Virus record (IMG/VR): IMGVR_UViG_3300009692_000020
Location: 445 to 64,444 of that record
DNA: 64,000 nt
From: a virus
Taxonomy: Duplodnaviria; Caudoviricetes
Direction: 5' to 3' (one strand)
Below are positions 1 to 64,000 of this stretch, piece by piece. The notes under the pieces are model-generated. The model made no database searches, was not told the origin of the DNA, and was given only the letters and a program-made list of their open reading frames with translations. Within the stretch, counting starts at the first letter, position 1, and each line of letters begins with the position of its first letter. Both the position numbers and the translations under genes were made by a program.

Positions 1-257
1 TCAAGAACTCGTATCCTACATTCGAAACATTAAATTATAAGTTCCAACACTTAACATTAACTAAGAGAGAAGAATTCTTCACGTTCTATAAGTTAAGTGC
101 CGGTGACGAGATAACTCTTACTGATTACTGTGGTCGAGAATGGCTTGGTGTAATACTTGATCCGGAGTGTAGGAGTGAAACGTATGGACGAGGTGGTCAG
201 TGTGATAATGGCTTATTCTATAATTTAGCTTTCAAGTTTGAAGGAGTATTAATATGA
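1..257 (+). CDS. 5'-truncated minor tail protein, paralog of the next ORF
   Basis: Open frame from position 3 to TGA at 255-257 (KNSYPTFETLNYKF...SAGDEITLTDYCGREW...YGRG...FKFEGVLI); aligns by eye with 254..616; stop overlaps the next ATG. Confidence 0.75.
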   Translation, partial: KNSYPTFETLNYKFQHLTLTKREEFFTFYKLSAGDEITLTDYCGREWLGVILDPECRSETYGRGGQCDNGLFYNLAFKFEGVLI

Positions 258-616
258 TACTGTTCTCATACGATACATACAATTTGATACTGCCTAATCC
301 GCAGTATGGTGAAGCAAAGATTGTTAATGTCAAAACAATGTTTGATCATGCTATGGATGGCAAGATATATTCCTTCCGGTATACTCCACCGGCTGACAAG
401 TTTGAGTTACCAATCAAAGGTGTGATGGGTAGTAAGAAAGATGAAGTAATCGAATTCTTAAAAGCATCAGCAGGACAAATATTAGTCTACACAGATGAAT
501 TCGGAACTGAACATAATGTAAGAGTAATATCTGATCCAATAGAGTTCACATGTATTGGACGCGGATATAATAATATGTATGCTTATGATTTCACAATCAC
601 ACTGGAGAAAATATGA
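254..616 (+). CDS. Minor tail protein (distal-tail-like), 120 aa
   Basis: ORF track; ATGA overlaps on both sides; position in tail module. Confidence 0.6.
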   Translation: MILFSYDTYNLILPNPQYGEAKIVNVKTMFDHAMDGKIYSFRYTPPADKFELPIKGVMGSKKDEVIEFLKASAGQILVYTDEFGTEHNVRVISDPIEFTCIGRGYNNMYAYDFTITLEKI

Positions 617-3501
617 GAGAACTAACACCGGCTACTCAAGCACTCGCTGATAGGCGATTAGGTACTGAACCAATCGCCATAATTAAAGTGGAGTGGACAA
701 CTGGTACTCGCTACTATGCAGACAAGTCGTTCACTTTAGGAGCATTAAACATTGAAGGTAAAATATATGATTTCTCAACAGTGTCGGGGCAACTAAATGA
801 CAAATCCTATGGACAGATTCAGTCAGCTTCTTGTACTCTTAGTGATATTGATGGTTCTCTTAAAGATTTATTTGACAATACGGTCGTGGAGCAACGTCCC
901 GTAACTATATATCATCACTATGAAGGATTGGGAGAAGCTGATTTAGTTCCTATTCTTCACGGCAAAGTTGTATCCAATATAACTTGGAATGAAGGTGACC
1001 GCAAGTTCAGTTTTGAAATAAATGCTGAAATAGATAGCGAAGATTTACTACTGGAGATACATGAAGGTTGTGTAGACTTTCCCGCCGAAGAAGATGTTGG
1101 TAAAGTTCTTCCCCTATGTTTTGGTACACCTCTACGAGTTCCAGGAGTTGAACTTCAGTTGGGTTGTACTGGCGAATTGCTTACTGCTATATCATCGTGG
1201 ACGACATGGTATAGAGAACCTAATGATCCGGACACTGGCAAGACTACATATAAAAGCACACATTTCCACGTTAGCCACTTCGAGGACTATGCAGGTCAGA
1301 CCGTACTGTTAGAGATTGATAAATCACTATACTTAGTCAAGTTCGATACAGACGATAAGACATCGTGTAACTGTGTAGGTATAGGTAGTTTCAATACAGG
1401 CTATCCTATTAATTGTCAGATTGCAGGACGTCTCGAATCGGATTACGACTATACAAATATTAACGCCATATGGATAACTACGGATAAAGACGTCCGCGGT
1501 AAGACACTTCTAATTCATGTCGATAGAGTATATAAGTACCTAGAGGACGATAACGGTGGTATGCACGAAGTGAATCCCGATACTCTAGCCGTTCCTAATG
1601 CCGATAAGTCGGGTGATGCGGACATTAAGACTAAGACAACAACTGAAACGTTTGTTTGCACCATTGGTAATCAAGACGGGACTAAAGCCTTTATGTCCCA
1701 ACCTTATCGTGATTTATTTTACAAGGAAAGACTACTTGGCACTACTCACAACGAGAAATATCCAACATATCCATCTGTTGTGATGAGCATCAAAGGTAAA
1801 ACGGAATTTGAGTGGAGCATGTTACCTAATCAAAATGAACCTCTATACTGGAATATATCACCTGGGGCTAAGGTTAAGATATATAATGCCGGTAGTGTTA
1901 TAGTGGTTAATAGCGTTCCTAGTTTGGCTATACATGAAGTTATGGCTAAACGTAAAGGTGAACTGGTAGCCGTTCCTAGTTCCTACTTTGATATATTCTT
2001 AGATTATCCCTGCGTTGTCGATCCCTCTACTGGAGTAGTGGAACATCTTACTGTATTGAAGTTCAAAACTGATTTAGCAAGCATACCCAATGAGAATTGG
2101 GATGGCAGTAGGATATACGTCAGCCTAACCAGTTCTATTGGCGACAATACAACTGATGATGCAATCAGATGGATACTGGCTCATAGGATAACCGGCTTAA
2201 TACCGGACACTACTACGTTTGATGAAGTATCTGCTTTGATTGAGAAGTATCCAAGTCATTTCGCCGTACTTAGCCAAGTGGATGCTTTAGCAGCTATAAA
2301 GGACTTCGCTTGGCAAGCTAGGGTTGGTATGTACTTGGAAGCCGGTATAGCATATACTCATTATCTTTCCAAAGAGCCAACTGAATCAATATACACATCG
2401 AACATATCGAAGATTCAGTTCAAGAGCATGAACATAAGTAAGACTAGCACTGATGACATACATCCGAAGTTCACTGGATTGTGGAATCACACGTATGAGG
2501 AAGAAGAAAAGAAGAAAGTCATCTATGAAACTAATAAGTTACTGTATACGAAGAAGGATTACGAGTGTACCTTCTCGATATACAATATCCAATCGCTTGT
2601 TGAGAAGAGCGCAAGATTTTGGTCTTATCGCATGGCTAACGCGTGGGTGAAGTTGAAGATAAATACTTTCTTAACTTCCTTAGCAGTTCAGATGTGGGAT
2701 GTAATAACTGTTCACTGTGATTATATTAATGGTGGTGCAGATATTTTCGGAGTGGTTGATGGAATCGATATTGATACATCGACGCATCAGATAACTCTTA
2801 ATGTTTGGTTACCAATCAAACAAGGCGAAGGCTTAGCCTATTTAGATGATAGTGCTGATGTTAAGCCACCTAATCCCGCGGAAGGATTGAGTCTTACTGA
2901 TTATAAGATACCGGTAGATAATCCTCGTGCAAGAGCACCGGCATCAATTAGGAAAGCGGGTAGGACAGTTAAGAAAGACGCACCTAGAACATCAGAAAGC
3001 AACGCTGATGTAGGTCAGAGTTTGGGTACTACTGCCACATTTAAGATATTGGAAGTATACGATAACGTTCTCAAGTGTATGCTGACCAATCCCGATAACA
3101 TTAAAGAGAATGGTAAGATTGAGAATCCTCCCGATCCGGATGATGAGGATTTAATCTTTTGGATAGCGAAGTATTCAGATGGTAACTCCGGTTCGCTTAG
3201 GGTTATGGATTGGGACGGCAAATCATTTGCTGATGGTAAGAATCCCGATTTCCCAATGGTGAATTATCAACGGCAAGCAGAGGACGTTCGTAGGGCATCC
3301 GGCAAGGATTTAGACGGGAATGATTATATCCAAACGGAAGTAGTCAATCCACCATATAGGAAAAGCGATGGCACGTTCACTACCGTACAGGCTAAATATT
3401 ATCCCGATGGTCTTGGATTGGCACATCCTAAGCCGGGAAAATTATACTGGTTGGAAATAAGTCATAGGGCATGGGCAAAGAAAGAGGAAGTAACAAGCTA
3501 A
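613..3501 (+). CDS. Tail tip / baseplate hub-like protein, 962 aa
   Basis: Large ORF downstream of distal-tail-like genes; N-terminus (YADKSFTL...GKIYDFSTV...V.IYHHYEG) resembles phage tail hub proteins. Confidence 0.55.
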   Translation: MRELTPATQALADRRLGTEPIAIIKVEWTTGTRYYADKSFTLGALNIEGKIYDFSTVSGQLNDKSYGQIQSASCTLSDIDGSLKDLFDNTVVEQRPVTIYHHYEGLGEADLVPILHGKVVSNITWNEGDRKFSFEINAEIDSEDLLLEIHEGCVDFPAEEDVGKVLPLCFGTPLRVPGVELQLGCTGELLTAISSWTTWYREPNDPDTGKTTYKSTHFHVSHFEDYAGQTVLLEIDKSLYLVKFDTDDKTSCNCVGIGSFNTGYPINCQIAGRLESDYDYTNINAIWITTDKDVRGKTLLIHVDRVYKYLEDDNGGMHEVNPDTLAVPNADKSGDADIKTKTTTETFVCTIGNQDGTKAFMSQPYRDLFYKERLLGTTHNEKYPTYPSVVMSIKGKTEFEWSMLPNQNEPLYWNISPGAKVKIYNAGSVIVVNSVPSLAIHEVMAKRKGELVAVPSSYFDIFLDYPCVVDPSTGVVEHLTVLKFKTDLASIPNENWDGSRIYVSLTSSIGDNTTDDAIRWILAHRITGLIPDTTTFDEVSALIEKYPSHFAVLSQVDALAAIKDFAWQARVGMYLEAGIAYTHYLSKEPTESIYTSNISKIQFKSMNISKTSTDDIHPKFTGLWNHTYEEEEKKKVIYETNKLLYTKKDYECTFSIYNIQSLVEKSARFWSYRMANAWVKLKINTFLTSLAVQMWDVITVHCDYINGGADIFGVVDGIDIDTSTHQITLNVWLPIKQGEGLAYLDDSADVKPPNPAEGLSLTDYKIPVDNPRARAPASIRKAGRTVKKDAPRTSESNADVGQSLGTTATFKILEVYDNVLKCMLTNPDNIKENGKIENPPDPDDEDLIFWIAKYSDGNSGSLRVMDWDGKSFADGKNPDFPMVNYQRQAEDVRRASGKDLDGNDYIQTEVVNPPYRKSDGTFTTVQAKYYPDGLGLAHPKPGKLYWLEISHRAWAKKEEVTS

Positions 3502-5789
3502 TGGGACTCCTTAATGTATTTGATAAAAATGATTTAGGCTCTTTTGTGGAGAGTCCATTTCAAGCACGTAATCTCGAATCGGAAGAGATGGTACGTGTTT
3601 GGGGTTGGAGGTATAGACACATCTGTCATACATTAAGAGATTTCTCTGCTATTAATGGCTCTTATCCTGCTGCATATATAACCACTAGACAATGGTGGCA
3701 GGATTCATATGTAGCTAGTGGAGTATATGATTCAGCAGGTGGAGAAACAGTTATTCGTGAACTATGGCAAAACATAATAACCACAATGTTAGCTTACAGG
3801 GAAAGCGATTTAACTTATCCACTTTATCATTGGTACGGTTCTGATGGTTTCATCAAAAATGAAGCCTCACCTAGAACTGATATAAAATATGGGGTGTTAC
3901 CGGAAAATTTAGTGTATAAGTTCTTTCAAGGTGGAAGTTATATTTCTAATTACTCCTATTGTAAGTTGTTGGAGCATCTTAACTTAGGCGGTATTGATCC
4001 TATAACTGGTAGGCGTGAATGGAGTAAGTGTAATTCAGATAATACAATATACTATACCCCATACATGTCGGGTAAGACCTTTACGATTTGTCAATCAACG
4101 TCATACAAGACACAACCAGTAGGTCCACCCATACTAATGACTAATGGAGAGATAGTATTTCAAGAACTCGAAGCGTGTCTTGACTACTTGAAAAAGACAG
4201 TTTCTCCTGCAGCTAATTCGGGATATTCCAGTTATTATCCTCTAATAATTGAAACAGATTTAGACGCTGATGCAAATGGTGTTGGATACTCTACTTACTG
4301 TGCAGCTGATCCAAATAGATGTTGCAATCATTCCGCTGAACTAACTTGGCAACAATTATCTCACTATACTCACGACGACGGTGCAGGATATAGAATGTAT
4401 CAAAGTCGCTTTCAAAATGTTCTAAATATTAATTTAAATGTAGAATGGATGGGTTGGCAAGGTCATTGTCAATATACTTTAGCTAGCACTCTTTGGCATA
4501 ATAGTATACGTACAAGTTCGTATTACGATATATATCAGAACAATATATTATATATTTGGCTTAATGATGCATATGCTGAATTTCTTACCAGTTTAGACTA
4601 TCAATATACACATGGATATGGTTGGTCTTCTACAACTAATTATGCATTAGGCAATACTTGTTGGGGCATTGTAGGTTCTCGTTATCATACTTATACTTCA
4701 CTACAAAATAATAATTTAAATCATGCTTTAACCGACGGTGCATGGTGGACAGACAGTGGTGAAATATCAACATATTTAGATAACTATGAAAATAGAGAAT
4801 TTATAAGATTCCCCAATTCCAAAAAGGGCAGTTATATATCACTAACTAATGGTTGGGTTGAAACAACCAGTAATTTAATAAAGTTGGTAAGTTCTAAAGA
4901 GGATGATAGATTTGGACCTATGCCTTCTGTTCTTCCGGTATCCGGACACAGTTCTATTAGATCATTTACTGTGGCAGATTGGGTGACTTTTAGAGAATTC
5001 ACATTTAAATCTAAGATAGCATTAGGCTATAAAGATATGTATCATCCAAAATGTCCTTTCTGTAATAGACCTTATTTAATATGTAATGCCATAAGCCTAA
5101 GTAGAGTATATGGGCAAGGTTACACGGCTGATGAACTAAAAGACATGATTGTGCCTGTTACTAATAATAATGCAGGAAGCACTGCCAATATAAATGTTTA
5201 TACAACTAAAAGCGGTAACTTTAATGTTACGCCATTAGGTGCAGCAGCGTTCAATACACCTACATTTAATTTACATTACGAAATACTAGATGTGTTAAAT
5301 CAAGATACTTTACCTAATAGCAAAACATATCAATGTTATATAGCTGATACTGGTGATAAATCTGATACTAAATCGACATATCTAGATTGTCGTTTATATA
5401 TGGCAATAACTTGGTCGGCTATATCTCATGCTTGTCCTCCAGTATATCCATCATACGGTGTTGAACTAAACTGGAATATTAGTCAGAACTATGCTAATCC
5501 TAGACCTAATGTTCAGATTGTTTTCCGTTCTAGTGCGGGGCGATTAAAATGGTCTATGGGTACACCTACATGGACAGGAGGAACATTTGGGCATTTTGAT
5601 AAAGCAAGTGATGATCAACCTTATAATGGTGGTGCATTTGTGTATTCATATCTTAATCTAATTCTTGATGATAATACATTCACAACACAGAAAAGTGTTT
5701 CTTTCAGAGTTGATTACGTTGGTGGAGGAATGGGCAGTAATAATTATAATTACTGTAATATTAATATTGTGTTCCAAGCGAAGCCTTAG
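3471..5789 (+). CDS. Tyr/Trp/Asn-rich tail or receptor-binding protein (likely start 3501)
   Basis: ORF track; aromatic-rich composition; follows hub gene; ATG at 3501 overlaps the upstream stop. Confidence 0.45.
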   Translation: MGKERGSNKLMGLLNVFDKNDLGSFVESPFQARNLESEEMVRVWGWRYRHICHTLRDFSAINGSYPAAYITTRQWWQDSYVASGVYDSAGGETVIRELWQNIITTMLAYRESDLTYPLYHWYGSDGFIKNEASPRTDIKYGVLPENLVYKFFQGGSYISNYSYCKLLEHLNLGGIDPITGRREWSKCNSDNTIYYTPYMSGKTFTICQSTSYKTQPVGPPILMTNGEIVFQELEACLDYLKKTVSPAANSGYSSYYPLIIETDLDADANGVGYSTYCAADPNRCCNHSAELTWQQLSHYTHDDGAGYRMYQSRFQNVLNINLNVEWMGWQGHCQYTLASTLWHNSIRTSSYYDIYQNNILYIWLNDAYAEFLTSLDYQYTHGYGWSSTTNYALGNTCWGIVGSRYHTYTSLQNNNLNHALTDGAWWTDSGEISTYLDNYENREFIRFPNSKKGSYISLTNGWVETTSNLIKLVSSKEDDRFGPMPSVLPVSGHSSIRSFTVADWVTFREFTFKSKIALGYKDMYHPKCPFCNRPYLICNAISLSRVYGQGYTADELKDMIVPVTNNNAGSTANINVYTTKSGNFNVTPLGAAAFNTPTFNLHYEILDVLNQDTLPNSKTYQCYIADTGDKSDTKSTYLDCRLYMAITWSAISHACPPVYPSYGVELNWNISQNYANPRPNVQIVFRSSAGRLKWSMGTPTWTGGTFGHFDKASDDQPYNGGAFVYSYLNLILDDNTFTTQKSVSFRVDYVGGGMGSNNYNYCNINIVFQAKP

Positions 5790-5802
5790 TTATTAAATAG
5801 AT

Positions 5803-6153
5803 ATGTGGAGGGTCAAAATGAGTGAACGAGGTCGATTAATGACGAACGGGGATTTGATTTATCCTAAGAAGGGTAGACAACCTCCCACACCGCCGGAAGG
5901 ATACATGGCTGATGAAACAGATCCGTGGGTACTTCACAAGATTTACAAACCATGCAAGTTCAGAGCGTTCACTAATACGCCCACTCCTTGTGGGATTAAA
6001 CGCTACACGTACTTCTGCGAGTTAGACAAGTTCGTCACAACATGGCGACAGTGCGATACTTGCACTCGTGCAGTGATTGGTGAATCCAAACAACTTAACA
6101 CAACAGATGAATCAAACAAAACAATCAGAAATGATGATGGGAGTTTCTTATGA
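5803..6153 (+). CDS. Cys-rich hypothetical protein
   Basis: ORF track; PCKFR...PCG...FCE...QCDTC; stop overlaps the glycosyltransferase start. Confidence 0.6.
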   Translation: MWRVKMSERGRLMTNGDLIYPKKGRQPPTPPEGYMADETDPWVLHKIYKPCKFRAFTNTPTPCGIKRYTYFCELDKFVTTWRQCDTCTRAVIGESKQLNTTDESNKTIRNDDGSFL

Positions 6154-7553
6154 GTGAGAAAATTACAGCTATAACGTGTACGGGCGACCGTCATGTAGTA
6201 TTTAAGATTTGTGAACAGTGGATGGAACGACAGACCATGAAAGTGGATCAGTGGATAGTTATTGATGACGGCAAAACGCCTACTCAACCTTGTTCAAAAG
6301 TGCAGTACGTGAGAAGAGTTCCCCGACCGGACGACCCTCCGCATACTCTGGGACTCAACTTGCGTACTGCACTTCCTTTAATAAAGAACGATATGATTAT
6401 CTTTTGGGAAGACGATGATTACTATAAGCCAACATACGTTGAGAAGATGCATGACTGGTTGAAGACGAATCATATAGTAGGTCAGCCTAATGCCATCTAC
6501 TATAATGTACAGTATCGTTGGTGGCACTGTCATAATAACACTCGACACGCTTCACTGTGTCAGACAGGCATACGTCCTAACAATCTTCCCTACCTTGAAT
6601 CTCTCTGTGAGAAGGACTTGAAGTTCATCGACATAGAGTTATGGAAGATGGCTCAAGGTAGACACTGGCTTGATGATAGCCAAGAAAAGTTATGTATTGG
6701 TATGAAAGGGTTACCCGGTCGCGGTGGCATCGGGTCCGGTCATACCAGTACATTTGCTAACGATCCGGATTACTCAATCCTTAAACAGTTCCTCGGTACT
6801 GATGCAAACGTGTATTTCGATCTACTGAATATACGTCCGGAAACGATTGAGTATCCAAAGGAAGTTAAGAATTGTAGACGCGATCCACTAGGTAGACTCA
6901 TACTACCTAAGCCTAATAAGCAGATCGAAGTGATTCTTGATCGCTTTGCCAAACGTGTAGAGCCTTTAGCGTGGGTACTGCACCCTATTGAGAAACGGAA
7001 GATAATAGGTGATACTAAGGATAGATACAAAGACAAGGTCTGTTACATAGTTGGTAAAGGTCCAAGTATGGATAATCTGAAAGAAAAGCATTTCGATCCG
7101 GATTGCCCAATCATTGGGTTAAATCAAGCTATACATAAAATTGAATCGTTGAACATCAAGAATGATATGTATTGTGTTCAACAGGATAGCCAACTTGGAG
7201 AGATATGTTGGAGTAAGAGAGGAACGATGTTACTGCCTTATATTACTAGCGCATGGTATACGCGACACCCTAGCGTGTTCACGTATAATATGGAGGACTT
7301 CAATATTCCTAATAATTTCCATCCTCAATCAATATGTATGGCTACTCATATAGCTAAATTGTGGGGATGTAAGAAGATAATCTACTATGGATGTGATTCT
7401 TTCATCAATGGGAATATAGAGTACGCGAAGAGTCTTAACTATGACATACGAACTAAGGAACAGAAACTCCGCGCCAATATAGGGGAGCAGAAACGTACGC
7501 TCACACCTATACTGACGGGATTCGATCACGAATTTAGGTTGGCTCAACAATAG
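6150..7553 (+). CDS. Two-domain glycosyltransferase: GT2/GT-A-like N-terminus plus Maf/DUF115/sialyltransferase-like C-terminus
   Basis: WIVIDDG and WEDDDYY (GT-A DxD motif); second domain CYIVGKGPS...IIGLNQ...IIYYGCDS. Confidence 0.7.
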   Translation: MSEKITAITCTGDRHVVFKICEQWMERQTMKVDQWIVIDDGKTPTQPCSKVQYVRRVPRPDDPPHTLGLNLRTALPLIKNDMIIFWEDDDYYKPTYVEKMHDWLKTNHIVGQPNAIYYNVQYRWWHCHNNTRHASLCQTGIRPNNLPYLESLCEKDLKFIDIELWKMAQGRHWLDDSQEKLCIGMKGLPGRGGIGSGHTSTFANDPDYSILKQFLGTDANVYFDLLNIRPETIEYPKEVKNCRRDPLGRLILPKPNKQIEVILDRFAKRVEPLAWVLHPIEKRKIIGDTKDRYKDKVCYIVGKGPSMDNLKEKHFDPDCPIIGLNQAIHKIESLNIKNDMYCVQQDSQLGEICWSKRGTMLLPYITSAWYTRHPSVFTYNMEDFNIPNNFHPQSICMATHIAKLWGCKKIIYYGCDSFINGNIEYAKSLNYDIRTKEQKLRANIGEQKRTLTPILTGFDHEFRLAQQ

Positions 7554-8118
7554 CAAGCATACCTAGCATTTTCTTATAGCAGAGTAGTGATGTGCGAGCA
7601 TCACTCTCTGCGGAATGTGCTACCATATTTTGGATGCCCAATCGTTCTGACACCTTTTCCAAGCCTACTGCGTTGAAGAACTTAACGCTCTTCCTTGCGA
7701 AATGCACATCATTAATTATCTGTGCCATAATCATACTATCCTTAAAGCGATAGTGGAAAATGTCTTGGAAGTCTGTGGGGTTGGGCATTAGCGTCTTTAG
7801 GAACATCAAATCAAAAGAGATATTGTGTCCAAGAGGAACTATCTTGGTGATTAGATTCTTCCTTCGCCATTCACGTATGGTCTTCCATGCTTCGGATTTC
7901 GCAATCCCGACAGTTGGATCAAGTTTGTTGATAGCTATGGCTTTGGCATCGACAGGATTATTTGCCCTTATACGCAAGTTCAGAGTGAGTCCTAAATCTT
8001 CGAACTTGTCATTGACAGGCATGATGCATAAGGATAGTACCTCATGCAATCGTGGATCAAGTCCACTCGTTTCAGTGTCGATAGCACAGACTGTGTAATC
8101 TGATTCATTCATCGTCAT
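7534..8118 (-). CDS. DEDDh 3'-5' exonuclease (DnaQ-like)
   Basis: ExoI IDTETSG, ExoII GHNISFDL, ExoIII HSAESDA. Confidence 0.9.
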   Translation of the reverse strand: MTMNESDYTVCAIDTETSGLDPRLHEVLSLCIMPVNDKFEDLGLTLNLRIRANNPVDAKAIAINKLDPTVGIAKSEAWKTIREWRRKNLITKIVPLGHNISFDLMFLKTLMPNPTDFQDIFHYRFKDSMIMAQIINDVHFARKSVKFFNAVGLEKVSERLGIQNMVAHSAESDARTSLLCYKKMLGMLAIVEPT

Positions 8119-8184
8119 CTCCTTTTAATATTGTGAAATATATAGTCATCACCAGTATGAACCCTATTCCTACCCCTAACCAAA

Positions 8185-8412
8185 TCATTTTCCCTCCACT
8201 AATCTTTCATATGCTTTCTTGTGATTTCCTTTACATTTCTTAATCATCTTATTAATGTCATCTTGTGTTATATTATTAAGCCTTGATGACTCTTTGCTAA
8301 GATGATATGAGAAATGTCCTATTAAATCTTTAATGGGTGTCCTAGTATAACATTTGGCAGTATACACCATCTTGGTGCAAACAGTATCTCCGGCTTCTAT
8401 TTTCATACGCAC
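8185..8412 (-). CDS. Hypothetical protein, 75 aa
   Basis: ORF track; GGAGTGCGT precedes the ATG. Confidence 0.6.
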   Translation of the reverse strand: MRMKIEAGDTVCTKMVYTAKCYTRTPIKDLIGHFSYHLSKESSRLNNITQDDINKMIKKCKGNHKKAYERLVEGK

Positions 8413-9068
8413 TCCCTATTTATTGCTAAGAACTCTCCAATAGTTCTCTTACTTGTTGTATCGGCTCTACCCTTCTTAATTTTTAGCTCAAACTCCTCCC
8501 TACTGCGAAGGAAATAATGATTTATATAACCTAACGTTATATCTACATCTTGAGTCCAACCTAACTTAGTAGGACGATTGTACGCGCCTGTACGCAACTT
8601 AGCTTCATGTGGATTGCTGAAATGCATCACGTTCTTTCCCTGCACCAGTGTCTTGAACTGACGATTAACAACGTGGTATTCGGGTAATTTCTTGGTGAAT
8701 TTGGTAAGTTGCGAGCCATTGTCGTGCTTCAACAATCCGCTACTGCCATACATTTGCCAGTTGAAAGCTAACGCACCATGCATACAACATTCGGCTTCGA
8801 GTTGCTCTACATCATAGTTGCTGAAGAAGAATTCATCTGAATCAATAAAGAGAATATAATCATTTGGGTATCTTTTAGCCATATGATTGTATGCGTTCAA
8901 CTGGACTTGATTTCCTGGAAATGGTATTACTTCTAATCCAAATTGAGGAATCACGTCAATATCCCTACCATTATTGTAGATGGTTATCTTTCCGAGTTTC
9001 TCGTGATGATTCAACCATTCATCTAAATAACATGGATACTCATCCTTCACAATTAGACAAATTCTCAC
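8403..9068 (-). CDS. Glycosyltransferase (GT2_4/GT92-like)
   Basis: ICLIVKDE..YLDEWLNHH..IYNNG; FIDSDEFF; INHYFLRSREEFELKIKKGRAD. Confidence 0.8.
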   Translation of the reverse strand: MRICLIVKDEYPCYLDEWLNHHEKLGKITIYNNGRDIDVIPQFGLEVIPFPGNQVQLNAYNHMAKRYPNDYILFIDSDEFFFSNYDVEQLEAECCMHGALAFNWQMYGSSGLLKHDNGSQLTKFTKKLPEYHVVNRQFKTLVQGKNVMHFSNPHEAKLRTGAYNRPTKLGWTQDVDITLGYINHYFLRSREEFELKIKKGRADTTSKRTIGEFLAINRECV

Positions 9069-9330
9069 GTTCCACCTTTCCTTTCACATAATCGTTATAT
9101 CTACGTATTACTGCGTAGTGTTTACCTTGTACTGGACTAAATGGTTCTCCAATGATTTGATATGTTCCATCGATTTGAGGTATACCTATAACCTCACCAT
9201 AACTGATTAAAGTATTATTTTCAAATTTAAAATTGCCACTACAATGCGTGAATGGTATATTATTCTTTAAACAAATAAAACACAGATTATAACTAGCATA
9301 GTATGTGTTTACATTTTGTATCTTGTCCAT
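9040..9330 (-). CDS. Hypothetical protein
   Basis: ORF track; within the leftward operon. Confidence 0.5.
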   Translation of the reverse strand: MDKIQNVNTYYASYNLCFICLKNNIPFTHCSGNFKFENNTLISYGEVIGIPQIDGTYQIIGEPFSPVQGKHYAVIRRYNDYVKGKVERENLSNCEG

Positions 9331-9620
9331 TTGTATTTCCTTTGTAGTGAAACATTTTCACCATCATATTCTTTAAAATAATATAATTCCAATCGCCAAC
9401 TTAAATACTCGATTAACCAATCACGCCTTTTGGCTCTCTCGTCTAGACAGTAAGCTATTCTAATATTCCTTAGCCAACCAAAACTTATTTCGGTATCGAA
9501 ATAAAAGTATCTCCACTGTTCGGGAGAATCATCAAATAGCCTAAGTCTAAGTAGAAACCGTTTAAGTTGTAAAAAGAAATTCATACTCCTATAAACACTC
9601 CCATCATTTGACGATAACAA
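9309..9620 (-). CDS. Hypothetical protein (true start probably near 9585)
   Basis: ORF track; fills the gap in the leftward operon. Confidence 0.45.
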   Translation of the reverse strand: MLSSNDGSVYRSMNFFLQLKRFLLRLRLFDDSPEQWRYFYFDTEISFGWLRNIRIAYCLDERAKRRDWLIEYLSWRLELYYFKEYDGENVSLQRKYKWTRYKM

Positions 9621-10195
9621 GCAGCTATCGCCATACTTTGTTGCATTATATCGTTAGACTTCTTGTAATCAACGCCACATTGATTACATATATAAGTCAA
9701 ATTGTGTTTAGGATAAGGATAATCTTCTTCATGCCAGTAGGCTCTATCATTGCAGTATATCGAAGCGGTCATTATATCTCTATAACGATAGTCGAAGTAA
9801 CCATTGAATGAATCAATGCTCAACCAATCAATTAGGAATGAACGAGATAATGCCCAATTATAAGCTAACGGCATAATGAGTTTCGTTTCTCTTATGCGGT
9901 ACTTAACAAACCATTTCTCTAATTGGTCTTGTACGAAATCCGGATCGATGCCGTTACGTATTAGTTGTTCCATCTTGCTGAAGTCATTGCCTAACCAATC
10001 TTTATCACAGTTGCCTCGACGTGGATTCATAGTAGCTATAAATGGTGCGATTGAACCATCAACCTTAAGGAATCGATCTAAAGGAGTAATACATATTTGC
10101 AGTATATCATCGCGCTGATGATCCGGACCTGTTAAGAAGGTCGTAACTACACATAGTAAATTATCATTTAGATGTTTCATATAAGTATTTTCCAA
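9581..10195 (-). CDS. DnaQ-like exonuclease homolog with degenerate catalytic motifs
   Basis: CVVTTFLTGPD replaces CAIDTETSGLD; LAYNWALS, YRYRDIM and NLTYICNQCGV parallel 7534..8118. Confidence 0.7.
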   Translation of the reverse strand: MENTYMKHLNDNLLCVVTTFLTGPDHQRDDILQICITPLDRFLKVDGSIAPFIATMNPRRGNCDKDWLGNDFSKMEQLIRNGIDPDFVQDQLEKWFVKYRIRETKLIMPLAYNWALSRSFLIDWLSIDSFNGYFDYRYRDIMTASIYCNDRAYWHEEDYPYPKHNLTYICNQCGVDYKKSNDIMQQSMAIAACYRQMMGVFIGV

Positions 10196-10661
10196 TTACT
10201 ATGAATTCCACTATTTTATTAAGATCCAATGATTTACCATTTACTCCGATTATATAATCATTAAAATAAATGATTATACCATCCGGCATAACTCTAACAT
10301 TTATAAATATTTTAAAATCATTATTAGAGAATGTAACACCAGTTAATCCATTTACTGGTTCTGATGTGTGGACGACGAAAGCTATTAGACTATTTGCCTT
10401 AGCTATGAATGTGTTAGCGTTCAGTATTATCATCACCATTTCAATCAAATTATCGAAGTTCTTAGTGCCTCCCCAAATCATGAGGTTCTTATCTTGATGA
10501 ATTGTAATATAGTGTTCATTTGAATTTTTATGCCATACAGTATGGCATTTAGCTTTAAATTCACTATTATCGTAATTTAACCCATGCAAAGTAATAGGAC
10601 GCATCACAGTGGTTGATGTTTCCATCTCTACTGGTTCTTCATTCAAAATCGTTTTGATCAT
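10164..10661 (-). CDS. Hypothetical protein, 165 aa
   Basis: ORF track; SD-like GGAGG upstream. Confidence 0.6.
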   Translation of the reverse strand: MIKTILNEEPVEMETSTTVMRPITLHGLNYDNSEFKAKCHTVWHKNSNEHYITIHQDKNLMIWGGTKNFDNLIEMVMIILNANTFIAKANSLIAFVVHTSEPVNGLTGVTFSNNDFKIFINVRVMPDGIIIYFNDYIIGVNGKSLDLNKIVEFIVIGKYLYETSK

Positions 10662-10776
10662 TTTTATAATCCCTCCAACAATAATAACATACAGTAGAGC
10701 CGGGTTTTACATCCGACTTATCTACTGGATTACCGCATATACAACAGATGGGAGCATCACACTCATCATCTTGCAT
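10639..10776 (-). CDS. 45 aa putative zinc-binding microprotein
   Basis: Manual translation MQDDECDAPICCICGNPVDK...VCYYCWRDYKNDQNDFE; overlaps both neighbours. Confidence 0.45.
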   Translation of the reverse strand: MQDDECDAPICCICGNPVDKSDVKPGSTVCYYCWRDYKNDQNDFE

Positions 10777-11653
10777 ATTTGATGTAGAGTCTTTCTGTTC
10801 GTTTTCCACGTGTGATTTGATCCTTCTTATCTGCGAAATTGTTTGTATCTGAAAATGCTTGAGCGGTCATAGAAACATTTACATCCCACACTTGAATATC
10901 ATCCCAAGGGAATGTCGAATACATTTCATTTTCATATCCACTTAATGCAAAGAATCCCTTTGATTGGAAAATCATCTCACACAAATTAGTGTGGTCTTTA
11001 ATTGACATACCATGCTCATACAGATTACCGCTTGTAGTAGTATTCATGTATGGTGGATCGCAGTAGAAGACCGTATCATAACTGTCGAAGTCCTTTATAC
11101 AAGTTGTCCAATCTAGATTCTCAATTAAAACATTTTTCAATCTATTGTGTGTTTGTTTAAATATAGGAAAATGACTGTCAATGCCGTGTGATGTTTTATT
11201 TAAATCACGACCGAAATTACGTCCCAGTTTTGAGAATGAGTGCATAATCATGTAATACCAGTTAGCTGCACGTTCTACATCATCTTTACTGGTAACAATC
11301 AAATCTTGAGAATCAAGGAACATTTCTCTAGATTTCAAAGTGAGTTCTAAGTAATCAATCAGAGCCTTTAGTTTTATTGGATCTTTAATGCATCGATAGA
11401 AGTTCACTACTCCACCATATTTATCGTTATATACTTCCATCTTATCCGGTCTACGATTGAGTAGTATAATTCCGCTTCCACCAAATATCTCGACGTATTT
11501 GCCGTTATATGGTAAATGCGGAAGTATATGCTCCACACTACGACTCTTACCACCTGGATATCCAAATGGTGCTTTAACCGCTACTTCTCTAGTGGTTACT
11601 TTAGTATCGTGTCCTTCTAATCTTTCAAACATATCAAATAAGTTTTGATTCAT
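10766..11653 (-). CDS. dam: D12-class N6-adenine DNA methyltransferase (Dam-like)
   Basis: GYPGGKS, YVEIFGGSG, VYNDK, FYCDPPY. Confidence 0.9.
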   Translation of the reverse strand: MNQNLFDMFERLEGHDTKVTTREVAVKAPFGYPGGKSRSVEHILPHLPYNGKYVEIFGGSGIILLNRRPDKMEVYNDKYGGVVNFYRCIKDPIKLKALIDYLELTLKSREMFLDSQDLIVTSKDDVERAANWYYMIMHSFSKLGRNFGRDLNKTSHGIDSHFPIFKQTHNRLKNVLIENLDWTTCIKDFDSYDTVFYCDPPYMNTTTSGNLYEHGMSIKDHTNLCEMIFQSKGFFALSGYENEMYSTFPWDDIQVWDVNVSMTAQAFSDTNNFADKKDQITRGKRTERLYIKYAR

Positions 11654-14273
11654 GAACTACCGCCTCTGATATTACTGTTTCTTGTTTAATTAACTTATCA
11701 CCCAATACAACACACTTACCTGTCGATTTGATTTCCGCATCGAAAGTAATATTACCTACATAGAACTGACCACTCTGAGGTAACCTACCTTTAGGGAACA
11801 TAGGAGGGAGTTCTTTCCCAATCTTCTGCTTAGACCAAAACTCTGTTGTAGGTCCAAGCCATTCCATAAATTTATCACAGAACTCACTGAACTTAATCAT
11901 TTCACCATCACAACGGAAACATTCATCATCTATGAACATCTCTAACATACTCTTATTAGATTGTTCAATATTCATCTTGTCGGATGTTGCAATCACTGGT
12001 ACATTCAAGCGGTCGAAGGACTCCGGAAGATTATAATTAATTATGTAAGCCATGAAGTCCCTTGCTTCTTCGATTAGTGAATCAATCAACTTCTTCTTAG
12101 GTATGATGATATTCAATTTATCAACGAATAGAACTACTATTCGAGTATCGCCGGGAAATATAGGACAGGCATCATGATCATTACTCATTTGTACCCAATG
12201 TGATACATTAGGCATCATATAAGGTGTCTTGCCTTTCCTATGAATCATTATATCCCTAGCAGTAACCCAATCCTTTATTCGGTTAGCTGCTTCTCTACTC
12301 TTAGCCAAATTGATTTCCTCAACAACGCATAGTACCGCGGACTCCATCTCTGCATTGAATCCCGATTTATTAATCAAAGCGTTATCTGCTTTAACTATTC
12401 CATTAGTAACCAATAGAGATAATGCCTCATGGAATATACTCTTACCACTATTCTGAGGTCCGTAGAAGAACAAGTATGGGAGAGGTTCAGTTGGTTCTTG
12501 GAACATCGACGCTATCCAAGTGATTAGATACTCAGCACCGGAGTGAATGTTGTTGCTTTTAGCCCAATCATTCATCTTGACAATATCATCAAGACCTGCT
12601 CCACAATGACTAAGTATTCTCCACCAACTTGGACACTTCTTTGCTAAGTCTAAAGTAACATCAAGTGATGGTTGGAATCGTATTTGAGCGGAGTTCCTGT
12701 TCCATTGTCTACCGCCCGGATATTCATCTTTAAATGGTATATTAACTATCTTCCAACATTTCATAACACTATTACCTAATGCATCACGTACCTCTTGAGT
12801 AGGTAGTCCCATTGATTCAAGAACCAATCGAACGTGTGCCAGTGCTTCGAAGTTCCAACCTTCTTCTGTTCTTAATGCCCAACCATAATCTTCTCCACTT
12901 GGAGATACTAAATGTCTAATGAAATCATCATAAGATGAATTATCTTCTTTAGCTTTAACTGTTCTAGGTTTGATATATAATCTTTTCCAAGTAGCTTTCT
13001 CTTTGATCCAACCTTGCATCTCTGATTGTGGAATCTTATGCTCTTTATCCTCAATAGATACTATGAGTCTACCATCTTTATGTTCTTTGATTGAAGCAGT
13101 ACAATAATTAGCTATGTCGGGTAGTGCTAAGTGAACACCTAAAGCAGATGCAGCTAATCCTGCTTCATCAGCGGTTTTAAATACATAAGCACCGGAAGTA
13201 TGTTCTATTCCTCCGAATGTTTGAGATGCAGTTTTAATATCGGCATCGACATTGAAATAACATTTTCTCCAATTCTTATCATCTAAATCCCAATTTGTAT
13301 CTTCTGCCGTACCTGCTCCAAATCGTCTTACAACCCAACCACCTTGACGAAGAGGAAAGGCGAAACAATTAATATCGGGACGGTTTTTACCCGTTGCAAC
13401 CGTTCGGAAGATGCCACGAAGATTCATCTCTTTGTGGGCATCAGCAAGATCGGCTGTATGACAAACAAGCATATGTTTGTCGCCATCCCAATACCACATC
13501 GCTCGCCTTTCCTGTAAAAAGTTGATTAACTTCTTATGTTCTTCATCAATGGCAATATCAATCTTAGCAGTGGCAACACCATCAAAGTCTTTTACTCTAG
13601 GTTTGCCTCCGATTACGAAATCAATCTGATCTTTCCAGTTGGGAACATCATCAAGTGGCTTACCTTGTTTAATGAGAAGTAAGCCTTGATTCTCTTTGGT
13701 CATCTTACGATGCCAAACAAACATATTACCGCCACAAATATCTACTTTGTCTTTAAGTGGAACTCCACTTTGGGCTGATATTTTATGTAAGATGGCTCTC
13801 GCAAGGGCTGCATGTTCCGAGCGATTAGTAGTTGGGATCGGAGGATTGAGTGTAACATAGATGTGAAGTCCTTTTCCCCCAGTAGACTTACGAATGGTGA
13901 CGTAATCGATTTCTGCAATAGAACCACTGATCTCTTTGATTTCTCCATCGGTAAGTCCTTTCTTATGCCCAACAATAGAATCGAAGTCGAAGGCTACCCA
14001 TCGGGATAACTTGTTCTTCCAATCCCAACCAGTTAAGCCTATACCTTCTACGTGGGCATCAAAATTGAAGTTAATGATTTTTGAATCAGACTCATTGTCA
14101 GATATAACAAATGGATACCATGTTTCAATTCCATTTGTAAAGGTTGCTCCATCCCTATTAGTTGAGCCATCTGATGAAACAAGTACATGACACTGCATGA
14201 ATGATTCGTAAATCATCGCGAGGTCAGAATGAGTTTGGGCAGTTAGAAATTTTTTAACGACATCACTACGCAT
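11634..14273 (-). CDS. AEP primase-polymerase fused to SF3 (D5-like) helicase
   Basis: AFDFDS and KSTGGKGLHIYV (AEP motifs); Walker A GPQNSGKS; VVEEIN; QMSND. Confidence 0.85.
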   Translation of the reverse strand: MRSDVVKKFLTAQTHSDLAMIYESFMQCHVLVSSDGSTNRDGATFTNGIETWYPFVISDNESDSKIINFNFDAHVEGIGLTGWDWKNKLSRWVAFDFDSIVGHKKGLTDGEIKEISGSIAEIDYVTIRKSTGGKGLHIYVTLNPPIPTTNRSEHAALARAILHKISAQSGVPLKDKVDICGGNMFVWHRKMTKENQGLLLIKQGKPLDDVPNWKDQIDFVIGGKPRVKDFDGVATAKIDIAIDEEHKKLINFLQERRAMWYWDGDKHMLVCHTADLADAHKEMNLRGIFRTVATGKNRPDINCFAFPLRQGGWVVRRFGAGTAEDTNWDLDDKNWRKCYFNVDADIKTASQTFGGIEHTSGAYVFKTADEAGLAASALGVHLALPDIANYCTASIKEHKDGRLIVSIEDKEHKIPQSEMQGWIKEKATWKRLYIKPRTVKAKEDNSSYDDFIRHLVSPSGEDYGWALRTEEGWNFEALAHVRLVLESMGLPTQEVRDALGNSVMKCWKIVNIPFKDEYPGGRQWNRNSAQIRFQPSLDVTLDLAKKCPSWWRILSHCGAGLDDIVKMNDWAKSNNIHSGAEYLITWIASMFQEPTEPLPYLFFYGPQNSGKSIFHEALSLLVTNGIVKADNALINKSGFNAEMESAVLCVVEEINLAKSREAANRIKDWVTARDIMIHRKGKTPYMMPNVSHWVQMSNDHDACPIFPGDTRIVVLFVDKLNIIIPKKKLIDSLIEEARDFMAYIINYNLPESFDRLNVPVIATSDKMNIEQSNKSMLEMFIDDECFRCDGEMIKFSEFCDKFMEWLGPTTEFWSKQKIGKELPPMFPKGRLPQSGQFYVGNITFDAEIKSTGKCVVLGDKLIKQETVISEAVVHESKLI

Positions 14274-14353
14274 TGATTAGCCAATCTTTTTAAATAATCA
14301 CAATCAATTTTGAAATGCTTATGATTGTGATTCTGCAACGGGTAAATTCCTTA

Positions 14354-14542
14354 CAATGTACTATACTACAATATAAGGTAAAAAACAAGTATTATTTAAC
14401 TTACTAACTTACTAACTTACAAATATTTATAGATTGCTAAATATTGTAATATATACCATATATATAAACGTATTTCAAACTGTTTTTTAGTAAGTTTGTA
14501 ACCTTACTTGTTTTTTCTTATATATTGTAGTATAGTACATTG
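14354..14542. promoter_or_regulatory. Duplicated divergent promoter pair (inverted repeat)
   Basis: 22 bp perfect IR 14354-14375 / 14521-14542, about 38 bp imperfect; the right copy reads TTGTTT-N17-TATAGT; flanking operons diverge. Confidence 0.75.
14398..14420. repeat. Tandem AACTTACT x3
   Basis: aacttact-aacttact-aacttac between the two promoter copies. Confidence 0.8.
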
Positions 14543-14655
14543 ACGGAAGGAACTATATTGATAATCACAATCAGAAGATTGCCGGAATTCTGTTTTGATG
14601 ATTATGATTATTGTTTCCTTAAAAGTGCAATGATTGAACAATCACGAGAAAGGAG

Positions 14656-15657
14656 TTGCAAATGTCAAAACTTGCGACACTCAAACTGGATCAGATCGTC
14701 GAATCTCCCGTCGCTCTGCGCTCAGTAAATGAGGAATCAGAACAGTTCCAGGAGATTGCAGAATCGATTAAGGCTAAGGGAATCGTAAATCCCATTAGCG
14801 TCCGTGAACTCCGCGACGGCGAAAATGCGGGGAAATTCTGTATCGTTGATGGTCTCCATCGCTATACAGGCGCAAAGAGGGCAGGTTTGATTGAGATACC
14901 TGTTCAGATCCTCGATGTTTCAGAGGCAGAAGCTCTTGAAACTCAGATTGTTGCGAATATTCAGAAGGTCGACACAAAGCCCGTTGAGTACGCCAAAGGT
15001 CTCAAGCGTATGCTTTCCGTCTACCCTCTCATGACCGTTGCCGATCTCGCTCAGAAGATTTGCAAATCAACGGCATGGATTTCAGAACGCTTTGGTCTCC
15101 TTACTCTTCCCAAGGAAGTACAGGACTCCGTTGATAGCGGTGAAATCAAACTCGGTAATGCGTATGCACTCAGCAAGCTACCCGAAGGCGAAATCGCAGC
15201 TTTCCTTGACAGAGCCATGACTCTTCCTCCCGTTGAATTCGTTCCCCTTGTTGAATCAAGGAAGAAGGAACTCGACAAGGCACGTCGCGAAGGCAAGGAC
15301 GGTCAGCCGGAAGAATTCGTGGCAATTCCTGTCATGAGGAAACCTGCCGAAATCAAGGGTGAATATGAATCACCGGCTATTGGCGCGAAACTCTGCAAAG
15401 AGGAAAACGCCGGTACTCCTGCCGATGGATTCGCACTTGCGATTCGCTGGGTTCTGAAAATGGACAAAGCCGCGATTGCCGAATCTCTCGCCAAGTACGA
15501 AGCCCGTAAGAAGGCTCTCGCCGAAGCGAAGGAAAGGCGTATCAAGGAAACCGTTCAGAAGAAGTACGAGAACGCCGAGGCAAAGATTGCCAAACTTCAG
15601 AAGGAAGCAGAGCAGGCTAAGAAGGATGCCGCTTCCGTCGGAATCAAGATCGCATAA
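14656..15657 (+). CDS. ParB/Spo0J-like protein 1
   Basis: SIKAKGIVNPISVR, IVDGLHRY, ANIQK, HTH (TVADLAQKICKSTAWISERF); C-terminal coiled coil. Confidence 0.9.
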   Translation: MQMSKLATLKLDQIVESPVALRSVNEESEQFQEIAESIKAKGIVNPISVRELRDGENAGKFCIVDGLHRYTGAKRAGLIEIPVQILDVSEAEALETQIVANIQKVDTKPVEYAKGLKRMLSVYPLMTVADLAQKICKSTAWISERFGLLTLPKEVQDSVDSGEIKLGNAYALSKLPEGEIAAFLDRAMTLPPVEFVPLVESRKKELDKARREGKDGQPEEFVAIPVMRKPAEIKGEYESPAIGAKLCKEENAGTPADGFALAIRWVLKMDKAAIAESLAKYEARKKALAEAKERRIKETVQKKYENAEAKIAKLQKEAEQAKKDAASVGIKIA

Positions 15658-15671
15658 CAAGTTCAGGTGAT

Positions 15672-15716
15672 GCCGAAGTAACGTTATCCACTTAGTGTAC
15701 TTAACGTTACTTCGGC
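15672..15716. repeat. 15 bp perfect inverted repeat with internal TAACGTTA palindromes
   Basis: gccgaagtaacgtta-N15-taacgttacttcggc directly after parB1. Confidence 0.85.
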
Positions 15717-15747
15717 TAATCTGCCAAAAGAAACAGGAAACAAGAAC

Positions 15748-16392
15748 ATGGAAAATGAAATAGTGAAACAGGAAAATGCGGTTGCCGTCTATGATGACTC
15801 CGTATTTAATTCGATTGCCGGATCAACAGGCTTCAAGAGGATTCAACTCTATGGGGCATCAAGCAATCTTGTTAAATCGGGCAAGTTCCCAATGGGGCAT
15901 TTTGCTCTTGTTGATGGACAGGATACCCTTGACTTGGGACAGTCATTTGATTGCTTAGTCATTGCATGGCGTCCCAAAGCGATTCGTACCGGCGATAACA
16001 TGGAAATAATCCACGATCCGAAGTCAGAAGCGTTCGCCAAAATCCAAGCAGAAGCAGGAGTCCAAGACTCCGGTTGTATGTGCGGAGTGGAGTTCCTTCT
16101 GTGGCTTCCCGACCATGGATTCGTTCCTTATTATCTGAACAACAAATCAGCACTGTATGAGGCGAAACCCCTCAGAGCGTTGATTGGCAAATCTGCAACA
16201 ATAAAGGTTATCTTCATCGAAGGTAAGAAGTACAGTTGGCATGCCCCGAAGGTGACGACTTGCTCAGTGCCTCTTGACGAAGATCTGCCTTCAAAGGAAA
16301 CGATTGAAGCAGAGATAGCCACCTTCCAAAAGCCCGACGACAAGATGTCCGAGATGGCTGCGGAAGCTGAAAAGAACGATAGGGCGAGATAA
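15748..16392 (+). CDS. Hypothetical protein, possibly ssDNA-binding
   Basis: ORF track; replication context; charged C-terminal tail. Confidence 0.5.
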   Translation: MENEIVKQENAVAVYDDSVFNSIAGSTGFKRIQLYGASSNLVKSGKFPMGHFALVDGQDTLDLGQSFDCLVIAWRPKAIRTGDNMEIIHDPKSEAFAKIQAEAGVQDSGCMCGVEFLLWLPDHGFVPYYLNNKSALYEAKPLRALIGKSATIKVIFIEGKKYSWHAPKVTTCSVPLDEDLPSKETIEAEIATFQKPDDKMSEMAAEAEKNDRAR

Positions 16393-16399
16393 CTCCTTG

Positions 16400-16582
16400 T
16401 GGGTTCGATTCACTCGTCCTATGGAAGTTCCGACACTATAATCGGATGGTTGGGCAAGGTAGGTGGAAACACCCCATGCTCACCATAGGCGGATTGGGAT
16501 AACTCAATCTCCCTATTGTGAGCATACGCACCTCGCAAGAGCATGATTGAGCAACCTCTCTAAAAAAGGTTGCTCGCTTTTT
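16400..16582 (+). ncRNA. Candidate structured RNA or cis-regulatory element ending in an intrinsic terminator
   Basis: ggtg-GAAA-cacc (16462-16473); long stem 16476-16525; ctc-GCAA-gag (16532-16541); gagcaacc/ggttgctc stem plus T-run (16549-16582). Confidence 0.55.
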
Positions 16583-16589
16583 AATAAGG

Positions 16590-17003
16590 TTGGTTATTAA
16601 TATGATACTTGGATCATCCATAAATTGGAAGCCATTTCTCGTTTCCATCAAGTCGATGGATTCGTCAATCATTCGTAAACATACGGATGAACTCAATAAT
16701 CCTCTCGATTATACTTCCTTCATAAAGATATGCAACGAGGCATTTCCAGGAACTGATGCACGAGAATTAATCTACTGTACTGATGTATTCGAAGTGAATC
16801 AGACTCCCATGAAGAACATCTTGCTAATCAATAACTTCTTAATTGTTCGGTACAATAAGGGATTCGTTTGTTTAACAGGTAACCTTGTGCAGTGGCGGGA
16901 CTTCGTAGACTATTTCCTACTGTGCCGGATTGACGAATCAATATCGGAGAGATGCATAGAGTACAAGAAAATGCTCAAGAACATAGATAAGGATATGTTT
17001 TAA
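16590..17003 (+). CDS. Hypothetical protein
   Basis: ORF track; stop abuts the helicase start. Confidence 0.6.
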   Translation: MVINMILGSSINWKPFLVSIKSMDSSIIRKHTDELNNPLDYTSFIKICNEAFPGTDARELIYCTDVFEVNQTPMKNILLINNFLIVRYNKGFVCLTGNLVQWRDFVDYFLLCRIDESISERCIEYKKMLKNIDKDMF

Positions 17004-18883
17004 TGGGAACAACGGAACAAACATACTTCAATGCTAATGGCAGGAAAGTTCCAGTAAAATTGGAATACGAAGGGGATCGTATCTTCTGTTCATTCCCCTT
17101 CAATCGCGCCCTACTGGACGAGATCAAATCATTTGATGGCGCACGTTATCATGGATATGATAAAGAGAATCCGCGGAAGATATGGTCAATCAAAGCAAGT
17201 AACAGGAATATCTTTCAATTAGAGTTCCTCGAAGGGAAGAACCCTTATATGCGCTACGATATGCCATACTTCGATTACGCTACACTTCGACCACTCTATA
17301 AGCATCAGATATTTGCAACGAAGCATCTTATCACTCGCAAACAAGCCATTCTTGCTGGCGAAATGGGAGTTGGTAAGACTTTAGCAGCTATCGAAGCTAT
17401 GGAGTGGGCTTCTCGTATTGATGGCGCAATCAACTGGCTATGGGTTGGTACGCATAGTTCTATAAATGCAGTGAAGTTGGAGTTCCGTAAGTGGAACTGT
17501 TCAATCACACCGGAGTTCGTAACGTATTCATCACTTGAGAAGTTTGTAAAGAATAATGAATACATACCTCAAGGTGTGGTCTTTGATGAGTGTTCACGAG
17601 TTAAGACTCCAGTTGCCAAAAGAAGTCAAGCAGCTTTGTACTTGGCTGAAATAGTTAGAAGCAAGTACGGCGATAGAGGACACATTTACTTGATGAGTGG
17701 TACACCCGCTCCTCACAATCCATGTGATTGGTGGCATCTCTGTGAGATAGCCTGTCCGGGATATTTAAAGGAAGGCAATATTCAGAAGTTCAGAAACAGA
17801 CTTGCTATCATCGAAGAACGTGAATCATTAAGTGGCGGTGTGTACCCTCATCTAGTAACTTGGAAGAACAGTGATGATTTATGCAACAAATGTGGAAAGA
17901 ATAAAGATGATATAAATCATAAACAGTTCGATCCTATAAGTAATTTCCCTAATGGAAATTATCATGATTTCATTCCATGTAAGAATGAAGTCCAGTATCT
18001 CGGTGAAAGACTTAAAGGATTAGTTATAACACAGTTAAAGAAAGATTGTTTAGATATTCCCGATAAGATTTATAGGCTTATTAAGTGCGAGCCGGATGCA
18101 TCTCTACTGAGAGTTGCAGAACACATTAAGAATACGTCAGGTCGTGCTATCACCGGCTTGACTTTGTTAAGGGAATTAAGTGATGGCTTCCAGTATAAAG
18201 AAGAGGAATCAAATGATAAGACCAAATGTCCTGTTTGCAATGGTACTCAAAAGTGTGAAGATTTCCCAATCGTTGATCCTAACACAGTCCCGACGGAGCA
18301 GATTAAGCCTGTTCTTGTGGAATGTTACAAGTGTGCCGGTACTGGTCTTGTTCCTCGTATCATTAGGACTACTCAAACTGTCAAATCTCCTAAAGATGAT
18401 GTTCTACGTGATTTACTTGACGAGTTCGAAGATATTGGACGTGTTGTTATATATGCTGGTTTTACGGCTTCCATCGATCGTTGTATGGATATTGCTAGAA
18501 GTCTTACTTGGAATTGTATTCGTGTTGATGGTCGTGGTTGGGTTAATGATATGGGCATTAAAGAAGATGATGTCCTTAACGAGTTCCAAAACGGATTCGA
18601 GAATCACCCCAAGATAGCCTTCATAGCGCATCCGGAGTCGGGCGGTATGGGACTAACCTTAACGGCATCACCCGTAGTCATATTCTTCTCTAATGATTTC
18701 AAAGCGGAGAATAGAATACAGGCAGAGGACAGGATACATAGACCTGGAATGGATGCCCAAAGAGGCGCAACCATAATAGATATAGTTAATCTCAAAAGTG
18801 ATGAATTGATTCTTGAGAACTTGAAGAAGAAGCGTGAACTTCAAGCCATGAGTATGGAAGAACTAAGGGAGTATATGAAATGA
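17003..18883 (+). CDS. SNF2-family SF2 helicase with zinc-finger insertions
   Basis: GEMGVGKT, FDECS, MSGTP, QAEDRIHRPG; CPVCNGT...CYKCAGTG insertion. Confidence 0.9.
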   Translation: MGTTEQTYFNANGRKVPVKLEYEGDRIFCSFPFNRALLDEIKSFDGARYHGYDKENPRKIWSIKASNRNIFQLEFLEGKNPYMRYDMPYFDYATLRPLYKHQIFATKHLITRKQAILAGEMGVGKTLAAIEAMEWASRIDGAINWLWVGTHSSINAVKLEFRKWNCSITPEFVTYSSLEKFVKNNEYIPQGVVFDECSRVKTPVAKRSQAALYLAEIVRSKYGDRGHIYLMSGTPAPHNPCDWWHLCEIACPGYLKEGNIQKFRNRLAIIEERESLSGGVYPHLVTWKNSDDLCNKCGKNKDDINHKQFDPISNFPNGNYHDFIPCKNEVQYLGERLKGLVITQLKKDCLDIPDKIYRLIKCEPDASLLRVAEHIKNTSGRAITGLTLLRELSDGFQYKEEESNDKTKCPVCNGTQKCEDFPIVDPNTVPTEQIKPVLVECYKCAGTGLVPRIIRTTQTVKSPKDDVLRDLLDEFEDIGRVVIYAGFTASIDRCMDIARSLTWNCIRVDGRGWVNDMGIKEDDVLNEFQNGFENHPKIAFIAHPESGGMGLTLTASPVVIFFSNDFKAENRIQAEDRIHRPGMDAQRGATIIDIVNLKSDELILENLKKKRELQAMSMEELREYMK

Positions 18884-19089
18884 AATTACATGGCAACGTG
18901 ATGAACTCCATCGTCAATAAGGCGTTGAAGGGTTCTATCTACGATAAGAAGTCCGATAATTTCTTCGAGAAACAAATCAAACGTGGGAAAAAATATGATA
19001 AGTTTCGTGGTGATTCATGCTACGGAGATTATTTAGATTTGTGGGGAGAAATTGGTGTCGGTGTTGGCGATGAATGGTGGAAAGATTAA
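18880..19089 (+). CDS. Hypothetical protein
   Basis: ORF track; ATGA overlap. Confidence 0.5.
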   Translation: MKLHGNVMNSIVNKALKGSIYDKKSDNFFEKQIKRGKKYDKFRGDSCYGDYLDLWGEIGVGVGDEWWKD

Positions 19090-19107
19090 TAACATAGTGG
19101 AGGATTT

Positions 19108-20010
19108 ATGGCAGATTTATCGTTGGAAAACATGAAGGAACGCTATCAAGTACATCAGATTCCGGTGAAGGAAATATTCGCTGATCCGGATTTCAACTGT
19201 CGTGGTAGTTTCAGTGCTTTGAGTGTGGTGGATATAGCTGACGATATAAAAAAGAACGGTCTACACGCACCAATCATCGTTAGGACATTGAAAGAGCCTA
19301 AAGATGGTAAGAAGTATATAATCGTTGCAGGTCATCGTCGATTCAAAGCGCATCAAGTAAATGAAGCCGAGACCATACCTTGCTTCATACGTGATGACCT
19401 TAGTGATGTGGAAGCGCGATTCATAAATCTCGCGGAGAACATCAAGAGAGCAGATTTAAACATCATGGATGAAACTAATGCATTAGGCAAGTTCATCGAC
19501 TTAGGAATGACTCAACAGGAGATAGCAGACAAGTTGTCCTCAACTCGTGGTTGGGTACAGGTTCGGTGTATGCTTCTCCAATTACCTAAAGAGTTCCAAG
19601 AAGAAGCAAGACTTGGTAATATCAATCAGACCATGATTCGTGACCTGTATACTATTAGAAAGAACGGCGGATCAATCGATGACATGGTTCAGTTGGTTCA
19701 CAAATACAAGGGAACTAAAGGCACTGCTAATGGAAAGAAGATGACCATTAGAGTAGCAAAGAAAGATGCCAAGAGGCAGAGGCACGTGTCCGAGGTACTG
19801 GAACTTCAGACTTTGATTCGTGAAACATTTGGTAACGGACTTGCTACTCGTGCCCTTGCATGGACAATAGGTGAGATAAGTGATTACGATATGCTTCTCA
19901 CTGTCGAACACGTCGCGAAGGAGAATAACATCAAGTTCGTAATGCCGGAATCACAGTGTATAAGCACGACATCTCAACTGGTGGGTGATAACAGTGATTC
20001 AGAACAGTAA
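19108..20010 (+). CDS. ParB/Spo0J-like protein 2
   Basis: DIKKNGLHAPIIVR, IIVAGHRRF, NLAENIKRADLN, HTH TQQEIADKL. Confidence 0.9.
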   Translation: MADLSLENMKERYQVHQIPVKEIFADPDFNCRGSFSALSVVDIADDIKKNGLHAPIIVRTLKEPKDGKKYIIVAGHRRFKAHQVNEAETIPCFIRDDLSDVEARFINLAENIKRADLNIMDETNALGKFIDLGMTQQEIADKLSSTRGWVQVRCMLLQLPKEFQEEARLGNINQTMIRDLYTIRKNGGSIDDMVQLVHKYKGTKGTANGKKMTIRVAKKDAKRQRHVSEVLELQTLIRETFGNGLATRALAWTIGEISDYDMLLTVEHVAKENNIKFVMPESQCISTTSQLVGDNSDSEQ

Positions 20011-20117
20011 TGACACCAGTATCAAATGTCATCGCAAGACTAAAGTCTATCACGGGCATATAGATGAGATACAATACGTGATAGACTTAGTTGATTTAGG
20101 TAAAGATTTCAATAAGA

Positions 20118-20507
20118 GTGATGAGCATAACAAAGAGAGGAAGTATTTTTCATATGAAAAAAGTCTTCATCATAGGAAGAATAACGGCAAATGAGCCAAT
20201 GAGATTCATTGACAATATTAAGAAGGGCATCAATATGGAAGCCTACTTAATAAGTCAAGGTTTTAATGTTTCTCATCATTTCTTAGATTTCAATTATCTT
20301 TTAAGTACGGAATATCCAGTGGACGTTAATATGTTAAGGCAGATTAGCTTAGATGATTTACGTCGGAGTAATGTTGCCTTTTGTTTGTTTGGTTGGGAAG
20401 GAAGTCCTAACTGTATTACTGAGCGAGATTTAGCAATCGAACTTAATAAACGAGTCTACTATGACGTTCAATCTTTAATTCACCATGAAAAGGATATGCC
20501 TTTCTAA
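20118..20507 (+). CDS. DUF4406-like protein (nucleoside deoxyribosyltransferase-like fold)
   Basis: KVFIIGRIT...DDLRRSNVAFCLFGWEGSPNCITERDLAIELNKRVYY. Confidence 0.65.
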   Translation: MMSITKRGSIFHMKKVFIIGRITANEPMRFIDNIKKGINMEAYLISQGFNVSHHFLDFNYLLSTEYPVDVNMLRQISLDDLRRSNVAFCLFGWEGSPNCITERDLAIELNKRVYYDVQSLIHHEKDMPF

Positions 20508-22771
20508 TGATATGGTATGATACAGAAACTTGTGGCTTACATGGTGTGGTGGTTCTAATCCAATACCAAGTGGATGATGAACCTATCAAACTTCATTCCG
20601 TATGGACTACACCTATACAAGAAACCTTATCCTTAATCGAAATGATGATGGATCATGAAGGCGGTCTTGTAGGATTCAATTTGGCTTTCGATCATTTCCA
20701 TCTATGCAAGATTTATAATATGCTATCACTATGGCATAACTACGATGATTATCCAATCGACATAATTGAAGACCTTGCTATGCTTGAACCTAAAGCTATG
20801 GATGGTGCTTGTTTGAAACCTAAACACTGTCTTGACCTTATGCTACACGCAAGGAAAGGTGAATATCAATCAACAATGGATAGGGAAGATATAAACATCA
20901 ATAGAGTACCTACCATGCTTGCCTACTCTTTAGCTGAGAAGTTAAATGAATTAATACCATTGAATCCCATTTATTTCATGCGAAGCAAGAACGGAGTACA
21001 ATGGCACGTACTGGATATAGAGGATGATGTAGACTTCAAAACTGTAACATTGAAATTCGCTCCGAGCAGTGCGTTAAAGGCTTTGGCAGTGGACATTGGA
21101 CTCGTGAATAAGAACGATGTTACTGTATATCAAGATGTGGAGGTCGAATCAAGACACAGACCTGTGGAATACGGTTACGCGCCTTATGCTTTAGCAGGTG
21201 TATGGAATGATCGTGGTGTATGGCAACAGACTTACCGCGGTCACTGGCTTAATACTTGGGTAGACAAAGTTAATGTACATATAACTCATTGGGGATATAA
21301 TCAGCAAGCAAGAGAGTATGCTAAAACAGATGTAGTATACACTAGGAAATTGTATGAGCACTTCATGAAGCAAGGCGATATGCACATGGATGACGATGAT
21401 TCAGTACTAGCTTGCATGGTTGGTTCAGTACGTTGGCATGGCTTCAAGGTTGATATTGAGAAGATGACCGAGTTGAAAGCTAAGGTACAGGCGATTGCTG
21501 AATCACTGCCTTTCGTAAATGCTCCTAAGAAAGTTCTGATGTACGTCACTGAACCTATGGATGAAACTGAGAAAGCCTTCATTGATTCAACTAAGAAGAC
21601 CATACTGGAAGATATAGCCAAATGGGAGAAGAACGATCCAAACTCATTTGAGCCAGTTATGATTCGTCATCCATCCGCATTGAGAGCAGAAGAAGTTCTC
21701 ATTTGTAGGCAAGCTATGAAGGAAGTCGAGTTGTATGATAAGCTACTTCAAGCAGGACGATTCTGTCCTAGCTTTAAAGTTATTGGGACACTTTCTACTC
21801 GTATGAGTGGTGCTGACGGTCTTAACCCCCAAGGCATAAAGCATGACAAATATGTTAGGGAGTGCTTCCCATTGAATTTCGATCCGCGACACTATACTCT
21901 ATGTGGTGGGGACTTTGATTCATTTGAGGTCGTACTGGCAGATGCAGAGTACAACGATCCGAACCTACACAAAGACCTACTGATTGGTAAATCTATTCAT
22001 GCACTATTCGGTCAGTACGTGTTTCTCGATAAATCATATGATGAAATACGTGCAGACAAAGCTATTTATACTAAATGTAAACAAGCAGTATTCGCCCTCC
22101 TATATGGTGGTGAAGCTGAAACATTAAAGGATCGACTTGGTGTCGATTTGGAGGTTGCTAATGAAGCGTATAGGCGATTTACGTCGGTGTACACTGAGGT
22201 TGGTAAAGCGAGGCGCAAAGTGTTCGATATGTTTTGTTCCATGCGTCAGCCAAATGGTCTTGGAACAAAAGTCGAATGGCATGAACCTGCAGACTATATC
22301 GAATCTCTCTTTGGTTTTAGGCGTTACTTCACACTCGAAAACAAAATCTGTAAAGCGCTTTTTGACCTTGCTGAAACACCACCTAAAGAGTGGACGCGTC
22401 TCAAGATTACAGTTACTCGTCGCGACAGAGAACAATCAGTTTCGGGCGCGGTTCGAAGTGCTTTGTTCGGAGCTGCGTTTGCAATTCAAGCAGGGGCTAT
22501 GCGAGCAGCTTGTAATCATAGGATACAGTCGAGTGGCGCACAAATCACTAAAAGGGTACAGCGACGCATATGGGACATGCAACCTGCAGGTATCGGCGAT
22601 TGGATCGTCGCACCTCTGAACATTCATGATGAAATATTAACACCGGTCAGAAACGATAAGGTTATGGGTGTTAAAGATATAGTCAATCAAACTGTGGAAT
22701 CTTTTAGACCTAGAGTTCCACTAATCAAAATGGAATGGAAGGTAGGATTAAAATCATGGGCGGAGAAGTAA
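20507..22771 (+). CDS. polA: Family A DNA polymerase with 3'-5' exonuclease
   Basis: YDTETCG; TLSTRMS; motif A DFDSFE; motif B KQAVFALLYG; NHRIQSSGA; motif C IHDEI. Confidence 0.92.
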   Translation: MIWYDTETCGLHGVVVLIQYQVDDEPIKLHSVWTTPIQETLSLIEMMMDHEGGLVGFNLAFDHFHLCKIYNMLSLWHNYDDYPIDIIEDLAMLEPKAMDGACLKPKHCLDLMLHARKGEYQSTMDREDININRVPTMLAYSLAEKLNELIPLNPIYFMRSKNGVQWHVLDIEDDVDFKTVTLKFAPSSALKALAVDIGLVNKNDVTVYQDVEVESRHRPVEYGYAPYALAGVWNDRGVWQQTYRGHWLNTWVDKVNVHITHWGYNQQAREYAKTDVVYTRKLYEHFMKQGDMHMDDDDSVLACMVGSVRWHGFKVDIEKMTELKAKVQAIAESLPFVNAPKKVLMYVTEPMDETEKAFIDSTKKTILEDIAKWEKNDPNSFEPVMIRHPSALRAEEVLICRQAMKEVELYDKLLQAGRFCPSFKVIGTLSTRMSGADGLNPQGIKHDKYVRECFPLNFDPRHYTLCGGDFDSFEVVLADAEYNDPNLHKDLLIGKSIHALFGQYVFLDKSYDEIRADKAIYTKCKQAVFALLYGGEAETLKDRLGVDLEVANEAYRRFTSVYTEVGKARRKVFDMFCSMRQPNGLGTKVEWHEPADYIESLFGFRRYFTLENKICKALFDLAETPPKEWTRLKITVTRRDREQSVSGAVRSALFGAAFAIQAGAMRAACNHRIQSSGAQITKRVQRRIWDMQPAGIGDWIVAPLNIHDEILTPVRNDKVMGVKDIVNQTVESFRPRVPLIKMEWKVGLKSWAEK

Positions 22772-23094
22772 AGTCCCTACTGGGGCATATTCGGGAAGAC
22801 CTTCACGATAAAGTGAAGAACTTCCGTAATGTAGAAAACTATATTGCTAACAAGGAATTCGAATTAATCTTCGAGGAGTACAAAGACAAGGATAAGATTT
22901 TCAAATGGATAATGGAAGGCAAGATTGAGGAATTAAAAAATTGGCTTGAACATAATAAGAAGTTACTGCCACTCGATCTTTGGAATGTGGAAACCTTACG
23001 AAAGGAAGCCTCATCTCTAAAGATTCCTAACTACCTTATTATGAACAAAGGAACGTTGATAACAATCATAAAAAGGAGAAGGTCTAATGCATGA
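22735..23094 (+). CDS. Hypothetical protein
   Basis: ORF track; tight operon. Confidence 0.6.
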   Translation: MEGRIKIMGGEVKSLLGHIREDLHDKVKNFRNVENYIANKEFELIFEEYKDKDKIFKWIMEGKIEELKNWLEHNKKLLPLDLWNVETLRKEASSLKIPNYLIMNKGTLITIIKRRRSNA

Positions 23095-23443
23095 TAAGAC
23101 CAAGCAAGAATTGGCAGAGATGATTCTCAAATCATTTCAAGATCGAGTGAAGCCATCATTAATTGATGCGGAGATTGGAGATTTCGAGGTGCGTCCATCA
23201 ACAGTTGCCCGTAAAGAGAAACTTGTCGACGCCATCGAGTGGCTTGATTCCTTCATCTTAATGGAGGTTCGTGAATTCAATGAAGTGTATGCCTTGTGTC
23301 CTCCGGACAGATGGAAGCACTATAAGGTCTACAAACTCACTGACCTACCCGAAATGAAACTTCTCAAAGAAGCTAAATCGAAATTGAAAACCAAGTGGAC
23401 AAGTCGTCCTACTTGCATAAGGAGGACGTATGGATCAAATTAA
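23087..23443 (+). CDS. Hypothetical protein
   Basis: ORF track; tight operon. Confidence 0.6.
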   Translation: MHDKTKQELAEMILKSFQDRVKPSLIDAEIGDFEVRPSTVARKEKLVDAIEWLDSFILMEVREFNEVYALCPPDRWKHYKVYKLTDLPEMKLLKEAKSKLKTKWTSRPTCIRRTYGSN

Positions 23444-23789
23444 GCCGGGAACGAAAGTACACAGATTCAATTTGCCCTACACAGATTTGTGTATCTACGA
23501 GCAGGAAGATTTATCTCATAGGGCAACTCTTAACGGCGTACTATTGCCGGAGATATTTGCAAAGGATATAGATGTCGAAGATGTTAAGGCTTGTTGTTTG
23601 CAAATTCTTTTCAGCAAGTATGCTTATGTGTTGAAACTGATTGAGAAATCTGTAATAGGAGATAAAGATGCCAAAGGTAAATGCGAAAATGATCTCTGCA
23701 AAGGACATAAGCAGGACGCTATCGAAGTGCCGGTTCAATCCGAAGAAGGACATGGACATGAAACTGATAAGCGAGATGGGAAGTCTTGA
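23430..23789 (+). CDS. Hypothetical protein
   Basis: ORF track. Confidence 0.5.
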   Translation: MDQIKPGTKVHRFNLPYTDLCIYEQEDLSHRATLNGVLLPEIFAKDIDVEDVKACCLQILFSKYAYVLKLIEKSVIGDKDAKGKCENDLCKGHKQDAIEVPVQSEEGHGHETDKRDGKS

Positions 23790-23934
23790 GTTCTATACCC
23801 ATAGGATAATCGAGATAGCCAACCTCGTTAATATCGAGCGAATTCAAAAGGACTCTACTGGTATGTCTAAACATCTCGATGATATAATCAAGATGTCAGC
23901 CATAACAAAGTCATGGATGGATAAAGATGTTTAA
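23668..23934 (+). CDS. Hypothetical protein (start uncertain)
   Basis: ORF track; stop overlaps the VRR-NUC start. Confidence 0.4.
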   Translation: MPKVNAKMISAKDISRTLSKCRFNPKKDMDMKLISEMGSLEFYTHRIIEIANLVNIERIQKDSTGMSKHLDDIIKMSAITKSWMDKDV

Positions 23935-24280
23935 AGCTAAAGAATACGGCGAAAATAGTCCGGAGGCTAAAGTTCAGAAAGCCATCTCTGATTACATGAA
24001 GTGCCGTGATTGGTTTGTCAAGCCTACTCACGGCAATATGTATCAAGCCGGATTCCCCGATCTGTTTACTGCCCATCAAAAGTATGGTATACGATGGATA
24101 GAGGTCAAATTACCAAACATGAAAGGCAGTAGATTCACAAGCCAACAGTTGATTGACTTCCCTAAATTCTCAGCTGCCGGAGTGGGTATTTGGATACTTA
24201 CTGCGGGTACGGATGACGAGTATAGGAAACTGTTTGGCGCACCTAATTGGCATTGTTACTTGAGCATAATGAAACCATGA
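23927..24280 (+). CDS. VRR-NUC domain nuclease
   Basis: PEAKVQKAI, AGFPDL, WIEVK, FTSQQ. Confidence 0.85.
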   Translation: MFKAKEYGENSPEAKVQKAISDYMKCRDWFVKPTHGNMYQAGFPDLFTAHQKYGIRWIEVKLPNMKGSRFTSQQLIDFPKFSAAGVGIWILTAGTDDEYRKLFGAPNWHCYLSIMKP

Positions 24281-24783
24281 ATCTGATTAAACAACCTAAT
24301 CGAGCCAGTTGTCTTGCTACTGCCTTTGCTATGTGCATGGGCGTAGATGTAGAACACGTGTTTAAGATTTTAGGTCACGATGGCACTGAGATAGCTTTTA
24401 CCAACCTAGAAGTTCCTCGGTGCTATCGTGGCTTCCATTCTGCTGAATTGATTTGGTTAGCAAACTCAAGGGGTTTTACTGTGATGGAGTTGCCTAAGAG
24501 TTTGGATATAAGCCATGACATGAAAGATATTAAATCATTCAAGCCATTCTATAGTGTGAAGATGTACTTTGAGCATCATGACATTGTACTAACGAATGGT
24601 CATCATGCTATCGCTTGGGATTGGCGAAGCAAATCCATATATGATCCAATGGGGAAAATATATACGGATTTGGCAATCGATTACTTGTATAATGATTTTG
24701 ATATTTTCTATATCTTTGGTAGTAAATGCCAAACATCTTTGGAGTTGTTTGATTTACACATCAATGGGATGCACGAACATTGA
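24247..24783 (+). CDS. Papain-fold (C39-like) cysteine peptidase; likely start 24277
   Basis: KQPNRASCLATAFAM (Q...C), GHHAIAWD (His), IYDPMG (Asp). Confidence 0.65.
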   Translation: MALLLEHNETMNLIKQPNRASCLATAFAMCMGVDVEHVFKILGHDGTEIAFTNLEVPRCYRGFHSAELIWLANSRGFTVMELPKSLDISHDMKDIKSFKPFYSVKMYFEHHDIVLTNGHHAIAWDWRSKSIYDPMGKIYTDLAIDYLYNDFDIFYIFGSKCQTSLELFDLHINGMHEH

Positions 24784-24807
24784 TTATGATTATTGGATTC
24801 TTGAATC

Positions 24808-24963
24808 TTACAATTTTGTAATTCGTTGTAAAATGTAGTTACAATTTTGTAACTAATTATTTTTCAATTATTTTTGTTTTCCGCTTGTATATATTGAATA
24901 TAGCTTTATATTATATTATGTCGAAATATGGAAAAATTATAAAGGTTAATTACAATTTTGTAA
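24808..24963. promoter_or_regulatory. Three TTACAATTTTGTAA operator-like palindromes around a promoter
   Basis: Copies at 24808-24821, 24839-24852 (extends to 20 bp, 24836-24855) and 24950-24963; promoter-like tatattgaatatag near 24890. Confidence 0.7.
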
Positions 24964-25028
24964 CGAATTTTCGTTATACTAATGGAAGGTCGGAAACAAG
25001 ATTATGATTATCGTAAATCAAAATCAAA

Positions 25029-25358
25029 ATGAAAGGGATGATTCAAATGGCTAAGCTATTGACAATCAAGAACCGATTCAAGAATCACATGGTCAAGCCG
25101 ACAAACTCAGCACAGGAGAACGCTGATTTAGTTCCGCTTGAGGTCACCGAACACATGATTTGTAAGAAGGATGATTGGCGTGGATTATGGAACGCATACA
25201 ACCAACACCTATCTCCCATAATGGATTCCGAAGGAAAGCCAACAGGCAACTACGAAGATGATTTAACTGTGGTACTTCTCATGCACGTGATGGACATCAC
25301 ACCGGAGATGTACGAAAGCCTCTATGATTGCAACTTCATCGAACTGTTGGAGGAATAA
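25029..25358 (+). CDS. Hypothetical protein
   Basis: ORF track; first gene after the promoter. Confidence 0.65.
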   Translation: MKGMIQMAKLLTIKNRFKNHMVKPTNSAQENADLVPLEVTEHMICKKDDWRGLWNAYNQHLSPIMDSEGKPTGNYEDDLTVVLLMHVMDITPEMYESLYDCNFIELLEE

Positions 25359-25786
25359 TGAAAAGATTAGAAAAATGCGAATGTGGCAACGATGAACTGG
25401 AAGTCCTATCCGAGTATGATCATTACGAAGAGGACTCCATGACTCGTCAGTTGAAGTGTACCAAGTGCGAAAAGATATATGAGGAAACTTGGAAGCTCGA
25501 TTCAGTAATCGCAGTGCCTCCTAAGAAGTTCTATTTAATCACCGAACAGAATACACCAAATGAAAACGAAAACAGTTCACACGACGTGTTCTATATTACC
25601 AAAGCTATGGATTGCGGAGACGCCATTGAAAACTGGAGAGAATCAGTACACGACTACACTGAACTCGAAAGTCTTGGTAGCCTACCCAAAGTCGATGTTG
25701 GTGAGGCGATACTTGAGATTACGGGCGTTAAGGAGATTACAAAAGAGGAGTTCATAACTTATGGGAAGGTCTTTAAAACTATCTAA
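25328..25786 (+). CDS. Zn-ribbon-containing hypothetical protein
   Basis: CECG...CTKC. Confidence 0.6.
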   Translation: MQLHRTVGGIMKRLEKCECGNDELEVLSEYDHYEEDSMTRQLKCTKCEKIYEETWKLDSVIAVPPKKFYLITEQNTPNENENSSHDVFYITKAMDCGDAIENWRESVHDYTELESLGSLPKVDVGEAILEITGVKEITKEEFITYGKVFKTI

Positions 25787-26036
25787 AATGCCTTGGAATA
25801 TAGGCAAGTCAAAGAAACCAAAAATAGAAGAGAGGTGCGTAATGAACAAGGAAGTTATCAAGGTTAGTAATGCCCAAGGGCTTGCTAACGCTCGGCAGTG
25901 CATGATGGAAGCCATCAAGAATGGTGACCGCCCTATCGTGATTGAATTCATTGATGGGTATGATGGCAGTGATGTAGATGGTGCAATAAGACATGAACGG
26001 AATCCCTATGAAGGGTGTCCGGAGCAGTTCAAATGA
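25761..26036 (+). CDS. Hypothetical protein (likely start 25842)
   Basis: GAGGTGCGT precedes the ATG at 25842. Confidence 0.5.
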   Translation: MGRSLKLSKMPWNIGKSKKPKIEERCVMNKEVIKVSNAQGLANARQCMMEAIKNGDRPIVIEFIDGYDGSDVDGAIRHERNPYEGCPEQFK

Positions 26037-26281
26037 AATATTATTTAGTGTTTGAATCAATCGGACACAATAGAACTCTCACTTGGATTGTTAAATCCAA
26101 ACACACTACACCATTTCAAGCATGGTTTCATGAGAGTCTTGATGCTGATCCAACTCTTGGTGTTCAGAATGACCGTGATTTAGTAAGCCAAGATGACATC
26201 TTCGTATTCACGGAAGGCAAAGAGATTAGCGAAGAGGTCTTCAACTTCCTAAAGTCATTAGGAATAAGGAGTATTCAATGA
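26015..26281 (+). CDS. Hypothetical protein
   Basis: ORF track. Confidence 0.55.
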   Translation: MSGAVQMKYYLVFESIGHNRTLTWIVKSKHTTPFQAWFHESLDADPTLGVQNDRDLVSQDDIFVFTEGKEISEEVFNFLKSLGIRSIQ

Positions 26282-26463
26282 TTACTTCCAAGCATCTACA
26301 ACTAATAAGTCATCTCCGTAAGCATAAGAGCCACTATGGACATGATGGTCGATGCATAACTTGCTCAAATAATAATGCTCCGTATTTCACAATAAAGAGT
26401 AACAAGCAAGCTAAATACGTAAGGCAATCTATGCACTTTAAAACATTTTGGGGTGTAAAATGA
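26278..26463 (+). CDS. Hypothetical protein
   Basis: ORF track; ATGA overlap. Confidence 0.45.
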   Translation: MITSKHLQLISHLRKHKSHYGHDGRCITCSNNNAPYFTIKSNKQAKYVRQSMHFKTFWGVK

Positions 26464-26822
26464 TTAAAGACATTTATGTTGAATCAATTCCCAACTGCGA
26501 TATATGCGGTAAGAAGCCGGGAATATATGATGCCCGTATGAGTGGTCGATCCACTTGGGCAAACATGTGCGAAGATTGTATGACCTCACATGGCGATTGG
26601 ACAGTAGGTTCGAAGCGAATCATACAAGGTAAGCCAAGCATAATTAATAACTATTCAACAGTTAATGCCGTGGCTTGCGATTCCTTAGAAGAGATTGTGG
26701 AATCGGGAATACAAACGGTCATGTGTCCACTGTGCAAGATTAAGAAGCGCGTGGAAGCTGATGCGAATTACAGTTATCGTTGTAAATGTGGAGCGGAAGT
26801 AATAGTAAGTCCAAATTTTTAA
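26448..26822 (+). CDS. Double zinc-binding hypothetical protein
   Basis: CDIC...MCEDC and CPLC...CKC. Confidence 0.6.
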   Translation: MGCKMIKDIYVESIPNCDICGKKPGIYDARMSGRSTWANMCEDCMTSHGDWTVGSKRIIQGKPSIINNYSTVNAVACDSLEEIVESGIQTVMCPLCKIKKRVEADANYSYRCKCGAEVIVSPNF

Positions 26823-26845
26823 TAAAAAGGGGTGCGTAGTGAATT

Positions 26846-27508
26846 ATGGAAAGTACAAGCGTCGTTCAATCGGCAGAACAGTTGGCAGAGTCGCCTTCTG
26901 TATCTGGGCAGTGTGGCTCATCAGCTTCATCTCCTACATCGGATGGAGGATCTTTGGATAATAACGGAATATATGATTTGCTAATCATGGGAAAGCATGA
27001 ACAAATTATATTAGACCTCCTACCATTAGCTAAGAAGATTGGTAGGAAAACCAAAGATGAATATTCAGTGGCAGTGGAGTGTCTTGTGGAGTGCGTGAAT
27101 AAGTTAGAGGAACTTCCTCATCGAAACTATATCCAGTATATAGCGAAATGTATAAGGGGACGAGTTCAGACACACCGCGCCAATCTAAGTGTAGTACCTG
27201 TTCCACAGTGGTGGTATAGGATGCTCAAGAAACTCAATCGCGAAGAGGAATTGAAATACAAGTTCATTGATTATCAGAACTTCAATGAGAGTCCGGAGTT
27301 GGTCACGGAGTATATGTATTCCGACATAGCTGAGATTATCGAATCGAAGCTGAATAAGGTGGAGTTGCACGTATTACATGGTAAGGTATGTGGCTTCACT
27401 GATTCGGAAATCGGAGCAGAAATAAAAGTCAGCCAACAGTACATTCATCAAGTCAAGACAGAGTTGATGGAGAAACTTAGGCGAATATTGAGGGATATCG
27501 AATCATGA
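26846..27508 (+). CDS. Sigma-70-like transcription factor
   Basis: Region 2-like LPLAKKIGRK...YIAKCIRGRV; region 4 HTH GFTDSEIGAEIKVSQQYIHQVK. Confidence 0.65.
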   Translation: MESTSVVQSAEQLAESPSVSGQCGSSASSPTSDGGSLDNNGIYDLLIMGKHEQIILDLLPLAKKIGRKTKDEYSVAVECLVECVNKLEELPHRNYIQYIAKCIRGRVQTHRANLSVVPVPQWWYRMLKKLNREEELKYKFIDYQNFNESPELVTEYMYSDIAEIIESKLNKVELHVLHGKVCGFTDSEIGAEIKVSQQYIHQVKTELMEKLRRILRDIES

Positions 27509-27678
27509 GGAAAGTACCCTTCAAGGATTTACCAATCAATAGGCGGTTCTTCGATATAACGCAGAATGGTGATGAGTTCATCAAGATAAGTTGGACTCAC
27601 GCTCGAAGAATACGGGACGGAAAAGATATGGAGTTCTTAAAGAACGGTCAAATTTATATAAAAGGGAGTGTGTTATGA
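27505..27678 (+). CDS. 57 aa hypothetical protein
   Basis: Manual translation MRKVPFKDLPINRRFF...; ATGA overlaps on both sides. Confidence 0.55.
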   Translation: MRKVPFKDLPINRRFFDITQNGDEFIKISWTHARRIRDGKDMEFLKNGQIYIKGSVL

Positions 27679-27872
27679 GTGAAGGAATGGACAATCAGAT
27701 GATGGTAATGCCAGCGAAGGCATTAAAGGATCTTCGCAAGAAGAAGCAGGACAAGGTCGACGAACTGAAAGAGATGACCAACAGGGAAATCGCTGATACA
27801 GTTTGTATGACAAACCTTGAGAAGCAGATCGAAGTGATTGATGTATTCATTAAAAGGAGGGGAATAACATGA
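27675..27872 (+). CDS. Small coiled-coil hypothetical protein
   Basis: 3' part of track ORF 27591..27872. Confidence 0.55.
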   Translation: MSEGMDNQMMVMPAKALKDLRKKKQDKVDELKEMTNREIADTVCMTNLEKQIEVIDVFIKRRGIT

Positions 27873-28183
27873 GAGCCATACTAATCAATTCCAAAGAAAG
27901 AACTATTCGTGAAGTCCAAGTAAGTGATAAGAACTTCTTGGAGGATTGCTACAAGCACATCGGATGTAGTTTGATTGAGGTCGCTACTACTATCTCCGAA
28001 AGCACACTATGGGTTGATGAAGAAGGCTATTGCAAGAAGGTGGAGAGTACCTTCATGATAGTGGGTTGTCCTCAGCCATTCGCCGGTAATGGACTCTTTG
28101 TGGGTTACGATGCCGAGAAGGACGAGAACAAGGACACTGATTTGACAATCGCTGATGTAATAGATATAGTTAGGTGGATGTGA
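27869..28183 (+). CDS. DUF3846-like protein
   Basis: IGCSLIE...LWVDEEG...PQPFAGNGLFVG. Confidence 0.7.
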   Translation: MRAILINSKERTIREVQVSDKNFLEDCYKHIGCSLIEVATTISESTLWVDEEGYCKKVESTFMIVGCPQPFAGNGLFVGYDAEKDENKDTDLTIADVIDIVRWM

Positions 28184-28557
28184 CGACATTAATACAACAT
28201 CTCGATAACTACATCGAAATAGAGCGCAAGACGTGTAAGATGTCCCGAACTGCTATGGGCAGATGGGAAGCGTATACGGAATTGCGAGAATGGATTGAAA
28301 AACATAAGGAGAAAATGAATATGCTAATATGTGCAGAATGTGGACATGAGTTGCAGTGCATCAAGACAGGCATGAATGTATTCGTAGACCGATTCACTAC
28401 ATATCGCGGTGATTTGTTTCAGTGTCCGGTATGCAAGTACAAGATGGCAAAGGCAAATGATAATAACGAATATCATAATCCTCCTGTAAACATTGAGGAT
28501 AACGATATTATTCACAAACAGGCAAGAGATGCCATGAGGGAGCAAACTAATCGATGA
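28174..28557 (+). CDS. Zn-finger hypothetical protein
   Basis: CAECGHELQC...CPVC. Confidence 0.55.
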   Translation: MDVTTLIQHLDNYIEIERKTCKMSRTAMGRWEAYTELREWIEKHKEKMNMLICAECGHELQCIKTGMNVFVDRFTTYRGDLFQCPVCKYKMAKANDNNEYHNPPVNIEDNDIIHKQARDAMREQTNR

Positions 28558-28796
28558 AGATGGATTGCAAAATCAGTAGTGATGGCTTTCTATTCATTAA
28601 GAGAGCCGGAACATTTAAAAAGCAAGCCTGTCCTTATGATAAGGATGGCGGATGTTGTGGTGATTGGTGTCCTCTATTCTTAGAGCCACATGAATCACCC
28701 AATACGGGCAGAGTACAGTTAAGTCTGTGCCATGCCGAAATAATATGTGACGATTTCAAAGATGAAAGGATCAAAACAGATGTCAAAGAAGGGTAG
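28554..28796 (+). CDS. Cys-rich hypothetical protein
   Basis: CPY...CCGDWCPLF. Confidence 0.6.
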
Positions 28797-29055
28797 AATG
28801 GTAAGACACTGGCACAACGATGGTCAGCCTATGGTATTCAACGAAGCAAACATAGGTCGTAACTCATTGTGTCCATGTGGTTCGGGCAAGAAGTACAAGA
28901 AATGCAGGATGGTTTCGAGTGATTGCCAAATCTGTAAGACTTGTGGAGAGAAGATGAAACTCTATGTAAGAAAAGGTGAAATGGGCGACATCTACATCTA
29001 CAAGTGCGAACCATGCATGAAGAAGCAAGCATTAATTGGGAGTCTGAAACCATGA
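28747..29055 (+). CDS. SEC-C motif protein
   Basis: [18 protein letters not shown]. Confidence 0.8.
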
Positions 29056-29309
29056 TGCTATTCGAATTCGATGCGGTAACTTGGAATGGCGACGTGTATT
29101 GTATTGGTTGTCTGCCTAAGAATGTGGACATCGATGACGAATCAGTTACTCCTATATATGCACAAGATGAAGTTGATGAAATACAGGTTTGTTGTGAGTG
29201 CGGGTGCGAACACGATTACATGAGTGTGCGTATACGAGACGAGGGTGATATACTCGATCAACTTGAACAAGAGAATTTACCAATACAGGAGGACGATTCA
29301 AATGGCTGA
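29004..29309 (+). CDS. Hypothetical zinc-binding protein
   Basis: YCIGC...CCECG. Confidence 0.5.
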
Positions 29310-30324
29310 GTTCATACATAAAGCACACGTCTACGATCCAAAGAAGCACATTATCAATCCGAGTGATTGGTACATCAGCGAAAAGCTAGATGGTAGGTAC
29401 TTCATTTGGGATGGTGGCGTCACTGTGGGTATGCCCGCGAAGAATGTAACATGGGCGAATACTAAGAAGGATAAGCGCGAGATGATTAGCACTGGACTAT
29501 GGTCTTCCTTGGGGAAGGTTATAACTGCTCCGCCTTTCATCATCGAGCAACTGATGCAACATCCTTATCTTCTCGAAGGTGAGTTGTACCTCGGTCGAGG
29601 ACAGTTCCAAGAATGTATGAGCATAACCAAGAGGCTCGACTACACCGAACAGGACATCAAGAATTGGGAACGAATCAACTTGATGGTGTTCGGTGCGCCT
29701 ATGGTTCGTTACTTCCTTGAGCCGAGAGTCATCAGCAAGACGGATGTGATAATTCCTGTCCAAGCTGAATCCTATTGGCGTGATTTGGGAATCAAGGAAC
29801 TATGCCAAAGTAGTACATTCGGAGCGACCTATGAGAGACTAAGCGGAATTAATTGGAATGGTAACATCTGCTTGGTGGACTACACGAACCTCAGCACTAC
29901 CAACATCAATCAAGCATTGAAAGAGGTTTGCGATAAAGGCGGTGAAGGTCTAATGCTTAGGGCAAGTTACGATGTATGGATGGCGAAACGATGCAATACC
30001 ATACTTAAAATCAAACCTTGGAAAGATGATGAAGGATACGTTACCGGATACATCGCCGGTAAGGAAGGCAAGACAGGCAAGATGTTAGGTATGATTGGTG
30101 CATTAGTCATAGGTTGGCATGGCAAGAGCTTCGAGTTGAGTGGCATGACCGATGCGGAAAGAACCTTTCATCCAAATGAGGATATGATTCCCGGATATAA
30201 ATGTGTGGGTATTAGTCCTCATTTCCCGTTAGGAAAGAAGATTACTTTCCGGTATCGTGAACTGACAGTTGATGGCGTTCCAAAGGAAGCAAGGTATCAT
30301 AGACCTTACATGGAGGAAGAATGA
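29224..30324 (+). CDS. ATP-dependent DNA ligase (likely start 29302)
   Basis: SEKLDG, LEGELY, GGEGLMLR, LKIK; OB domain with ITFRYRELTVDGVPKEARY. Confidence 0.9.
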   Translation: MCVYETRVIYSINLNKRIYQYRRTIQMAEFIHKAHVYDPKKHIINPSDWYISEKLDGRYFIWDGGVTVGMPAKNVTWANTKKDKREMISTGLWSSLGKVITAPPFIIEQLMQHPYLLEGELYLGRGQFQECMSITKRLDYTEQDIKNWERINLMVFGAPMVRYFLEPRVISKTDVIIPVQAESYWRDLGIKELCQSSTFGATYERLSGINWNGNICLVDYTNLSTTNINQALKEVCDKGGEGLMLRASYDVWMAKRCNTILKIKPWKDDEGYVTGYIAGKEGKTGKMLGMIGALVIGWHGKSFELSGMTDAERTFHPNEDMIPGYKCVGISPHFPLGKKITFRYRELTVDGVPKEARYHRPYMEEE

Positions 30325-30475
30325 CATTTTTTATTGATATTTCAAAACCACCATGCAAATTCTTTTATTTTAAAAGTAGACATATGGTTCAGATCGGTTA
30401 TAAGTATATTGCTATTGGAATAATATTTCATAGCATTGGCGAATATACACAAATGATTGAAAACAAACAAATAGA

Positions 30476-30673
30476 ATGGGTGATGAAATGATCACAATAC
30501 ACAAAGTTGATTTGTTTTTCATTCTGATAGCTATAGTGGTATCGTTCTTTATTGTACTACTTATTGCTACCTTAGTGAAGCATGATCGTCGAATCAAAGC
30601 GTTGGAAAACAAGAACATGATTCGTGCTATCATTTACGATGGCAAACTCTATGAGGTAAAGGAAATCAAATGA
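30476..30673 (+). CDS. Small membrane protein
   Basis: One hydrophobic segment LFFILIAIVVSFFIVLLIA. Confidence 0.55.
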   Translation: MGDEMITIHKVDLFFILIAIVVSFFIVLLIATLVKHDRRIKALENKNMIRAIIYDGKLYEVKEIK

Positions 30674-30828
30674 AACTATATAAAGATTTGACAATCGAAG
30701 AAGAAAAAGAATATCGTCAGTGGGCGCGAGATAACTATATTCCTTTCGATCCGATTAAAGGAATATGGCATTGGGTAGTACAGGATGAATGTGTCAAAAT
30801 AAACAAGGAGATGGGTACACGTGAATAA
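30670..30828 (+). CDS. 52 aa hypothetical protein
   Basis: Manual translation MKLYKDLTIEEEKEYRQWARDNY...; ATGA overlap. Confidence 0.55.
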   Translation: MKLYKDLTIEEEKEYRQWARDNYIPFDPIKGIWHWVVQDECVKINKEMGTRE

Positions 30829-31009
30829 AGAAATCATGAAGAAGGTTGGCTTCGTGAAGGAACTGGAACAGATTGAGATGGGAAACTGTCCACTGTGCCA
30901 CAACAAGGTCGAAGCCAAGGATTTCGAAGATGAGTTATCCGTTAAGGAGTTCAAGATTAGCGGAATATGTCAGAGTTGTCAAGATAAAATATGGGAGAGA
31001 AAGAAATGA
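30821..31009 (+). CDS. Zn-finger microprotein
   Basis: CPLC...ISGICQSCQD. Confidence 0.65.
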   Translation: MNKEIMKKVGFVKELEQIEMGNCPLCHNKVEAKDFEDELSVKEFKISGICQSCQDKIWERKK

Positions 31010-31218
31010 ATGATCGTGAATTAGTTGAAGAGATTAGAAGGATTCGTGAATCGAAGCGCAACCTCGATGACATCAAGATTCCTATCTTGGTGGAGTTCAA
31101 AGGTCGCGCTTATACCATCGACGGAATAATGATTGTTCCGCCAGTACAAGTTAAACAGATATACAATGAGGAAGGACATCGCATTGTATTATCATTAAAT
31201 GAGGAAAGCGGTAAATGA
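30991..31218 (+). CDS. Hypothetical protein
   Basis: ORF track. Confidence 0.5.
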   Translation: MGEKEMNDRELVEEIRRIRESKRNLDDIKIPILVEFKGRAYTIDGIMIVPPVQVKQIYNEEGHRIVLSLNEESGK

Positions 31219-31439
31219 CACAGAAACAAGCATTAGCGAAGCTGAGGAAATTGGCAGGTAAGCATGATTTCTTCTCCGTCGACAAATGTATGTATGGTGA
31301 TAAACGAATCACCTACACCATGTATGTTAATATCGGAGTGGGTGAGGGTGTCATGGCTTACCAAATGGAAAGCATGGAAGCGTGTTTAATCGATATAGAG
31401 AAACAATTAAAGGAGAGAAATGAATTACCGAACACATGA
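31215..31439 (+). CDS. Hypothetical protein
   Basis: ORF track; ATGA overlap. Confidence 0.55.
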   Translation: MTQKQALAKLRKLAGKHDFFSVDKCMYGDKRITYTMYVNIGVGEGVMAYQMESMEACLIDIEKQLKERNELPNT

Positions 31440-32589
31440 TGGAAAGACTTTAATATTCAAGCCGATTTACGGGGAAGTGCCACCGCTTCGTCGACCTAAA
31501 TTCCTATCCCCTACGTCGGTCAATCAGTTCTACAAGTATCCCGACGAGTTCTTCCTCCAAAGGATTTGTGCTAATCCGCCGGAGAAGATTCCGCAGACCG
31601 TTCCTATGGGCGTGGGATCGTCGTTCGATGCGTTCGCGAAGTCGTGGCTTTACGAGAAACTGATTGGGAAATCCGCGGGCACGGAATACGACCTCGAAAC
31701 TATGCTTACTACGCAGGTCGAAGCGAGTCATAGTGTAAGGAACAGAGAGTTCCTTGTTAATGCCGGTCGATACGCCTTCCGTTGCTATATGCAATCCGGT
31801 GCTTTGGCATCGTTAGCTATGGATATGGGCAAGGCGATTGAGGGATCAATTAAAATGGAGAAAACGGTCACGCGAACTATGCACGGCGTACCATTGTTAG
31901 GTAAGCCCGATCTTTGTTTCCAAACCGCTTGCGCGTCCGATGGCAACAAAATCGCGACGTTCATCCTCGATTGGAAAGTCAATGGCTTCATGAGCGCATC
32001 GACAACAAGTCCAAAGAAAGGGTATAGTGTGTTACGTGATGGTTGGGATGAAACGATTGGCGCACATTCCAAGAACCACAATAAAGCACACAAAGATTAT
32101 ATGCATCACAACGTGTGCGGTATCAATGTCAATGGTATGTTGAACCTCGAAACGGTCAGCGAAGAATGGGCAGGACAGGTCGTGACCTATGCTTGGGCAC
32201 TCGGCGCGGAAGTGGGTGACGAGATATACTGCGGTATTGATCAACTCTGTTGTAAGCAATTAAGGGATAGGGGAATGATGTCGGCTTCGGAGTATGAGGA
32301 ACTCGTGATTGCACAATCCCTTATGCCGGAGATACGAATCGCCAGTTTCCGTATGGGTGTCGGTAAGGACTTCCAAAAATCTCTGATGGAGAAGTATATA
32401 TACTTGTGGAGTATACTGGCTCTCGACGACGAAAGGCTCAAGAAGATGTTTTTCAAGCATACGCTCAGCGAGTTCGAAGTGAACCCCGAATTAGCTTCGG
32501 TGAACCAGTGCGAAATGTTAATTAACAGTTGCATGATTGCGCCATCGGACAATGATAAATGGTTAGATACCATGACGCGAGCGCGATAG
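31420..32589 (+). CDS. PD-(D/E)XK exonuclease (RecB/Cas4-like)
   Basis: FLSPTSV, MGVGSSFD, GKPDL, ILDWKV, QVVTY. Confidence 0.75.
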   Translation: MNYRTHDGKTLIFKPIYGEVPPLRRPKFLSPTSVNQFYKYPDEFFLQRICANPPEKIPQTVPMGVGSSFDAFAKSWLYEKLIGKSAGTEYDLETMLTTQVEASHSVRNREFLVNAGRYAFRCYMQSGALASLAMDMGKAIEGSIKMEKTVTRTMHGVPLLGKPDLCFQTACASDGNKIATFILDWKVNGFMSASTTSPKKGYSVLRDGWDETIGAHSKNHNKAHKDYMHHNVCGINVNGMLNLETVSEEWAGQVVTYAWALGAEVGDEIYCGIDQLCCKQLRDRGMMSASEYEELVIAQSLMPEIRIASFRMGVGKDFQKSLMEKYIYLWSILALDDERLKKMFFKHTLSEFEVNPELASVNQCEMLINSCMIAPSDNDKWLDTMTRAR

Positions 32590-32626
32590 ATTCAGTTTAC
32601 ACATTTCATTGACAAAAGTTACCAAT

Positions 32627-32674
32627 GGGCATTTCTCGGAGTCGGTTTTACAAAACCTTCGGGAAATGCCCTTT
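32627..32674 (+). terminator. Intrinsic terminator-like hairpin ending the rightward operon
   Basis: gggcatttctcg...cgggaaatgccc with inner ggtttt/aaaacc, followed by ttt. Confidence 0.6.
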
Positions 32675-32820
32675 AATTGCGTAGTAACCGCTTAAATTTC
32701 GATTTTACAGGCTTTTACGTGTCCGTACTGGCTGAAAACTTAGGCTTGCTTTACGGAGTTACTGACAGGAGACCAGTATATGTACATATATAGGGGAGTA
32801 TGCTTATCATATTTGACGAA

Positions 32821-32861
32821 GTTAGTTAGTTAGTTAGTAAGTATATTAGTAAGTAAGTTAG
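32821..32861. repeat. GTTA/GTAAG tandem repeat
   Basis: gttagttagttagttagtaagtatattagtaagtaagttag; resembles the reverse complement of 14398-14420. Confidence 0.75.
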
Positions 32862-33151
32862 AATCCAGCCTCAAAATGATTCTGAATCCGACTTCCCTTT
32901 ACTGACCAAATCCAAACTCGTAAAACTAACATTGTTAATCTTGGCACTAAATCATGTAATCTTCGGAGTACCGAAGAATCAATCCGGAATTTACCACGAA
33001 GCCAGTTTTCGCGATACATTGTATTTTATGATTCGCTAAGATCAGCAAATCATGATTAATGCTTTTTAGCGCTTTTACAGGCGGAAATGGATGCAGGGCG
33101 GAGAATCAGCGCCTTATGTGGTGATTCTGCCGTCATCGGTTTACAGGCACG

Positions 33152-33188
33152 AAAAATGGCGCATAATCGGGGTAAATTATGCGCCATT
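33152..33188 (-). terminator. Intrinsic terminator of the leftward operon
   Basis: 13 bp stem aatggcgcataat/attatgcgccatt with a U-tract on the minus strand. Confidence 0.8.
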
Positions 33189-33222
33189 CATGATCAAAAA
33201 GGACTAATTTTACTTGTTTACT

Positions 33223-33399
33223 TCATGCCATCCTCCTTTCTTCTAATGATTCGAGAATCATGACGATGAATTTGTGCAGTTTAGTGAATTTCCTGCTCAA
33301 TTCCGCAAGATACAGATAGCTTTTCTTGTAACTTTTGAAATCTCCGTCGACGATGGCATCCAAGCAATACATCGTGTGCAATTCAATTAGCTTTTCCAT
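33223..33399 (-). CDS. 58 aa hypothetical protein
   Basis: Manual translation MEKLIELHTMYCLDAIVDGDF...ERRMA. Confidence 0.5.
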   Translation of the reverse strand: MEKLIELHTMYCLDAIVDGDFKSYKKSYLYLAELSRKFTKLHKFIVMILESLEERRMA

Positions 33400-33569
33400 T
33401 GTACCGGATTCCTTTCCTTTGTTGCTTCGGTATACATACGATTCAATTCTTTGTAAAAATCGGGAAAATTTCGGAAATCTTCGATGATGTCGTCGGCGTT
33501 GTCATAGTCATGCATAATAAGCGAATCAAAGAAGTATTCCAAAAGAGTTTCTGTTGTACTTTTCATCAT
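33387..33569 (-). CDS. Hypothetical protein
   Basis: ORF track. Confidence 0.55.
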   Translation of the reverse strand: MMKSTTETLLEYFFDSLIMHDYDNADDIIEDFRNFPDFYKELNRMYTEATKERNPVQWKS

Positions 33570-33583
33570 AATTTTCCCCTTTG

Positions 33584-33820
33584 TTACTGATTCATCAATC
33601 GTTTTAAAATTTCCTCGCGAACATATTGCGCCTTTACAGAGTCATTTTTCTTCAATTCTGTAAACGCGCAAGATAGATACTTGATGTATGAATCATTCGC
33701 AAATAGCTTTTCCGAATAATCCGAGAAAATGCCGAAGTTTTGACGGCAATAATTTGCCAAATCAAAATTCGTCATATTAACGAATTTATCGGAATAAACA
33801 ATTTTATAAATATCATCCAT
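33584..33820 (-). CDS. Hypothetical protein
   Basis: ORF track; AAGGA SD; TTGATT-N17-TATATA promoter near 33890-33920 on the minus strand. Confidence 0.6.
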   Translation of the reverse strand: MDDIYKIVYSDKFVNMTNFDLANYCRQNFGIFSDYSEKLFANDSYIKYLSCAFTELKKNDSVKAQYVREEILKRLMNQ

Positions 33821-33961
33821 TTTGTTCCTTAAATAATTGAATATTGCTTTCCGCTTTCCGATTTTATTTATTTCTCAAAACATAGCCAGTATATAAAGGC
33901 TATTACAATAAAAATCAATAAAAACGAAATCTCATTCATGGGATTTCCCGTCCCATGTTAG

Positions 33962-34879
33962 TTAGTTGCTTTTTGCCTTGACGTAATCTTTCAACTCGGA
34001 ATCAGTAATTTCACCTAAAACCCATGAAAGAGTTTTCCGCACGATAGCATTTTCAGTGCCTTTTGACATATTTTCTATGTCGGACTTTGACCGCTTTACG
34101 GATTTTTTCTTATCATCCGGTTGGCGGTTTATTTCCTTTAGTTCCTCGACCTTATCTTCGAACGCTTTTGGAGGTTCGGAAACCTTTGTTTCCGGATTAG
34201 CCTTTACAAGTTCGTTCCAAAATTCAGAAAGTATTTTAATATCTTTCTGAGTTAGGTCGGAATTCCGACCTTGCCATGCCTTTATATATTCCTCTTGAAC
34301 GGAAACAGGCAAAAGGGCAAGACGGCGGAAATTCTGAATAGTGCCGTGGTGCTTTTCGAAAATTACTTTTTCTTCGGCGCGGTCGGCATCTTCATGCATT
34401 TCGACCGCCTCTTTTCGAGCATCTTTTATCTTTTCCGGCGATGGACTACCGAAAGAGGAATTCAGAAGCATTTTACAACGCTTTATTATTGCCGAATCAC
34501 CGAAAGACAAAAGGAAAAATTCCTTTATTGCCTTGAAACATTCCGCTTTTGAAAGCGGTGTTTCCTCATTATGGTCCATAAGAATTTCCAACATATCCAA
34601 TTCCGTTAATCCGCTTTTCGGAATAACAATACACGGAATAGTTTTGATATGTTCGAATTTCATGGCACTTGCCCAACGGCGGTGACCTTGCCCTATTTCA
34701 AATTTTCCCGAACCATCATCAAAGACAACGCAAGGCTTTTTAATTCCTGTTGTAGTCTTTTCATCTTTGAGCGTATCATCTATATCAAAGGTGATAAGTT
34801 CAATTCTCGGATTTTTGACGTTAGGAAAGCACTTGTCTTTTGCTATTTCCTGAATTTTAAGACCTTTAAGATTAATCAT
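33962..34879 (-). CDS. ParB-like protein 3 (divergent)
   Basis: NPRIEL, GIKKPCVVF, IGQGHRRW, IPCIV, DHNEE. Confidence 0.75.
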   Translation of the reverse strand: MINLKGLKIQEIAKDKCFPNVKNPRIELITFDIDDTLKDEKTTTGIKKPCVVFDDGSGKFEIGQGHRRWASAMKFEHIKTIPCIVIPKSGLTELDMLEILMDHNEETPLSKAECFKAIKEFFLLSFGDSAIIKRCKMLLNSSFGSPSPEKIKDARKEAVEMHEDADRAEEKVIFEKHHGTIQNFRRLALLPVSVQEEYIKAWQGRNSDLTQKDIKILSEFWNELVKANPETKVSEPPKAFEDKVEELKEINRQPDDKKKSVKRSKSDIENMSKGTENAIVRKTLSWVLGEITDSELKDYVKAKSN

Positions 34880-35238
34880 TTACGCACCTCATTTTTGAGG
34901 AAAGCGGAAAAGCAATATTCAATCATTTAATGAAATTTGATTAAGATTATTTGAAATCGTAATCCAGTAAAAAAGTTTTTATCTTTTTTAATTTCCCTGT
35001 TGTATTTTGTTTTCAGCTTGGATTTTCAAAATCCCGTTTTTGAAAAACAAAACACTATTTAATTATCAATGAACATAGGATATATAATATCCTTATATAT
35101 AGTATATCCTTAATTTAATAGTTCAAACAAAAGTAAAAAATAATTGAAAATAATTTTCTGAATTTACAGCATACTAAAAATTATTTTCAAGCCTTTACAA
35201 AATAAATTGAAAATATTTTTTAGTGCCTCTTGAAATTT

Positions 35239-35412
35239 TTAATTTAGTTCAATTGAAATATGCTTTAATAAAAGCCTTTTTTCCTTGTAAAGTCTAAAAT
35301 GTCTTTCCTGTAAAATATCATTTCCTCTTTTGTTTAAATAGCTTTCAAGCCTTTTTAGTTTCCTATTTACTCTTTCCAGTTTGTTTATTAATTCCATTAT
35401 TCCGCTTTTCAT
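35239..35412 (-). CDS. 57 aa basic coiled-coil microprotein (cassette B)
   Basis: Manual translation MKSGIMELINKLERVNRKLKRLESYLNK...ISIELN; SD AAAAGGTGAT. Confidence 0.65.
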   Translation of the reverse strand: MKSGIMELINKLERVNRKLKRLESYLNKRGNDILQERHFRLYKEKRLLLKHISIELN

Positions 35413-35496
35413 GTTATCACCTTTTGGCTATTCAAGAGGCACTAAAAAATATTTTCTATACTGTTGTATATTGTATATCTTGCCTTTTGCCTTTTG

Positions 35497-35811
35497 TTAA
35501 TTGACAATTCCAAGTAATAGAATTTTATTTTGATATTCGTAATTCAAAAATAAATTTTCTTCAAGCGGAATAAGTTTTAAATATATTTCCGTTTTCTTTG
35601 TTTGCTCTTTAATAAAAAATATCTCAAAAGCATTTTCAATTATTAAATGATATTCCGCTTTCCAGTATGCATGGTCAATTACTTTTGTTTCCTTGTGTTG
35701 TATAACGTATGACATAACCGCTTGAATTAAATATCTATCTTGTATTGTTTCCATACTGGATAAATAATTAAGGCAAGTAAAACCATCTATCTTTAAAATT
35801 TTAATTTCCAT
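35497..35811 (-). CDS. Hypothetical protein (cassette C)
   Basis: ORF track; SD AAAAGGTGAT. Confidence 0.65.
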   Translation of the reverse strand: MEIKILKIDGFTCLNYLSSMETIQDRYLIQAVMSYVIQHKETKVIDHAYWKAEYHLIIENAFEIFFIKEQTKKTEIYLKLIPLEENLFLNYEYQNKILLLGIVN

Positions 35812-35910
35812 TTTATCACCTTTTCAAAAGGCAAGCTATACAATATACAACAGTATTTTTATTTTGTTTGAAAAATTATTCTATTGTGAATCTGTTGTAT
35901 CTTGTTTGTT

Positions 35911-36204
35911 TTAGTAATTCGTTATCATACTTTGCGCGGTCGCTAAAGCGTCATCGAAATTCGTCGCGAAATATTCGTTGTCTTTTTGTCTTTTCCCATT
36001 TACATAAATTTGAACAACGAATTCACCATAAGCGTTTTTCCTATTCGGAATATTTGCATAAGATATTTTTTCAATTCTAATATTTTGTAATTCTGTTTTG
36101 CAATTGAATTTTTGTATTGCCTCAGATTCGCAAGAGGCGTCAATAATTAAATTGCGTTTTTCGTTAGTACCAAAAATTACGAAATGATAATTAAAAATTT
36201 TCAT
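35911..36204 (-). CDS. Hypothetical protein (cassette D)
   Basis: ORF track; SD AAAAAGGTGAT. Confidence 0.65.
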   Translation of the reverse strand: MKIFNYHFVIFGTNEKRNLIIDASCESEAIQKFNCKTELQNIRIEKISYANIPNRKNAYGEFVVQIYVNGKRQKDNEYFATNFDDALATAQSMITNY

Positions 36205-36798
36205 TGTATCACCTTTTTATTTTCGATACAACAGATTACAATAGAATAATTTTTCAATTAGGATAACAAGTTTTTATCTTGTTATTATTTACCTTTGTTT
36301 TAATTTGTAGCTTTGCACGTTCGTGCCAGTTTTTACAAACTTCAAACTATTATATTATCAATGAACATAGGATATATTATTATCCTATAATAATATAATT
36401 GTCATTCGTAAATAAACAAACTATACAAGCAAAATAAATAAAATATTTTAAAAATAGTTTTGTTGTATCGCGTTGTGATTCAACAACCATTTACAACAGG
36501 CGGTGGGTTATAATTGTTGTAGTAAGTTGTGAAATTTTCCAAGTCCGCCGAACCCTCCATCGAAACTCACATATATGGTGTATTTAATACTTCATACGGA
36601 TTGCACAATCCGAGAGCCAGTGGGTAATTGTTACACGAGTCGTTGGCAAATGTTAAAAGTGAATCGGCATTTATGATTTTTATATTTTCGCGGGAAGGCA
36701 CTACTTGTTATTATTTGTGTTTTGTAGTATAGTAAGTGAAAATGTATGATTGCATAATCATGGCAGTAAAGTGTGTAAGCTGATGGAGTAATCGTTTT

Positions 36799-37341
36799 AT
36801 GATTGATAAAGAACGAATCAAACGGGTAACGGATGAACGCGATCCTAATCGGTGTCAAGCCGGTTCACAGGCTCATGGGCAGTGTCTCAACGTTGCCGAA
36901 GTGGGTTCGAAGTATTGTTTGGCACACGGCGGTGATACTGCTACTACCGAGGCGAAGGAGAAGAACCTCCGCAACTACCGATTGACGAAGTTCCATACTC
37001 GCGCAGCGGAGATGCGGGAATCAAGTGGCATTAAGGACTTGCGCGATGAGATTGCTATACTTCGTATGACTCTCGAAGAGAAGATGAACGCCTTCGAAAA
37101 TGCAAGCGAGATGATTCTTCAATCCGGCGCGATTAGCGAACTCATACTGAAGATCGAGAAACTGGTGACGAGTTGCCATAAATTGGAGAAGGACATGGGC
37201 GTCACTATTGAGAAGACCACGGTTATAAGGATGGCAGAGCAGATTGTCGGAATCATAAACAAATACGTTACAGATAAAGAAACGATTGAGAATATTGTGC
37301 GCGAAATGCAGGTCGCTTTAACGGAGAGGAAAGAATCATGA
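36799..37341 (+). CDS. Putative terminase small subunit
   Basis: Directly upstream of TerL; CQA...QC...YCLAHGG motif followed by helical DLRDEIAILR. Confidence 0.6.
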   Translation: MIDKERIKRVTDERDPNRCQAGSQAHGQCLNVAEVGSKYCLAHGGDTATTEAKEKNLRNYRLTKFHTRAAEMRESSGIKDLRDEIAILRMTLEEKMNAFENASEMILQSGAISELILKIEKLVTSCHKLEKDMGVTIEKTTVIRMAEQIVGIINKYVTDKETIENIVREMQVALTERKES

Positions 37342-37415
37342 AGAAGCATATGAAACCTAGGCGCGTTAAACGTATTCATAGAGAGAATCATAAAGAGGGT
37401 AGACGCGAAAGATGA
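37338..37415 (+). CDS. 25 aa basic micro-ORF coupled between terS and terL
   Basis: MKKHMKPRRVKRIHRENHKEGRRER; ATGA overlap at both ends. Confidence 0.4.
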   Translation: MKKHMKPRRVKRIHRENHKEGRRER

Positions 37416-39091
37416 TGACACTGGGAAATTTAGCACTTGTTGAGCAACCCGAGCAGAATCTCGGCGCGTTGTTTTTCAACAAGATTGAAACCGGTCTAAA
37501 GAGATCGGCGCTAACGACTTGCTCAAATTGGGCAGAACAATATCGCGTAATGGGCAAGCCATATCCGGGGTTATGGAACTTCAAGCATCATCCTTGGCTT
37601 CGCGGTATGCATGATTCAAAAGCTGAACTCAACGTCGGTCGTAAAGCAGCGCAGATGGGTTACACCGAGTTACTCCTTAACTGGACGTTCTTCAATATCG
37701 ACATACGTGGTGAATCAGTATTGTATGTCCTACCTAACGATGATAACGCAGGGATATTCAGTTCATCCCGATTCGATGCAGCCCTCGAATTAAGTCCCCA
37801 TTTAGATACTATGTTCTCGGATGTGAAGAACACGAAGCACAAACGTGCAGGATCGGCGAATCTCTACATAAGAGGCTCGCGGTCTAAAGTTAATTTGGTT
37901 TCCGTACCTGTCGGTCGATGCGCCATTGACGAGTTAGACAAGATGGTCGTCGAACATATACCGCTTGTATGGGAACGTATGAGCGGTCAGTTGGATAAGC
38001 AGATGTGGATGGTATCCACTCCGACCGTGCCGGATTTCGGCATTGATGTTCCATATAAGCAGAGCACGATGGAACATTTCTTCTTCCCATGCCCTTGCTG
38101 CTCGAAACAAACGGAACTCACCTTCCCCGAATCCGTAGAGATTCGCGGCAAAGATGCCTTCGACCCTTCCGTCAAAGAGTCGTATCTGATTTGTACGAGC
38201 TGCAAGGGCAAATTAGACCATGCAACGAAGACCGATTGGCTAGCCAAAGGCGAGTGGGTTTCGCAGAATAGCCAAGCGACATCCCGCGGTTTCTATATCA
38301 ATCAACTTTACTCGGGCACAGTTAGCCCCGCGGAAATCGTTAGCCAATACTTCAAGGCGATGATCAATCCTGCTGATGAACAGGAGTTCTATAACTCGAA
38401 ATTAGGTCTGCCTCATATTGTAGAGGGAGCGAGAGTTAATGATTCCGAAATCAAAGATTGTTCTTCCGCATACAAGAACGGGGCAGACTCTTCTCGTTCA
38501 CATATTGTAACTATGGGCGTTGATGTTGGCAAGTGGCTGAACGTGGAAGTATGCGAATGGATACCCGCACCGGTTAGTTCTGATTCAGATATGCACATGA
38601 ACTTCATACCTCGTATACTTTTCGAAGGTAAAGTTGTGGACTTCAATGAACTGGACAAGTTTGTAATGAAGTACGCAACTAACTGCGTAGTTATTGATGC
38701 AAATCCCGAACGTCGCGAATCTCTCAAGTTCTGTGCAAGATTTCCTGGCATCGCCTATGCTTGCTTCTATGGACGCGACCAAAAGAGTAGGGATACCATA
38801 CTTGGTAGCGAACTACCGACGGTTACAGTAGACAGGACATCGTGGATGGATTTGGCAATCAGCCGTTTTAGTGCCAAACGCATCAAGATTCCTATGGATG
38901 CAGAAATGGAATACAAAGAACATATGAAAGCAGTTGTTAAAGTGTACGAGAAAGATGATAATGGCAATCCTGTCGCGAAGTTCATGAATGTCGGACCTGA
39001 CCATTTTGCTCATTCTCGCACTTACTCGGAGATTGCTTTCAATCTCGCAGCGAAGACCGCGGGATATAAAGACATAGGAGGAATTTTCTAA
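37412..39091 (+). CDS. terL: Terminase large subunit (lambda GpA-like)
   Basis: KAAQMGYTE, AIDELD, VSTPT, CPCC...CTSC, TMGVDVG, VIDANP, PDHFAHS. Confidence 0.92.
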   Translation: MMTLGNLALVEQPEQNLGALFFNKIETGLKRSALTTCSNWAEQYRVMGKPYPGLWNFKHHPWLRGMHDSKAELNVGRKAAQMGYTELLLNWTFFNIDIRGESVLYVLPNDDNAGIFSSSRFDAALELSPHLDTMFSDVKNTKHKRAGSANLYIRGSRSKVNLVSVPVGRCAIDELDKMVVEHIPLVWERMSGQLDKQMWMVSTPTVPDFGIDVPYKQSTMEHFFFPCPCCSKQTELTFPESVEIRGKDAFDPSVKESYLICTSCKGKLDHATKTDWLAKGEWVSQNSQATSRGFYINQLYSGTVSPAEIVSQYFKAMINPADEQEFYNSKLGLPHIVEGARVNDSEIKDCSSAYKNGADSSRSHIVTMGVDVGKWLNVEVCEWIPAPVSSDSDMHMNFIPRILFEGKVVDFNELDKFVMKYATNCVVIDANPERRESLKFCARFPGIAYACFYGRDQKSRDTILGSELPTVTVDRTSWMDLAISRFSAKRIKIPMDAEMEYKEHMKAVVKVYEKDDNGNPVAKFMNVGPDHFAHSRTYSEIAFNLAAKTAGYKDIGGIF

Positions 39092-40851
39092 TGGGTAAGC
39101 TGATTGATATTCGTCATCCCGAATATAAAGCCATGTATGACAAGTGGAAGAAGTGGCGTTACACATATGCCGGTGGCGACGATTTCATAGATCAGTATCT
39201 TAAATACTATTCCACAAGGGAAACGAATAACGATTTCCTTGTTAGGAAGGCTATTACCTATGTTCCGGCTTTCGCAAAAACTGCTATCGAGGACGTTAGG
39301 AAAGCCATATTCAGTCGAGCCAACGACATTCGTCGTACAAATGGTTCTGAATCATATCAGAAAGCCATAGCCGGATTGATTGGTGGAGTAGATGAACACG
39401 GTTCAAGCATGAATGGTTACATTGGCGAGAACGTATTAACTGAACTTCTTCCTATGGCTCGCGTAGGCATATACGTGGATATGCACAAGAACATCGGACC
39501 TACGATGGCTACCCTCGGAGATAAGCACCCATACATATACACATTCCCTACTGAGGATATTCTCTCTTGGCAGTATGGCGAAGATAACAAATTATCGGTT
39601 CTGCTTCTTCGTTGTCATGGTAATGACGTTGATGAACAGTGGGGACTTCCGGACGAAATAGAGATAACCTACCGATACTTAGTTAGGACACCGGCGGGCG
39701 TCTCCATTACCGAGTATGATGAAGCAGGAAACGAGATAAGCGGTTTTGATTTGAAAATCAAAGAAATACCATTTATCATACTGGAAACAAAGCAAGCATT
39801 GATGGCAGATATAGCCAATTATCAGATTGCTCTTCTTAATATTGCTTCTTCCGACATCAATTACATAACGAAATCAAATTTCCCGTTCTATACTGAACAG
39901 TATGATCCAAAAAGTGATATGATGGAGTACATCCGTAAGGCACAGACCGCATCAACTGCAGCGGTTAGCACTGGCGGATTAGGTGGGAATACTGCTCCAG
40001 TAGAAGGAACAACTCAAGAAGCTGATCAAGCTAAGGCAAAAGAAATCGTAACTGGTGCAGCACAAGGGCGTAAATATCCTGTCGGTTCAGAACGTCCGGG
40101 ATTCATACATCCTTCTCCCGAACCTCTAAAGGTTTCGATGGAGAAACAGGATGCTATGAAGAAAGAAATACGCGAACTCATCTCTCTGAATCTCAATAAT
40201 ATCAGACCTCGTATGGCATCAGCTGAAAGTAAGGAATTAGACAACGAAGGTCTCGTTAGCGGATTGGCTTATCTCGGTGTGATGCTTGAATCAACTGAAC
40301 GTCGCATAGCTGAACTGTGGCATATGTACGAGAATAAGCCTAATGACGTAACAGTAGCTTATCCTCGCCAGTTCACATTACAGACAGAAGCTGAACGTTC
40401 TGATGAAGCCATGAAGAAAGCTAAAGTTATGATTACTGTTCCAAGTAAGATATATCAGAAAGCCATAGCTAAGGATATTGCTCAACTTACTCTCGGGCAT
40501 AAAGCATCTCCTACCACTATGGACGAGATATTCGAGGAAATTGATTCAGCTGAGGTTATGAATACCGATCCGGAATTCATTATGAAGGCTGCAGAAGCAG
40601 GACTTGTTTCCAATGCTACGGCGTCGGAAACTATTGGTTTCCCAAAAGGCGAAGCAGCGAAAGCCTCGCAAGACCACGCAGAAAGACTTGCTCGTATACA
40701 AGCTGCTCAAGGCGATCCTAATTCGCAAGGTGGAAAGAAAGCCATGATGCAGATGGCTGACGGGACAATGGCTAAAGATATGAAAAAGATTTCCCAAGAT
40801 GGAAATATGAATCCAATTAATAATAAAAATAAGACAAGAGGTGCGTCATGA
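39091..40851 (+). CDS. Portal protein
   Basis: Follows TerL; RHPEY...W..W...Y.GG..FI..YL..Y..RE. Confidence 0.85.
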   Translation: MGKLIDIRHPEYKAMYDKWKKWRYTYAGGDDFIDQYLKYYSTRETNNDFLVRKAITYVPAFAKTAIEDVRKAIFSRANDIRRTNGSESYQKAIAGLIGGVDEHGSSMNGYIGENVLTELLPMARVGIYVDMHKNIGPTMATLGDKHPYIYTFPTEDILSWQYGEDNKLSVLLLRCHGNDVDEQWGLPDEIEITYRYLVRTPAGVSITEYDEAGNEISGFDLKIKEIPFIILETKQALMADIANYQIALLNIASSDINYITKSNFPFYTEQYDPKSDMMEYIRKAQTASTAAVSTGGLGGNTAPVEGTTQEADQAKAKEIVTGAAQGRKYPVGSERPGFIHPSPEPLKVSMEKQDAMKKEIRELISLNLNNIRPRMASAESKELDNEGLVSGLAYLGVMLESTERRIAELWHMYENKPNDVTVAYPRQFTLQTEAERSDEAMKKAKVMITVPSKIYQKAIAKDIAQLTLGHKASPTTMDEIFEEIDSAEVMNTDPEFIMKAAEAGLVSNATASETIGFPKGEAAKASQDHAERLARIQAAQGDPNSQGGKKAMMQMADGTMAKDMKKISQDGNMNPINNKNKTRGAS

Positions 40852-41162
40852 AGAAGGTATTCAAACCCGTGTACGATGGTCTACCGAGACCGTATGATGA
40901 AGGAAACATGCAGAGGAACGAAACTGGTGATAAGCGTGAAATCGTTATCATTGAGCCAGACGTTCTTAAAGAGATAACGGACACTACCGATCCTCTTTGC
41001 ATTTATACTTGTCGGGCTGCTTGTGGTTCTAATGTCAATGCAGCGGTATGGCAGATACAACGGTCAACAACTGTTGGTTCAGTAATCACAACGGAATGGG
41101 CAGACGGCGATGGTAAATTTGACAATATCGCTGCAAATCGTGCTCTCCTAACATATAAATAA
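40848..41162 (+). CDS. Small virion protein with FKPVYD leader
   Basis: MKKVFKPVYDG...; C-terminus AVWQIQR...EWADGDGKFDNIAANRALLTY. Confidence 0.7.
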   Translation: MKKVFKPVYDGLPRPYDEGNMQRNETGDKREIVIIEPDVLKEITDTTDPLCIYTCRAACGSNVNAAVWQIQRSTTVGSVITTEWADGDGKFDNIAANRALLTYK

Positions 41163-41173
41163 GGAGAACTAAC

Positions 41174-44059
41174 ATGACTCCAGTTGTAGACATTTTCTTA
41201 AAGAAACTTGGCATAAGTCTTGTATGTCATGACCATGCAGAGTTTGCATCACTGGCGAACTTCAAGGGATACTATGTAAATCCTGCAGCTTTGCCTACAC
41301 CTGGACAGGCGGGTTGGTTCGCAATCGTTGGCTCTACCGATACTATGTGGGTATGGGATACCGGAACTGCCACATGGCTTGATACGAGTATGCAATCGGG
41401 CGTACTATCCTTCGGACCTATGGGCGCACCTAGAATGGGTAACGTTTATCCTGCAGCCAATGATTATACTTGGGCGATGATTGATAAGACAACGTCGTCC
41501 ATCGCAGACATTGCTACGAGATCAGCCGGTGACCTTTCAAGCGGTAATCTCAATGTCGCACGTATGCCAGTTAGCGGAACTTGGAACGTAACTGGTGATT
41601 TGACAATCGAGAACGCATTAGCATCAGCAACAACTGTAAAACTTAATAGTACCAATGTAACTGCACAGGCTCTCGCGTTTCAGATGGTTAATACAGTTGC
41701 AACCGGTGTTGAGTTCTATTTAGGCGCAAGTGGTGTTGCCACTATTCGCAGAATAGGTGGATTGAATCTCATACAGATAAGTTCCGGAATAAGTTACAAT
41801 GGTCTTCTTTTCGGGTCCGGAGTAATTGATTTCAACTTCGGGCATCAAGATTTGGACTTCAACATAAGCGCAGCTACCGCAGGAATCAACGCTTATAAGT
41901 ATGATGCAGGACTTGATTTGCACACTTTCAGCACGTTCCCTGTCGGACCTTCAGCAGCACCAACAACGGATTATCAGTTTGCTAATAAGAAGTATGTTGA
42001 TGATGCAATAGTTCCCGAAAATCTTTGGGATCGCGCGACGACCGTTCTTAGCGCACATAATACTGGTGATACAATCGATCCGTTGGCTATGCCAGTTGGC
42101 GGAACATGGTCGACCGTTACGTCATCTCACAGAATGATTGGACCGAAAGATAATTCCACTTTCACATTCCTAACGCTCGAAGATACCGCAGCCACATTTA
42201 ATCATATTGGTATCATATTTGGTGCAGATAATCTTGGTGGTATAATCAATATCTATCGCGGTAACTCTTCCACTCAAGGAATAGTTATGAACGGTGGAAG
42301 TAGCACTTCCTTCTATAATGGCTCAAGTGGCGGTTTTGGAATAGGTACACTCGGGACATCTCAAGACAGATTGAAAGTTAAAGGTCGTACAAGTGATGAT
42401 CAAGTTGATGCTTTCCATGTAACAAATTCGTCTGATACTGACCTGTTTAGAGTCAGAAATGATGGACAAGTTACTGTTGCCGGAAATGTTGTATCGGTGG
42501 TCGGTCATAGCCATGCAACAAGTGATTTAATAAGTGGAAATCTTGATATCGCTCGTATGCCTCTCAGTGGTGATTGGGCACTCAATTCCACTCTCGATAT
42601 CTCCGGTGCAGTGGTCAGATTCATATATGGCGATATACAGGTAGCGGATAGCATACGTCACTATATGGCAGGAACTCCGGATACTAATACTAGATTGAAG
42701 TTCCAACGTGGTTTCATTCAGTTGGAAGCTAACGGTAAAGTTATTGCATCATTCGATGGTAACACTGCCGGTGCTTTTGCTAACTACTTCAATAAGGATG
42801 CCCAAGATATGGACTTCCTTATCTATAAGAAAACCTCTGGAATCGCATATAATTACGACGCGGGAACAGATGTTCATACATTCGGAACATTCCCAATCGG
42901 ACCTACTGCATCTCCCACTACTGACTATCAGCTTGTAAATAAGTTGTATGTTGATGGTCTAATCGCAGCTGCAAATGCTCTAGTGTACAAAGGTGTAATT
43001 GATTGTGCAGCTTCTCCTAATTATCCTGCAGCAGATTGTGGTCATCTGTATGTTGTTTCAGTAGCAGGAAAGATTGGTGGATCATCCGGTACAATAGTTG
43101 AAGTTGGTGATATGATGATTTGTAACACCGACGGAACTGCATCCGGCGATCAAGCTACTGTTGGAAGCAAATGGAATCTTGTTCAGCGCAATGTTGATAG
43201 CATAGTTAGCGGTCCTACAAGCGCAGTAGACGGAAACTTCGCATCATTTAATGGCGCAACAGGTTCTATACTTAAAGACAGTGGCTACTCGTTCAGTAGC
43301 TTCTCTCTTACCGGTCATACTCACGCGACAACAGATATAGTCAGTGGTAATATGGATGTCGCTCGCATGACACTTGGCGGTACTTGGTCAATCACTAGCA
43401 AACTTACTATTAGTGGACATTTTGTTGAAATCACTAATGGCTTTGCTAATCAGTTGTCGGTACTGGGCAGTGCATCTGCAGGACTTGCAGAATTGATTGT
43501 TTCATCAAACAGAGGTACTTCAAGAGGTACATTTATAAGAATGTGCGGAGCGACCTATGCGGGTTCGTCCTTTATTAAGGATCTTGCAGGTAACGCGATT
43601 GCAGAATCAGAAGCAGTAGTTCTTGGTAACACGAACGATGCCAACAAACCGATGTACTTTGCTACAAATGACCGCGCGGTAACTTGTATCTATAATAGTT
43701 GCTTCGGTGTTGGACTCTTCAACACTGCAACTAGACCTACTATCGGATTTGAAACACGCGGAGTGAACTCTGTATTCAATACCGGAGCGGGCGACTTTGA
43801 TTTCACAATCAAAAAGAACACTGCCGGTAATGCATACGCTTACGATGCCGGACTTGATTCACACGCATTTAACGGTGCAGCTTATACGCTCTACCGTAAC
43901 AGCGAGAATCAGCCTATTGCATCACGTAGGACACTTAGTGCAGCACCTACACCGACATCGACAGGTAAAGACGGTGAACGCGGTTACTATGGTGGCTATA
44001 ATTATATTTGGGTAGCAGACAATGTTGTTATCCGTCACGTAGTGGAAACAACTTGGTAA
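41174..44059 (+). CDS. Fibre-like repeat protein, 961 aa
   Basis: Three DxDF...AYxYDAGxDxH modules, three DLxSGNxxxARM modules and two ANKxYVD motifs. Confidence 0.6.
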   Translation: MTPVVDIFLKKLGISLVCHDHAEFASLANFKGYYVNPAALPTPGQAGWFAIVGSTDTMWVWDTGTATWLDTSMQSGVLSFGPMGAPRMGNVYPAANDYTWAMIDKTTSSIADIATRSAGDLSSGNLNVARMPVSGTWNVTGDLTIENALASATTVKLNSTNVTAQALAFQMVNTVATGVEFYLGASGVATIRRIGGLNLIQISSGISYNGLLFGSGVIDFNFGHQDLDFNISAATAGINAYKYDAGLDLHTFSTFPVGPSAAPTTDYQFANKKYVDDAIVPENLWDRATTVLSAHNTGDTIDPLAMPVGGTWSTVTSSHRMIGPKDNSTFTFLTLEDTAATFNHIGIIFGADNLGGIINIYRGNSSTQGIVMNGGSSTSFYNGSSGGFGIGTLGTSQDRLKVKGRTSDDQVDAFHVTNSSDTDLFRVRNDGQVTVAGNVVSVVGHSHATSDLISGNLDIARMPLSGDWALNSTLDISGAVVRFIYGDIQVADSIRHYMAGTPDTNTRLKFQRGFIQLEANGKVIASFDGNTAGAFANYFNKDAQDMDFLIYKKTSGIAYNYDAGTDVHTFGTFPIGPTASPTTDYQLVNKLYVDGLIAAANALVYKGVIDCAASPNYPAADCGHLYVVSVAGKIGGSSGTIVEVGDMMICNTDGTASGDQATVGSKWNLVQRNVDSIVSGPTSAVDGNFASFNGATGSILKDSGYSFSSFSLTGHTHATTDIVSGNMDVARMTLGGTWSITSKLTISGHFVEITNGFANQLSVLGSASAGLAELIVSSNRGTSRGTFIRMCGATYAGSSFIKDLAGNAIAESEAVVLGNTNDANKPMYFATNDRAVTCIYNSCFGVGLFNTATRPTIGFETRGVNSVFNTGAGDFDFTIKKNTAGNAYAYDAGLDSHAFNGAAYTLYRNSENQPIASRRTLSAAPTPTSTGKDGERGYYGGYNYIWVADNVVIRHVVETTW

Positions 44060-44068
44060 GGAACTAAT

Positions 44069-44488
44069 ATGAGCAACATCAAAGGATTAGTGGATGTAAC
44101 TACCGGACAAGAAGTTGATCCGGATGCTCGCTATCTTCAAAGTATAGTGGGATACAGATCAATGATAGATGTAAATAGTGTACCTGTTGTTATTTTAACA
44201 CCTAATACTATACATTTAGTTTTAAAAGCAACTTATCAAGGTCTTAAACTTCCCCAAACATGTGTTAAAGGAACTATATTTAAGGTAGTGGGTATGGGAG
44301 AAGGATTATGGGGTATTCAGCAGTTTGCAGGACAACAGATAATTATGGGAGATTATCCAACCACTGTTGGAACGAATGGAGCAATACAGGCTACATATAA
44401 ACGCGATACTGTGGATTTGCTTTGTGTTGTGGCAGATACTACATTTTTAGTAATAAATTCAACTGGTAACATATCGGTGATACAATGA
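44069..44488 (+). CDS. Fibre-associated protein
   Basis: N-terminus KGLVDVTTGQEV shared with 45492..47849. Confidence 0.55.
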   Translation: MSNIKGLVDVTTGQEVDPDARYLQSIVGYRSMIDVNSVPVVILTPNTIHLVLKATYQGLKLPQTCVKGTIFKVVGMGEGLWGIQQFAGQQIIMGDYPTTVGTNGAIQATYKRDTVDLLCVVADTTFLVINSTGNISVIQ

Positions 44489-45483
44489 TTAAAAATGATT
44501 CAAATAGTACTTTAAATTTTAGTATCTTAGGACATGGCGCTAAGGTCGCTAATCAGTGCATTTGGGGAAAAGCAAGTCTTTTCCTTGGAACATATGTTGG
44601 CGATTCAGCCGGTTCAATTCTTCAAACAGGACAAGATCCACATTTCATAGTTACTAAAGCCGATACTGCCGTGCAGGGTGTAATGGGAACTATATTAGGC
44701 GGATGCAAAGGTTCAGCCGTAGCCAACATACTTGGTGGATTTGGTGCAACATATAATGGAAATGAAATGAGATTGGGAACTCATGCATCAGTTAATACCA
44801 ATGGAGTAGATTATAAATTTTGGGGACTTTCAGCACATAATGGAAGAACTCTCACTAATATGCGTTATCAATCATTTTATTATGATGGTAATGGCTTAGC
44901 AAGGACATTAACTGGATTGGGAATAGATTTAACCACTAAATCAAAAGTAGTGGTTGTTATTAAAGGAGCGGGTGCACATCCTGCGATATTTAGGACATCT
45001 AATCATGCTGATTATTACTCTAGCTATTTTCTTGCAGCTACTGCTGATTTAACAACCGGCATAAGTGGTTTTACTTCGGATGGTATATCAATCAGCACTG
45101 GTACAATGGTAAATGCTGCCGGAGTTCGCTATTACGGATTTGTTATGTGTGAAGATACAGAACCTTCAGCAGAACTAATAGTTGGTTCTTATATAGGTGA
45201 TGTATCTAAATTACAGATTCCTGTTCCTCTTGAGAAAACAAGTATGTCTTTAGACCAAATGTTTATAATACCCAATGGAGCAAATCCATGTATGTTTCTT
45301 ACATATGGATTAGCTTATGTTTCGGCTTCTACAACGGAACCGGATCAGTGGATAGAATTGGATTGGATGAATAATAGTCTTCTGATTCCGGAATCAACTT
45401 TAATTAACGATGTAAATAACAAAGTTAATTTCGCAGCTATACTTAATCCATCAACTTATTCTAACCCTAAAATATTATCATAA
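44485..45483 (+). CDS. Fibre or minor structural protein
   Basis: Repeated G.Y.GDG/YIGD motifs. Confidence 0.5.
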   Translation: MIKNDSNSTLNFSILGHGAKVANQCIWGKASLFLGTYVGDSAGSILQTGQDPHFIVTKADTAVQGVMGTILGGCKGSAVANILGGFGATYNGNEMRLGTHASVNTNGVDYKFWGLSAHNGRTLTNMRYQSFYYDGNGLARTLTGLGIDLTTKSKVVVVIKGAGAHPAIFRTSNHADYYSSYFLAATADLTTGISGFTSDGISISTGTMVNAAGVRYYGFVMCEDTEPSAELIVGSYIGDVSKLQIPVPLEKTSMSLDQMFIIPNGANPCMFLTYGLAYVSASTTEPDQWIELDWMNNSLLIPESTLINDVNNKVNFAAILNPSTYSNPKILS

Positions 45484-45491
45484 GGTGCGTT

Positions 45492-47849
45492 ATGGCTAAT
45501 GAATTAAAAGGCTTAGTAAATATTACGACGGGAGCGCAAGTTGCTGATGCAAAAGCAATCTTCGCTTACTACGACGAAACATTGTTTAATATAAAAGCGG
45601 GCGCATCTTGCGGTTCTGCTTTGACAACTGGAATTGATAACATTTTGATTGGTAGGGGAACTGGTAACGCCCTCACTATTGGTTATCGTAATGTTTTGAT
45701 TGGTTCATATGCCGGTAACAAAATAGTTGAGAACTCGGATAATGTAGCGGTCGGTTACAGTGCATTAGGTAGTGCCGTTGATGCTTGGTACAACACTGCC
45801 ATTGGTGCTTGGGCATTGTATAAAGCTACTGGTTGGTCAAATGTAGCCGTCGGATACAGGGCAATGAGCGGTTATGTTGATCCGGTTACTGGTTCGGGCA
45901 ATATTGCTATGGGTAATGATTGCATGTATAATATCACTAGCGGTATGTACAATACCGGTATGGGTATGAACTGTTTACGTGCTTTGACAACTGGCTCTAG
46001 TAATGTTTGCTTAGGTCAAAACGCAGGATATGGTCTATCTACTGGAAACTCGAATACTCTCATAGGCTCACAAGCCGGACAGTATCTAAACGGCAGTAAC
46101 AATATAGCCGTAGGACCGAACGCTTTACAGGGCGGAACAAACAATAATCCCAGTGGTAATATAGCCATAGGTGTAGCTACTTTAGCATCAATTATTGATG
46201 GAAGTGGAAACGTCGGCATAGGTTACTCTACTTTGGGATTACTTACAAGCGGTACTCGCAATCTTGCATTGGCGAATCAATCCGGATATAATATCACTAC
46301 TGGTCATGACAATGTTTTACTCGGTCACTATGCCGGTCTATACATGGTCGATGCATACACGAACACCGCGATCGGTTCATGCGCTATGTATGGTGTTAAA
46401 GGTAGTCAGAATTTAGCTTTCGGTTACTGTGCGTTATACGGTTCAGCTACTTACGAACAGAATACTGGTGGCGGAAATATAGCCATAGGTAATGAATCAT
46501 TGTTCTATATGTCTACCGGAACATATAACATAGCCATCGGGCATCAAGCCGGTTCAAACGTTTCCACTTCACAAGGTAATATTCTTGTTGGTGCTGCAAC
46601 AGGTAGTGCTTTGACAACCGGCGGGATCAATGTTGTGATTGGTTATTCAGCAGCTAGAGCTATGGATACTAATTCGCATAACGTAGCGGTCGGTCCCAGT
46701 ACCATGTATTATATGAAGGGCGATGCTAATATAGCAATCGGTTCAGCAGCACTGTTTGGTTCGGCAACTCCTGCAAATAATACTGGTTCATTTAATGTGG
46801 TAGCCGGTTACCAAGCTATGAGTTTCAGTTCAACGGCATCATACAACATAGCTTTAGGTCGGTCTGCAGGATACGGATTAACTACTGGTCTCAATAATAC
46901 CTTCATCGGTTATAATACCGGTGTAGATACTACTGATTCTAATTACTCCGTTGCAATCGGATATTGGGCTATGAGATTGATGAACGGATCAAATAACGTA
47001 GCAATCGGTCAGCAAGCTATGGAAGGTGCTTACCCTAATATTGGAAATGTTGGATCAAACAACATAGCAATAGGAACTCTTGCACTTCAAACTATATACA
47101 CTGGATACAATAACGTGGCGGTCGGCGCTAACTGCTTACAATCACTAAGTACGGGATATGCTAATGTAGCTATCGGTATGGGATGCGCGGGTATGCTTAC
47201 TACTGCAACAAACTGTATTGCCATAGGTCAGTATGCTTTGAATCAGATGAGAGGCAGTTCCAATATTGGTATAGGTGTATCCTCGATTGACGGATCAAAC
47301 ACTCCTGCTAATAATACAGGTGTAGGTAATATTGGTATAGGACACGGAACATTAGGGTATCAAAGTGTTACATCCGGCTCTTTAAATGTAGCAATAGGTT
47401 ATATGTCTTTGAGAGCACTGACTACTGGTTCTGAAAACGTGGTAATAGGCGATCAATCACTTGGACTTCTGACTACTGGTAGTTATAATATAGTGCTTGG
47501 TAAGTATGCAGGACTTGCATTAACAACTCAATCATATAATACCTTCATAGGTAACTGTGCCGGTAAATATGAACTTGGTTCTAATCGTTTAATATTTGAT
47601 TGCATCGATAGAACCGACACTGCCGGTGAACAGGCTAAAGCATTACTTTACGGTATAATGGGTTCGGCAGTTTCAGATCAGACTCTGAAAATAAATGCTG
47701 ATTCATTAATCACTCCGTCTACTTCGTACCACTACTGGGGCGAACCTACCACAGACGGAAGTTGGAGATTCGGACGCAGTGGTAATAACTTCGTTATCGA
47801 ACGCAGAGAGTCTAGTGCGTGGGTAATGAAACAAACGATAGAGGCATAA
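45492..47849 (+). CDS. Beta-roll repeat protein (trimeric autotransporter head-like repeats)
   Basis: More than 20 repeats of N.AIG..AL...TTG..N.A.G. Confidence 0.75.
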   Translation: MANELKGLVNITTGAQVADAKAIFAYYDETLFNIKAGASCGSALTTGIDNILIGRGTGNALTIGYRNVLIGSYAGNKIVENSDNVAVGYSALGSAVDAWYNTAIGAWALYKATGWSNVAVGYRAMSGYVDPVTGSGNIAMGNDCMYNITSGMYNTGMGMNCLRALTTGSSNVCLGQNAGYGLSTGNSNTLIGSQAGQYLNGSNNIAVGPNALQGGTNNNPSGNIAIGVATLASIIDGSGNVGIGYSTLGLLTSGTRNLALANQSGYNITTGHDNVLLGHYAGLYMVDAYTNTAIGSCAMYGVKGSQNLAFGYCALYGSATYEQNTGGGNIAIGNESLFYMSTGTYNIAIGHQAGSNVSTSQGNILVGAATGSALTTGGINVVIGYSAARAMDTNSHNVAVGPSTMYYMKGDANIAIGSAALFGSATPANNTGSFNVVAGYQAMSFSSTASYNIALGRSAGYGLTTGLNNTFIGYNTGVDTTDSNYSVAIGYWAMRLMNGSNNVAIGQQAMEGAYPNIGNVGSNNIAIGTLALQTIYTGYNNVAVGANCLQSLSTGYANVAIGMGCAGMLTTATNCIAIGQYALNQMRGSSNIGIGVSSIDGSNTPANNTGVGNIGIGHGTLGYQSVTSGSLNVAIGYMSLRALTTGSENVVIGDQSLGLLTTGSYNIVLGKYAGLALTTQSYNTFIGNCAGKYELGSNRLIFDCIDRTDTAGEQAKALLYGIMGSAVSDQTLKINADSLITPSTSYHYWGEPTTDGSWRFGRSGNNFVIERRESSAWVMKQTIEA

Positions 47850-47850
47850 A

Positions 47851-48384
47851 ATGAAATCCGGACATTTATATCATGATGATGTACAGGGAATACTAGGAAC
47901 TGCCCTATCCGGCACTACTCAGTGGACTCTTAGGGAACTTCGTACTACGGGTGTAGTTATCCCTCATATTGCAAGGAACGATATTTTTAGTATGATTTTC
48001 CAAATGACACACCGAAAGAAACTTCAGACTCCATGTGATAGCGTACATATACACTATGTTCCAATAGCTTCGGCAAATGGAAATATTGTGTTTGACTTCA
48101 CTTGGGGATGGTTCAATCACGGTGATGTAATACCGGCTACACTTCCCAACAGTGGAAGTAAGACCATAACACTTGCTACTACCGATCAGTACAAGATGAA
48201 GTTGGATACTCTGATTGCTGATATGGCTGCTCCATCTAGCGAAGTATATTCCTCAATACTGATGGTTAAGATTCAGCGCGTTACCACTGGTGATACTTGG
48301 GGAACAGGTGAGATAGCTTTGGCATACCTCGATGCCCATGTTGATGTTGATAGATTCGGTTCATATAACGAAGCAACTGATTAA
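47851..48384 (+). CDS. Hypothetical structural protein
   Basis: ORF track; IFQMTH...HIHYVP. Confidence 0.55.
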   Translation: MKSGHLYHDDVQGILGTALSGTTQWTLRELRTTGVVIPHIARNDIFSMIFQMTHRKKLQTPCDSVHIHYVPIASANGNIVFDFTWGWFNHGDVIPATLPNSGSKTITLATTDQYKMKLDTLIADMAAPSSEVYSSILMVKIQRVTTGDTWGTGEIALAYLDAHVDVDRFGSYNEATD

Positions 48385-48395
48385 GGAGTAATAAA

Positions 48396-48689
48396 ATGAT
48401 ACAGAAAACGTTTACAGATGTGTTCGGTGCTACGCACACGGACGGAGTTCACAAACTTATGACTTGTGATTTAGATGTAGTCAAGAAAACGGCTACTGCC
48501 AATTTTAAATCATTTCATAATAAGGCTGCATATCTTGCAGGAAATCCGTCAATGAGCACACATATCTATGTTGCACTTGCCATAGTGAACTTAGATGTGA
48601 ACAGTTGGGACGAGTTGATTGAGTTCATGGAAACGATAGCAATCGCTAACGATCCGTTTTTCGTTGGCGGAACTATAATAACTGAATAA
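48396..48689 (+). CDS. Hypothetical protein
   Basis: ORF track; AAGGAG SD. Confidence 0.6.
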   Translation: MIQKTFTDVFGATHTDGVHKLMTCDLDVVKKTATANFKSFHNKAAYLAGNPSMSTHIYVALAIVNLDVNSWDELIEFMETIAIANDPFFVGGTIITE

Positions 48690-48703
48690 GGAAGGGACAG
48701 AGT

Positions 48704-49141
48704 ATGAAAAGGGTCGATCTGTTGAAGTTGGCAAGTGGTCTTATGGCGGTCGGTAACGTGGAAGGTTCAATGAAGTGGACCTACGCAATAAGCAAGAATC
48801 GCAAGAAGATCAAAGACGAAATCGAGACGATACAGGATGTTCAGAAGAAGATTGAGGACGGTCGCATCGAACTTTGCAAGGAACTTGCAGAAAAAGATGA
48901 CAAGGGAAACCCTGTTATGCTTGAAATGAAGGACGAGAAAGATGCAGTAATCAATACTGAGTTCTCAATCAAAGACAGAACGAAACTGGTGGAGTATCTG
49001 AACAAGAAGAACGAGGAATTCAAAAAGTTCCTTGATGAAGAAATCAAAGTCGAACTCCACAAGATGAAGTTGAGCGAGATACCGGACAAGGGAATGACAC
49101 CAAATATGCTTGAAGGCATAGAAGCAATAATCGAGGAATAA
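48704..49141 (+). CDS. Charged hypothetical protein (fibre chaperone-like)
   Basis: KWTYAISKNRKKI...RIELCKELAEKDDKGNP. Confidence 0.55.
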   Translation: MKRVDLLKLASGLMAVGNVEGSMKWTYAISKNRKKIKDEIETIQDVQKKIEDGRIELCKELAEKDDKGNPVMLEMKDEKDAVINTEFSIKDRTKLVEYLNKKNEEFKKFLDEEIKVELHKMKLSEIPDKGMTPNMLEGIEAIIEE

Positions 49142-49647
49142 TGAAAAGAGAACCTCTAATCAAGATTGTAGATGGCGTTCATGTGAAACATGTTCACTTT
49201 GCCGACGGTAAACGTGTTCATATTTCTAATGATCACACGGAGGGTTACTGGTTAATCTTCCGGAAGACCATCTACAATCTTGAAAAAGAGTTCAAATTCG
49301 TAATCGAGTTCAGTAACGGTAAGAAGATTGAAGTAACAATTAAGGAAGGTTTCAAGTTTGATTTGGCAAGCACACCTAAAGCCATTTGGTGGCTATATCC
49401 TCCGATGGATGACAGGTACGCTGCTCCTGCAACTGGACACGATGGTCTATATGGTGCAGAGATATTTGATCGCGCAATCAACGATGAGGTTTTATATATT
49501 GGTATGAAGGAATGTAAAGCGACTAAGTTTGATATATTCTCTTTTAAAGAAGCCGTTGGAACGTGGGGGTGGACGGCTTATTTAAAACACAATAAATCAA
49601 ATATTGAAAAGAATCGAACTTTTGTAGCAGTAAAGGAACTCCCATGA
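49141..49647 (+). CDS. DUF1353-like protein
   Basis: IKEGFKFDLASTP..IWW......YAAPATGHDGLY. Confidence 0.75.
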   Translation: MKREPLIKIVDGVHVKHVHFADGKRVHISNDHTEGYWLIFRKTIYNLEKEFKFVIEFSNGKKIEVTIKEGFKFDLASTPKAIWWLYPPMDDRYAAPATGHDGLYGAEIFDRAINDEVLYIGMKECKATKFDIFSFKEAVGTWGWTAYLKHNKSNIEKNRTFVAVKELP

Positions 49648-50042
49648 CAGATACTCAGACTATACATAAGATAGTAGATGAGTCAGTTGAAAAGGCATTT
49701 AAGGCACGTGAACAACAGTGCAAATTACATGCTGACAGATTGAATTCATTTGAGAACAATCAGAAAGACATGGTCAAGGAAATGCAGGAAACTAACAAGT
49801 TACTTGCGGTTGTAAATGACAACATCCAAGATATAAAAAAGAATAGAGATCAGCTTTTTGACAAATCAAATACTAATTCTAGATTGATAGCTGAGCATAC
49901 TATCAAAATAGACAATCAAGATAAGAAAATTGAAGGCGTTGAGGTTGAGATTAAGGAATCAAAAACTTTAAAATGGACGGCAGTAATTGCGATTACAACC
50001 GTAATAATAGAATTCTTAATTAACAGATTTGGAGGTAAATGA
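49644..50042 (+). CDS. Coiled-coil protein with C-terminal TM segment (holin- or haemolysin-like, tentative)
   Basis: C-terminal WTAVIAITTVIIEFLI. Confidence 0.45.
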   Translation: MTDTQTIHKIVDESVEKAFKAREQQCKLHADRLNSFENNQKDMVKEMQETNKLLAVVNDNIQDIKKNRDQLFDKSNTNSRLIAEHTIKIDNQDKKIEGVEVEIKESKTLKWTAVIAITTVIIEFLINRFGGK

Positions 50043-50452
50043 TGAATGGAAAAATGGGAATTATTTTGGTTCTGTGTCTTAGCGCTATCATTACTCTTAG
50101 CGGTTGCAGCTCTATGTCTGTAACGACATTTGACAAAGATGGAAAGCCTGTTGTTATTCAGAATTTCAAGGGCGATGCCATAGGAATGATTAGCATGAAT
50201 TTAAAAGAAAAACTTGTTTTGGTTACTACTGATGGCACATTCGTGGAATTGGTGGCTGAACCGCCCACGCAAGAGAACCCTACTGGTTCAATCAAAGCAA
50301 TTTTTGCTACTGGCAAGAAAGTATATTTGACTATACCCGAAGGATTTAACTGGGACAAGGCTAAGGAAGGTCTAGAGGCTCTTGCTAAGGTGATTGAAGC
50401 AACAAGTAGTAAGCCGGTTAGTGTAACACCTGCCGGTGTAGTAACTAAATAA
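50039..50452 (+). CDS. Lipoprotein
   Basis: Signal peptide with lipobox LSGC. Confidence 0.65.
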   Translation: MMNGKMGIILVLCLSAIITLSGCSSMSVTTFDKDGKPVVIQNFKGDAIGMISMNLKEKLVLVTTDGTFVELVAEPPTQENPTGSIKAIFATGKKVYLTIPEGFNWDKAKEGLEALAKVIEATSSKPVSVTPAGVVTK

Positions 50453-50463
50453 GGAGAACTGCA

Positions 50464-50505
50464 ATGGCTTGCAAATCAAAAGGGCGTGGCAAACGCAAAA
50501 GGTAA
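50464..50505 (+). CDS. 13 aa basic peptide
   Basis: MACKSKGRGKRKR with AAGGAG SD. Confidence 0.4.
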   Translation: MACKSKGRGKRKR

Positions 50506-50508
50506 CAA

Positions 50509-50679
50509 ATGGCTAAAGCAAGACTAGGATCGGGAGGTAGGTTCAAAGCGCTAACGCGCAAACTATCTCGTAAAGGAGTTAAGAATCCAAAAGCACTTGC
50601 AGCTTGGATTGGCAGAAAGAAATACGGAGCAAAACGTATGGCTAAATGGGCTGCAGCAGGACGTAGGAGGCATAGATAA
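50509..50679 (+). CDS. 56 aa highly basic protein
   Basis: MAKARLGSGGRFKALTRKLSRKGVKNPKALAAWIGRKKYG...; below the ORF-track cutoff. Confidence 0.7.
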   Translation: MAKARLGSGGRFKALTRKLSRKGVKNPKALAAWIGRKKYGAKRMAKWAAAGRRRHR

Positions 50680-50681
50680 TC

Positions 50682-51128
50682 ATGACGCCTTATATAACAG
50701 TTGTAGATGCTCAAGCATACTTCTCAGAACGATTGCACACAGATGCTTGGGATGATGCATCTGACACCGATAAGTTGAAAGCACTTATCATGGCTACACG
50801 CGCCATCGATAAACTCAACTTCATTGGTGATAAGGCAGATCCGGATCAAGAATTGCAGTTTCCGCGTGGAGATGACGAGAATGTACCAACGGCGATTAAG
50901 GAAGCAACGTGCGAATTGGCGTTGCGACTATTAGACGACGTTGATGCAGATATGGAAATCGAAAATACGCGCATTAATAGTAATGGCATATCTTCGATTC
51001 AAAACACCTATGATGCTCGCGTAGTTCAAGACTATGTGTTAGCAGGAATTCCTAGCCCTACGGCTTGGCATCTGCTTGCACCGTACCTTCGTGATAGTCG
51101 CGAACTGAACATCACTAGGGCAACGTAA
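50682..51128 (+). CDS. Head-tail adaptor-like protein
   Basis: YITVVDAQAYF...AWD...KALIMATRAID...QELQFPR...IKEATCELAL. Confidence 0.75.
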   Translation: MTPYITVVDAQAYFSERLHTDAWDDASDTDKLKALIMATRAIDKLNFIGDKADPDQELQFPRGDDENVPTAIKEATCELALRLLDDVDADMEIENTRINSNGISSIQNTYDARVVQDYVLAGIPSPTAWHLLAPYLRDSRELNITRAT

Positions 51129-51156
51129 TAGACGAAGGGTGCGTAGAAGGAGTATT

Positions 51157-51954
51157 ATGAAGACGAGATTGTGGAATCGGGTTTTCAAACCAGTGTACGA
51201 CGATCCTAATGCCGATGCAGCAGCAAAAGCAGCAGCTGACAAAGCAGCAGCCGATGCAGCCGAGAAAGCAAAAGGTAAGACGTTTACACAGGAAGAACTC
51301 AATGCCATCGTAGCAAGAGAAAGAGCAGCTGACAAAGATGCGAAAGCAAAATTGATTCAGCAGCTTGAAGAAGCCAAGACGAAAGTAACGATGACCGCTT
51401 CTGAGAAGGAAGAGTACGAGAAGCAGTTGGAAGAACTTCGCAAGGCAACGATGTCCAAAGAGGAAATTGCCAATAGAGAGCGCAAGAAGCTCGAAGAGAA
51501 ATTGACTAAGGAACGTGATGACGCCCTTAGCCTTTCTAAGACTTGGCAGAAGCGTTTTGAAGATTCGACAATCATTAGAAATCTCATGGATGCAGCCATG
51601 ACTAATGAGGCATTTGCCCCGCAACAGGTTGTAGCTATACTATCTCCTAATGCGCGTGTTGTTGAAATGATGGACGAATCGGGAAAGCCATCCGGCAATT
51701 ACGATGTAGTCGTCAAATTCAATGACGTCGATTCCAAGAGTGGAAAGCCAATTCAGCTTGAACTTCCCTCTAACGAGGTAGTGAAGAGAATGAAGGAACT
51801 TTCCAATGTCTATGGAAATTTGTTTAAAAACGGTGTATCGGAAGGTATGGGAGGAAATAACGGAAAAGGCGGGAAGCCAGTTGATTTCTCCAAGATGACG
51901 CCGACCGAATACAAAGAACATAGAAAGAAAATGAAGGAGAAAGGCGAATTATGA
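51157..51954 (+). CDS. Capsid scaffolding protein
   Basis: KTFTQEELNAIV, coiled coil, C-terminus SKMTPTEYKEHRK; precedes the coat gene; SD before 51157. Confidence 0.8.
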   Translation: MKTRLWNRVFKPVYDDPNADAAAKAAADKAAADAAEKAKGKTFTQEELNAIVARERAADKDAKAKLIQQLEEAKTKVTMTASEKEEYEKQLEELRKATMSKEEIANRERKKLEEKLTKERDDALSLSKTWQKRFEDSTIIRNLMDAAMTNEAFAPQQVVAILSPNARVVEMMDESGKPSGNYDVVVKFNDVDSKSGKPIQLELPSNEVVKRMKELSNVYGNLFKNGVSEGMGGNNGKGGKPVDFSKMTPTEYKEHRKKMKEKGEL

Positions 51955-53348
51955 AAAAGTTTTTGAAGATTTTTCGTCCTGTTTATGACAACTCCGTCGA
52001 TGCTCTGATTCCCGAGAAGTGGGCACTCGAAGGTCTTGTTCTTCTGCAGGAAAATATGGTGCTCGGTAACCTTGTCAATCGTAACTACAAGAACGAAATC
52101 GCAGATTACGGACAGGTAGTGAATATTGACAAGCCCGCAGCTTTCACCGCGAAACGTAAGGGAACAAATGATGACGTTACTGTTCAGAACGCCAATGCGA
52201 CCACTCAGCCTGTCGCTCTGAATCAGCACCTTCACACCACGTTCCTTATCCGTGATTCTCAGATGACGATGGCTTTCAAGGACCTCGTTGCTTACTTCCT
52301 GCGCCCTGCGATTCAGAGTATCGCTTCCGGTGCAGACAAGGCTATTGCGGGATTTATCCCTCAGTTCATAGCAAACAACGCCGGTAACCTTGACGGACTC
52401 ACTGGTAACAATTCCGTTTCCAACATTCTTTCAATCAGAAAGAAGATGAACGACAACAAAGTTCCTCTTATGGGAAGGAATTTCCTTACCACGACCGCAA
52501 CGGAAGCCACGCTTCTCGGTCTCGAACTCTTTACTGCTGCTGACAAGGTTGGCGATCAAGGTACTGCTCTTCGTGAAGCATCTCTCGGGCGCAAGCTGGG
52601 ATTTGATTTCTTCATGGGACAGAACACACCTTACGTTCAGACTGGTCTGACGCAGAGAGTTCTCGGCGGTGAAATCAACAACGCAAGCGGTTACGCAATC
52701 GGTTCTACCACACTTGTGGTCGACGGTTTCAGTGCTGCAATACTTGCAGGTTCGTTCCTTACGATTGAAGGATCAATGTATCCTTACGTTGTATCGAGCA
52801 CTGTTGGTGGCGCAACACCGACTCAGATCGTGCTTGTTTCCGGACTTCGTGATGCAGTGGTCGACAATGCTGACATTGTCATCTACACACCTGTTCGCGT
52901 TGACCTTGGCGCAGGCTATGCAGACGGATATGTGAAGGAAATCCATATTGATGGATTCACATCTTCTCCGCAGATCGGACAGATACTTCGCTCGGCAGCC
53001 GGTGAGATATACACCATCATGGAAATATCTAACAACACTGGTACTGAAGCTGATGTTCTGCTCAACCGTCCTCTTGCAGGTGCGCTCGCTGATGACGCAA
53101 TCCTCGGAGTCGGACCTGGCGGTTCTTACAACTTCGCGTTCACACGTGATGCACTCGCTCTCGTGAATCGTCCTCTCGCTCTTCCTATGGGTAACCTCGC
53201 GGTTGCTTCCGTACAGGAAGATAACGGACTTTCACTGCGCGTTACCATCACTTATGATGGCGTGAAACAGGGACATCTTGTAACGGTCGACATGCTGATG
53301 GGTGTCGCGGTTCTCGATGCAGCACAGGGAGCAGTACTGCTTGCTTAA
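51951..53348 (+). CDS. Major capsid protein (P22 coat-like)
   Basis: LIPEKWA..GL..LQENMVLGNLVNRNY; GFDFFMGQN; NFAFTRDALALVNRPL; VTVDML.GV..LD. Confidence 0.85.
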   Translation: MKKFLKIFRPVYDNSVDALIPEKWALEGLVLLQENMVLGNLVNRNYKNEIADYGQVVNIDKPAAFTAKRKGTNDDVTVQNANATTQPVALNQHLHTTFLIRDSQMTMAFKDLVAYFLRPAIQSIASGADKAIAGFIPQFIANNAGNLDGLTGNNSVSNILSIRKKMNDNKVPLMGRNFLTTTATEATLLGLELFTAADKVGDQGTALREASLGRKLGFDFFMGQNTPYVQTGLTQRVLGGEINNASGYAIGSTTLVVDGFSAAILAGSFLTIEGSMYPYVVSSTVGGATPTQIVLVSGLRDAVVDNADIVIYTPVRVDLGAGYADGYVKEIHIDGFTSSPQIGQILRSAAGEIYTIMEISNNTGTEADVLLNRPLAGALADDAILGVGPGGSYNFAFTRDALALVNRPLALPMGNLAVASVQEDNGLSLRVTITYDGVKQGHLVTVDMLMGVAVLDAAQGAVLLA

Positions 53349-53350
53349 TC

Positions 53351-53833
53351 ATGATTACCTGTTATAACAAACACATGATTCGTAAATCATACTACGACCT
53401 GCGTAAAAACCACGCAGTAGTAGTAAATTGGCTTCATCTTGCCAGTGAGACAATCAATGTCGAAACTGGCAAGATGACCAACGTCTATGCCGACACAAAG
53501 GTCAAGAAGGCAGTTCTCCTACCAATCAAAATGGATAGGGTACTAAAGGTATTTAATGGTCAATTCGCCTATGGCGGATACTACGATACCAATACCCGAC
53601 TACTGATGGTTGAACAGAAGAACTTCCCTAAGGATTGGCGTGGCGAATTCGACGCAAATGATCGAGTAGTAATCAATGGAAAGCGGTATACTATCGCCAA
53701 CTGCGAGAACTATGAGAATACGACTCTGTGGCTTGTTACGATAGTAAACGTGAAAGGCACAGAAGCTGATAACGTGATTTCTCAATCTTTAACACAAAAC
53801 GCAGGACTTAATGATGTTGGAATCAATGCCTAA
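53351..53833 (+). CDS. Head closure-like protein
   Basis: Position after coat; DRVVINGKRYTI. Confidence 0.55.
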   Translation: MITCYNKHMIRKSYYDLRKNHAVVVNWLHLASETINVETGKMTNVYADTKVKKAVLLPIKMDRVLKVFNGQFAYGGYYDTNTRLLMVEQKNFPKDWRGEFDANDRVVINGKRYTIANCENYENTTLWLVTIVNVKGTEADNVISQSLTQNAGLNDVGINA

Positions 53834-54278
53834 ATGGATTTTGGCGTCCGTTGCCAAGCATTTCAGTGACCGTAAAGGTTCACTTGTGATGTATCTTGAA
53901 GGTCAGAAGCGCAATACGAATAAGTCGCAAGACTATTTTGAATTGCGAATGAATGGTCCGGATAGACGCGACATCGCTAAAAACTATTACGGCTATGATA
54001 TCGTCATTAACGTACTTGTTCAATCTTTGTATAATGACAAAGATGCATATCGTGAAATTAAGACTTGCGGTCTTGTGGCAAAGATGTTTGAATCGTCGAT
54101 TCGTATTTATAAATTCGGTGACGAAATTGGAGACGATCGTAATGTATTAGTGGGATGCATATCCTTGCAGGGAATTGTCGAGACCAACAGGTTTGGACGG
54201 CAAGCACCTTCAATAGATGTGAATACTTCCGAAGTACAAGGTCGCTATTCAATGGAACTCACAATTAACGAGGAGTGA
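53811..54278 (+). CDS. Tail terminator-like protein
   Basis: Position before the tail tube gene; YFELRMNGP. Confidence 0.5.
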   Translation: MMLESMPKWILASVAKHFSDRKGSLVMYLEGQKRNTNKSQDYFELRMNGPDRRDIAKNYYGYDIVINVLVQSLYNDKDAYREIKTCGLVAKMFESSIRIYKFGDEIGDDRNVLVGCISLQGIVETNRFGRQAPSIDVNTSEVQGRYSMELTINEE

Positions 54279-54781
54279 TTGAAATGAAAGTTGATATTAA
54301 AAAATCAACGATTGCCTTCAAGGATGGTACTACTCCGACACCTAACGTTCTTCTTGTGAAGATCGGTGACGGAAATATCACCTTCAAGGAATCAAAACCG
54401 AGGACCTACGAACTGGACAAGGGACTCCTTGACACAGTTCGCGATGGTGATCAGGTTCCAGTTGATGTAACTCTTGATTTCCTGTGGGAGTGGCTGAAAG
54501 CCGACACAGGGCTTCCTCCGACACCGGTGGATGTTCTCAAGAAACGTGGTAATGCTTCGGCATGGGTAACGGCTTCTTCCGATCCTTGCGAACCCTATTC
54601 GCTTGATTTGGAAATCGTTATCGATCCGGATTGCGCTGACGGCTCAAAGAAAGAAGTTATTCTTCTTTCTGACTTCCGTTATGAGGAACTGAACTATGAC
54701 CTTAAAGCAGGTCAGATTTCAGTTACCGGCAAGTGCAACATCACGGAAGCGACGATAACTCGCGTCACATCAACAACGTAA
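54275..54781 (+). CDS. Major tail (tube) protein
   Basis: Position; followed by a terminator, chaperone and tape measure. Confidence 0.65.
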   Translation: MIEMKVDIKKSTIAFKDGTTPTPNVLLVKIGDGNITFKESKPRTYELDKGLLDTVRDGDQVPVDVTLDFLWEWLKADTGLPPTPVDVLKKRGNASAWVTASSDPCEPYSLDLEIVIDPDCADGSKKEVILLSDFRYEELNYDLKAGQISVTGKCNITEATITRVTSTT

Positions 54782-54792
54782 CAATGCAACAA

Positions 54793-54828
54793 GTGGCGGA
54801 GTGATTGCAAAATCATTCCGCCACCTTT
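54793..54828 (+). terminator. Hairpin after the tail tube gene
   Basis: gtggcggagtgatt-GCAA-aatcattccgccac. Confidence 0.7.
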
Positions 54829-54857
54829 CCTAACAATAAATTGCGGAGGGTATCGAG

Positions 54858-55489
54858 ATGAAAGTTAATGGTAAGAAGATTGATGGTCCGAGCGAAGTAG
54901 TGATTCCTGTCATACGCGCAAGCGGTGATATCTATTTCAAAGCTAAAGCAGTTCTTAATTTTGAAACTTTTAACGCACTGTGTCCTGTACCTAAGCCACC
55001 TATGATGCAGAAACCCGGCGAAGATGCAGTAGCAGTTCTCAATGATGAAAAGTATCTTACGAAACTTGGAGATTTCACCCGTAAGAGAACGGCTTACATG
55101 ATTATCCAATCACTGTCAGCCACTGAGAACCTAGAATGGGAAACAGTTAAGATTGACGATTCATCGACTTGGCTCAACTACGAAACCGAATTGAAGAACG
55201 CAGGGCTGAGCGATATCGAAATAGGACGTTTAATCAATGGTGTACTTGAAGCCAACGGATTGGACGATCAGAAAGTTGAAGAGGCTAAGAAACGTTTTTT
55301 AGCTACGCAACAGGTAAAGGTCTAAGTCCTCTTTACCCAAGTGGTCGAACTGGTGAATATGTTATTTGGCGCATCTGTGAAAGATGGCATATTCAACCCA
55401 AGGACTTCTATGAATTGGATTGTTGGTCTCAAGCAAAATACATTGCTTACGAGAACATAAGGGAATACGAAGAATCATGCCATCTGTAA
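54858..55489 (+). CDS. Tail assembly chaperone pair: G 54858..55325 and GT via -1 frameshift to 55489
   Basis: In-frame slippery T TTT TTA at 55295-55301; the -1 frame is open for about 60 codons (...WRICERWHIQPKDF...) to TAA 55487-55489. Confidence 0.8.
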
Positions 55490-56058
55490 AGTTCAAAGTT
55501 AGATTTAAGACAATTTCCTTCGATAAGGAAAAATTCACATCTGACTATATGAATGGCTTGAAGGAATTAACAAAGAAAGCAGCTAGGGCGTTTGCTCTAG
55601 CTGCTTCTAACCGAGTTCATGTTGATACTGGAATGGCTAGGTCAACTTTCCTAGGAAAAGTCGAGACTTTCGAAGGTGGAGTTTCTGATGCAAACGAATA
55701 TTTAGGATTAAAAGATTCTCCTGCTTCAATCAATGTCAGTGGTGCTATTCAGAGAACTAGAAAAGATGCTGATAAGGCTAAGTATTGGAGGAAAGGTTCA
55801 ATGTTTCCAGGAATTAGGGGAACATACATTAGGACTCCCGAAGCCGGTGCAGAGAGAGGATTGTTTATGTTTCAGATTATTGGATCAAAAATAAGTTTTC
55901 TATTTTTCCCCTCTGTAAGACATTATCTGTATTGGGAAAATAAGTGGCGCAGTATGGATATAGGGCGTAAAGCGTTCAGTGCTTATATCCAAGCTAATAA
56001 GAAAAAGTATATTCCTAAACTAAACAAATATTATAAGATGTCATACAGGAGTGCGTAA
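55477..56058 (+). CDS. Tail completion / neck-like protein
   Basis: 3' part of track ORF 55420..56058; VHVDTGMARSTF. Confidence 0.55.
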   Translation: MPSVKFKVRFKTISFDKEKFTSDYMNGLKELTKKAARAFALAASNRVHVDTGMARSTFLGKVETFEGGVSDANEYLGLKDSPASINVSGAIQRTRKDADKAKYWRKGSMFPGIRGTYIRTPEAGAERGLFMFQIIGSKISFLFFPSVRHYLYWENKWRSMDIGRKAFSAYIQANKKKYIPKLNKYYKMSYRSA

Positions 56059-59000
56059 ATGAATATCTTTAAGCCAGTATATGATGATACAATCGGAGCA
56101 ATAGACTTCGAGGATGGTGGATTCTCTGCTAAAATAGCAAAGGTTACACTTGAACTTGATGCGTTTGGTAATGCTACTGCTAAAGTAGGCGAGAAAGTTA
56201 AGTATGCAGCAGATGATTTTGAGAAGTTATTTAATATAAAAGCAGAAGTATTTGAACGCACACTGGCTAACGGCGAAAAGATTCTAGATACCCGATTCCG
56301 CGGAATAGGTGGTAAGTTTGTAAGTCTTAATAAGGTTGTAGATAGAGAAGTAGCAAAACTAAATGCTAGTATTGACGCACTTGCCAAAGGTGGTGCAGGA
56401 ATATCATCACCCGGACCTGCGGTTAGACCTAAGGGAACTGAAACTGCTACTCCATATGATAAATTATTCACATTGAATGAGCAAGAGATGATTAACGCTG
56501 AAAAGATTGCCGCGTTAAATAGATTTGAAAACGCTAAGCGATTGCACAATCAGTTACTTTCAGAAGAAGAATCATTTCAGAGTCGTAATTTAGCTATACT
56601 TAATTCCTTCTTAGCTATAAAGGCAGAGAAACAGAAAGCAGCAGAAGCAGCAGAAATAGCTCGTCAAGCTAAATTTGCTCAGATGCAACTTGATTACCAA
56701 GCCAAGTTATCTGCTGATATGGCTGCTAGAAATGTAACTATGGGTACTGTACCTGTAATGGGTAAGCCAACACCTACTAAGTACAATTTAGTATCAACGG
56801 GTGCAGGTCAGTGGGCGGGTGAAGCAGTTGCGGTCGGTGGCTTAAACAAACAGTATATGGAGATGAAGGTCGCTACTGATACTGTTGGTAGGGGTTTTAC
56901 TGCTAAGAACGCAAAACTGTCGGCACAAACTATTGCCACTAACAGAGAACGTGATGCGATTAAGGGCGCACAGATGGCTATGGTTGATTCAGCAACCACT
57001 TTGAAACGAGTAGATGCAGGACTTGCTACACATACAGAGGGCGTTGCTAGAGCGCGAGCACAGTGGGCATATTGGGGACGTTTCTTACTTACGCAATCAA
57101 TTCATAAAGCAGTGTATGATATAATCAATGCCACCCGAACAGGACTCAAAGAGATGGCTACACTGCAAGTTAAGATTTCAGAAATACGTACTATTGGACA
57201 AGAAGCACCACTGCCTTTTGGAACTTGGGAAGCTGAGATAAGAAGATTATCTGATGTGTATGGCATGAGCATGACAGATGTTGCCGAAGGTATTTATCAG
57301 ACTATTTCAAACCAAGTAGCTTTCGGGGCTAATGCCACTAGATTTATGGCAGACAGTATGGTCTTCGCACGTACTACTGTTTCATCAACTGCCGATGCCG
57401 TTAATCTTTTATCTTCTTCACTTAATGCTTTTGGTAAGACATCAGATCAAACTAATGATTCGGCTGCATCACTATTCAAGACTATTGAAATTGGTCGATT
57501 GAGAGCAAGTGATATTGCTAACAGTTATGGTAACGTAGCCGTAACTGCTGCAGAACTCGGAGTGAAAGAGGACGAGTTAGGTGCTATGATGGCAATCATG
57601 ACCTTGCAAGGTAAGAAGGTCGATGTTGCTATGACACAGATTAGAAATATCATGATGAAGATGCTGAAACCAACTGAGGAACTCGGTAAGTATTTCAAGC
57701 AACTTGGTTATGATTCGGGCGAAGCTGCAATATCCGCTATGGGATTGCCCAATCTTATTAGACAGATAAATGAAGAAGCATCTAAAGCCGGTAAAGGTAC
57801 TCCTTGGCTTGCTAGATTGTTTGGAGATATACGTCCCATACAAGGTATCATATCTCTTACTGGCGATCAGATGGCAAAGTTCGATAGTATACTTGAACAG
57901 TATAACACTAAGCAATCACAGTATTTTAAAGCTACTCACATCTCTATTGAATCAACTGGTAAGTTACTTCAAATGGAGATGAACAAAGTTCATAATTACT
58001 TTGTTCAGACTTTAGGTGAAGGCGCATTGAATATTATTAAGGGATTCATCAGTGATGTAGATGATGGATTAAAAGGACTCGAGATTTCTAAGACATTAGG
58101 CATTAAGCCTGTTAATGATTTCGTTGGTGCTATTGAAGCAGCCGGACGAGTCTTAGAGTTCCTTTCTGCATTGTATATTGGTTGGCGAGTTAGAGTCAAT
58201 ATTGTAAATTATGAATTGGCTCAACAGACTCTTGCATTGGAAGCTAATACTATTGCCAAGACTAAAAATGCAGTAGCTACCGAAGCTAATACCGCAGCTA
58301 TGGCTAAGTTCAATCCTTTGATTGGTGGTGCTATATTTGTTGGCGCGACCGCATTAGTGTACGCTTACATGGAAGCATGGAAATGGGTTATAAAGGTGAA
58401 TGCAGAGTATGAAGGATTGCTTTCACTGGATAAGGTATATGAAAAACAGTTAGCTGAACGACACGCTAAAACTATTGCACAGATAGAAGAACGTGTTAAT
58501 GCTTTTAAGAAAGAAGCAGAAGCATCAAGACAAGTGATGGAACAAGGCGTTGCCGTTAAGATAGCCGGATTGAATAGTGAAGTTGATGCACTTAATGCGA
58601 CTATATCTAATAATGTTAAATTGATAACGGACTATGTTAGTGGTTCAATCAACTCCATAGCTAAGTTAATTAATTTCCTTGATTCAAGAATCACTGAAAC
58701 AAGTAACACTATTAAGAGTCTTACTGCTAGTATAGCCGGTATGCAATCCGGTTCTTCGACATTATCCTATTACACTGGCTTGGTGGATAAGATAGGTGTA
58801 ACAAATGATGCCCAAATCAAACTCAATAGGACATATCAACGTTATCTTGATTTAGTCAAAGCCGGTGCAAAGTTTGCTAACACCCAAGACTTGCGTGTAC
58901 TTGGACAGGGTGACTTATTCAAGCGTAAGACTACTACTGCTACTGGTTCGGCAGTTAAAGGTGTTGATGTAAATGGTGATGCTTTCACTAAGCAGAAGAA

Positions 59001-61368
59001 ATTCTCAAAGGACACACAGAATGAGATAACAAGTTATGAACTTGCTCAAATTAACGAGAGAAAGAACGCTCTCGACACGATGTATGCAGCAGTTAAGAAA
59101 GGCGCATTATCAGCATTTGATCGTAGGGACATGACAGAATTCGCTAAGTATTGGGATGAGTTGATTGCACTTAGCGATAAATACGAAACAATAGGTAAGA
59201 GTACCGGAGAAGTTATACGTGACCACGGTCGCTTGATTGACGAACGTGTGAAGAAGGAGCAGATTGTACTGGCGGAAAAGAAGAAACAGTTAGATATGCT
59301 TGAAGAAGAACGTCAACGCAATCAGAAGGCTAAAGATGACTTAGAAGAAATTAAGACCAAGATGGGTAATATTTCTACTTCTGCTAAGAATATGCCTAAG
59401 GCTACGGAAGAACTTGCCAAACTGTATAAAGACGCTCAGAAAGTAATAGGTGAAGCCGGATTATCACCGGAACTTACACTTCAGCTGAAAACTGAGTTTG
59501 GTAAATCTTTCAGTGGAGTTCAAGAGAATAAGAAATTGATTGAAACTATGAACTCTGTTTCTGATAGCCAAATCAATGAAATGGATAAATTGAATGCGGT
59601 TATTATGAATCAGTTAAAGAGTATGCAGAAACTGCAAGAGAAGCAGGATATGATTAAATTCATAGAGGCACAACGTGATGTGCTTAAAGAGCAGGAAAAA
59701 GCACTGCAATCTAAAGCAGACAAAGAAGCATCCAAGATGCTTGTTCCTCAGCAGAAAGGCGTAGATGCATCAAGTCAGTTATTTAAACTGTTGCCTAAAG
59801 TTATGGGCGAGAGTTTCAATCTTTCTAGGCAAGCTATGTTTGATGAACTGTTCAATGTTCTTAAAACTACTTTACCGGAAGCAGAAGCCAAGAGAGTAGC
59901 TACTGAGAAAACTAATGCTTTATGGACAGAGGATTTAGCTAAGCCTATTGCCGAGGCTTTTAATGGTTTCCCTAAATTGTTTGAAACAATGAATGAGGAT
60001 ATTAACAAGATCAGTGCTGAACAAATCAGAGCAGCAATAAAACAAGTTGATATTGTAACGGCAGGAACTAAAACAGATAAGGGCGGTCTACCTACTGAAC
60101 TTCAAAATAATCTATTTGAGATGAAACGTGTTCTAGTTACGACTATGAAGAGCCGTGAAGAATCAGAAAAGGCAACTGAAAGTTTTAATAAGTTAAATGT
60201 AGAATTGAAGAACGTAACTGAAGGCATGAAAGGATTTAATGAAACGTTAAAGAATCCTGTTAAACTCACCGAGATGAAAACTAGGACTACGACGTTCGAG
60301 AATACTGTTAATAAGACATTCCAAAATAATGTTCCTGGACTTGATTTCTCTAAGTTGTTTGATGAAGCCTTATCTAAGAACGCACCAGTTGTTCCTCCAA
60401 CTGTTAATGCTCCAACTCCGGAACAGGCTAAGAAGATTGTAGAATCAAAGCCGGTTGCTAAAACTACTGCTGAAACAAAACTAGATACAGAGAGATACAA
60501 GGAATTCACAGATGCTATAAATGCATTGAATGGTAGAATCTTTGAATTAATCAAGCAGAGAATAGATATAAATAAATCTACAACATTAACACCGGAAGAA
60601 AAGAAAGCTAAGATAGTAGAGATTGATACTAGGAAATCAGCAGCTTACGCAGCTAAAGCAGGAATGGAGGATCAGATTAAGAAGTATGCACCAGTTCCTA
60701 CAACTGTTACTCCGATTGCTAAATCACCGGAAGCAGTTAAGACCGTACTGGACAATGTTCAAGATCCACTAGCTAATCCTGCGGATTGGATAGCTACTCC
60801 GTTGAATGAGATAGTTAATCAGATTATGATAGCTAATGCTAAAACTGATCAGACTAATAAAGACTTGGATAAATTGGCTAATCCTCCTAGACAGGCTGCA
60901 GAAGATTTAACGTCTTTCAAAGGTGTAAAGCCGGGAAATTGGAAATATAATATGTTTGGGACTAAGGGTATGCAGGGCATGGGTGGACTAGCTGATATGG
61001 GTGGTGATACCTTTGGTGATATGTCAGCAGTTGGAGATACTTATGCTAAGTTGAGAGAAGCAAGCATCAAGCAGATGAACTCGCAAGCATATCGCACTGA
61101 TTGGGAAGCCAACAGAGGTATACAGAATTGGCAGGGTGGCATCAGTAAGGAGAATCAGAAGAATAATGCACCTAATGTCTTTGATGTAACAGTTACAATG
61201 GGAGGTGAAACACTAGCAGTTAAAACAGCTCAAGTGATTGAGAAGGGTGCAAGTAGAGGACAGAATAACGTGTCAGTTAATGGTCAAGGCATAAATGGTG
61301 CAACACGCGACCAACCCTACTATAATGTGAGAAACTTGAATACAGGAAGTAGACCTTACGCAAGATAA
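56059..61368 (+). CDS. Tape measure protein, 1769 aa
   Basis: TP901-like core (DVAEGIYQTIS, LFKTIEIG, AMTQIRNIM); long helical body; follows the chaperones. Confidence 0.92.
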   Translation: MNIFKPVYDDTIGAIDFEDGGFSAKIAKVTLELDAFGNATAKVGEKVKYAADDFEKLFNIKAEVFERTLANGEKILDTRFRGIGGKFVSLNKVVDREVAKLNASIDALAKGGAGISSPGPAVRPKGTETATPYDKLFTLNEQEMINAEKIAALNRFENAKRLHNQLLSEEESFQSRNLAILNSFLAIKAEKQKAAEAAEIARQAKFAQMQLDYQAKLSADMAARNVTMGTVPVMGKPTPTKYNLVSTGAGQWAGEAVAVGGLNKQYMEMKVATDTVGRGFTAKNAKLSAQTIATNRERDAIKGAQMAMVDSATTLKRVDAGLATHTEGVARARAQWAYWGRFLLTQSIHKAVYDIINATRTGLKEMATLQVKISEIRTIGQEAPLPFGTWEAEIRRLSDVYGMSMTDVAEGIYQTISNQVAFGANATRFMADSMVFARTTVSSTADAVNLLSSSLNAFGKTSDQTNDSAASLFKTIEIGRLRASDIANSYGNVAVTAAELGVKEDELGAMMAIMTLQGKKVDVAMTQIRNIMMKMLKPTEELGKYFKQLGYDSGEAAISAMGLPNLIRQINEEASKAGKGTPWLARLFGDIRPIQGIISLTGDQMAKFDSILEQYNTKQSQYFKATHISIESTGKLLQMEMNKVHNYFVQTLGEGALNIIKGFISDVDDGLKGLEISKTLGIKPVNDFVGAIEAAGRVLEFLSALYIGWRVRVNIVNYELAQQTLALEANTIAKTKNAVATEANTAAMAKFNPLIGGAIFVGATALVYAYMEAWKWVIKVNAEYEGLLSLDKVYEKQLAERHAKTIAQIEERVNAFKKEAEASRQVMEQGVAVKIAGLNSEVDALNATISNNVKLITDYVSGSINSIAKLINFLDSRITETSNTIKSLTASIAGMQSGSSTLSYYTGLVDKIGVTNDAQIKLNRTYQRYLDLVKAGAKFANTQDLRVLGQGDLFKRKTTTATGSAVKGVDVNGDAFTKQKKFSKDTQNEITSYELAQINERKNALDTMYAAVKKGALSAFDRRDMTEFAKYWDELIALSDKYETIGKSTGEVIRDHGRLIDERVKKEQIVLAEKKKQLDMLEEERQRNQKAKDDLEEIKTKMGNISTSAKNMPKATEELAKLYKDAQKVIGEAGLSPELTLQLKTEFGKSFSGVQENKKLIETMNSVSDSQINEMDKLNAVIMNQLKSMQKLQEKQDMIKFIEAQRDVLKEQEKALQSKADKEASKMLVPQQKGVDASSQLFKLLPKVMGESFNLSRQAMFDELFNVLKTTLPEAEAKRVATEKTNALWTEDLAKPIAEAFNGFPKLFETMNEDINKISAEQIRAAIKQVDIVTAGTKTDKGGLPTELQNNLFEMKRVLVTTMKSREESEKATESFNKLNVELKNVTEGMKGFNETLKNPVKLTEMKTRTTTFENTVNKTFQNNVPGLDFSKLFDEALSKNAPVVPPTVNAPTPEQAKKIVESKPVAKTTAETKLDTERYKEFTDAINALNGRIFELIKQRIDINKSTTLTPEEKKAKIVEIDTRKSAAYAAKAGMEDQIKKYAPVPTTVTPIAKSPEAVKTVLDNVQDPLANPADWIATPLNEIVNQIMIANAKTDQTNKDLDKLANPPRQAAEDLTSFKGVKPGNWKYNMFGTKGMQGMGGLADMGGDTFGDMSAVGDTYAKLREASIKQMNSQAYRTDWEANRGIQNWQGGISKENQKNNAPNVFDVTVTMGGETLAVKTAQVIEKGASRGQNNVSVNGQGINGATRDQPYYNVRNLNTGSRPYAR

Positions 61369-61397
61369 AATAACGCCCACAGGGCAAGGAGAACAAA

Positions 61398-61916
61398 ATG
61401 AACGAGAGTAAAATGAAGATGAAGGGGCGTTTCCATGTGGAACACGTCCGTGCCGGAGAAGTGATTGGTAAGTATGAAATGCCTAATGGAATCGTGGATG
61501 TCGGTCTTAATAAGATTCTCGATGTCATGTTCCATGCAGCTACTCAGATTACCACATGGTACATCAGTTTGGTTGATAACGACGGCTTCAGTGCTTTCAA
61601 TGCAGCCGATCAGATGTCCTCTCACGCAGGATGGACAGAATCAAACGGCACAGGCTCAAAGGCTGGCTATTCTGATTCAACACGTGTTGAATGGACAGAA
61701 GGTGCAGCAGCTTCGAAGAGCATCACGAACGCTACTCCGATTACCTTCAACATCAATGTTGGTGGAGTAATCAAAGGTATCTTCGTAACCAGTGCAAGCG
61801 ATAAAGGCGGAACGACCGGAACACTTTGGTCTACTGCTGCTTTCGCAACTAACGTTACTGTGGTCAATGGTGACCAGTTGAAAGTAACGTACACTGTCAA
61901 TGCATCAGAAGTCTAA
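61398..61916 (+). CDS. Tail protein, 172 aa
   Basis: PNGIVDVGLNKILD...GTLWSTAAF...GDQLKVTYTV. Confidence 0.7.
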   Translation: MNESKMKMKGRFHVEHVRAGEVIGKYEMPNGIVDVGLNKILDVMFHAATQITTWYISLVDNDGFSAFNAADQMSSHAGWTESNGTGSKAGYSDSTRVEWTEGAAASKSITNATPITFNINVGGVIKGIFVTSASDKGGTTGTLWSTAAFATNVTVVNGDQLKVTYTVNASEV

Positions 61917-61931
61917 GTGATGGGTTCAAGA

Positions 61932-61959
61932 GTTGAGTGATTGCAGAATCACTCGACTC
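61932..61959 (+). terminator. Hairpin sharing its core with 54793-54824
   Basis: gagttgagtgatt-GCAG-aatcactcgactc. Confidence 0.5.
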
Positions 61960-61983
61960 GCCTAACCTATCAAGGAGATTTCG

Positions 61984-64000
61984 ATGTCCATATATACCCA
62001 AAGTGTTAGCCATAGTCTAAAACTAGATGCATTTCTAGATACTGTCTACGTCGGTGGTTGCGGTGATCCAGTATATGATGGAATATATACTCGCGTAGCT
62101 GATTATCAAGGCGCACCCGCTTACGAGAAAATTACTGGCGGTGTAACGTACTGGCTTAGATATGGTTATTCGAATTATCAATACTGGGTATTAGGTACTG
62201 GAACTAGCACTGCTTACTATCGTGAACACGTTAATCCTAATACGTCAATCGATGTACAGTATAAGAATTGGGGAGTTTGGGGTGGAGTAGCACCACAACC
62301 CACTACGGTTATACAACGTAACAATGCAGTTAAATCATGTAGAGTAATAGGAGCGGGTTCAACTGCTGCTAATGGCTTATACACATTAACAGGTTACTAT
62401 AACAATAAGCCACAATATAAGAAACGTGATGATCCAACTTGGGATTTGAGATTCTATTCTACCTACTGGAGATTATATCAGAATGGTTCAGCACGATACT
62501 ATTCTACTTTAGGAGCATCTGAATATTTCCCTCCGGCAACTGGTTGGGTAGTTAATGGTGGTACTGCACCCGAACCAACTACTATGATGTCGGAAATAAG
62601 CAATACTGGTACACGTTTCATAATTACTGGAACGAGTTTGAATCACGATGTAACTGGTGCTTACAATTACGTTGGTACATTTAATGGTTATCCTTACTAT
62701 GCAAATGAACTGTATCACATCTTCGCATACACATTGGCTAGTGTGTTAAGATGGTGTATAACTCTTAAAACAAATAACCTCAATCCAACCACCGGATGCT
62801 ACTATATACCAATATCAGAAAAGCCTTCTATATACTCGTCTTGGACAGGTTACAATGGTTGGACACTGACTGATTTAGTCTGTACTGAATTAGATGGCGG
62901 TGGAGTAGAGTTCTCTCGTTCAGTAACGCAGGGATTGGGCAATCATCAGAAGCCCCACGAGAATCTTGCTCCTAGAGTATTCGTATCTATGCTTTACGGA
63001 GACGCGTCATATTTAGGTGAATATTATAAGCAAGAAGGTCTTATAAATGGTCAGCCTTGGTATAAGCTCGATGGTTCAGAACGTTACATATTTTATTATA
63101 TAACGGAATGGTCTGATGAATACTGGACGATGAGTTCAACACTATCGTATGACGGACCTTTCCAAAAGTACGGTGGAGATGCTACTGGCACATATTGGAA
63201 CTGGGGTGGTGGAGAAGCATATGTTACCTTGACAGAGCAACCTTTACCCGAAACAGGACGTAATTATATTGGAGCAGGTTCAGATAGTGGTAGTGCTGAT
63301 GGTGTATTTGCATATGCCGGTATCAATTCTTTTGGTGTTCCTTACTATTATAATTCTGATAAAGCCTTATATCTATATATGTATACTGATTATGGTATAA
63401 ATTGGCTTATCGGTACTGATATGAATGGATATGATTCCTCACTATATTATGCCTCTGGCGGTACAACGGCTTATCCCCTACTTAGTGGCTACTATGCTAC
63501 ATATGGCGTTGATCCTGGACCTACTTTTACATTGGTTGTTCCGATTGAAGAATCAGTAAGTAATGATATGGAGTTCGACCATTCCAACGATAATAATACT
63601 AGCAAGGGGAGTGGTAATAATAGTGGATTCGGTCAAGAGATAACTAATTACACTGAACACACTAGAGATGTAACACATAATTTGACTCTCGTACAGCAGA
63701 ACAAAGGTGTACTTGGAGAACTGACGGATAATTATAGTGCGTTTGATGATTCAGCAGAAGCGTTTGTACAGAAGAACGTTCCTAATCCTGTTAAGTCTGC
63801 CGGTATGCACCAAGTTGTATCTAAATATAAAATCAATAGTAACACCATAGTACACGGCAATGGTTTTAATCAAATAGTTAGTGCAGTGAATAGTAGGGGT
63901 GCAGCTAACACCATGATACTTAATGGTGAAGCACATAGGGCATATCTTAAAGAACCCGATAATATACTTAATCTTGAACAAGAATTATTTAAGATTGAGT
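61984..64000 (+). CDS. 3'-truncated tail protein with five ~90 aa Tyr/Trp/Gly-rich repeats
   Basis: Manual translation found no stop from ATG 61984 to the window end; repeat core G.Y...G..NG.P.Y...W. Confidence 0.8.
   Translation, partial: MSIYTQSVSHSLKLDAFLDTVYVGGCGDPVYDGIYTRVADYQGAPAYEKITGGVTYWLRYGYSNYQYWVLGTGTSTAYYREHVNPNTSIDVQYKNWGVWGGVAPQPTTVIQRNNAVKSCRVIGAGSTAANGLYTLTGYYNNKPQYKKRDDPTWDLRFYSTYWRLYQNGSARYYSTLGASEYFPPATGWVVNGGTAPEPTTMMSEISNTGTRFIITGTSLNHDVTGAYNYVGTFNGYPYYANELYHIFAYTLASVLRWCITLKTNNLNPTTGCYYIPISEKPSIYSSWTGYNGWTLTDLVCTELDGGGVEFSRSVTQGLGNHQKPHENLAPRVFVSMLYGDASYLGEYYKQEGLINGQPWYKLDGSERYIFYYITEWSDEYWTMSSTLSYDGPFQKYGGDATGTYWNWGGGEAYVTLTEQPLPETGRNYIGAGSDSGSADGVFAYAGINSFGVPYYYNSDKALYLYMYTDYGINWLIGTDMNGYDSSLYYASGGTTAYPLLSGYYATYGVDPGPTFTLVVPIEESVSNDMEFDHSNDNNTSKGSGNNSGFGQEITNYTEHTRDVTHNLTLVQQNKGVLGELTDNYSAFDDSAEAFVQKNVPNPVKSAGMHQVVSKYKINSNTIVHGNGFNQIVSAVNSRGAANTMILNGEAHRAYLKEPDNILNLEQELFKIE

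What the first reader, a model, noticed from the sequence alone, without database searches (positions are those of the whole stretch)
33836..36257. Array of genes each enclosed by its own inverted repeat
Seen: four minus-strand genes each lie between a private IR pair. A (parB3): 33836-33859/34899-34923, 24 bp with 1 indel. B (57 aa): 35209-35234/35431-35456, 26/26. C (104 aa): 35458-35489/35825-35856, 31/32. D (97 aa): 35868-35901/36225-36257, 33 bp with 1 indel. B, C and D are back-to-back; their downstream arms lie within about 10 nt of the stop and their upstream arms end just before near-identical AAAAGGTGAT SD sites. Several arms begin TTGAA(A/T)A..ATT, and a gene-less mini pair exists at 35144-35190. 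Inferred options: RNA panhandles like rRNA processing stems (RNase III release or fold-back translational silencing); convergent identical promoters giving sense and antisense RNA (the C arms contain a tatattgtata motif similar to the phage promoters); or ssDNA hairpin or invertible cassettes. No recombinase was seen.
Basis: partly seen in the sequence, partly recalled or inferred. Interest (0 to 1): 0.82.

Follow-up and report, generated by a model that had tools for sequence, protein, structure and literature searches.

The report
Phage genes wrapped in RNA helices
In this uncultured 64-kb phage and its relatives, each of several neighbouring genes lies between two private complementary stretches that evolve together. 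They most likely form an RNA helix closing each gene into its own loop, as bacteria do with ribosomal RNA, and I found no description of this for phage protein genes.

Summary
Four minus-strand cistrons (D 97 aa, C 104 aa, B 57 aa, and A, a ParB-like 305 aa gene plus a 23-aa mini-ORF) each lie between a private inverted repeat of 26-36 nt. That is 4 long-range repeats in this island against 0.06 expected.

The same layout recurs in 8 distinct relatives (ParB 44-70% identical, or a D homologue 57% identical). Their arm sequences are unrelated, and homologous stems differ mainly by double, compensatory changes (5-11 double against 0-3 single per comparison). Transition-type mismatches favour G:U on the sense strand (15 G:U against 3 A:C). 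Upstream arms end a median 13 nt before the ATG, just 5' of the SD. Downstream arms begin a median 6.5 nt after the stop. All enclosed ORFs point the same way, and no recombinase was found.

Best reading: sense-strand RNA helices enclose each cistron of two operons, like rRNA leader-trailer stalks, and are probably cut by host RNase III into end-paired single-gene mRNAs. The operon leaders also carry a boxA-like 13-mer: exact Firmicutes rrn boxA in one relative, 11/13 here.

No RNA data could be obtained, so function is inferred. Earlier unchecked notes of this scan describe similar panhandle gene arrays in other phages. I found no publication.

The parts
36369..36386 (-). Palindrome AGGATA..TATCCT just 5' of the leader motif of the D-C-B operon. 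It is part of the 24-nt-plus block repeated at 35077-35093 and is a likely operator or promoter-proximal site.
   Evidence: Direct repeat D1; sequence read. The promoter itself is not identified.
36355..36367 (-). boxA-like 13-mer TGTTCATTGATAA in the leader of the D-C-B operon. It lies inside the conserved 23-mer 36347-36369.
   Evidence: It matches 11/13 of TGTTCTTTGAAAA, which lies sense-oriented upstream of 16S/23S in Firmicutes loci. On its own this match is not above chance in this window.
36265..36283 (-). Leader hairpin: 6-bp stem with loop AUAAAAA, immediately 5' of the first helix.
   Evidence: (D19). The stem covaries with the copy at 34970-34988 and with L015 (AACAAG/CTTGTT, AAAAAG/CTTTTT, AACGAA/TTCGTT).
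36225..36257 (-). D helix, 5' (leader) strand. It ends 20 nt before the ATG, just 5' of SD AAAGGTGAT.
35911..36204 (-). Gene D, 97 aa, unknown function (weak match to PHROG 7884).
35868..35901 (-). D helix, 3' (trailer) strand. It starts 9 nt after the stop and carries a 1-nt bulge.
35825..35856 (-). C helix, 5' strand. It ends 13 nt before the ATG.
35497..35811 (-). Gene C, 104 aa, no family found.
35458..35489 (-). C helix, 3' strand. It starts 7 nt after the stop and abuts B's 5' strand.
35431..35459 (-). B helix, 5' strand. It ends 18 nt before the ATG.
35239..35412 (-). Gene B, 57 aa, basic, probably a coiled coil. It is conserved immediately upstream of the ParB operon in relatives (L016, L018, L023, L029).
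35206..35234 (-). B helix, 3' strand. It starts 4 nt after the stop.
35144..35190 (-). Gene-less pair of B-like arms: a 14-bp A/U helix with a 19-nt loop, followed by a U-run. It is an empty shell and/or the terminator of the D-C-B operon. Its 5' arm can also pair locally with B's trailer strand (35173-35190 with 35207-35224).
   Evidence: (I15, D2).
35063..35075 (-). Second copy of the boxA-like 13-mer, in the leader of the A (ParB) operon. It lies inside the 23-mer 35055-35077, with the palindrome at 35077-35093.
   Evidence: (D1).
34970..34988 (-). Second leader hairpin (AAAAAG / loop AUAAAAA / CUUUUU).
   Evidence: (D19).
34899..34934 (-). A helix, 5' strand (36 nt). It ends 19 nt before the ParB ATG.
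   Evidence: (I6).
33962..34879 (-). Gene A, a ParB_N-domain protein of 305 aa.
33868..33939 (-). Mini-ORF of 23 aa, hydrophobic (MNEISFLLIFIVIAFIYWLCFEK). A GGGA..TCCC hairpin covers its start region. A 17-23-aa hydrophobic ORF sits at this place in all 8 relatives.
33825..33859 (-). A helix, 3' strand. It starts 8 nt after the mini-ORF stop. Its outermost 6 nt (33825-33830, AAGGAA) are the SD-like site of the next gene (78 aa, 33584-33820).
   Evidence: (I6).

Best explanation
The arms are the two strands of RNA helices formed in the sense (minus-strand) transcripts of two operons, D-C-B and A-miniORF-and-onward. Each helix of 26-36 bp pairs the RNA just 5' of a cistron's Shine-Dalgarno site with the RNA just 3' of its stop codon. 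The polycistronic RNA therefore folds into a row of loops, one cistron per loop, like the leader-trailer (processing-stalk) helices around 16S and 23S in an rRNA operon. Shown here: the helices exist, they are far beyond chance, they are conserved as architecture across a phage family while their sequences turn over by compensatory change, and their mismatches favour the sense RNA. Inferred: near-perfect duplexes of this length are substrates of the host's RNase III, which would cut the operon RNA into single-gene mRNAs whose 5' and 3' ends stay paired. That would protect them from end-dependent RNases and insulate each cistron's translation from its neighbours. Also inferred: the boxA-like element in each leader recruits the host Nus antitermination machinery, as in rrn operons. 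That would keep RNA polymerase going through long untranslated, structured RNA and help the leader strand find the trailer strand. The helix 'shell' (arm, SD, stop, arm) is the persistent unit, and the ORF inside can be replaced.
For: 1. Non-randomness. There are 4 long-range inverted repeats in the island against 0.064 expected, and 5 in the window against 0.17.
2. Conservation of architecture. In L015, L016/17, L018-21, L022, L023, L026, L027 and L029 (ParB 44-70% identical, or D homologue 57%), ParB and 1-4 neighbouring small genes are each enclosed by private arms, mostly 19-36 nt (two short ones of 11 and 15 nt), of unrelated sequence. The cognate 5'/3' duplex ranks first of 34 possible partners for 20 cassettes.
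3. Compensatory change between homologous stems (double against single changes). WIN-A against L016 is 7/1. L016 against L027 is 11/3. L018 against L029 is 8/1. L022 against L026 is 5/1. WIN-D arms against L015 arms is 8/0. RNAalifold on an unguided alignment of five B-family cassettes returns only the terminal helix, with 6 of 15 pairs compensatory.
4. Strand bias. Among mismatches, 15 are G:U in the sense RNA and 3 are A:C, which would be the wobble of the antisense strand (one-sided binomial p = 0.004; 14 against 3 after removing one shared-ancestry site, p = 0.006). L023's ParB stem adds 3 more G:U.
5. Geometry. For 16 small cassettes the 5' arm ends a median 13 nt (range 8-32) before the ATG and the 3' arm starts a median 6.5 nt (range 2-11) after the stop.
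6. Predicted fold. The MFE and centroid folds of the D-C-B RNA are three consecutive cistron-enclosing helices.
7. Shell and ORF are unlinked. In L015, arms homologous to WIN-D's, with the same bulge and the same post-stop spacer, enclose an unrelated 77-aa ORF, while the D homologue sits in different arms.
8. rrn-like leader. TGTTCNNTGANA occurs once, sense-oriented, in 7 of 8 fully covered leaders, 75-230 nt 5' of the first helix. L023 has TGTTCTTTGAAAA exactly. That 13-mer plus C lies sense-oriented 26-211 nt upstream of 16S or 23S in 10 of 18 Firmicutes, Mollicutes and Veillonella loci checked.
9. Published background. Leader-trailer helices, boxA tethering and the RNase III site in the helix are described for rrn in PMC10250234. 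A 5'/3'-UTR duplex is an RNase III substrate in icaR mRNA (PMC3868564).
Against: No RNA data exist. The host is unknown, so the presence of RNase III and the host's own boxA sequence are assumed from the sigma-70-like promoters (TTGACA-16-TATAGT in L029) and strong SD sites. The window's own boxA-like motif is only 11/13, and matches of that quality are not above chance in the window (5 found against 4.1 expected). One ParB leader (L029) lacks it. The G:U excess could be inflated by strand-asymmetric C-to-T mutation, since the sense strand is purine-rich. Complementarity could in principle be kept by DNA-level conversion between arms rather than by selection on RNA. The three genes downstream of A in the window (78, 60 and 58 aa) have no helix, so the device is not needed for every island gene.
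Confidence: 0.55

Rival explanations
1. The RNA helices form but are not processing sites. They act uncut, as closed-loop devices. They place the stop codon a few nucleotides from the SD of the same cistron, so terminating ribosomes re-initiate on the same message. They may also simply shield both mRNA ends from RNase J/E/Y and 3' exonucleases, as in the hbs mRNA 5'/3'-UTR interaction.
For: The stop-to-helix distance (median 6.5 nt) and helix-to-ATG distance (median 13 nt) are tightly constrained. A terminating ribosome would have to melt the inner base pairs next to the SD. In hbs, 5'/3'-UTR pairing modulates RNase Y access (PMC5737220). All evidence for an RNA helix fits this reading equally well.
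Against: Near-perfect duplexes of 26-36 bp are longer than the 14-bp hbs interaction. By established knowledge of RNase III, which cleaves duplexes of about two helical turns or more, they are unlikely to escape it in a host that has the enzyme. No evidence for re-initiation was obtained.
Confidence: 0.2
2. The arms act in DNA. Each cassette would be a mobile or invertible unit whose private palindromic site (the two arms joined in a circular form) is cut at its centre by a structure-specific recombinase. Alternatively, the arms promote recombination that swaps cassettes between phages.
For: Cassettes lie back to back, with 1-11 nt between neighbouring arms. Cassette content differs between relatives. 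The outer ends of many arms share TTGAA(A/T)AT-like motifs, and in L023 neighbouring arms form local palindromes at each junction. An empty shell exists at 35144-35190.
Against: The arms are private, so no single sequence-specific recombinase could use them. No integrase, invertase or transposase domain was found in 26 ORFs scanned against Pfam. All enclosed ORFs in all 9 phages are co-oriented with the operon. Four of the nine contigs that carry protein D were compared and are 100% identical over 3.3 kb, with no inverted or excised form. Arms and ORFs are unlinked in L015: the same arms hold a different ORF, and the D homologue has different arms. That is the opposite of what unit mobility predicts. 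A sense-strand G:U bias is not expected for double-stranded DNA sites.
Confidence: 0.1
3. The arms are paired protein-binding sites, operators in inverted orientation that loop DNA around each gene. One of the three ParB-like proteins or the small B protein might bind them.
For: The phage has three ParB-like proteins. Many arms carry a partly palindromic ATTGAATAT-like outer motif that also occurs in the spacer of the sigma-70-like promoter of relatives.
Against: The inner 10-20 nt of each arm are private and unrelated between cassettes and phages, yet stay complementary by double changes. A protein site would conserve sequence, not complementarity. Several relatives' arms lack the motif altogether, for example L018 5118-5140 and L022 2020-2042.
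Confidence: 0.05
4. Each arm holds a promoter, so the inverted copies give convergent sense and antisense transcription across each gene.
For: C's arms contain TATATTGTATA, which resembles the perfect 22-bp repeat in the divergent intergenic region at 14354-14542.
Against: The motif resemblance is 3 mismatches in 15, and such matches are only about twice chance in the window. Arms of B, D, A and of all relatives share no -35/-10 pair. Sigma-70-like hits in the region are at chance level (20 found against 17.5 expected). Promoters would conserve sequence, whereas the arms change freely as long as they stay paired.
Confidence: 0.03

Closest known systems
Leader-trailer (processing-stalk) helices of bacterial rRNA operons, with boxA antitermination (E. 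coli model; PMC10250234)
   Same: Several consecutive long-range helices lie in one transcript, each pairing the flanks of one enclosed RNA. The helices are kept by covariation. Helix length suits RNase III. A boxA-like element sits in the leader 5' of the first helix, exact in relative L023 and 11/13 here.
   Different: The enclosed RNAs are translated protein-coding cistrons, each with its own SD, not rRNAs. The helices are shorter and nearly perfect. The boxA match in this phage is imperfect. Cleavage and Nus dependence are untested.
5'/3'-UTR interactions of single bacterial mRNAs: S. aureus icaR (PMC3868564) and B. subtilis hbs (PMC5737220)
   Same: The 5' and 3' untranslated ends of one mRNA pair with each other. 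In icaR the duplex is an RNase III substrate. In hbs the pairing modulates RNase access.
   Different: Those are single genes with short interactions: 14 bp in hbs, and a UCCCCUG motif pairing with the SD in icaR. Here there is an array of 26-36-bp helices, one per cistron, conserved across a phage family. For B, C and D the SD is left outside the helix.
Intercistronic RNase III sites of phage T7 early mRNA (established knowledge; not re-read here)
   Same: A phage polycistronic RNA is cut by host RNase III into single-gene messages whose ends stay in duplex and are stabilised.
   Different: T7 sites are local hairpins between genes. Here each helix spans a whole cistron, so both ends of each product would be paired to each other.
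hok/sok-type fold-back (tac-fbi) mRNAs of type I toxins (established knowledge; not re-read here)
   Same: Long-range 5'-3' pairing closes a small-gene mRNA. A small hydrophobic peptide ORF lies inside helix A.
   Different: No antisense RNA gene or processing-triggered refolding was seen. Most enclosed proteins are not hydrophobic. The helices are longer and do not cover the SD of B, C or D.
Earlier unchecked notes of this scan on other phage genomes (e1-5909208, e1-5886172, e1-5852499, e1-5893132, e1-5732644)
   Same: They describe early or accessory phage genes each enclosed by private co-varying arms. The ORF inside is swapped or lost between relatives. One case has a boxA-like first strand.
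   Different: Those are different phages with no sequence similarity to this locus. They are AI notes, not publications, and I did not check them.

Membership tests
rRNA-operon-type leader-trailer helices | Sequences flanking the enclosed RNA are complementary and pair over it. | tested here: met
   There are four helices of 26-36 bp. The MFE and centroid folds of the D-C-B RNA show three consecutive enclosing helices.
rRNA-operon-type leader-trailer helices | Pairing is maintained by covariation among relatives. | tested here: met
   Each comparison of homologous stems shows 5-11 double changes against 0-3 single changes. RNAalifold finds 6 of 15 pairs compensatory.
rRNA-operon-type leader-trailer helices | A boxA antitermination element lies in the leader. 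| tested here: inconclusive
   The window has TGTTCATTGATAA twice at homologous leader positions. That is 11/13 to the Firmicutes rrn boxA, and matches of that quality are at chance level in the window. Relative L023 has the exact 13-mer, and L018 and L022 have 11/13. The 13-mer's rrn location was verified. The host's own boxA is unknown.
rRNA-operon-type leader-trailer helices | RNase III cleaves within the helix. | not testable with these tools
The phage encodes no RNase III, so a host enzyme would be needed.
rRNA-operon-type leader-trailer helices | The enclosed RNA is a structural rRNA. | tested here: not met
   The enclosed RNAs are ORFs with SD sites and protein homologues. There is no Rfam hit. 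So this works like an rrn stalk but is not a member of that family.
icaR-type 5'/3'-UTR translational silencing | The 3' UTR pairs with and occludes the SD. | tested here: not met
   The 5' arms end 13-20 nt before the ATG, leaving AAAGGTGAT unpaired for B, C and D. The only SD inside a helix strand is that of the next gene after A (33825-33830).
Invertible DNA segments (Hin/Gin/Cin type) | Inverted recombination sites share a consensus, a serine or tyrosine recombinase gene is present, and both orientations are found. | tested here: not met
   The arms are private. No recombinase domain was found in 26 ORFs scanned. All cassettes are co-oriented in 9 phages, and four contigs with the same genes are identical across the island.
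Integron gene cassettes (attC) | A local imperfect palindrome with an R-box consensus lies 3' of each gene, and an integron integrase with attI is present. | tested here: not met
   The complementary partners lie on opposite sides of the gene, not locally. No tyrosine recombinase was found. Only L023 has local junction palindromes.
MITE or small TIR transposons (e.g. mycobacteriophage MPME) | The same terminal inverted repeats occur in multiple copies, with target-site duplications. | tested here: not met
   Each pair is unique in the genome. No flanking direct duplications were seen.
T7-type intercistronic RNase III hairpins | A local stem-loop lies between cistrons. | tested here: not met
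   Neighbouring arms (D-3'/C-5' and C-3'/B-5') are not complementary to each other beyond 9 nt. Partners are 196-1040 nt apart.

The most novel reading that the evidence does not exclude
A family of phages expresses accessory genes from 'rRNA-operon mimics'. A boxA-bearing leader recruits the host Nus antitermination complex. Each cistron sits in a standard RNA socket (leader strand, SD, ORF, stop, trailer strand) that is excised by RNase III as an end-paired, pseudo-circular mRNA. The stop codon then lies next to the cistron's own SD, which allows ribosome recycling. New ORFs can be dropped into an existing socket, so the socket rather than the gene is the evolving unit. Taken with the similar arrays noted elsewhere in this scan, this would be a widespread, undescribed mode of phage gene expression.
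Probability: 0.3. Interest if true: 0.9.

Novelty: new variant of a known kind. Interest (0 to 1): 0.78.

Why it matters
Long-range end-to-end helices are textbook for rRNA and known for only a handful of single bacterial mRNAs. Finding them as a conserved, repeated device around protein-coding cistrons of a phage family, together with an rrn-type boxA in the leader, would show that phages copy the host's rRNA-making logic (antitermination, long-range helix, RNase III excision) to make stable, insulated messages. It gives a directly testable system for three open questions. How do bacterial mRNA ends communicate? Can 'closed-loop' translation exist in bacteria? How are new accessory genes plugged into phage genomes with ready-made expression signals? 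It would also offer a natural, modular insulator part for synthetic operons.

Tried and rejected
- BLASTN of the island against 50,697 phage records found no match.
- Searches for relatives of proteins C and D in IMG/VR found none. The leader 23-mer as a pattern in IMG/VR found none.
- The ParB alignment gave nothing in genome contigs or viral contigs, and only two short loci in metagenome contigs.
- TerL relatives L008-L010 (47-49% identical) are too distant. L010 has one 30-nt inverted repeat, but it encloses a cluster of small palindromes rather than a clear gene, and its 318-aa neighbour is not a ParB homologue.
- Near-identical contigs L011-L014 carry no variation.
- P0004, the closest ParB relative at 70%, had no retrievable DNA.
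I did not try another route.
- A whole-cassette MAFFT alignment of seven ParB cassettes did not align the arms in register, so I counted compensatory changes on arm-only alignments instead.
- The scan for sigma-70 promoters and intrinsic terminators was at or below chance. I could not assign the window's promoters.
- Rfam gave nothing. There are no tRNAs.
- The phage encodes no RNase III and no RtcB, so phage-made processing or RtcB-type circularisation is not supported.
- ESM Atlas look-ups of B and D gave no usable lead.
- An archaeal host with bulge-helix-bulge processing was considered because of the GGTGAT SD and TATA-like motifs. I rejected it because the helices lack BHB bulges and relatives carry canonical TTGACA-16-TATAGT promoters.
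- Six literature searches found no description of cistron-enclosing helices in DNA phages. The library is incomplete, so this is not proof of novelty.


Full report
**Context.** The window is almost the whole of a 64,444-bp IMG/VR virus record with direct terminal repeats. It encodes a family-A DNA polymerase, a primase-helicase-like protein, a DNA ligase, a D12 methyltransferase and three ParB_N proteins. A gpA-type large terminase is followed by structural genes. The finding lies in a low-GC (32%) island of minus-strand genes (about 33.0-36.4 kb) between the plus-strand replication and packaging modules.

**Checking the observation.** All four pairs are present.
- A: 33825-33859 / 34899-34934, a 36-nt arm with 33 Watson-Crick pairs, 2 mismatches and 1 bulge.
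- B: 35206-35234 / 35431-35459, with a 26/26 perfect core.
- C: 35458-35489 / 35825-35856, 31/32.
- D: 35868-35901 / 36225-36257, 33 pairs and one bulged base.

A scan of the whole window for inverted repeats of at least 18 nt with arms 100-1500 nt apart finds only five. Four are these. Local third-order shuffles give 0.17 per window and 0.064 per island, and never more than one. The near-identical AAAAGGTGAT SD sites and the gene-less pair at 35144-35190 are also real. The one apparent exception to 'the downstream arm follows the stop' is A. That resolves because a 23-aa hydrophobic mini-ORF (33868-33939) fills the gap and ends 8 nt before the arm.

**Relatives.** Nine contigs carry protein D letter for letter. 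The four compared are 100% identical across the island, so they are uninformative. A 784-nt contig with a 57%-identical D homologue (L015) was more useful. So were contigs found through ParB homologues of 44-70% identity: L016-L029.

In every one of these 8 distinct relatives, the ParB gene and one to four neighbouring small genes are each enclosed by their own arms. Most arms are 19-36 nt; two are short, at 11 and 15 nt. Their sequences are unrelated to those of the window. When the 70 nt upstream of each of 34 genes is paired in silico with the region downstream of every gene, the cognate partner ranks first for 20 cassettes.

**Base pairing is what is conserved.** Homologous stems differ mostly by changes on both sides that keep the pair:

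| Comparison | Double changes | One-sided changes |
|---|---|---|
| WIN-A against L016 | 7 | 1 |
| L016 against L027 | 11 | 3 |
| L018 against L029 | 8 | 1 |
| L022 against L026 | 5 | 1 |
| WIN-D arms against first L015 cassette | 8 | 0 |

RNAalifold on an unguided alignment of five B-family cassettes predicts only the terminal helix, with 6 of 15 pairs compensatory. A protein-binding site or a promoter would conserve sequence. These arms conserve complementarity.

**RNA or DNA?** I classified every non-Watson-Crick position in 23 stems in the orientation of the mRNA. Fifteen are G:U, which is tolerated in sense RNA. Three are A:C, which would be the wobble of the antisense strand. Seventeen are other mismatches, against 614 Watson-Crick pairs. 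One-sided p is 0.004, or 0.006 after removing a site shared by descent. L023's ParB stem adds three more G:U. This favours pairing in the sense transcript. Strand-biased deamination could contribute, so I treat it as supporting rather than decisive.

Every enclosed ORF in every relative points the same way as its operon. No recombinase domain was found in 26 ORFs scanned. The arms are private. In L015, arms clearly homologous to the window's D arms enclose an unrelated 77-aa ORF. They share the same outer, middle and inner motifs, the same bulge and the same ACAAACAA spacer after the stop. The D homologue there sits in different arms. So arms and ORF do not travel as a unit, which argues against mobile or invertible DNA cassettes. 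It suggests a persistent RNA 'socket' into which ORFs are exchanged. The gene-less pair at 35144-35190 looks like an emptied B-type socket that may double as the operon's terminator.

**Geometry.** In 16 small cassettes the 5' arm ends a median 13 nt (range 8-32) before the ATG, just upstream of the SD. The 3' arm begins a median 6.5 nt (range 2-11) after the stop. The SD of B, C and D is therefore outside the helix, which argues against icaR-like SD occlusion. The stop codon and the SD of one cistron are brought next to each other. The outer six bases of A's trailer strand are the SD-like AAGGAA of the next gene. In L023 and L029, A's trailer strand overlaps the leader strand of the following cassette, so neighbouring structures can compete. 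The predicted MFE and centroid structures of the D-C-B RNA are three consecutive cistron-enclosing helices.

**A second rRNA-operon hallmark.** A 23-24-nt block is repeated upstream of D and upstream of A. I first took it for a promoter. It contains TGTTCATTGATAA and has no suitably spaced -10.

The pattern TGTTCNNTGANA occurs exactly once, on the sense strand, in 7 of 8 fully covered leaders, 75-230 nt 5' of the first helix:
- the window, twice
- L015
- L016
- L018 and L022 (TGTTCTTTGACAT)
- L023 (TGTTCTTTGAAAA, about 40 nt downstream of a TTGCAT-16-TATGGT promoter)

From memory, this resembled the boxA of Firmicutes rRNA operons, so I tested it. TGTTCTTTGAAAAC was scanned in the genome collection. 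In 10 of 18 Bacilli, Mollicutes and Veillonella loci examined with Rfam, it lies sense-oriented 26-211 nt upstream of 16S or 23S rRNA. Most of the rest end at a contig edge beside the motif. That is the position of boxA described for rrn operons, where boxA recruits NusB/NusE. The tethered leader is then thought to be held ready to pair with the trailer, and the RNase III site lies in that helix (PMC10250234).

For the window itself the match is 11/13. Matches of that quality are not above chance there, so membership is inconclusive for this phage and good for L023. Each window leader also has a 6-bp hairpin with loop AUAAAAA whose stem covaries among three copies.

**Mechanism proposed.** Two operons are transcribed from promoters upstream of 36369 and 35077. 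The nascent leader carries a boxA-like element and a small hairpin. Each cistron is then closed by its own 26-36-bp helix. Near-perfect duplexes of this length are expected, from established knowledge of RNase III and from icaR (PMC3868564), to be cleaved by the host enzyme; the phage has none. The result would be single-gene mRNAs whose two ends remain paired, protected from end-dependent decay and insulated from neighbours. The helices and their evolutionary maintenance are shown. The sense-RNA level is supported. Cleavage, stabilisation, Nus dependence and any ribosome recycling are inferences.

**Comparison with known systems.** The layout works like rRNA leader-trailer stalks but encloses translated ORFs, so it is not a member of that family. 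It resembles the single-gene 5'/3'-UTR interactions of hbs (14 bp; PMC5737220) and icaR. It differs in being an array of longer helices, conserved across a phage family, that leaves the SD free. T7's RNase III sites are local hairpins. Invertible segments, integron cassettes and TIR elements fail their defining features (see the membership table). Six literature searches found no description of such arrays in DNA phages. Earlier AI notes of this scan report similar 'panhandle' gene arrays in unrelated phages, one with a boxA-like strand. They are unchecked and share no sequence with this locus, but they suggest the device is widespread.

**Verdict.**
- Observation: confirmed.
The other two options are not.
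- Confidence that these are selected sense-RNA helices: about 0.8.
- Confidence in the full processing and antitermination model: about 0.55.
- Novelty: new variant of a known kind.
- Interest: high, because the system is sharply defined, conserved and directly testable.

Noticed in passing
window 33868-33939 (-); L016, L018, L022, L023, L026, L027, L029 just after the ParB stop: A 17-23-aa strongly hydrophobic mini-ORF (here MNEISFLLIFIVIAFIYWLCFEK) follows the ParB-like gene in all 8 relatives, inside helix A. In most of them a GGGA..TCCC-type hairpin carrying a GGAGG-like SD abuts the start codon. It could be a small membrane peptide or a type-I-toxin-like gene.
   Followed up: partly
window 14354-14375 / 14521-14542; 32821-32861; L018:4389-4721 / 7791-8131: A perfect 22-bp inverted repeat encloses a gene-less AT-rich stretch with CTTACTAAC repeats (stops in all frames) in the divergent region between the primase and ParB1. 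Similar TTAGTAAGT-type repeats mark the island's far border at 32.8 kb. In relative L018 the whole island is flanked by a roughly 340-bp inverted repeat (about 90% identical) built of this element. These are module-boundary elements of unknown role: terminator, origin or inversion site.
   Followed up: partly
window 35077-35093 and 36369-36386: Near-perfect palindromes AGGATAT(N3-4)ATATCCT lie directly 5' of the boxA-like motif in both operon leaders. They look like operators, so both operons may share one repressor.
   Followed up: no
window 36265-36283, 34970-34988; L015:85-103: A small leader hairpin has the conserved loop AUA(A/G)AAA and a covarying 6-bp stem, just 5' of the first cistron-enclosing helix. 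It could be a boxB-like protein-binding hairpin.
   Followed up: partly
window 33825-33830; L023:~2990-3050; L029:~1650-1690: The trailer strand of helix A contains the SD of the next gene (78-aa family). In L023 and L029 it overlaps the leader strand of the next cassette's helix. The pairings are therefore mutually exclusive and could order or couple expression.
   Followed up: partly
L023:371-1350: In L023, four consecutive cassettes share the outer part of their arms (ATTGAATATGTCTAT(A/T)GAG) and differ only in the inner part. Neighbouring arms thus also form 19-bp local junction palindromes, and non-cognate arms can cross-pair.
   Followed up: partly
window 35239-35412 (-); L016:1-240, L018:5423-5599, L023:1373-1570, L029:91-294: The small basic protein B (57-67 aa, C-terminus ..LKH(I/L)x(I/M)EL(N/K)) is conserved immediately upstream of the ParB operon promoter in all relatives that cover that position. 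With ParB, the mini-ORF and the 78-aa family, it forms the island's conserved core. D and C are variable.
   Followed up: partly
L010:4879-5354 (and L009): Distant relatives (TerL 47% identical) have a 30-nt inverted repeat enclosing a cluster of TGTAGG(N)AAATCCTACA palindromes and CATGTCAAAATGACA-like repeats, next to a minus-strand island. It looks regulatory or origin-like rather than a gene cassette.
   Followed up: no

Follow-up and report, generated by a model that had tools for sequence, protein, structure and literature searches.

Among tailed phages, the capsid-targeting sequence of T4 is trimmed in maturation, inside the prohead, by the gp21 S77 serine protease at Leu/Ile-x-Glu. Such head-restricted prohead proteases aside, shared removable virion leaders are to our knowledge represented by essentially one system, that of the staphylococcal phages that borrow the host ribosomal protease Prp. 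The coat and scaffold of phage 80alpha share a leader that is cut by Prp, and the same leader motif is found on a major tail protein of another staphylococcal phage (PMC5744158). The extension of the ribosomal protein L27 has the motif MLxx(D/N)LQ(F/L)F|A(S/H)KK (PMC9405229).

The DNA analysed here (the window) is a stretch of 64,000 nucleotides, positions 445 to 64,444 of IMG/VR record IMGVR_UViG_3300009692_000020, and derives from a siphophage that infects a Gram-negative host and whose genome is complete at 64.4 kb. The phage lies within a large uncultured clade of more than 560 IMG/VR contigs, with G+C contents ranging from 40% to >60%. No prophage relatives were present among 185,579 species genomes, no tRNA genes were found in the phage genome, and the best matches of its coat protein in a cultured-phage collection have 24% identity or weaker. 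A full-text literature search returned no account of the shared-leader system of this clade.

A six-frame translation contains the peptide F[KR]PVYD exactly four times, always on the + strand (40860, 51184, 51972 and 56068); residue frequencies predict about 0.002 copies by chance, and 200 shuffles gave none. Each copy lies 1-14 residues after an ATG that is preceded by a GGAG/GAGG-type ribosome-binding site. When ORF positions were scored with a matrix for which relatives supplied 100-odd independent coat leaders, the four sites were the top 4 of 28,050, with 17.5-20.0 bits against 12.3 for the next. The 18-nt stretches that encode the motif have only 10-16 of 18 bases in common between copies, and it is therefore conserved as a peptide. 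The original prediction of a leader shared by four unrelated virion proteins, and conserved at the peptide level, is thus borne out. The weaker variants proposed alongside it, LVCHD (41174), ITCYN (53351) and NVFD (3471/3501), are not supported; their matrix scores are at background (ranks 196-569), and ITCYN is an ordinary conserved N-terminus in an orthologue.

The first carrier is a 104-aa protein of unknown role (40848..41162, +) that adjoins the 3' side of the portal gene and begins with a leader of 10 codons (40848..40877, +) ending ...FKPVYD. It has no Pfam or PHROG match. Its family is small, comprising eight clusters; the leader is kept in 7 of 8 homologues, and the most distant homologue starts exactly at the boundary. 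The head scaffolding protein (51157..51954, +; PHROG 1793, 2303 and 172) has a leader of 15 codons (51157..51201, +), and lies directly upstream of the gene for the P22-type major capsid, or coat, protein (51951..53348, +; PF11651, 1.7e-27; PHROG 283, 2.6e-53), the leader of which occupies 13 codons (51951..51989, +). The fourth carrier is the tail tape measure protein of 1769 aa (56059..61368, +), with a leader of nine codons (56059..56085, +). It matches PF10145 and PHROG tape-measure families, so that the identities first given to scaffold, coat and tape measure all hold. In this phage neither the portal protein (39091..40851, +; PHROG 145) nor the putative tail tube protein (54275..54781, +), assigned because of its place in the gene order and because a language model pointed to the Phi812 tail tube, carries the leader.

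The leaders are 9-16 residues long in this phage, with a median of 14 in coats, and are basic and then hydrophobic in character, F[KR]PVYD being the core. In a Sec signal peptide, about 7-15 hydrophobic residues form a core, and an Ala-x-Ala site comes next. On inspection the leaders lack such features, having only 3-5 hydrophobic residues and no A-x-A.

Comparison with relatives shows that, of about 110 related coat clusters, essentially all have a leader-like extension. Distant coats, and the coat of locus L092, have no extension and start exactly at the boundary, in keeping with the mature-looking coat start noted originally directly behind the motif. The consensus is a basic residue, F/W, x, P/L/T, V, Y/F and then A/D/E. 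Conservation in the coats is highest just before the boundary, where the last core position is aromatic in 83% and is followed by A/D/E and then Asn (90%); in about 7% of coats the last core position is Gly, as in ...W-V-G-A and ...W-Y-G. Core types among the relatives include W-Y-G, W-V-G, P-V-Y, L-A-Y and P-A-H.

Leaders differ strongly between genomes and match inside one genome. Thus locus L059 has R-x-R-L-W-Y-G on four proteins, and L060 has Q-I-K-W-[IV]-G on three. We measured this recurrence by searching for the coat's own seven-residue leader core in the other ORFs of 66 non-redundant related loci. There were 71 matches within 40 residues of a start (68,398 positions) and 14 internal matches (318,264 positions), an N-terminal enrichment with an odds ratio of 23.6 (p 1e-39). 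Among these 66 relatives the coat's leader recurs nearly always on the scaffold, in about half of them on the putative tail tube, and occasionally on the tape measure and portal. In relatives the leader of the scaffold is the version proper to that genome, and an acidic linker rich in Gly or Pro comes after it. Tape measures with the leader of their own genome are found in L057, L059 and L121, most others being without it, and the portal bears a leader in a few relatives (L074, L110 and G015). The search of N-termini in related phages therefore sustains the earlier view that the leader extends to tail components: the tape measure here, and tube and tape measure in relatives.

The boundary of the leader is seen most directly in the tail tube. 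Leaderless orthologues start M-A-Q-I-D-L-K, and those with a leader read ...F-A-Q-I-D-L-K; the tube genes of L079 and L080 are distinguished by a clean indel of 27 nt that falls between Met1 and Ala2. Since the tag matches within genomes, leaderless orthologues start at the boundary and the indel is clean, the leader is an N-terminal module that is portable and co-evolves within the genome. It probably does not belong to the finished particle, for tubes, tape measures and portals have functional orthologues both with and without it. The conservation peak at the junction, an aromatic followed by A/D/E, is what would be expected if the leader were cleaved there, and the presence of the leader on tail proteins argues against a tag that addresses proteins to the capsid interior.

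The F[KR]PVYD tag is probably a removable leader. We suggest that the clade adds a leader of 9-16 residues as a portable module to its particle-building proteins, to coat and scaffold as a rule and in some members also to tail tube, tape measure, portal or small virion proteins, and that all the leaders of one genome would be read by one common, genome-specific partner. The cut would fall at the conserved aromatic (Tyr/Phe, rarely Gly) or one residue beyond it, and its product would have the same mature N-terminus as the leaderless orthologues. The full proposal, judged from sequence, is a portable leader removed by proteolysis with one partner per genome and the phage's own C39-like peptidase as the likely enzyme, and we regard it as evenly balanced.

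A shared leader need not act through its removal, since in 80alpha cleavage is dispensable and an intact scaffold N-terminus is essential. The leader here might instead be a docking tag, kept or transient, that brings its carriers to a common phage chaperone or assembly-control factor, or the leaders might associate with each other to nucleate or time assembly. Co-variation within genomes would demand only a common binding partner and no protease, and for 80alpha, in which the uncleaved scaffold N-terminus is essential, a common chaperone has been proposed (PMC5744158). We nevertheless consider docking unlikely. Tube, tape-measure and portal orthologues work without the tag, clean indels account for its gain or loss, and the lattice would have to tolerate a short hydrophobic extension on the N-arms of tube or coat. 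Conservation is strongest at the junction, as for a cleavage site, and head and tail carriers assemble separately, so that a single nucleation contact is hard to picture.

If the leader is cut, the phage itself offers an enzyme. The only protease recognised in its genome is a stand-alone, C39-like papain-fold cysteine peptidase encoded at 24277..24783 (+), a candidate leader peptidase. The absence of a prohead protease near the head genes, remarked on earlier, extends to the whole phage genome: there is no match up to E = 1 for the S77, S78/U35, ClpP and S49 types (PF03420, PF04586, PF00574 and PF01343), and none for Prp (PF04327). In close relatives Q6, C12, H110 and D123 of the peptidase are invariant, in the order Gln-x5-Cys...His...Asp, and Cys12, His110 and Asp123 are each at least 90% conserved in 141 relatives. 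The structure model has a pLDDT of 93. The nearest solved folds have Z scores of 11.5-12.2 and are double-glycine leader peptidases, the top one being 6mpz_A (Z 12.2, rmsd 2.9 over 120 residues), with ComA and PCAT1 next. As modelled, the fold is C39-like and papain-type, with a Gln/Cys/His/Asp catalytic set. By sequence the peptidase has no Pfam family up to E = 1, and hence no Pfam C39 match; its profile finds no solved relative, and there is no match in the cultured-phage collection. Among the best 150 profile matches nearly all relatives are about 140-180 aa, a stand-alone size, and those ORFs of this phage that were scanned showed no recognisable transporter domain.

Of 25 large clade contigs, 23 encode the peptidase, namely 17 of 19 further contigs together with this phage, G001, G002, G012, G013 and G015; the two negative contigs are roughly half-complete fragments. 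The peptidase belongs to the core genes of the clade, and its link to the leader is circumstantial. With coat divergence controlled, leader divergence tracks peptidase divergence weakly in a Mantel test in which some leader registers are noisy (partial r 0.18, p ~0.045). When the peptidase (141-row alignment) was co-folded with coat residues 1-32, the score of 0.27 fell below the mark; it weighs neither way on binding. On this circumstantial evidence the peptidase is the best candidate for the leader enzyme, and the leader is possibly cut by it.

Several further comparisons were made and set aside. The peptidase is absent from five complete phages with leaderless coats, and this fails as a specific contrast as the same phages also lack the DNA polymerase and the 879-aa replication protein of the phage studied here. 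A correspondence of two peptidase paralogues with two leader classes is not borne out in a 112-kb relative (G029), which has two paralogues and one leader type only. The peptidase itself contains a leader-like stretch that is the fifth-best matrix site in this phage; we rejected it as an internal pseudo-substrate because it is found in close relatives only and the model folds this part with confidence. Phages commonly encode small papain-fold proteins that serve other roles. PhiJL001, in which gp45 is a weak fold match to the peptidase, has no shared leader, and Bacillus phage vB_BcoS-136 has no PF03412 match.

Removal of the leader by a host protease, Prp-like or other, with a normal substrate that is similarly extended would leave the phage peptidase with another job. 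The peptidase gene does lie in the early, replication module, away from the late genes, and its co-occurrence with the leader is not specific. Moreover, 80alpha is a direct precedent, and the inferred cut after an aromatic resembles the Phe|Ala site of Prp. Yet the clade leader differs from the L27 extension motif (PMC9405229), the wide variation of leader cores among related phages is easier to reconcile with a partner borne by the phage than with a host enzyme that is essential and conserved, and the G+C range across the clade implies varied hosts. A host enzyme seems to us distinctly improbable. Finally, a copied translation-initiation cassette or translation-boosting sequence, with no role for the peptide, can be dismissed as highly improbable, for although it is late proteins of high abundance that carry the leader, 16 of 18 bases agree between two of the four coding stretches and a GGTGCGT-type element precedes several starts, that element also precedes leaderless genes, synonymous sites differ and most pairs share 10-13 of 18 bases, the distance from leader to start varies (1-14 residues), and it is the peptide and not the DNA that is conserved across hundreds of genomes of differing base composition.

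Returning to proteolysis by the phage's own enzyme, the peptidase encoded at 24277-24783 would act on head and tail subunits alike, whether free or in the course of assembly. Head and tail assembly would both be licensed by one soluble enzyme, and further virion proteins could freely acquire the tag. We are slightly more doubtful of the wider claim that the clade uses a C39-like 'virion leader peptidase' on head, tail (tube and tape measure) and portal leaders as a new protease system. If the C39-like enzyme is responsible, it would be a new family among phage maturation proteases, and would give a function to small orphan peptidases that make up roughly a thousand sequence clusters; matched pairs of tag and enzyme could then serve as orthogonal cleavage modules. 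The logic of the staphylococcal system now appears in a very large uncultured clade of phages with Gram-negative hosts. The new aspects are the different motif, the co-variation within genomes and the reach to tail tube, tape measure and portal. The clade bears on the purpose of such leaders, be it timing, folding or the blocking of premature polymerisation, and on phage-borne leader peptidases.

The clade leader resembles the T4 capsid-targeting sequence in being a short N-terminal tag on several unrelated virion proteins. In T4 the tag directs its carriers to the head core, whereas the clade tag is also on tail proteins; the motif differs, and there is no S77 gene in this phage.

The candidate enzyme shares with the C39 peptidases (LahT150 and the ComA and PCAT1 domains) a catalytic order that starts within the first 12-17 residues of a domain of about 150 residues. 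Those enzymes remove short N-terminal leaders, and we presume the same job for the phage candidate. It differs in standing alone and not being fused to an ABC exporter, in its lack of a Pfam C39 sequence match, and in presumed substrates that are cytoplasmic virion proteins and not exported peptides. C39 substrate leaders end in Gly-Gly, Gly-Ala or Gly-Ser. In contrast to this double-glycine site, the clade leaders mostly have an aromatic followed by A/D/E, with Gly-Ala or Tyr-Gly in a few genomes.

The closest parallel is 80alpha and Prp, and the original analogy is apt, the motif there also being on non-homologous proteins that include a major tail protein (PMC5744158). In both systems the leader is common to a non-homologous coat and scaffold, lies ahead of the mature start, and is also on a tail protein in related phages; in both no prohead protease is encoded and the cut, inferred here, is beside an aromatic residue. 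As anticipated, the leader is of a different type, and the L27-type ...LQFF|A motif is not matched. This phage has a Gram-negative host and a P22-type coat, the clade tag varies from genome to genome, and its carriers include tape measure and portal. Finally, the enzyme for 80alpha is the host Prp, of family C108, whereas the candidate here is phage-encoded, papain-fold and C39-like.

The motif F-[KR]-P-V-Y-D occurs four times in the six-frame translation of the window, at 40860, 51184, 51972 and 56068, where ~0.002 copies would be expected by chance and none was found in 200 shuffles. Each copy lies 1-14 residues after an ATG, with a GGAG/GAGG-type site 5-10 nt 5' of that start. The 18-nt coding stretches have 10-16 bases in common and differ at synonymous positions, so it is the peptide that is conserved, as the original prediction says. 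We scored all ORFs with a position matrix made only from coat leaders of relatives; neither the window nor the two relatives closest to it contributed to the matrix. The matrix ranks the four sites first to fourth among 28,050 ORF positions, at 17.5-20.0 bits compared with 12.3 for the next. Thus four unrelated virion proteins, the 104-aa protein following the portal, the scaffold, the coat and the tape measure, do carry a common N-terminal motif. The weaker variants proposed at 41174, 53351 and 3471/3501 are not supported, since they have background scores (ranks 196-569). That at 53351 corresponds to ordinary conserved N-terminus in an orthologue. A near-copy, I-F-K-P-I-Y-G at 31453-31473, lies 11 residues from the start of ORF 31420-32589 (a weak PD-(D/E)XK nuclease match), and is probably due to chance because it scores only 3.7 bits with the independent matrix (rank 104). 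Separately, a G-[GA]-GTGCGT element at 26830, 40840, 45484, 51137 and 56049 lies just 5' of the starts at 26846, 40848, 45492, 51157 and 56059. It precedes start codons both with and without a leader, and may act as an extended ribosome-binding site or as an element of late genes.

The coat family comprises >710 clusters at E < 1e-10 and >560 IMG/VR contigs. In essentially all close relatives an extension of 9-27 residues (median 14) precedes a conserved N-D-x-D-A-[LF]-I-P-E-x-W-A start. The consensus from 109 cluster representatives is a basic then a hydrophobic residue, F/W (64%), any residue, P/L/T, V (53%), Y/F (83%, with Gly in 7%), A/D/E (85%) and Asn (90%). Such leaders are also borne by the high-G+C relatives G012 and G013. 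The search of related phages confirms the leader tag, and generalizes it to a very large clade. Distant coats (34-38% identity) begin M-A-N-T-F-L-T-P, aligned with the residues right behind the motif, and one close relative (locus L092) has a coat beginning M-A-N-D-L-D-A-F.

The same sharp boundary is found in other proteins. The product of window gene 54275-54781 has as its orthologue a ~175-aa protein, whose gene precedes those for the chaperone and tape measure. Its position in the gene order, and a lead from a language model to the tail tube of Phi812, make it a putative tail tube. With a leader it reads ...[YF]-A-Q-I-D-L-K, and its leaderless orthologues, including that of the window, begin M-A-Q-I-D-L-K or a close variant. 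Between Met1 and Ala2, the tube genes of loci L079 and L084 show a difference of exactly nine codons from that of L080, a close relative of both, with the end of the upstream gene and the ribosome-binding site unaltered. The leader is retained by seven of the eight members of the 104-aa family; the most distant one begins M-S-G-L, in register with the residue that follows the aromatic. Portals and tape measures show a like pattern of leader-bearing and leaderless forms. The sharp boundary, the leaderless orthologues and the nine-codon indel argue that the tag is gained or lost as one unit, and that it is dispensable for the final structure, so that the mature proteins would function with or without it.

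The leader is likely to be cleaved. The cut would fall either directly after the aromatic (or Gly) that ends the core, or one residue later. The later cut would place the aromatic at P2, as is typical of papain-fold enzymes; for the few genomes of the Gly type it would give Gly-Ala, as is typical of C39 peptidases. With modest confidence we favor the cut directly after the aromatic, because leaderless forms retain the following residue after an initial Met, which would be taken off by methionine aminopeptidase, because all four leaders of locus L059 then end in one register (W-Y-G), and because one 104-aa homologue altogether lacks the residue after the aromatic.

We scanned the 7-residue core of each coat against every ORF of its own locus in 66 non-redundant loci. 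Of the matches, 71 lay no more than 40 residues from the first start codon (68,398 positions) and 14 elsewhere (318,264 positions), giving an odds ratio of 23.6 (p ~1e-39). At a strict threshold the coat core is carried by the scaffold in 34 of 53 (most others being visibly similar by eye), the putative tail tube in 22 of 50, the tape measure in 4 of 36 and the portal in 2 of 23, plus the portal of the relative G015. The leader thus reaches tail components as predicted, namely the putative tube and, in the window as well, the tape measure. The core differs greatly between genomes and agrees inside each: R-x-R-L-W-Y-G on coat, scaffold, tube and tape measure of L059, Q-I-K-W-[IV]-G on three proteins of L060, a seven-residue core identical on coat and tube of L101, and F-[KR]-P-V-Y-D on the four proteins of the window. 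Such concerted change in unrelated proteins requires a common, genome-specific reader of the leaders. The evidence gives good support to the tag as a portable module for recognition that co-varies inside each genome. G015 (L083, L048-L050) has two flavors in one genome, ...I-W-x-x-x-Y-[EQ]-G on scaffold and portal and ...S-V-W-x-x-x-x-A on coat and tube; only one peptidase gene was found in it.

The candidate enzyme for the cut is a stand-alone C39-like peptidase (24277-24783, + strand). Gln6, Cys12, His110 and Asp123 are invariant among close relatives. In a set of 141 diverse relatives the Cys, His and Asp are conserved at 90% or more, along with GHDG and R-G-x-H-x-x-E motifs. A whole-library profile search found 973 cluster representatives at E < 1e-10, and the 150 best listed are almost without exception of stand-alone size, ~140-180 aa. 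The protein has no Pfam match and no solved relative by sequence. Among solved structures, a model from a deep alignment (pLDDT 93) comes nearest to leader-bound LahT150, a double-glycine leader peptidase (Z 12.2, rmsd 2.9 over 120 residues), then to the peptidase domains of ComA and PCAT1 and, tied, to a pseudomurein endoisopeptidase and staphopain. The best viral match is a Bacillus phage protein named as a C39 domain protein. The gene is present in G001, G002, G012, G013 and G015, in 17 of another 19 large contigs whose coats bear leaders (those without it, two in number, being ~50% complete), and in all eight repeat-bounded or complete clade genomes examined. No other protease domain was recognized in the window genome, which encodes no Prp; S77, S78/U35, ClpP and S49 proteases are absent from the whole genome, extending the earlier claim that no prohead protease lies near the head genes. 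The evidence that the phage C39-like peptidase cuts the leader is circumstantial, and this is the best hypothesis at hand. A partial Mantel test of leader against peptidase divergence beyond coat divergence gave a weak signal (r 0.18, p ~0.045). The peptidase is missing from the five complete phages whose coats are leaderless, and we do not take this as a specific link: the contrast separates two clades, because the DNA polymerase and 879-aa replication protein of this phage are absent too. A complete 112-kb relative (G029, L155-L160) has two peptidase paralogues (46881-47345 and 68011-68487) and one leader type, found only on scaffold and coat. PhiJL001 gp45 is a weak fold match to the peptidase, and that phage has no shared leader.

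The fifth-best leader-like site of the window, K-S-F-K-P-F-Y-S (24532-24555, 12.3-14.2 bits), lies inside the peptidase gene. Similar stretches are found at this place in close relatives but not across the family, and the model is confidently folded there. The site may have arisen by chance, or may serve self-recognition or autoprocessing in this subclade. In several relatives, e.g. G001 (12036-12545) and G015 (3594-4283), the gene immediately before that of the peptidase has an N-terminus that by eye resembles NYN/LabA-type nucleases; in the window a VRR-NUC-like gene (23927-24280) takes that place.

The virus record is 64,444 bp, bounded by direct terminal repeats; the window takes in its positions 445-64444 and has 40% G+C. 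Its late region encodes the large terminase (37412-39091), portal (39091-40851), head-tail adaptor (50682-51128), scaffold (51157-51954), P22-type coat (51951-53348) and 1769-aa tape measure (56059-61368). There is no sheath gene in the window, so this is a siphophage. Between tail-fibre-like genes and head genes, a lysis block (48704-50452) contains a holin-like gene, a lipoprotein spanin and a DUF1353 protein; the host is therefore Gram-negative. The window genome has no recognizable endolysin; G001 and G002 have genes whose N-termini resemble, by eye, a muramidase and an NlpC/P60-type hydrolase. Three ParB-like proteins (PF02195; 14656-15657, 19108-20010 and 33962-34879), two also with a ParB HTH domain, are encoded in the window, where neither ParA nor an integrase was recognized; a 61.6-kb relative has the same layout. 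Beside the tail genes, genes for glycosyltransferases, one of them with a fused MptE-like domain, and for a Dam-type N6-adenine methyltransferase (6150-7553, 8403-9068 and 10766-11653) hint at DNA or surface modification. No prophage relatives were found in 185,579 species genomes, and coat matches in the cultured-phage collection do not exceed 24% identity.

A capsid-targeting system of the T4 type does not fit, since the tag is found on tail proteins and the genome has no prohead protease. We also rejected a Sec signal. A full-text literature search found no description of this leader system. The closest known system is that of staphylococcal phage 80alpha, where the leader of coat and scaffold is cut at Phe|Ala by the host L27-processing protease Prp, and where cleavage itself is dispensable and an intact scaffold N-terminus essential; its motif also occurs on non-homologous proteins of other phages, including a major tail protein (PMC5744158). 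Firmicutes and a few other phyla are reported to have the long form of L27 (PMC9405229). The two systems are alike in outline, but the leader of this clade differs in motif, host type, variability from genome to genome and range of carriers, and its enzyme is probably different.
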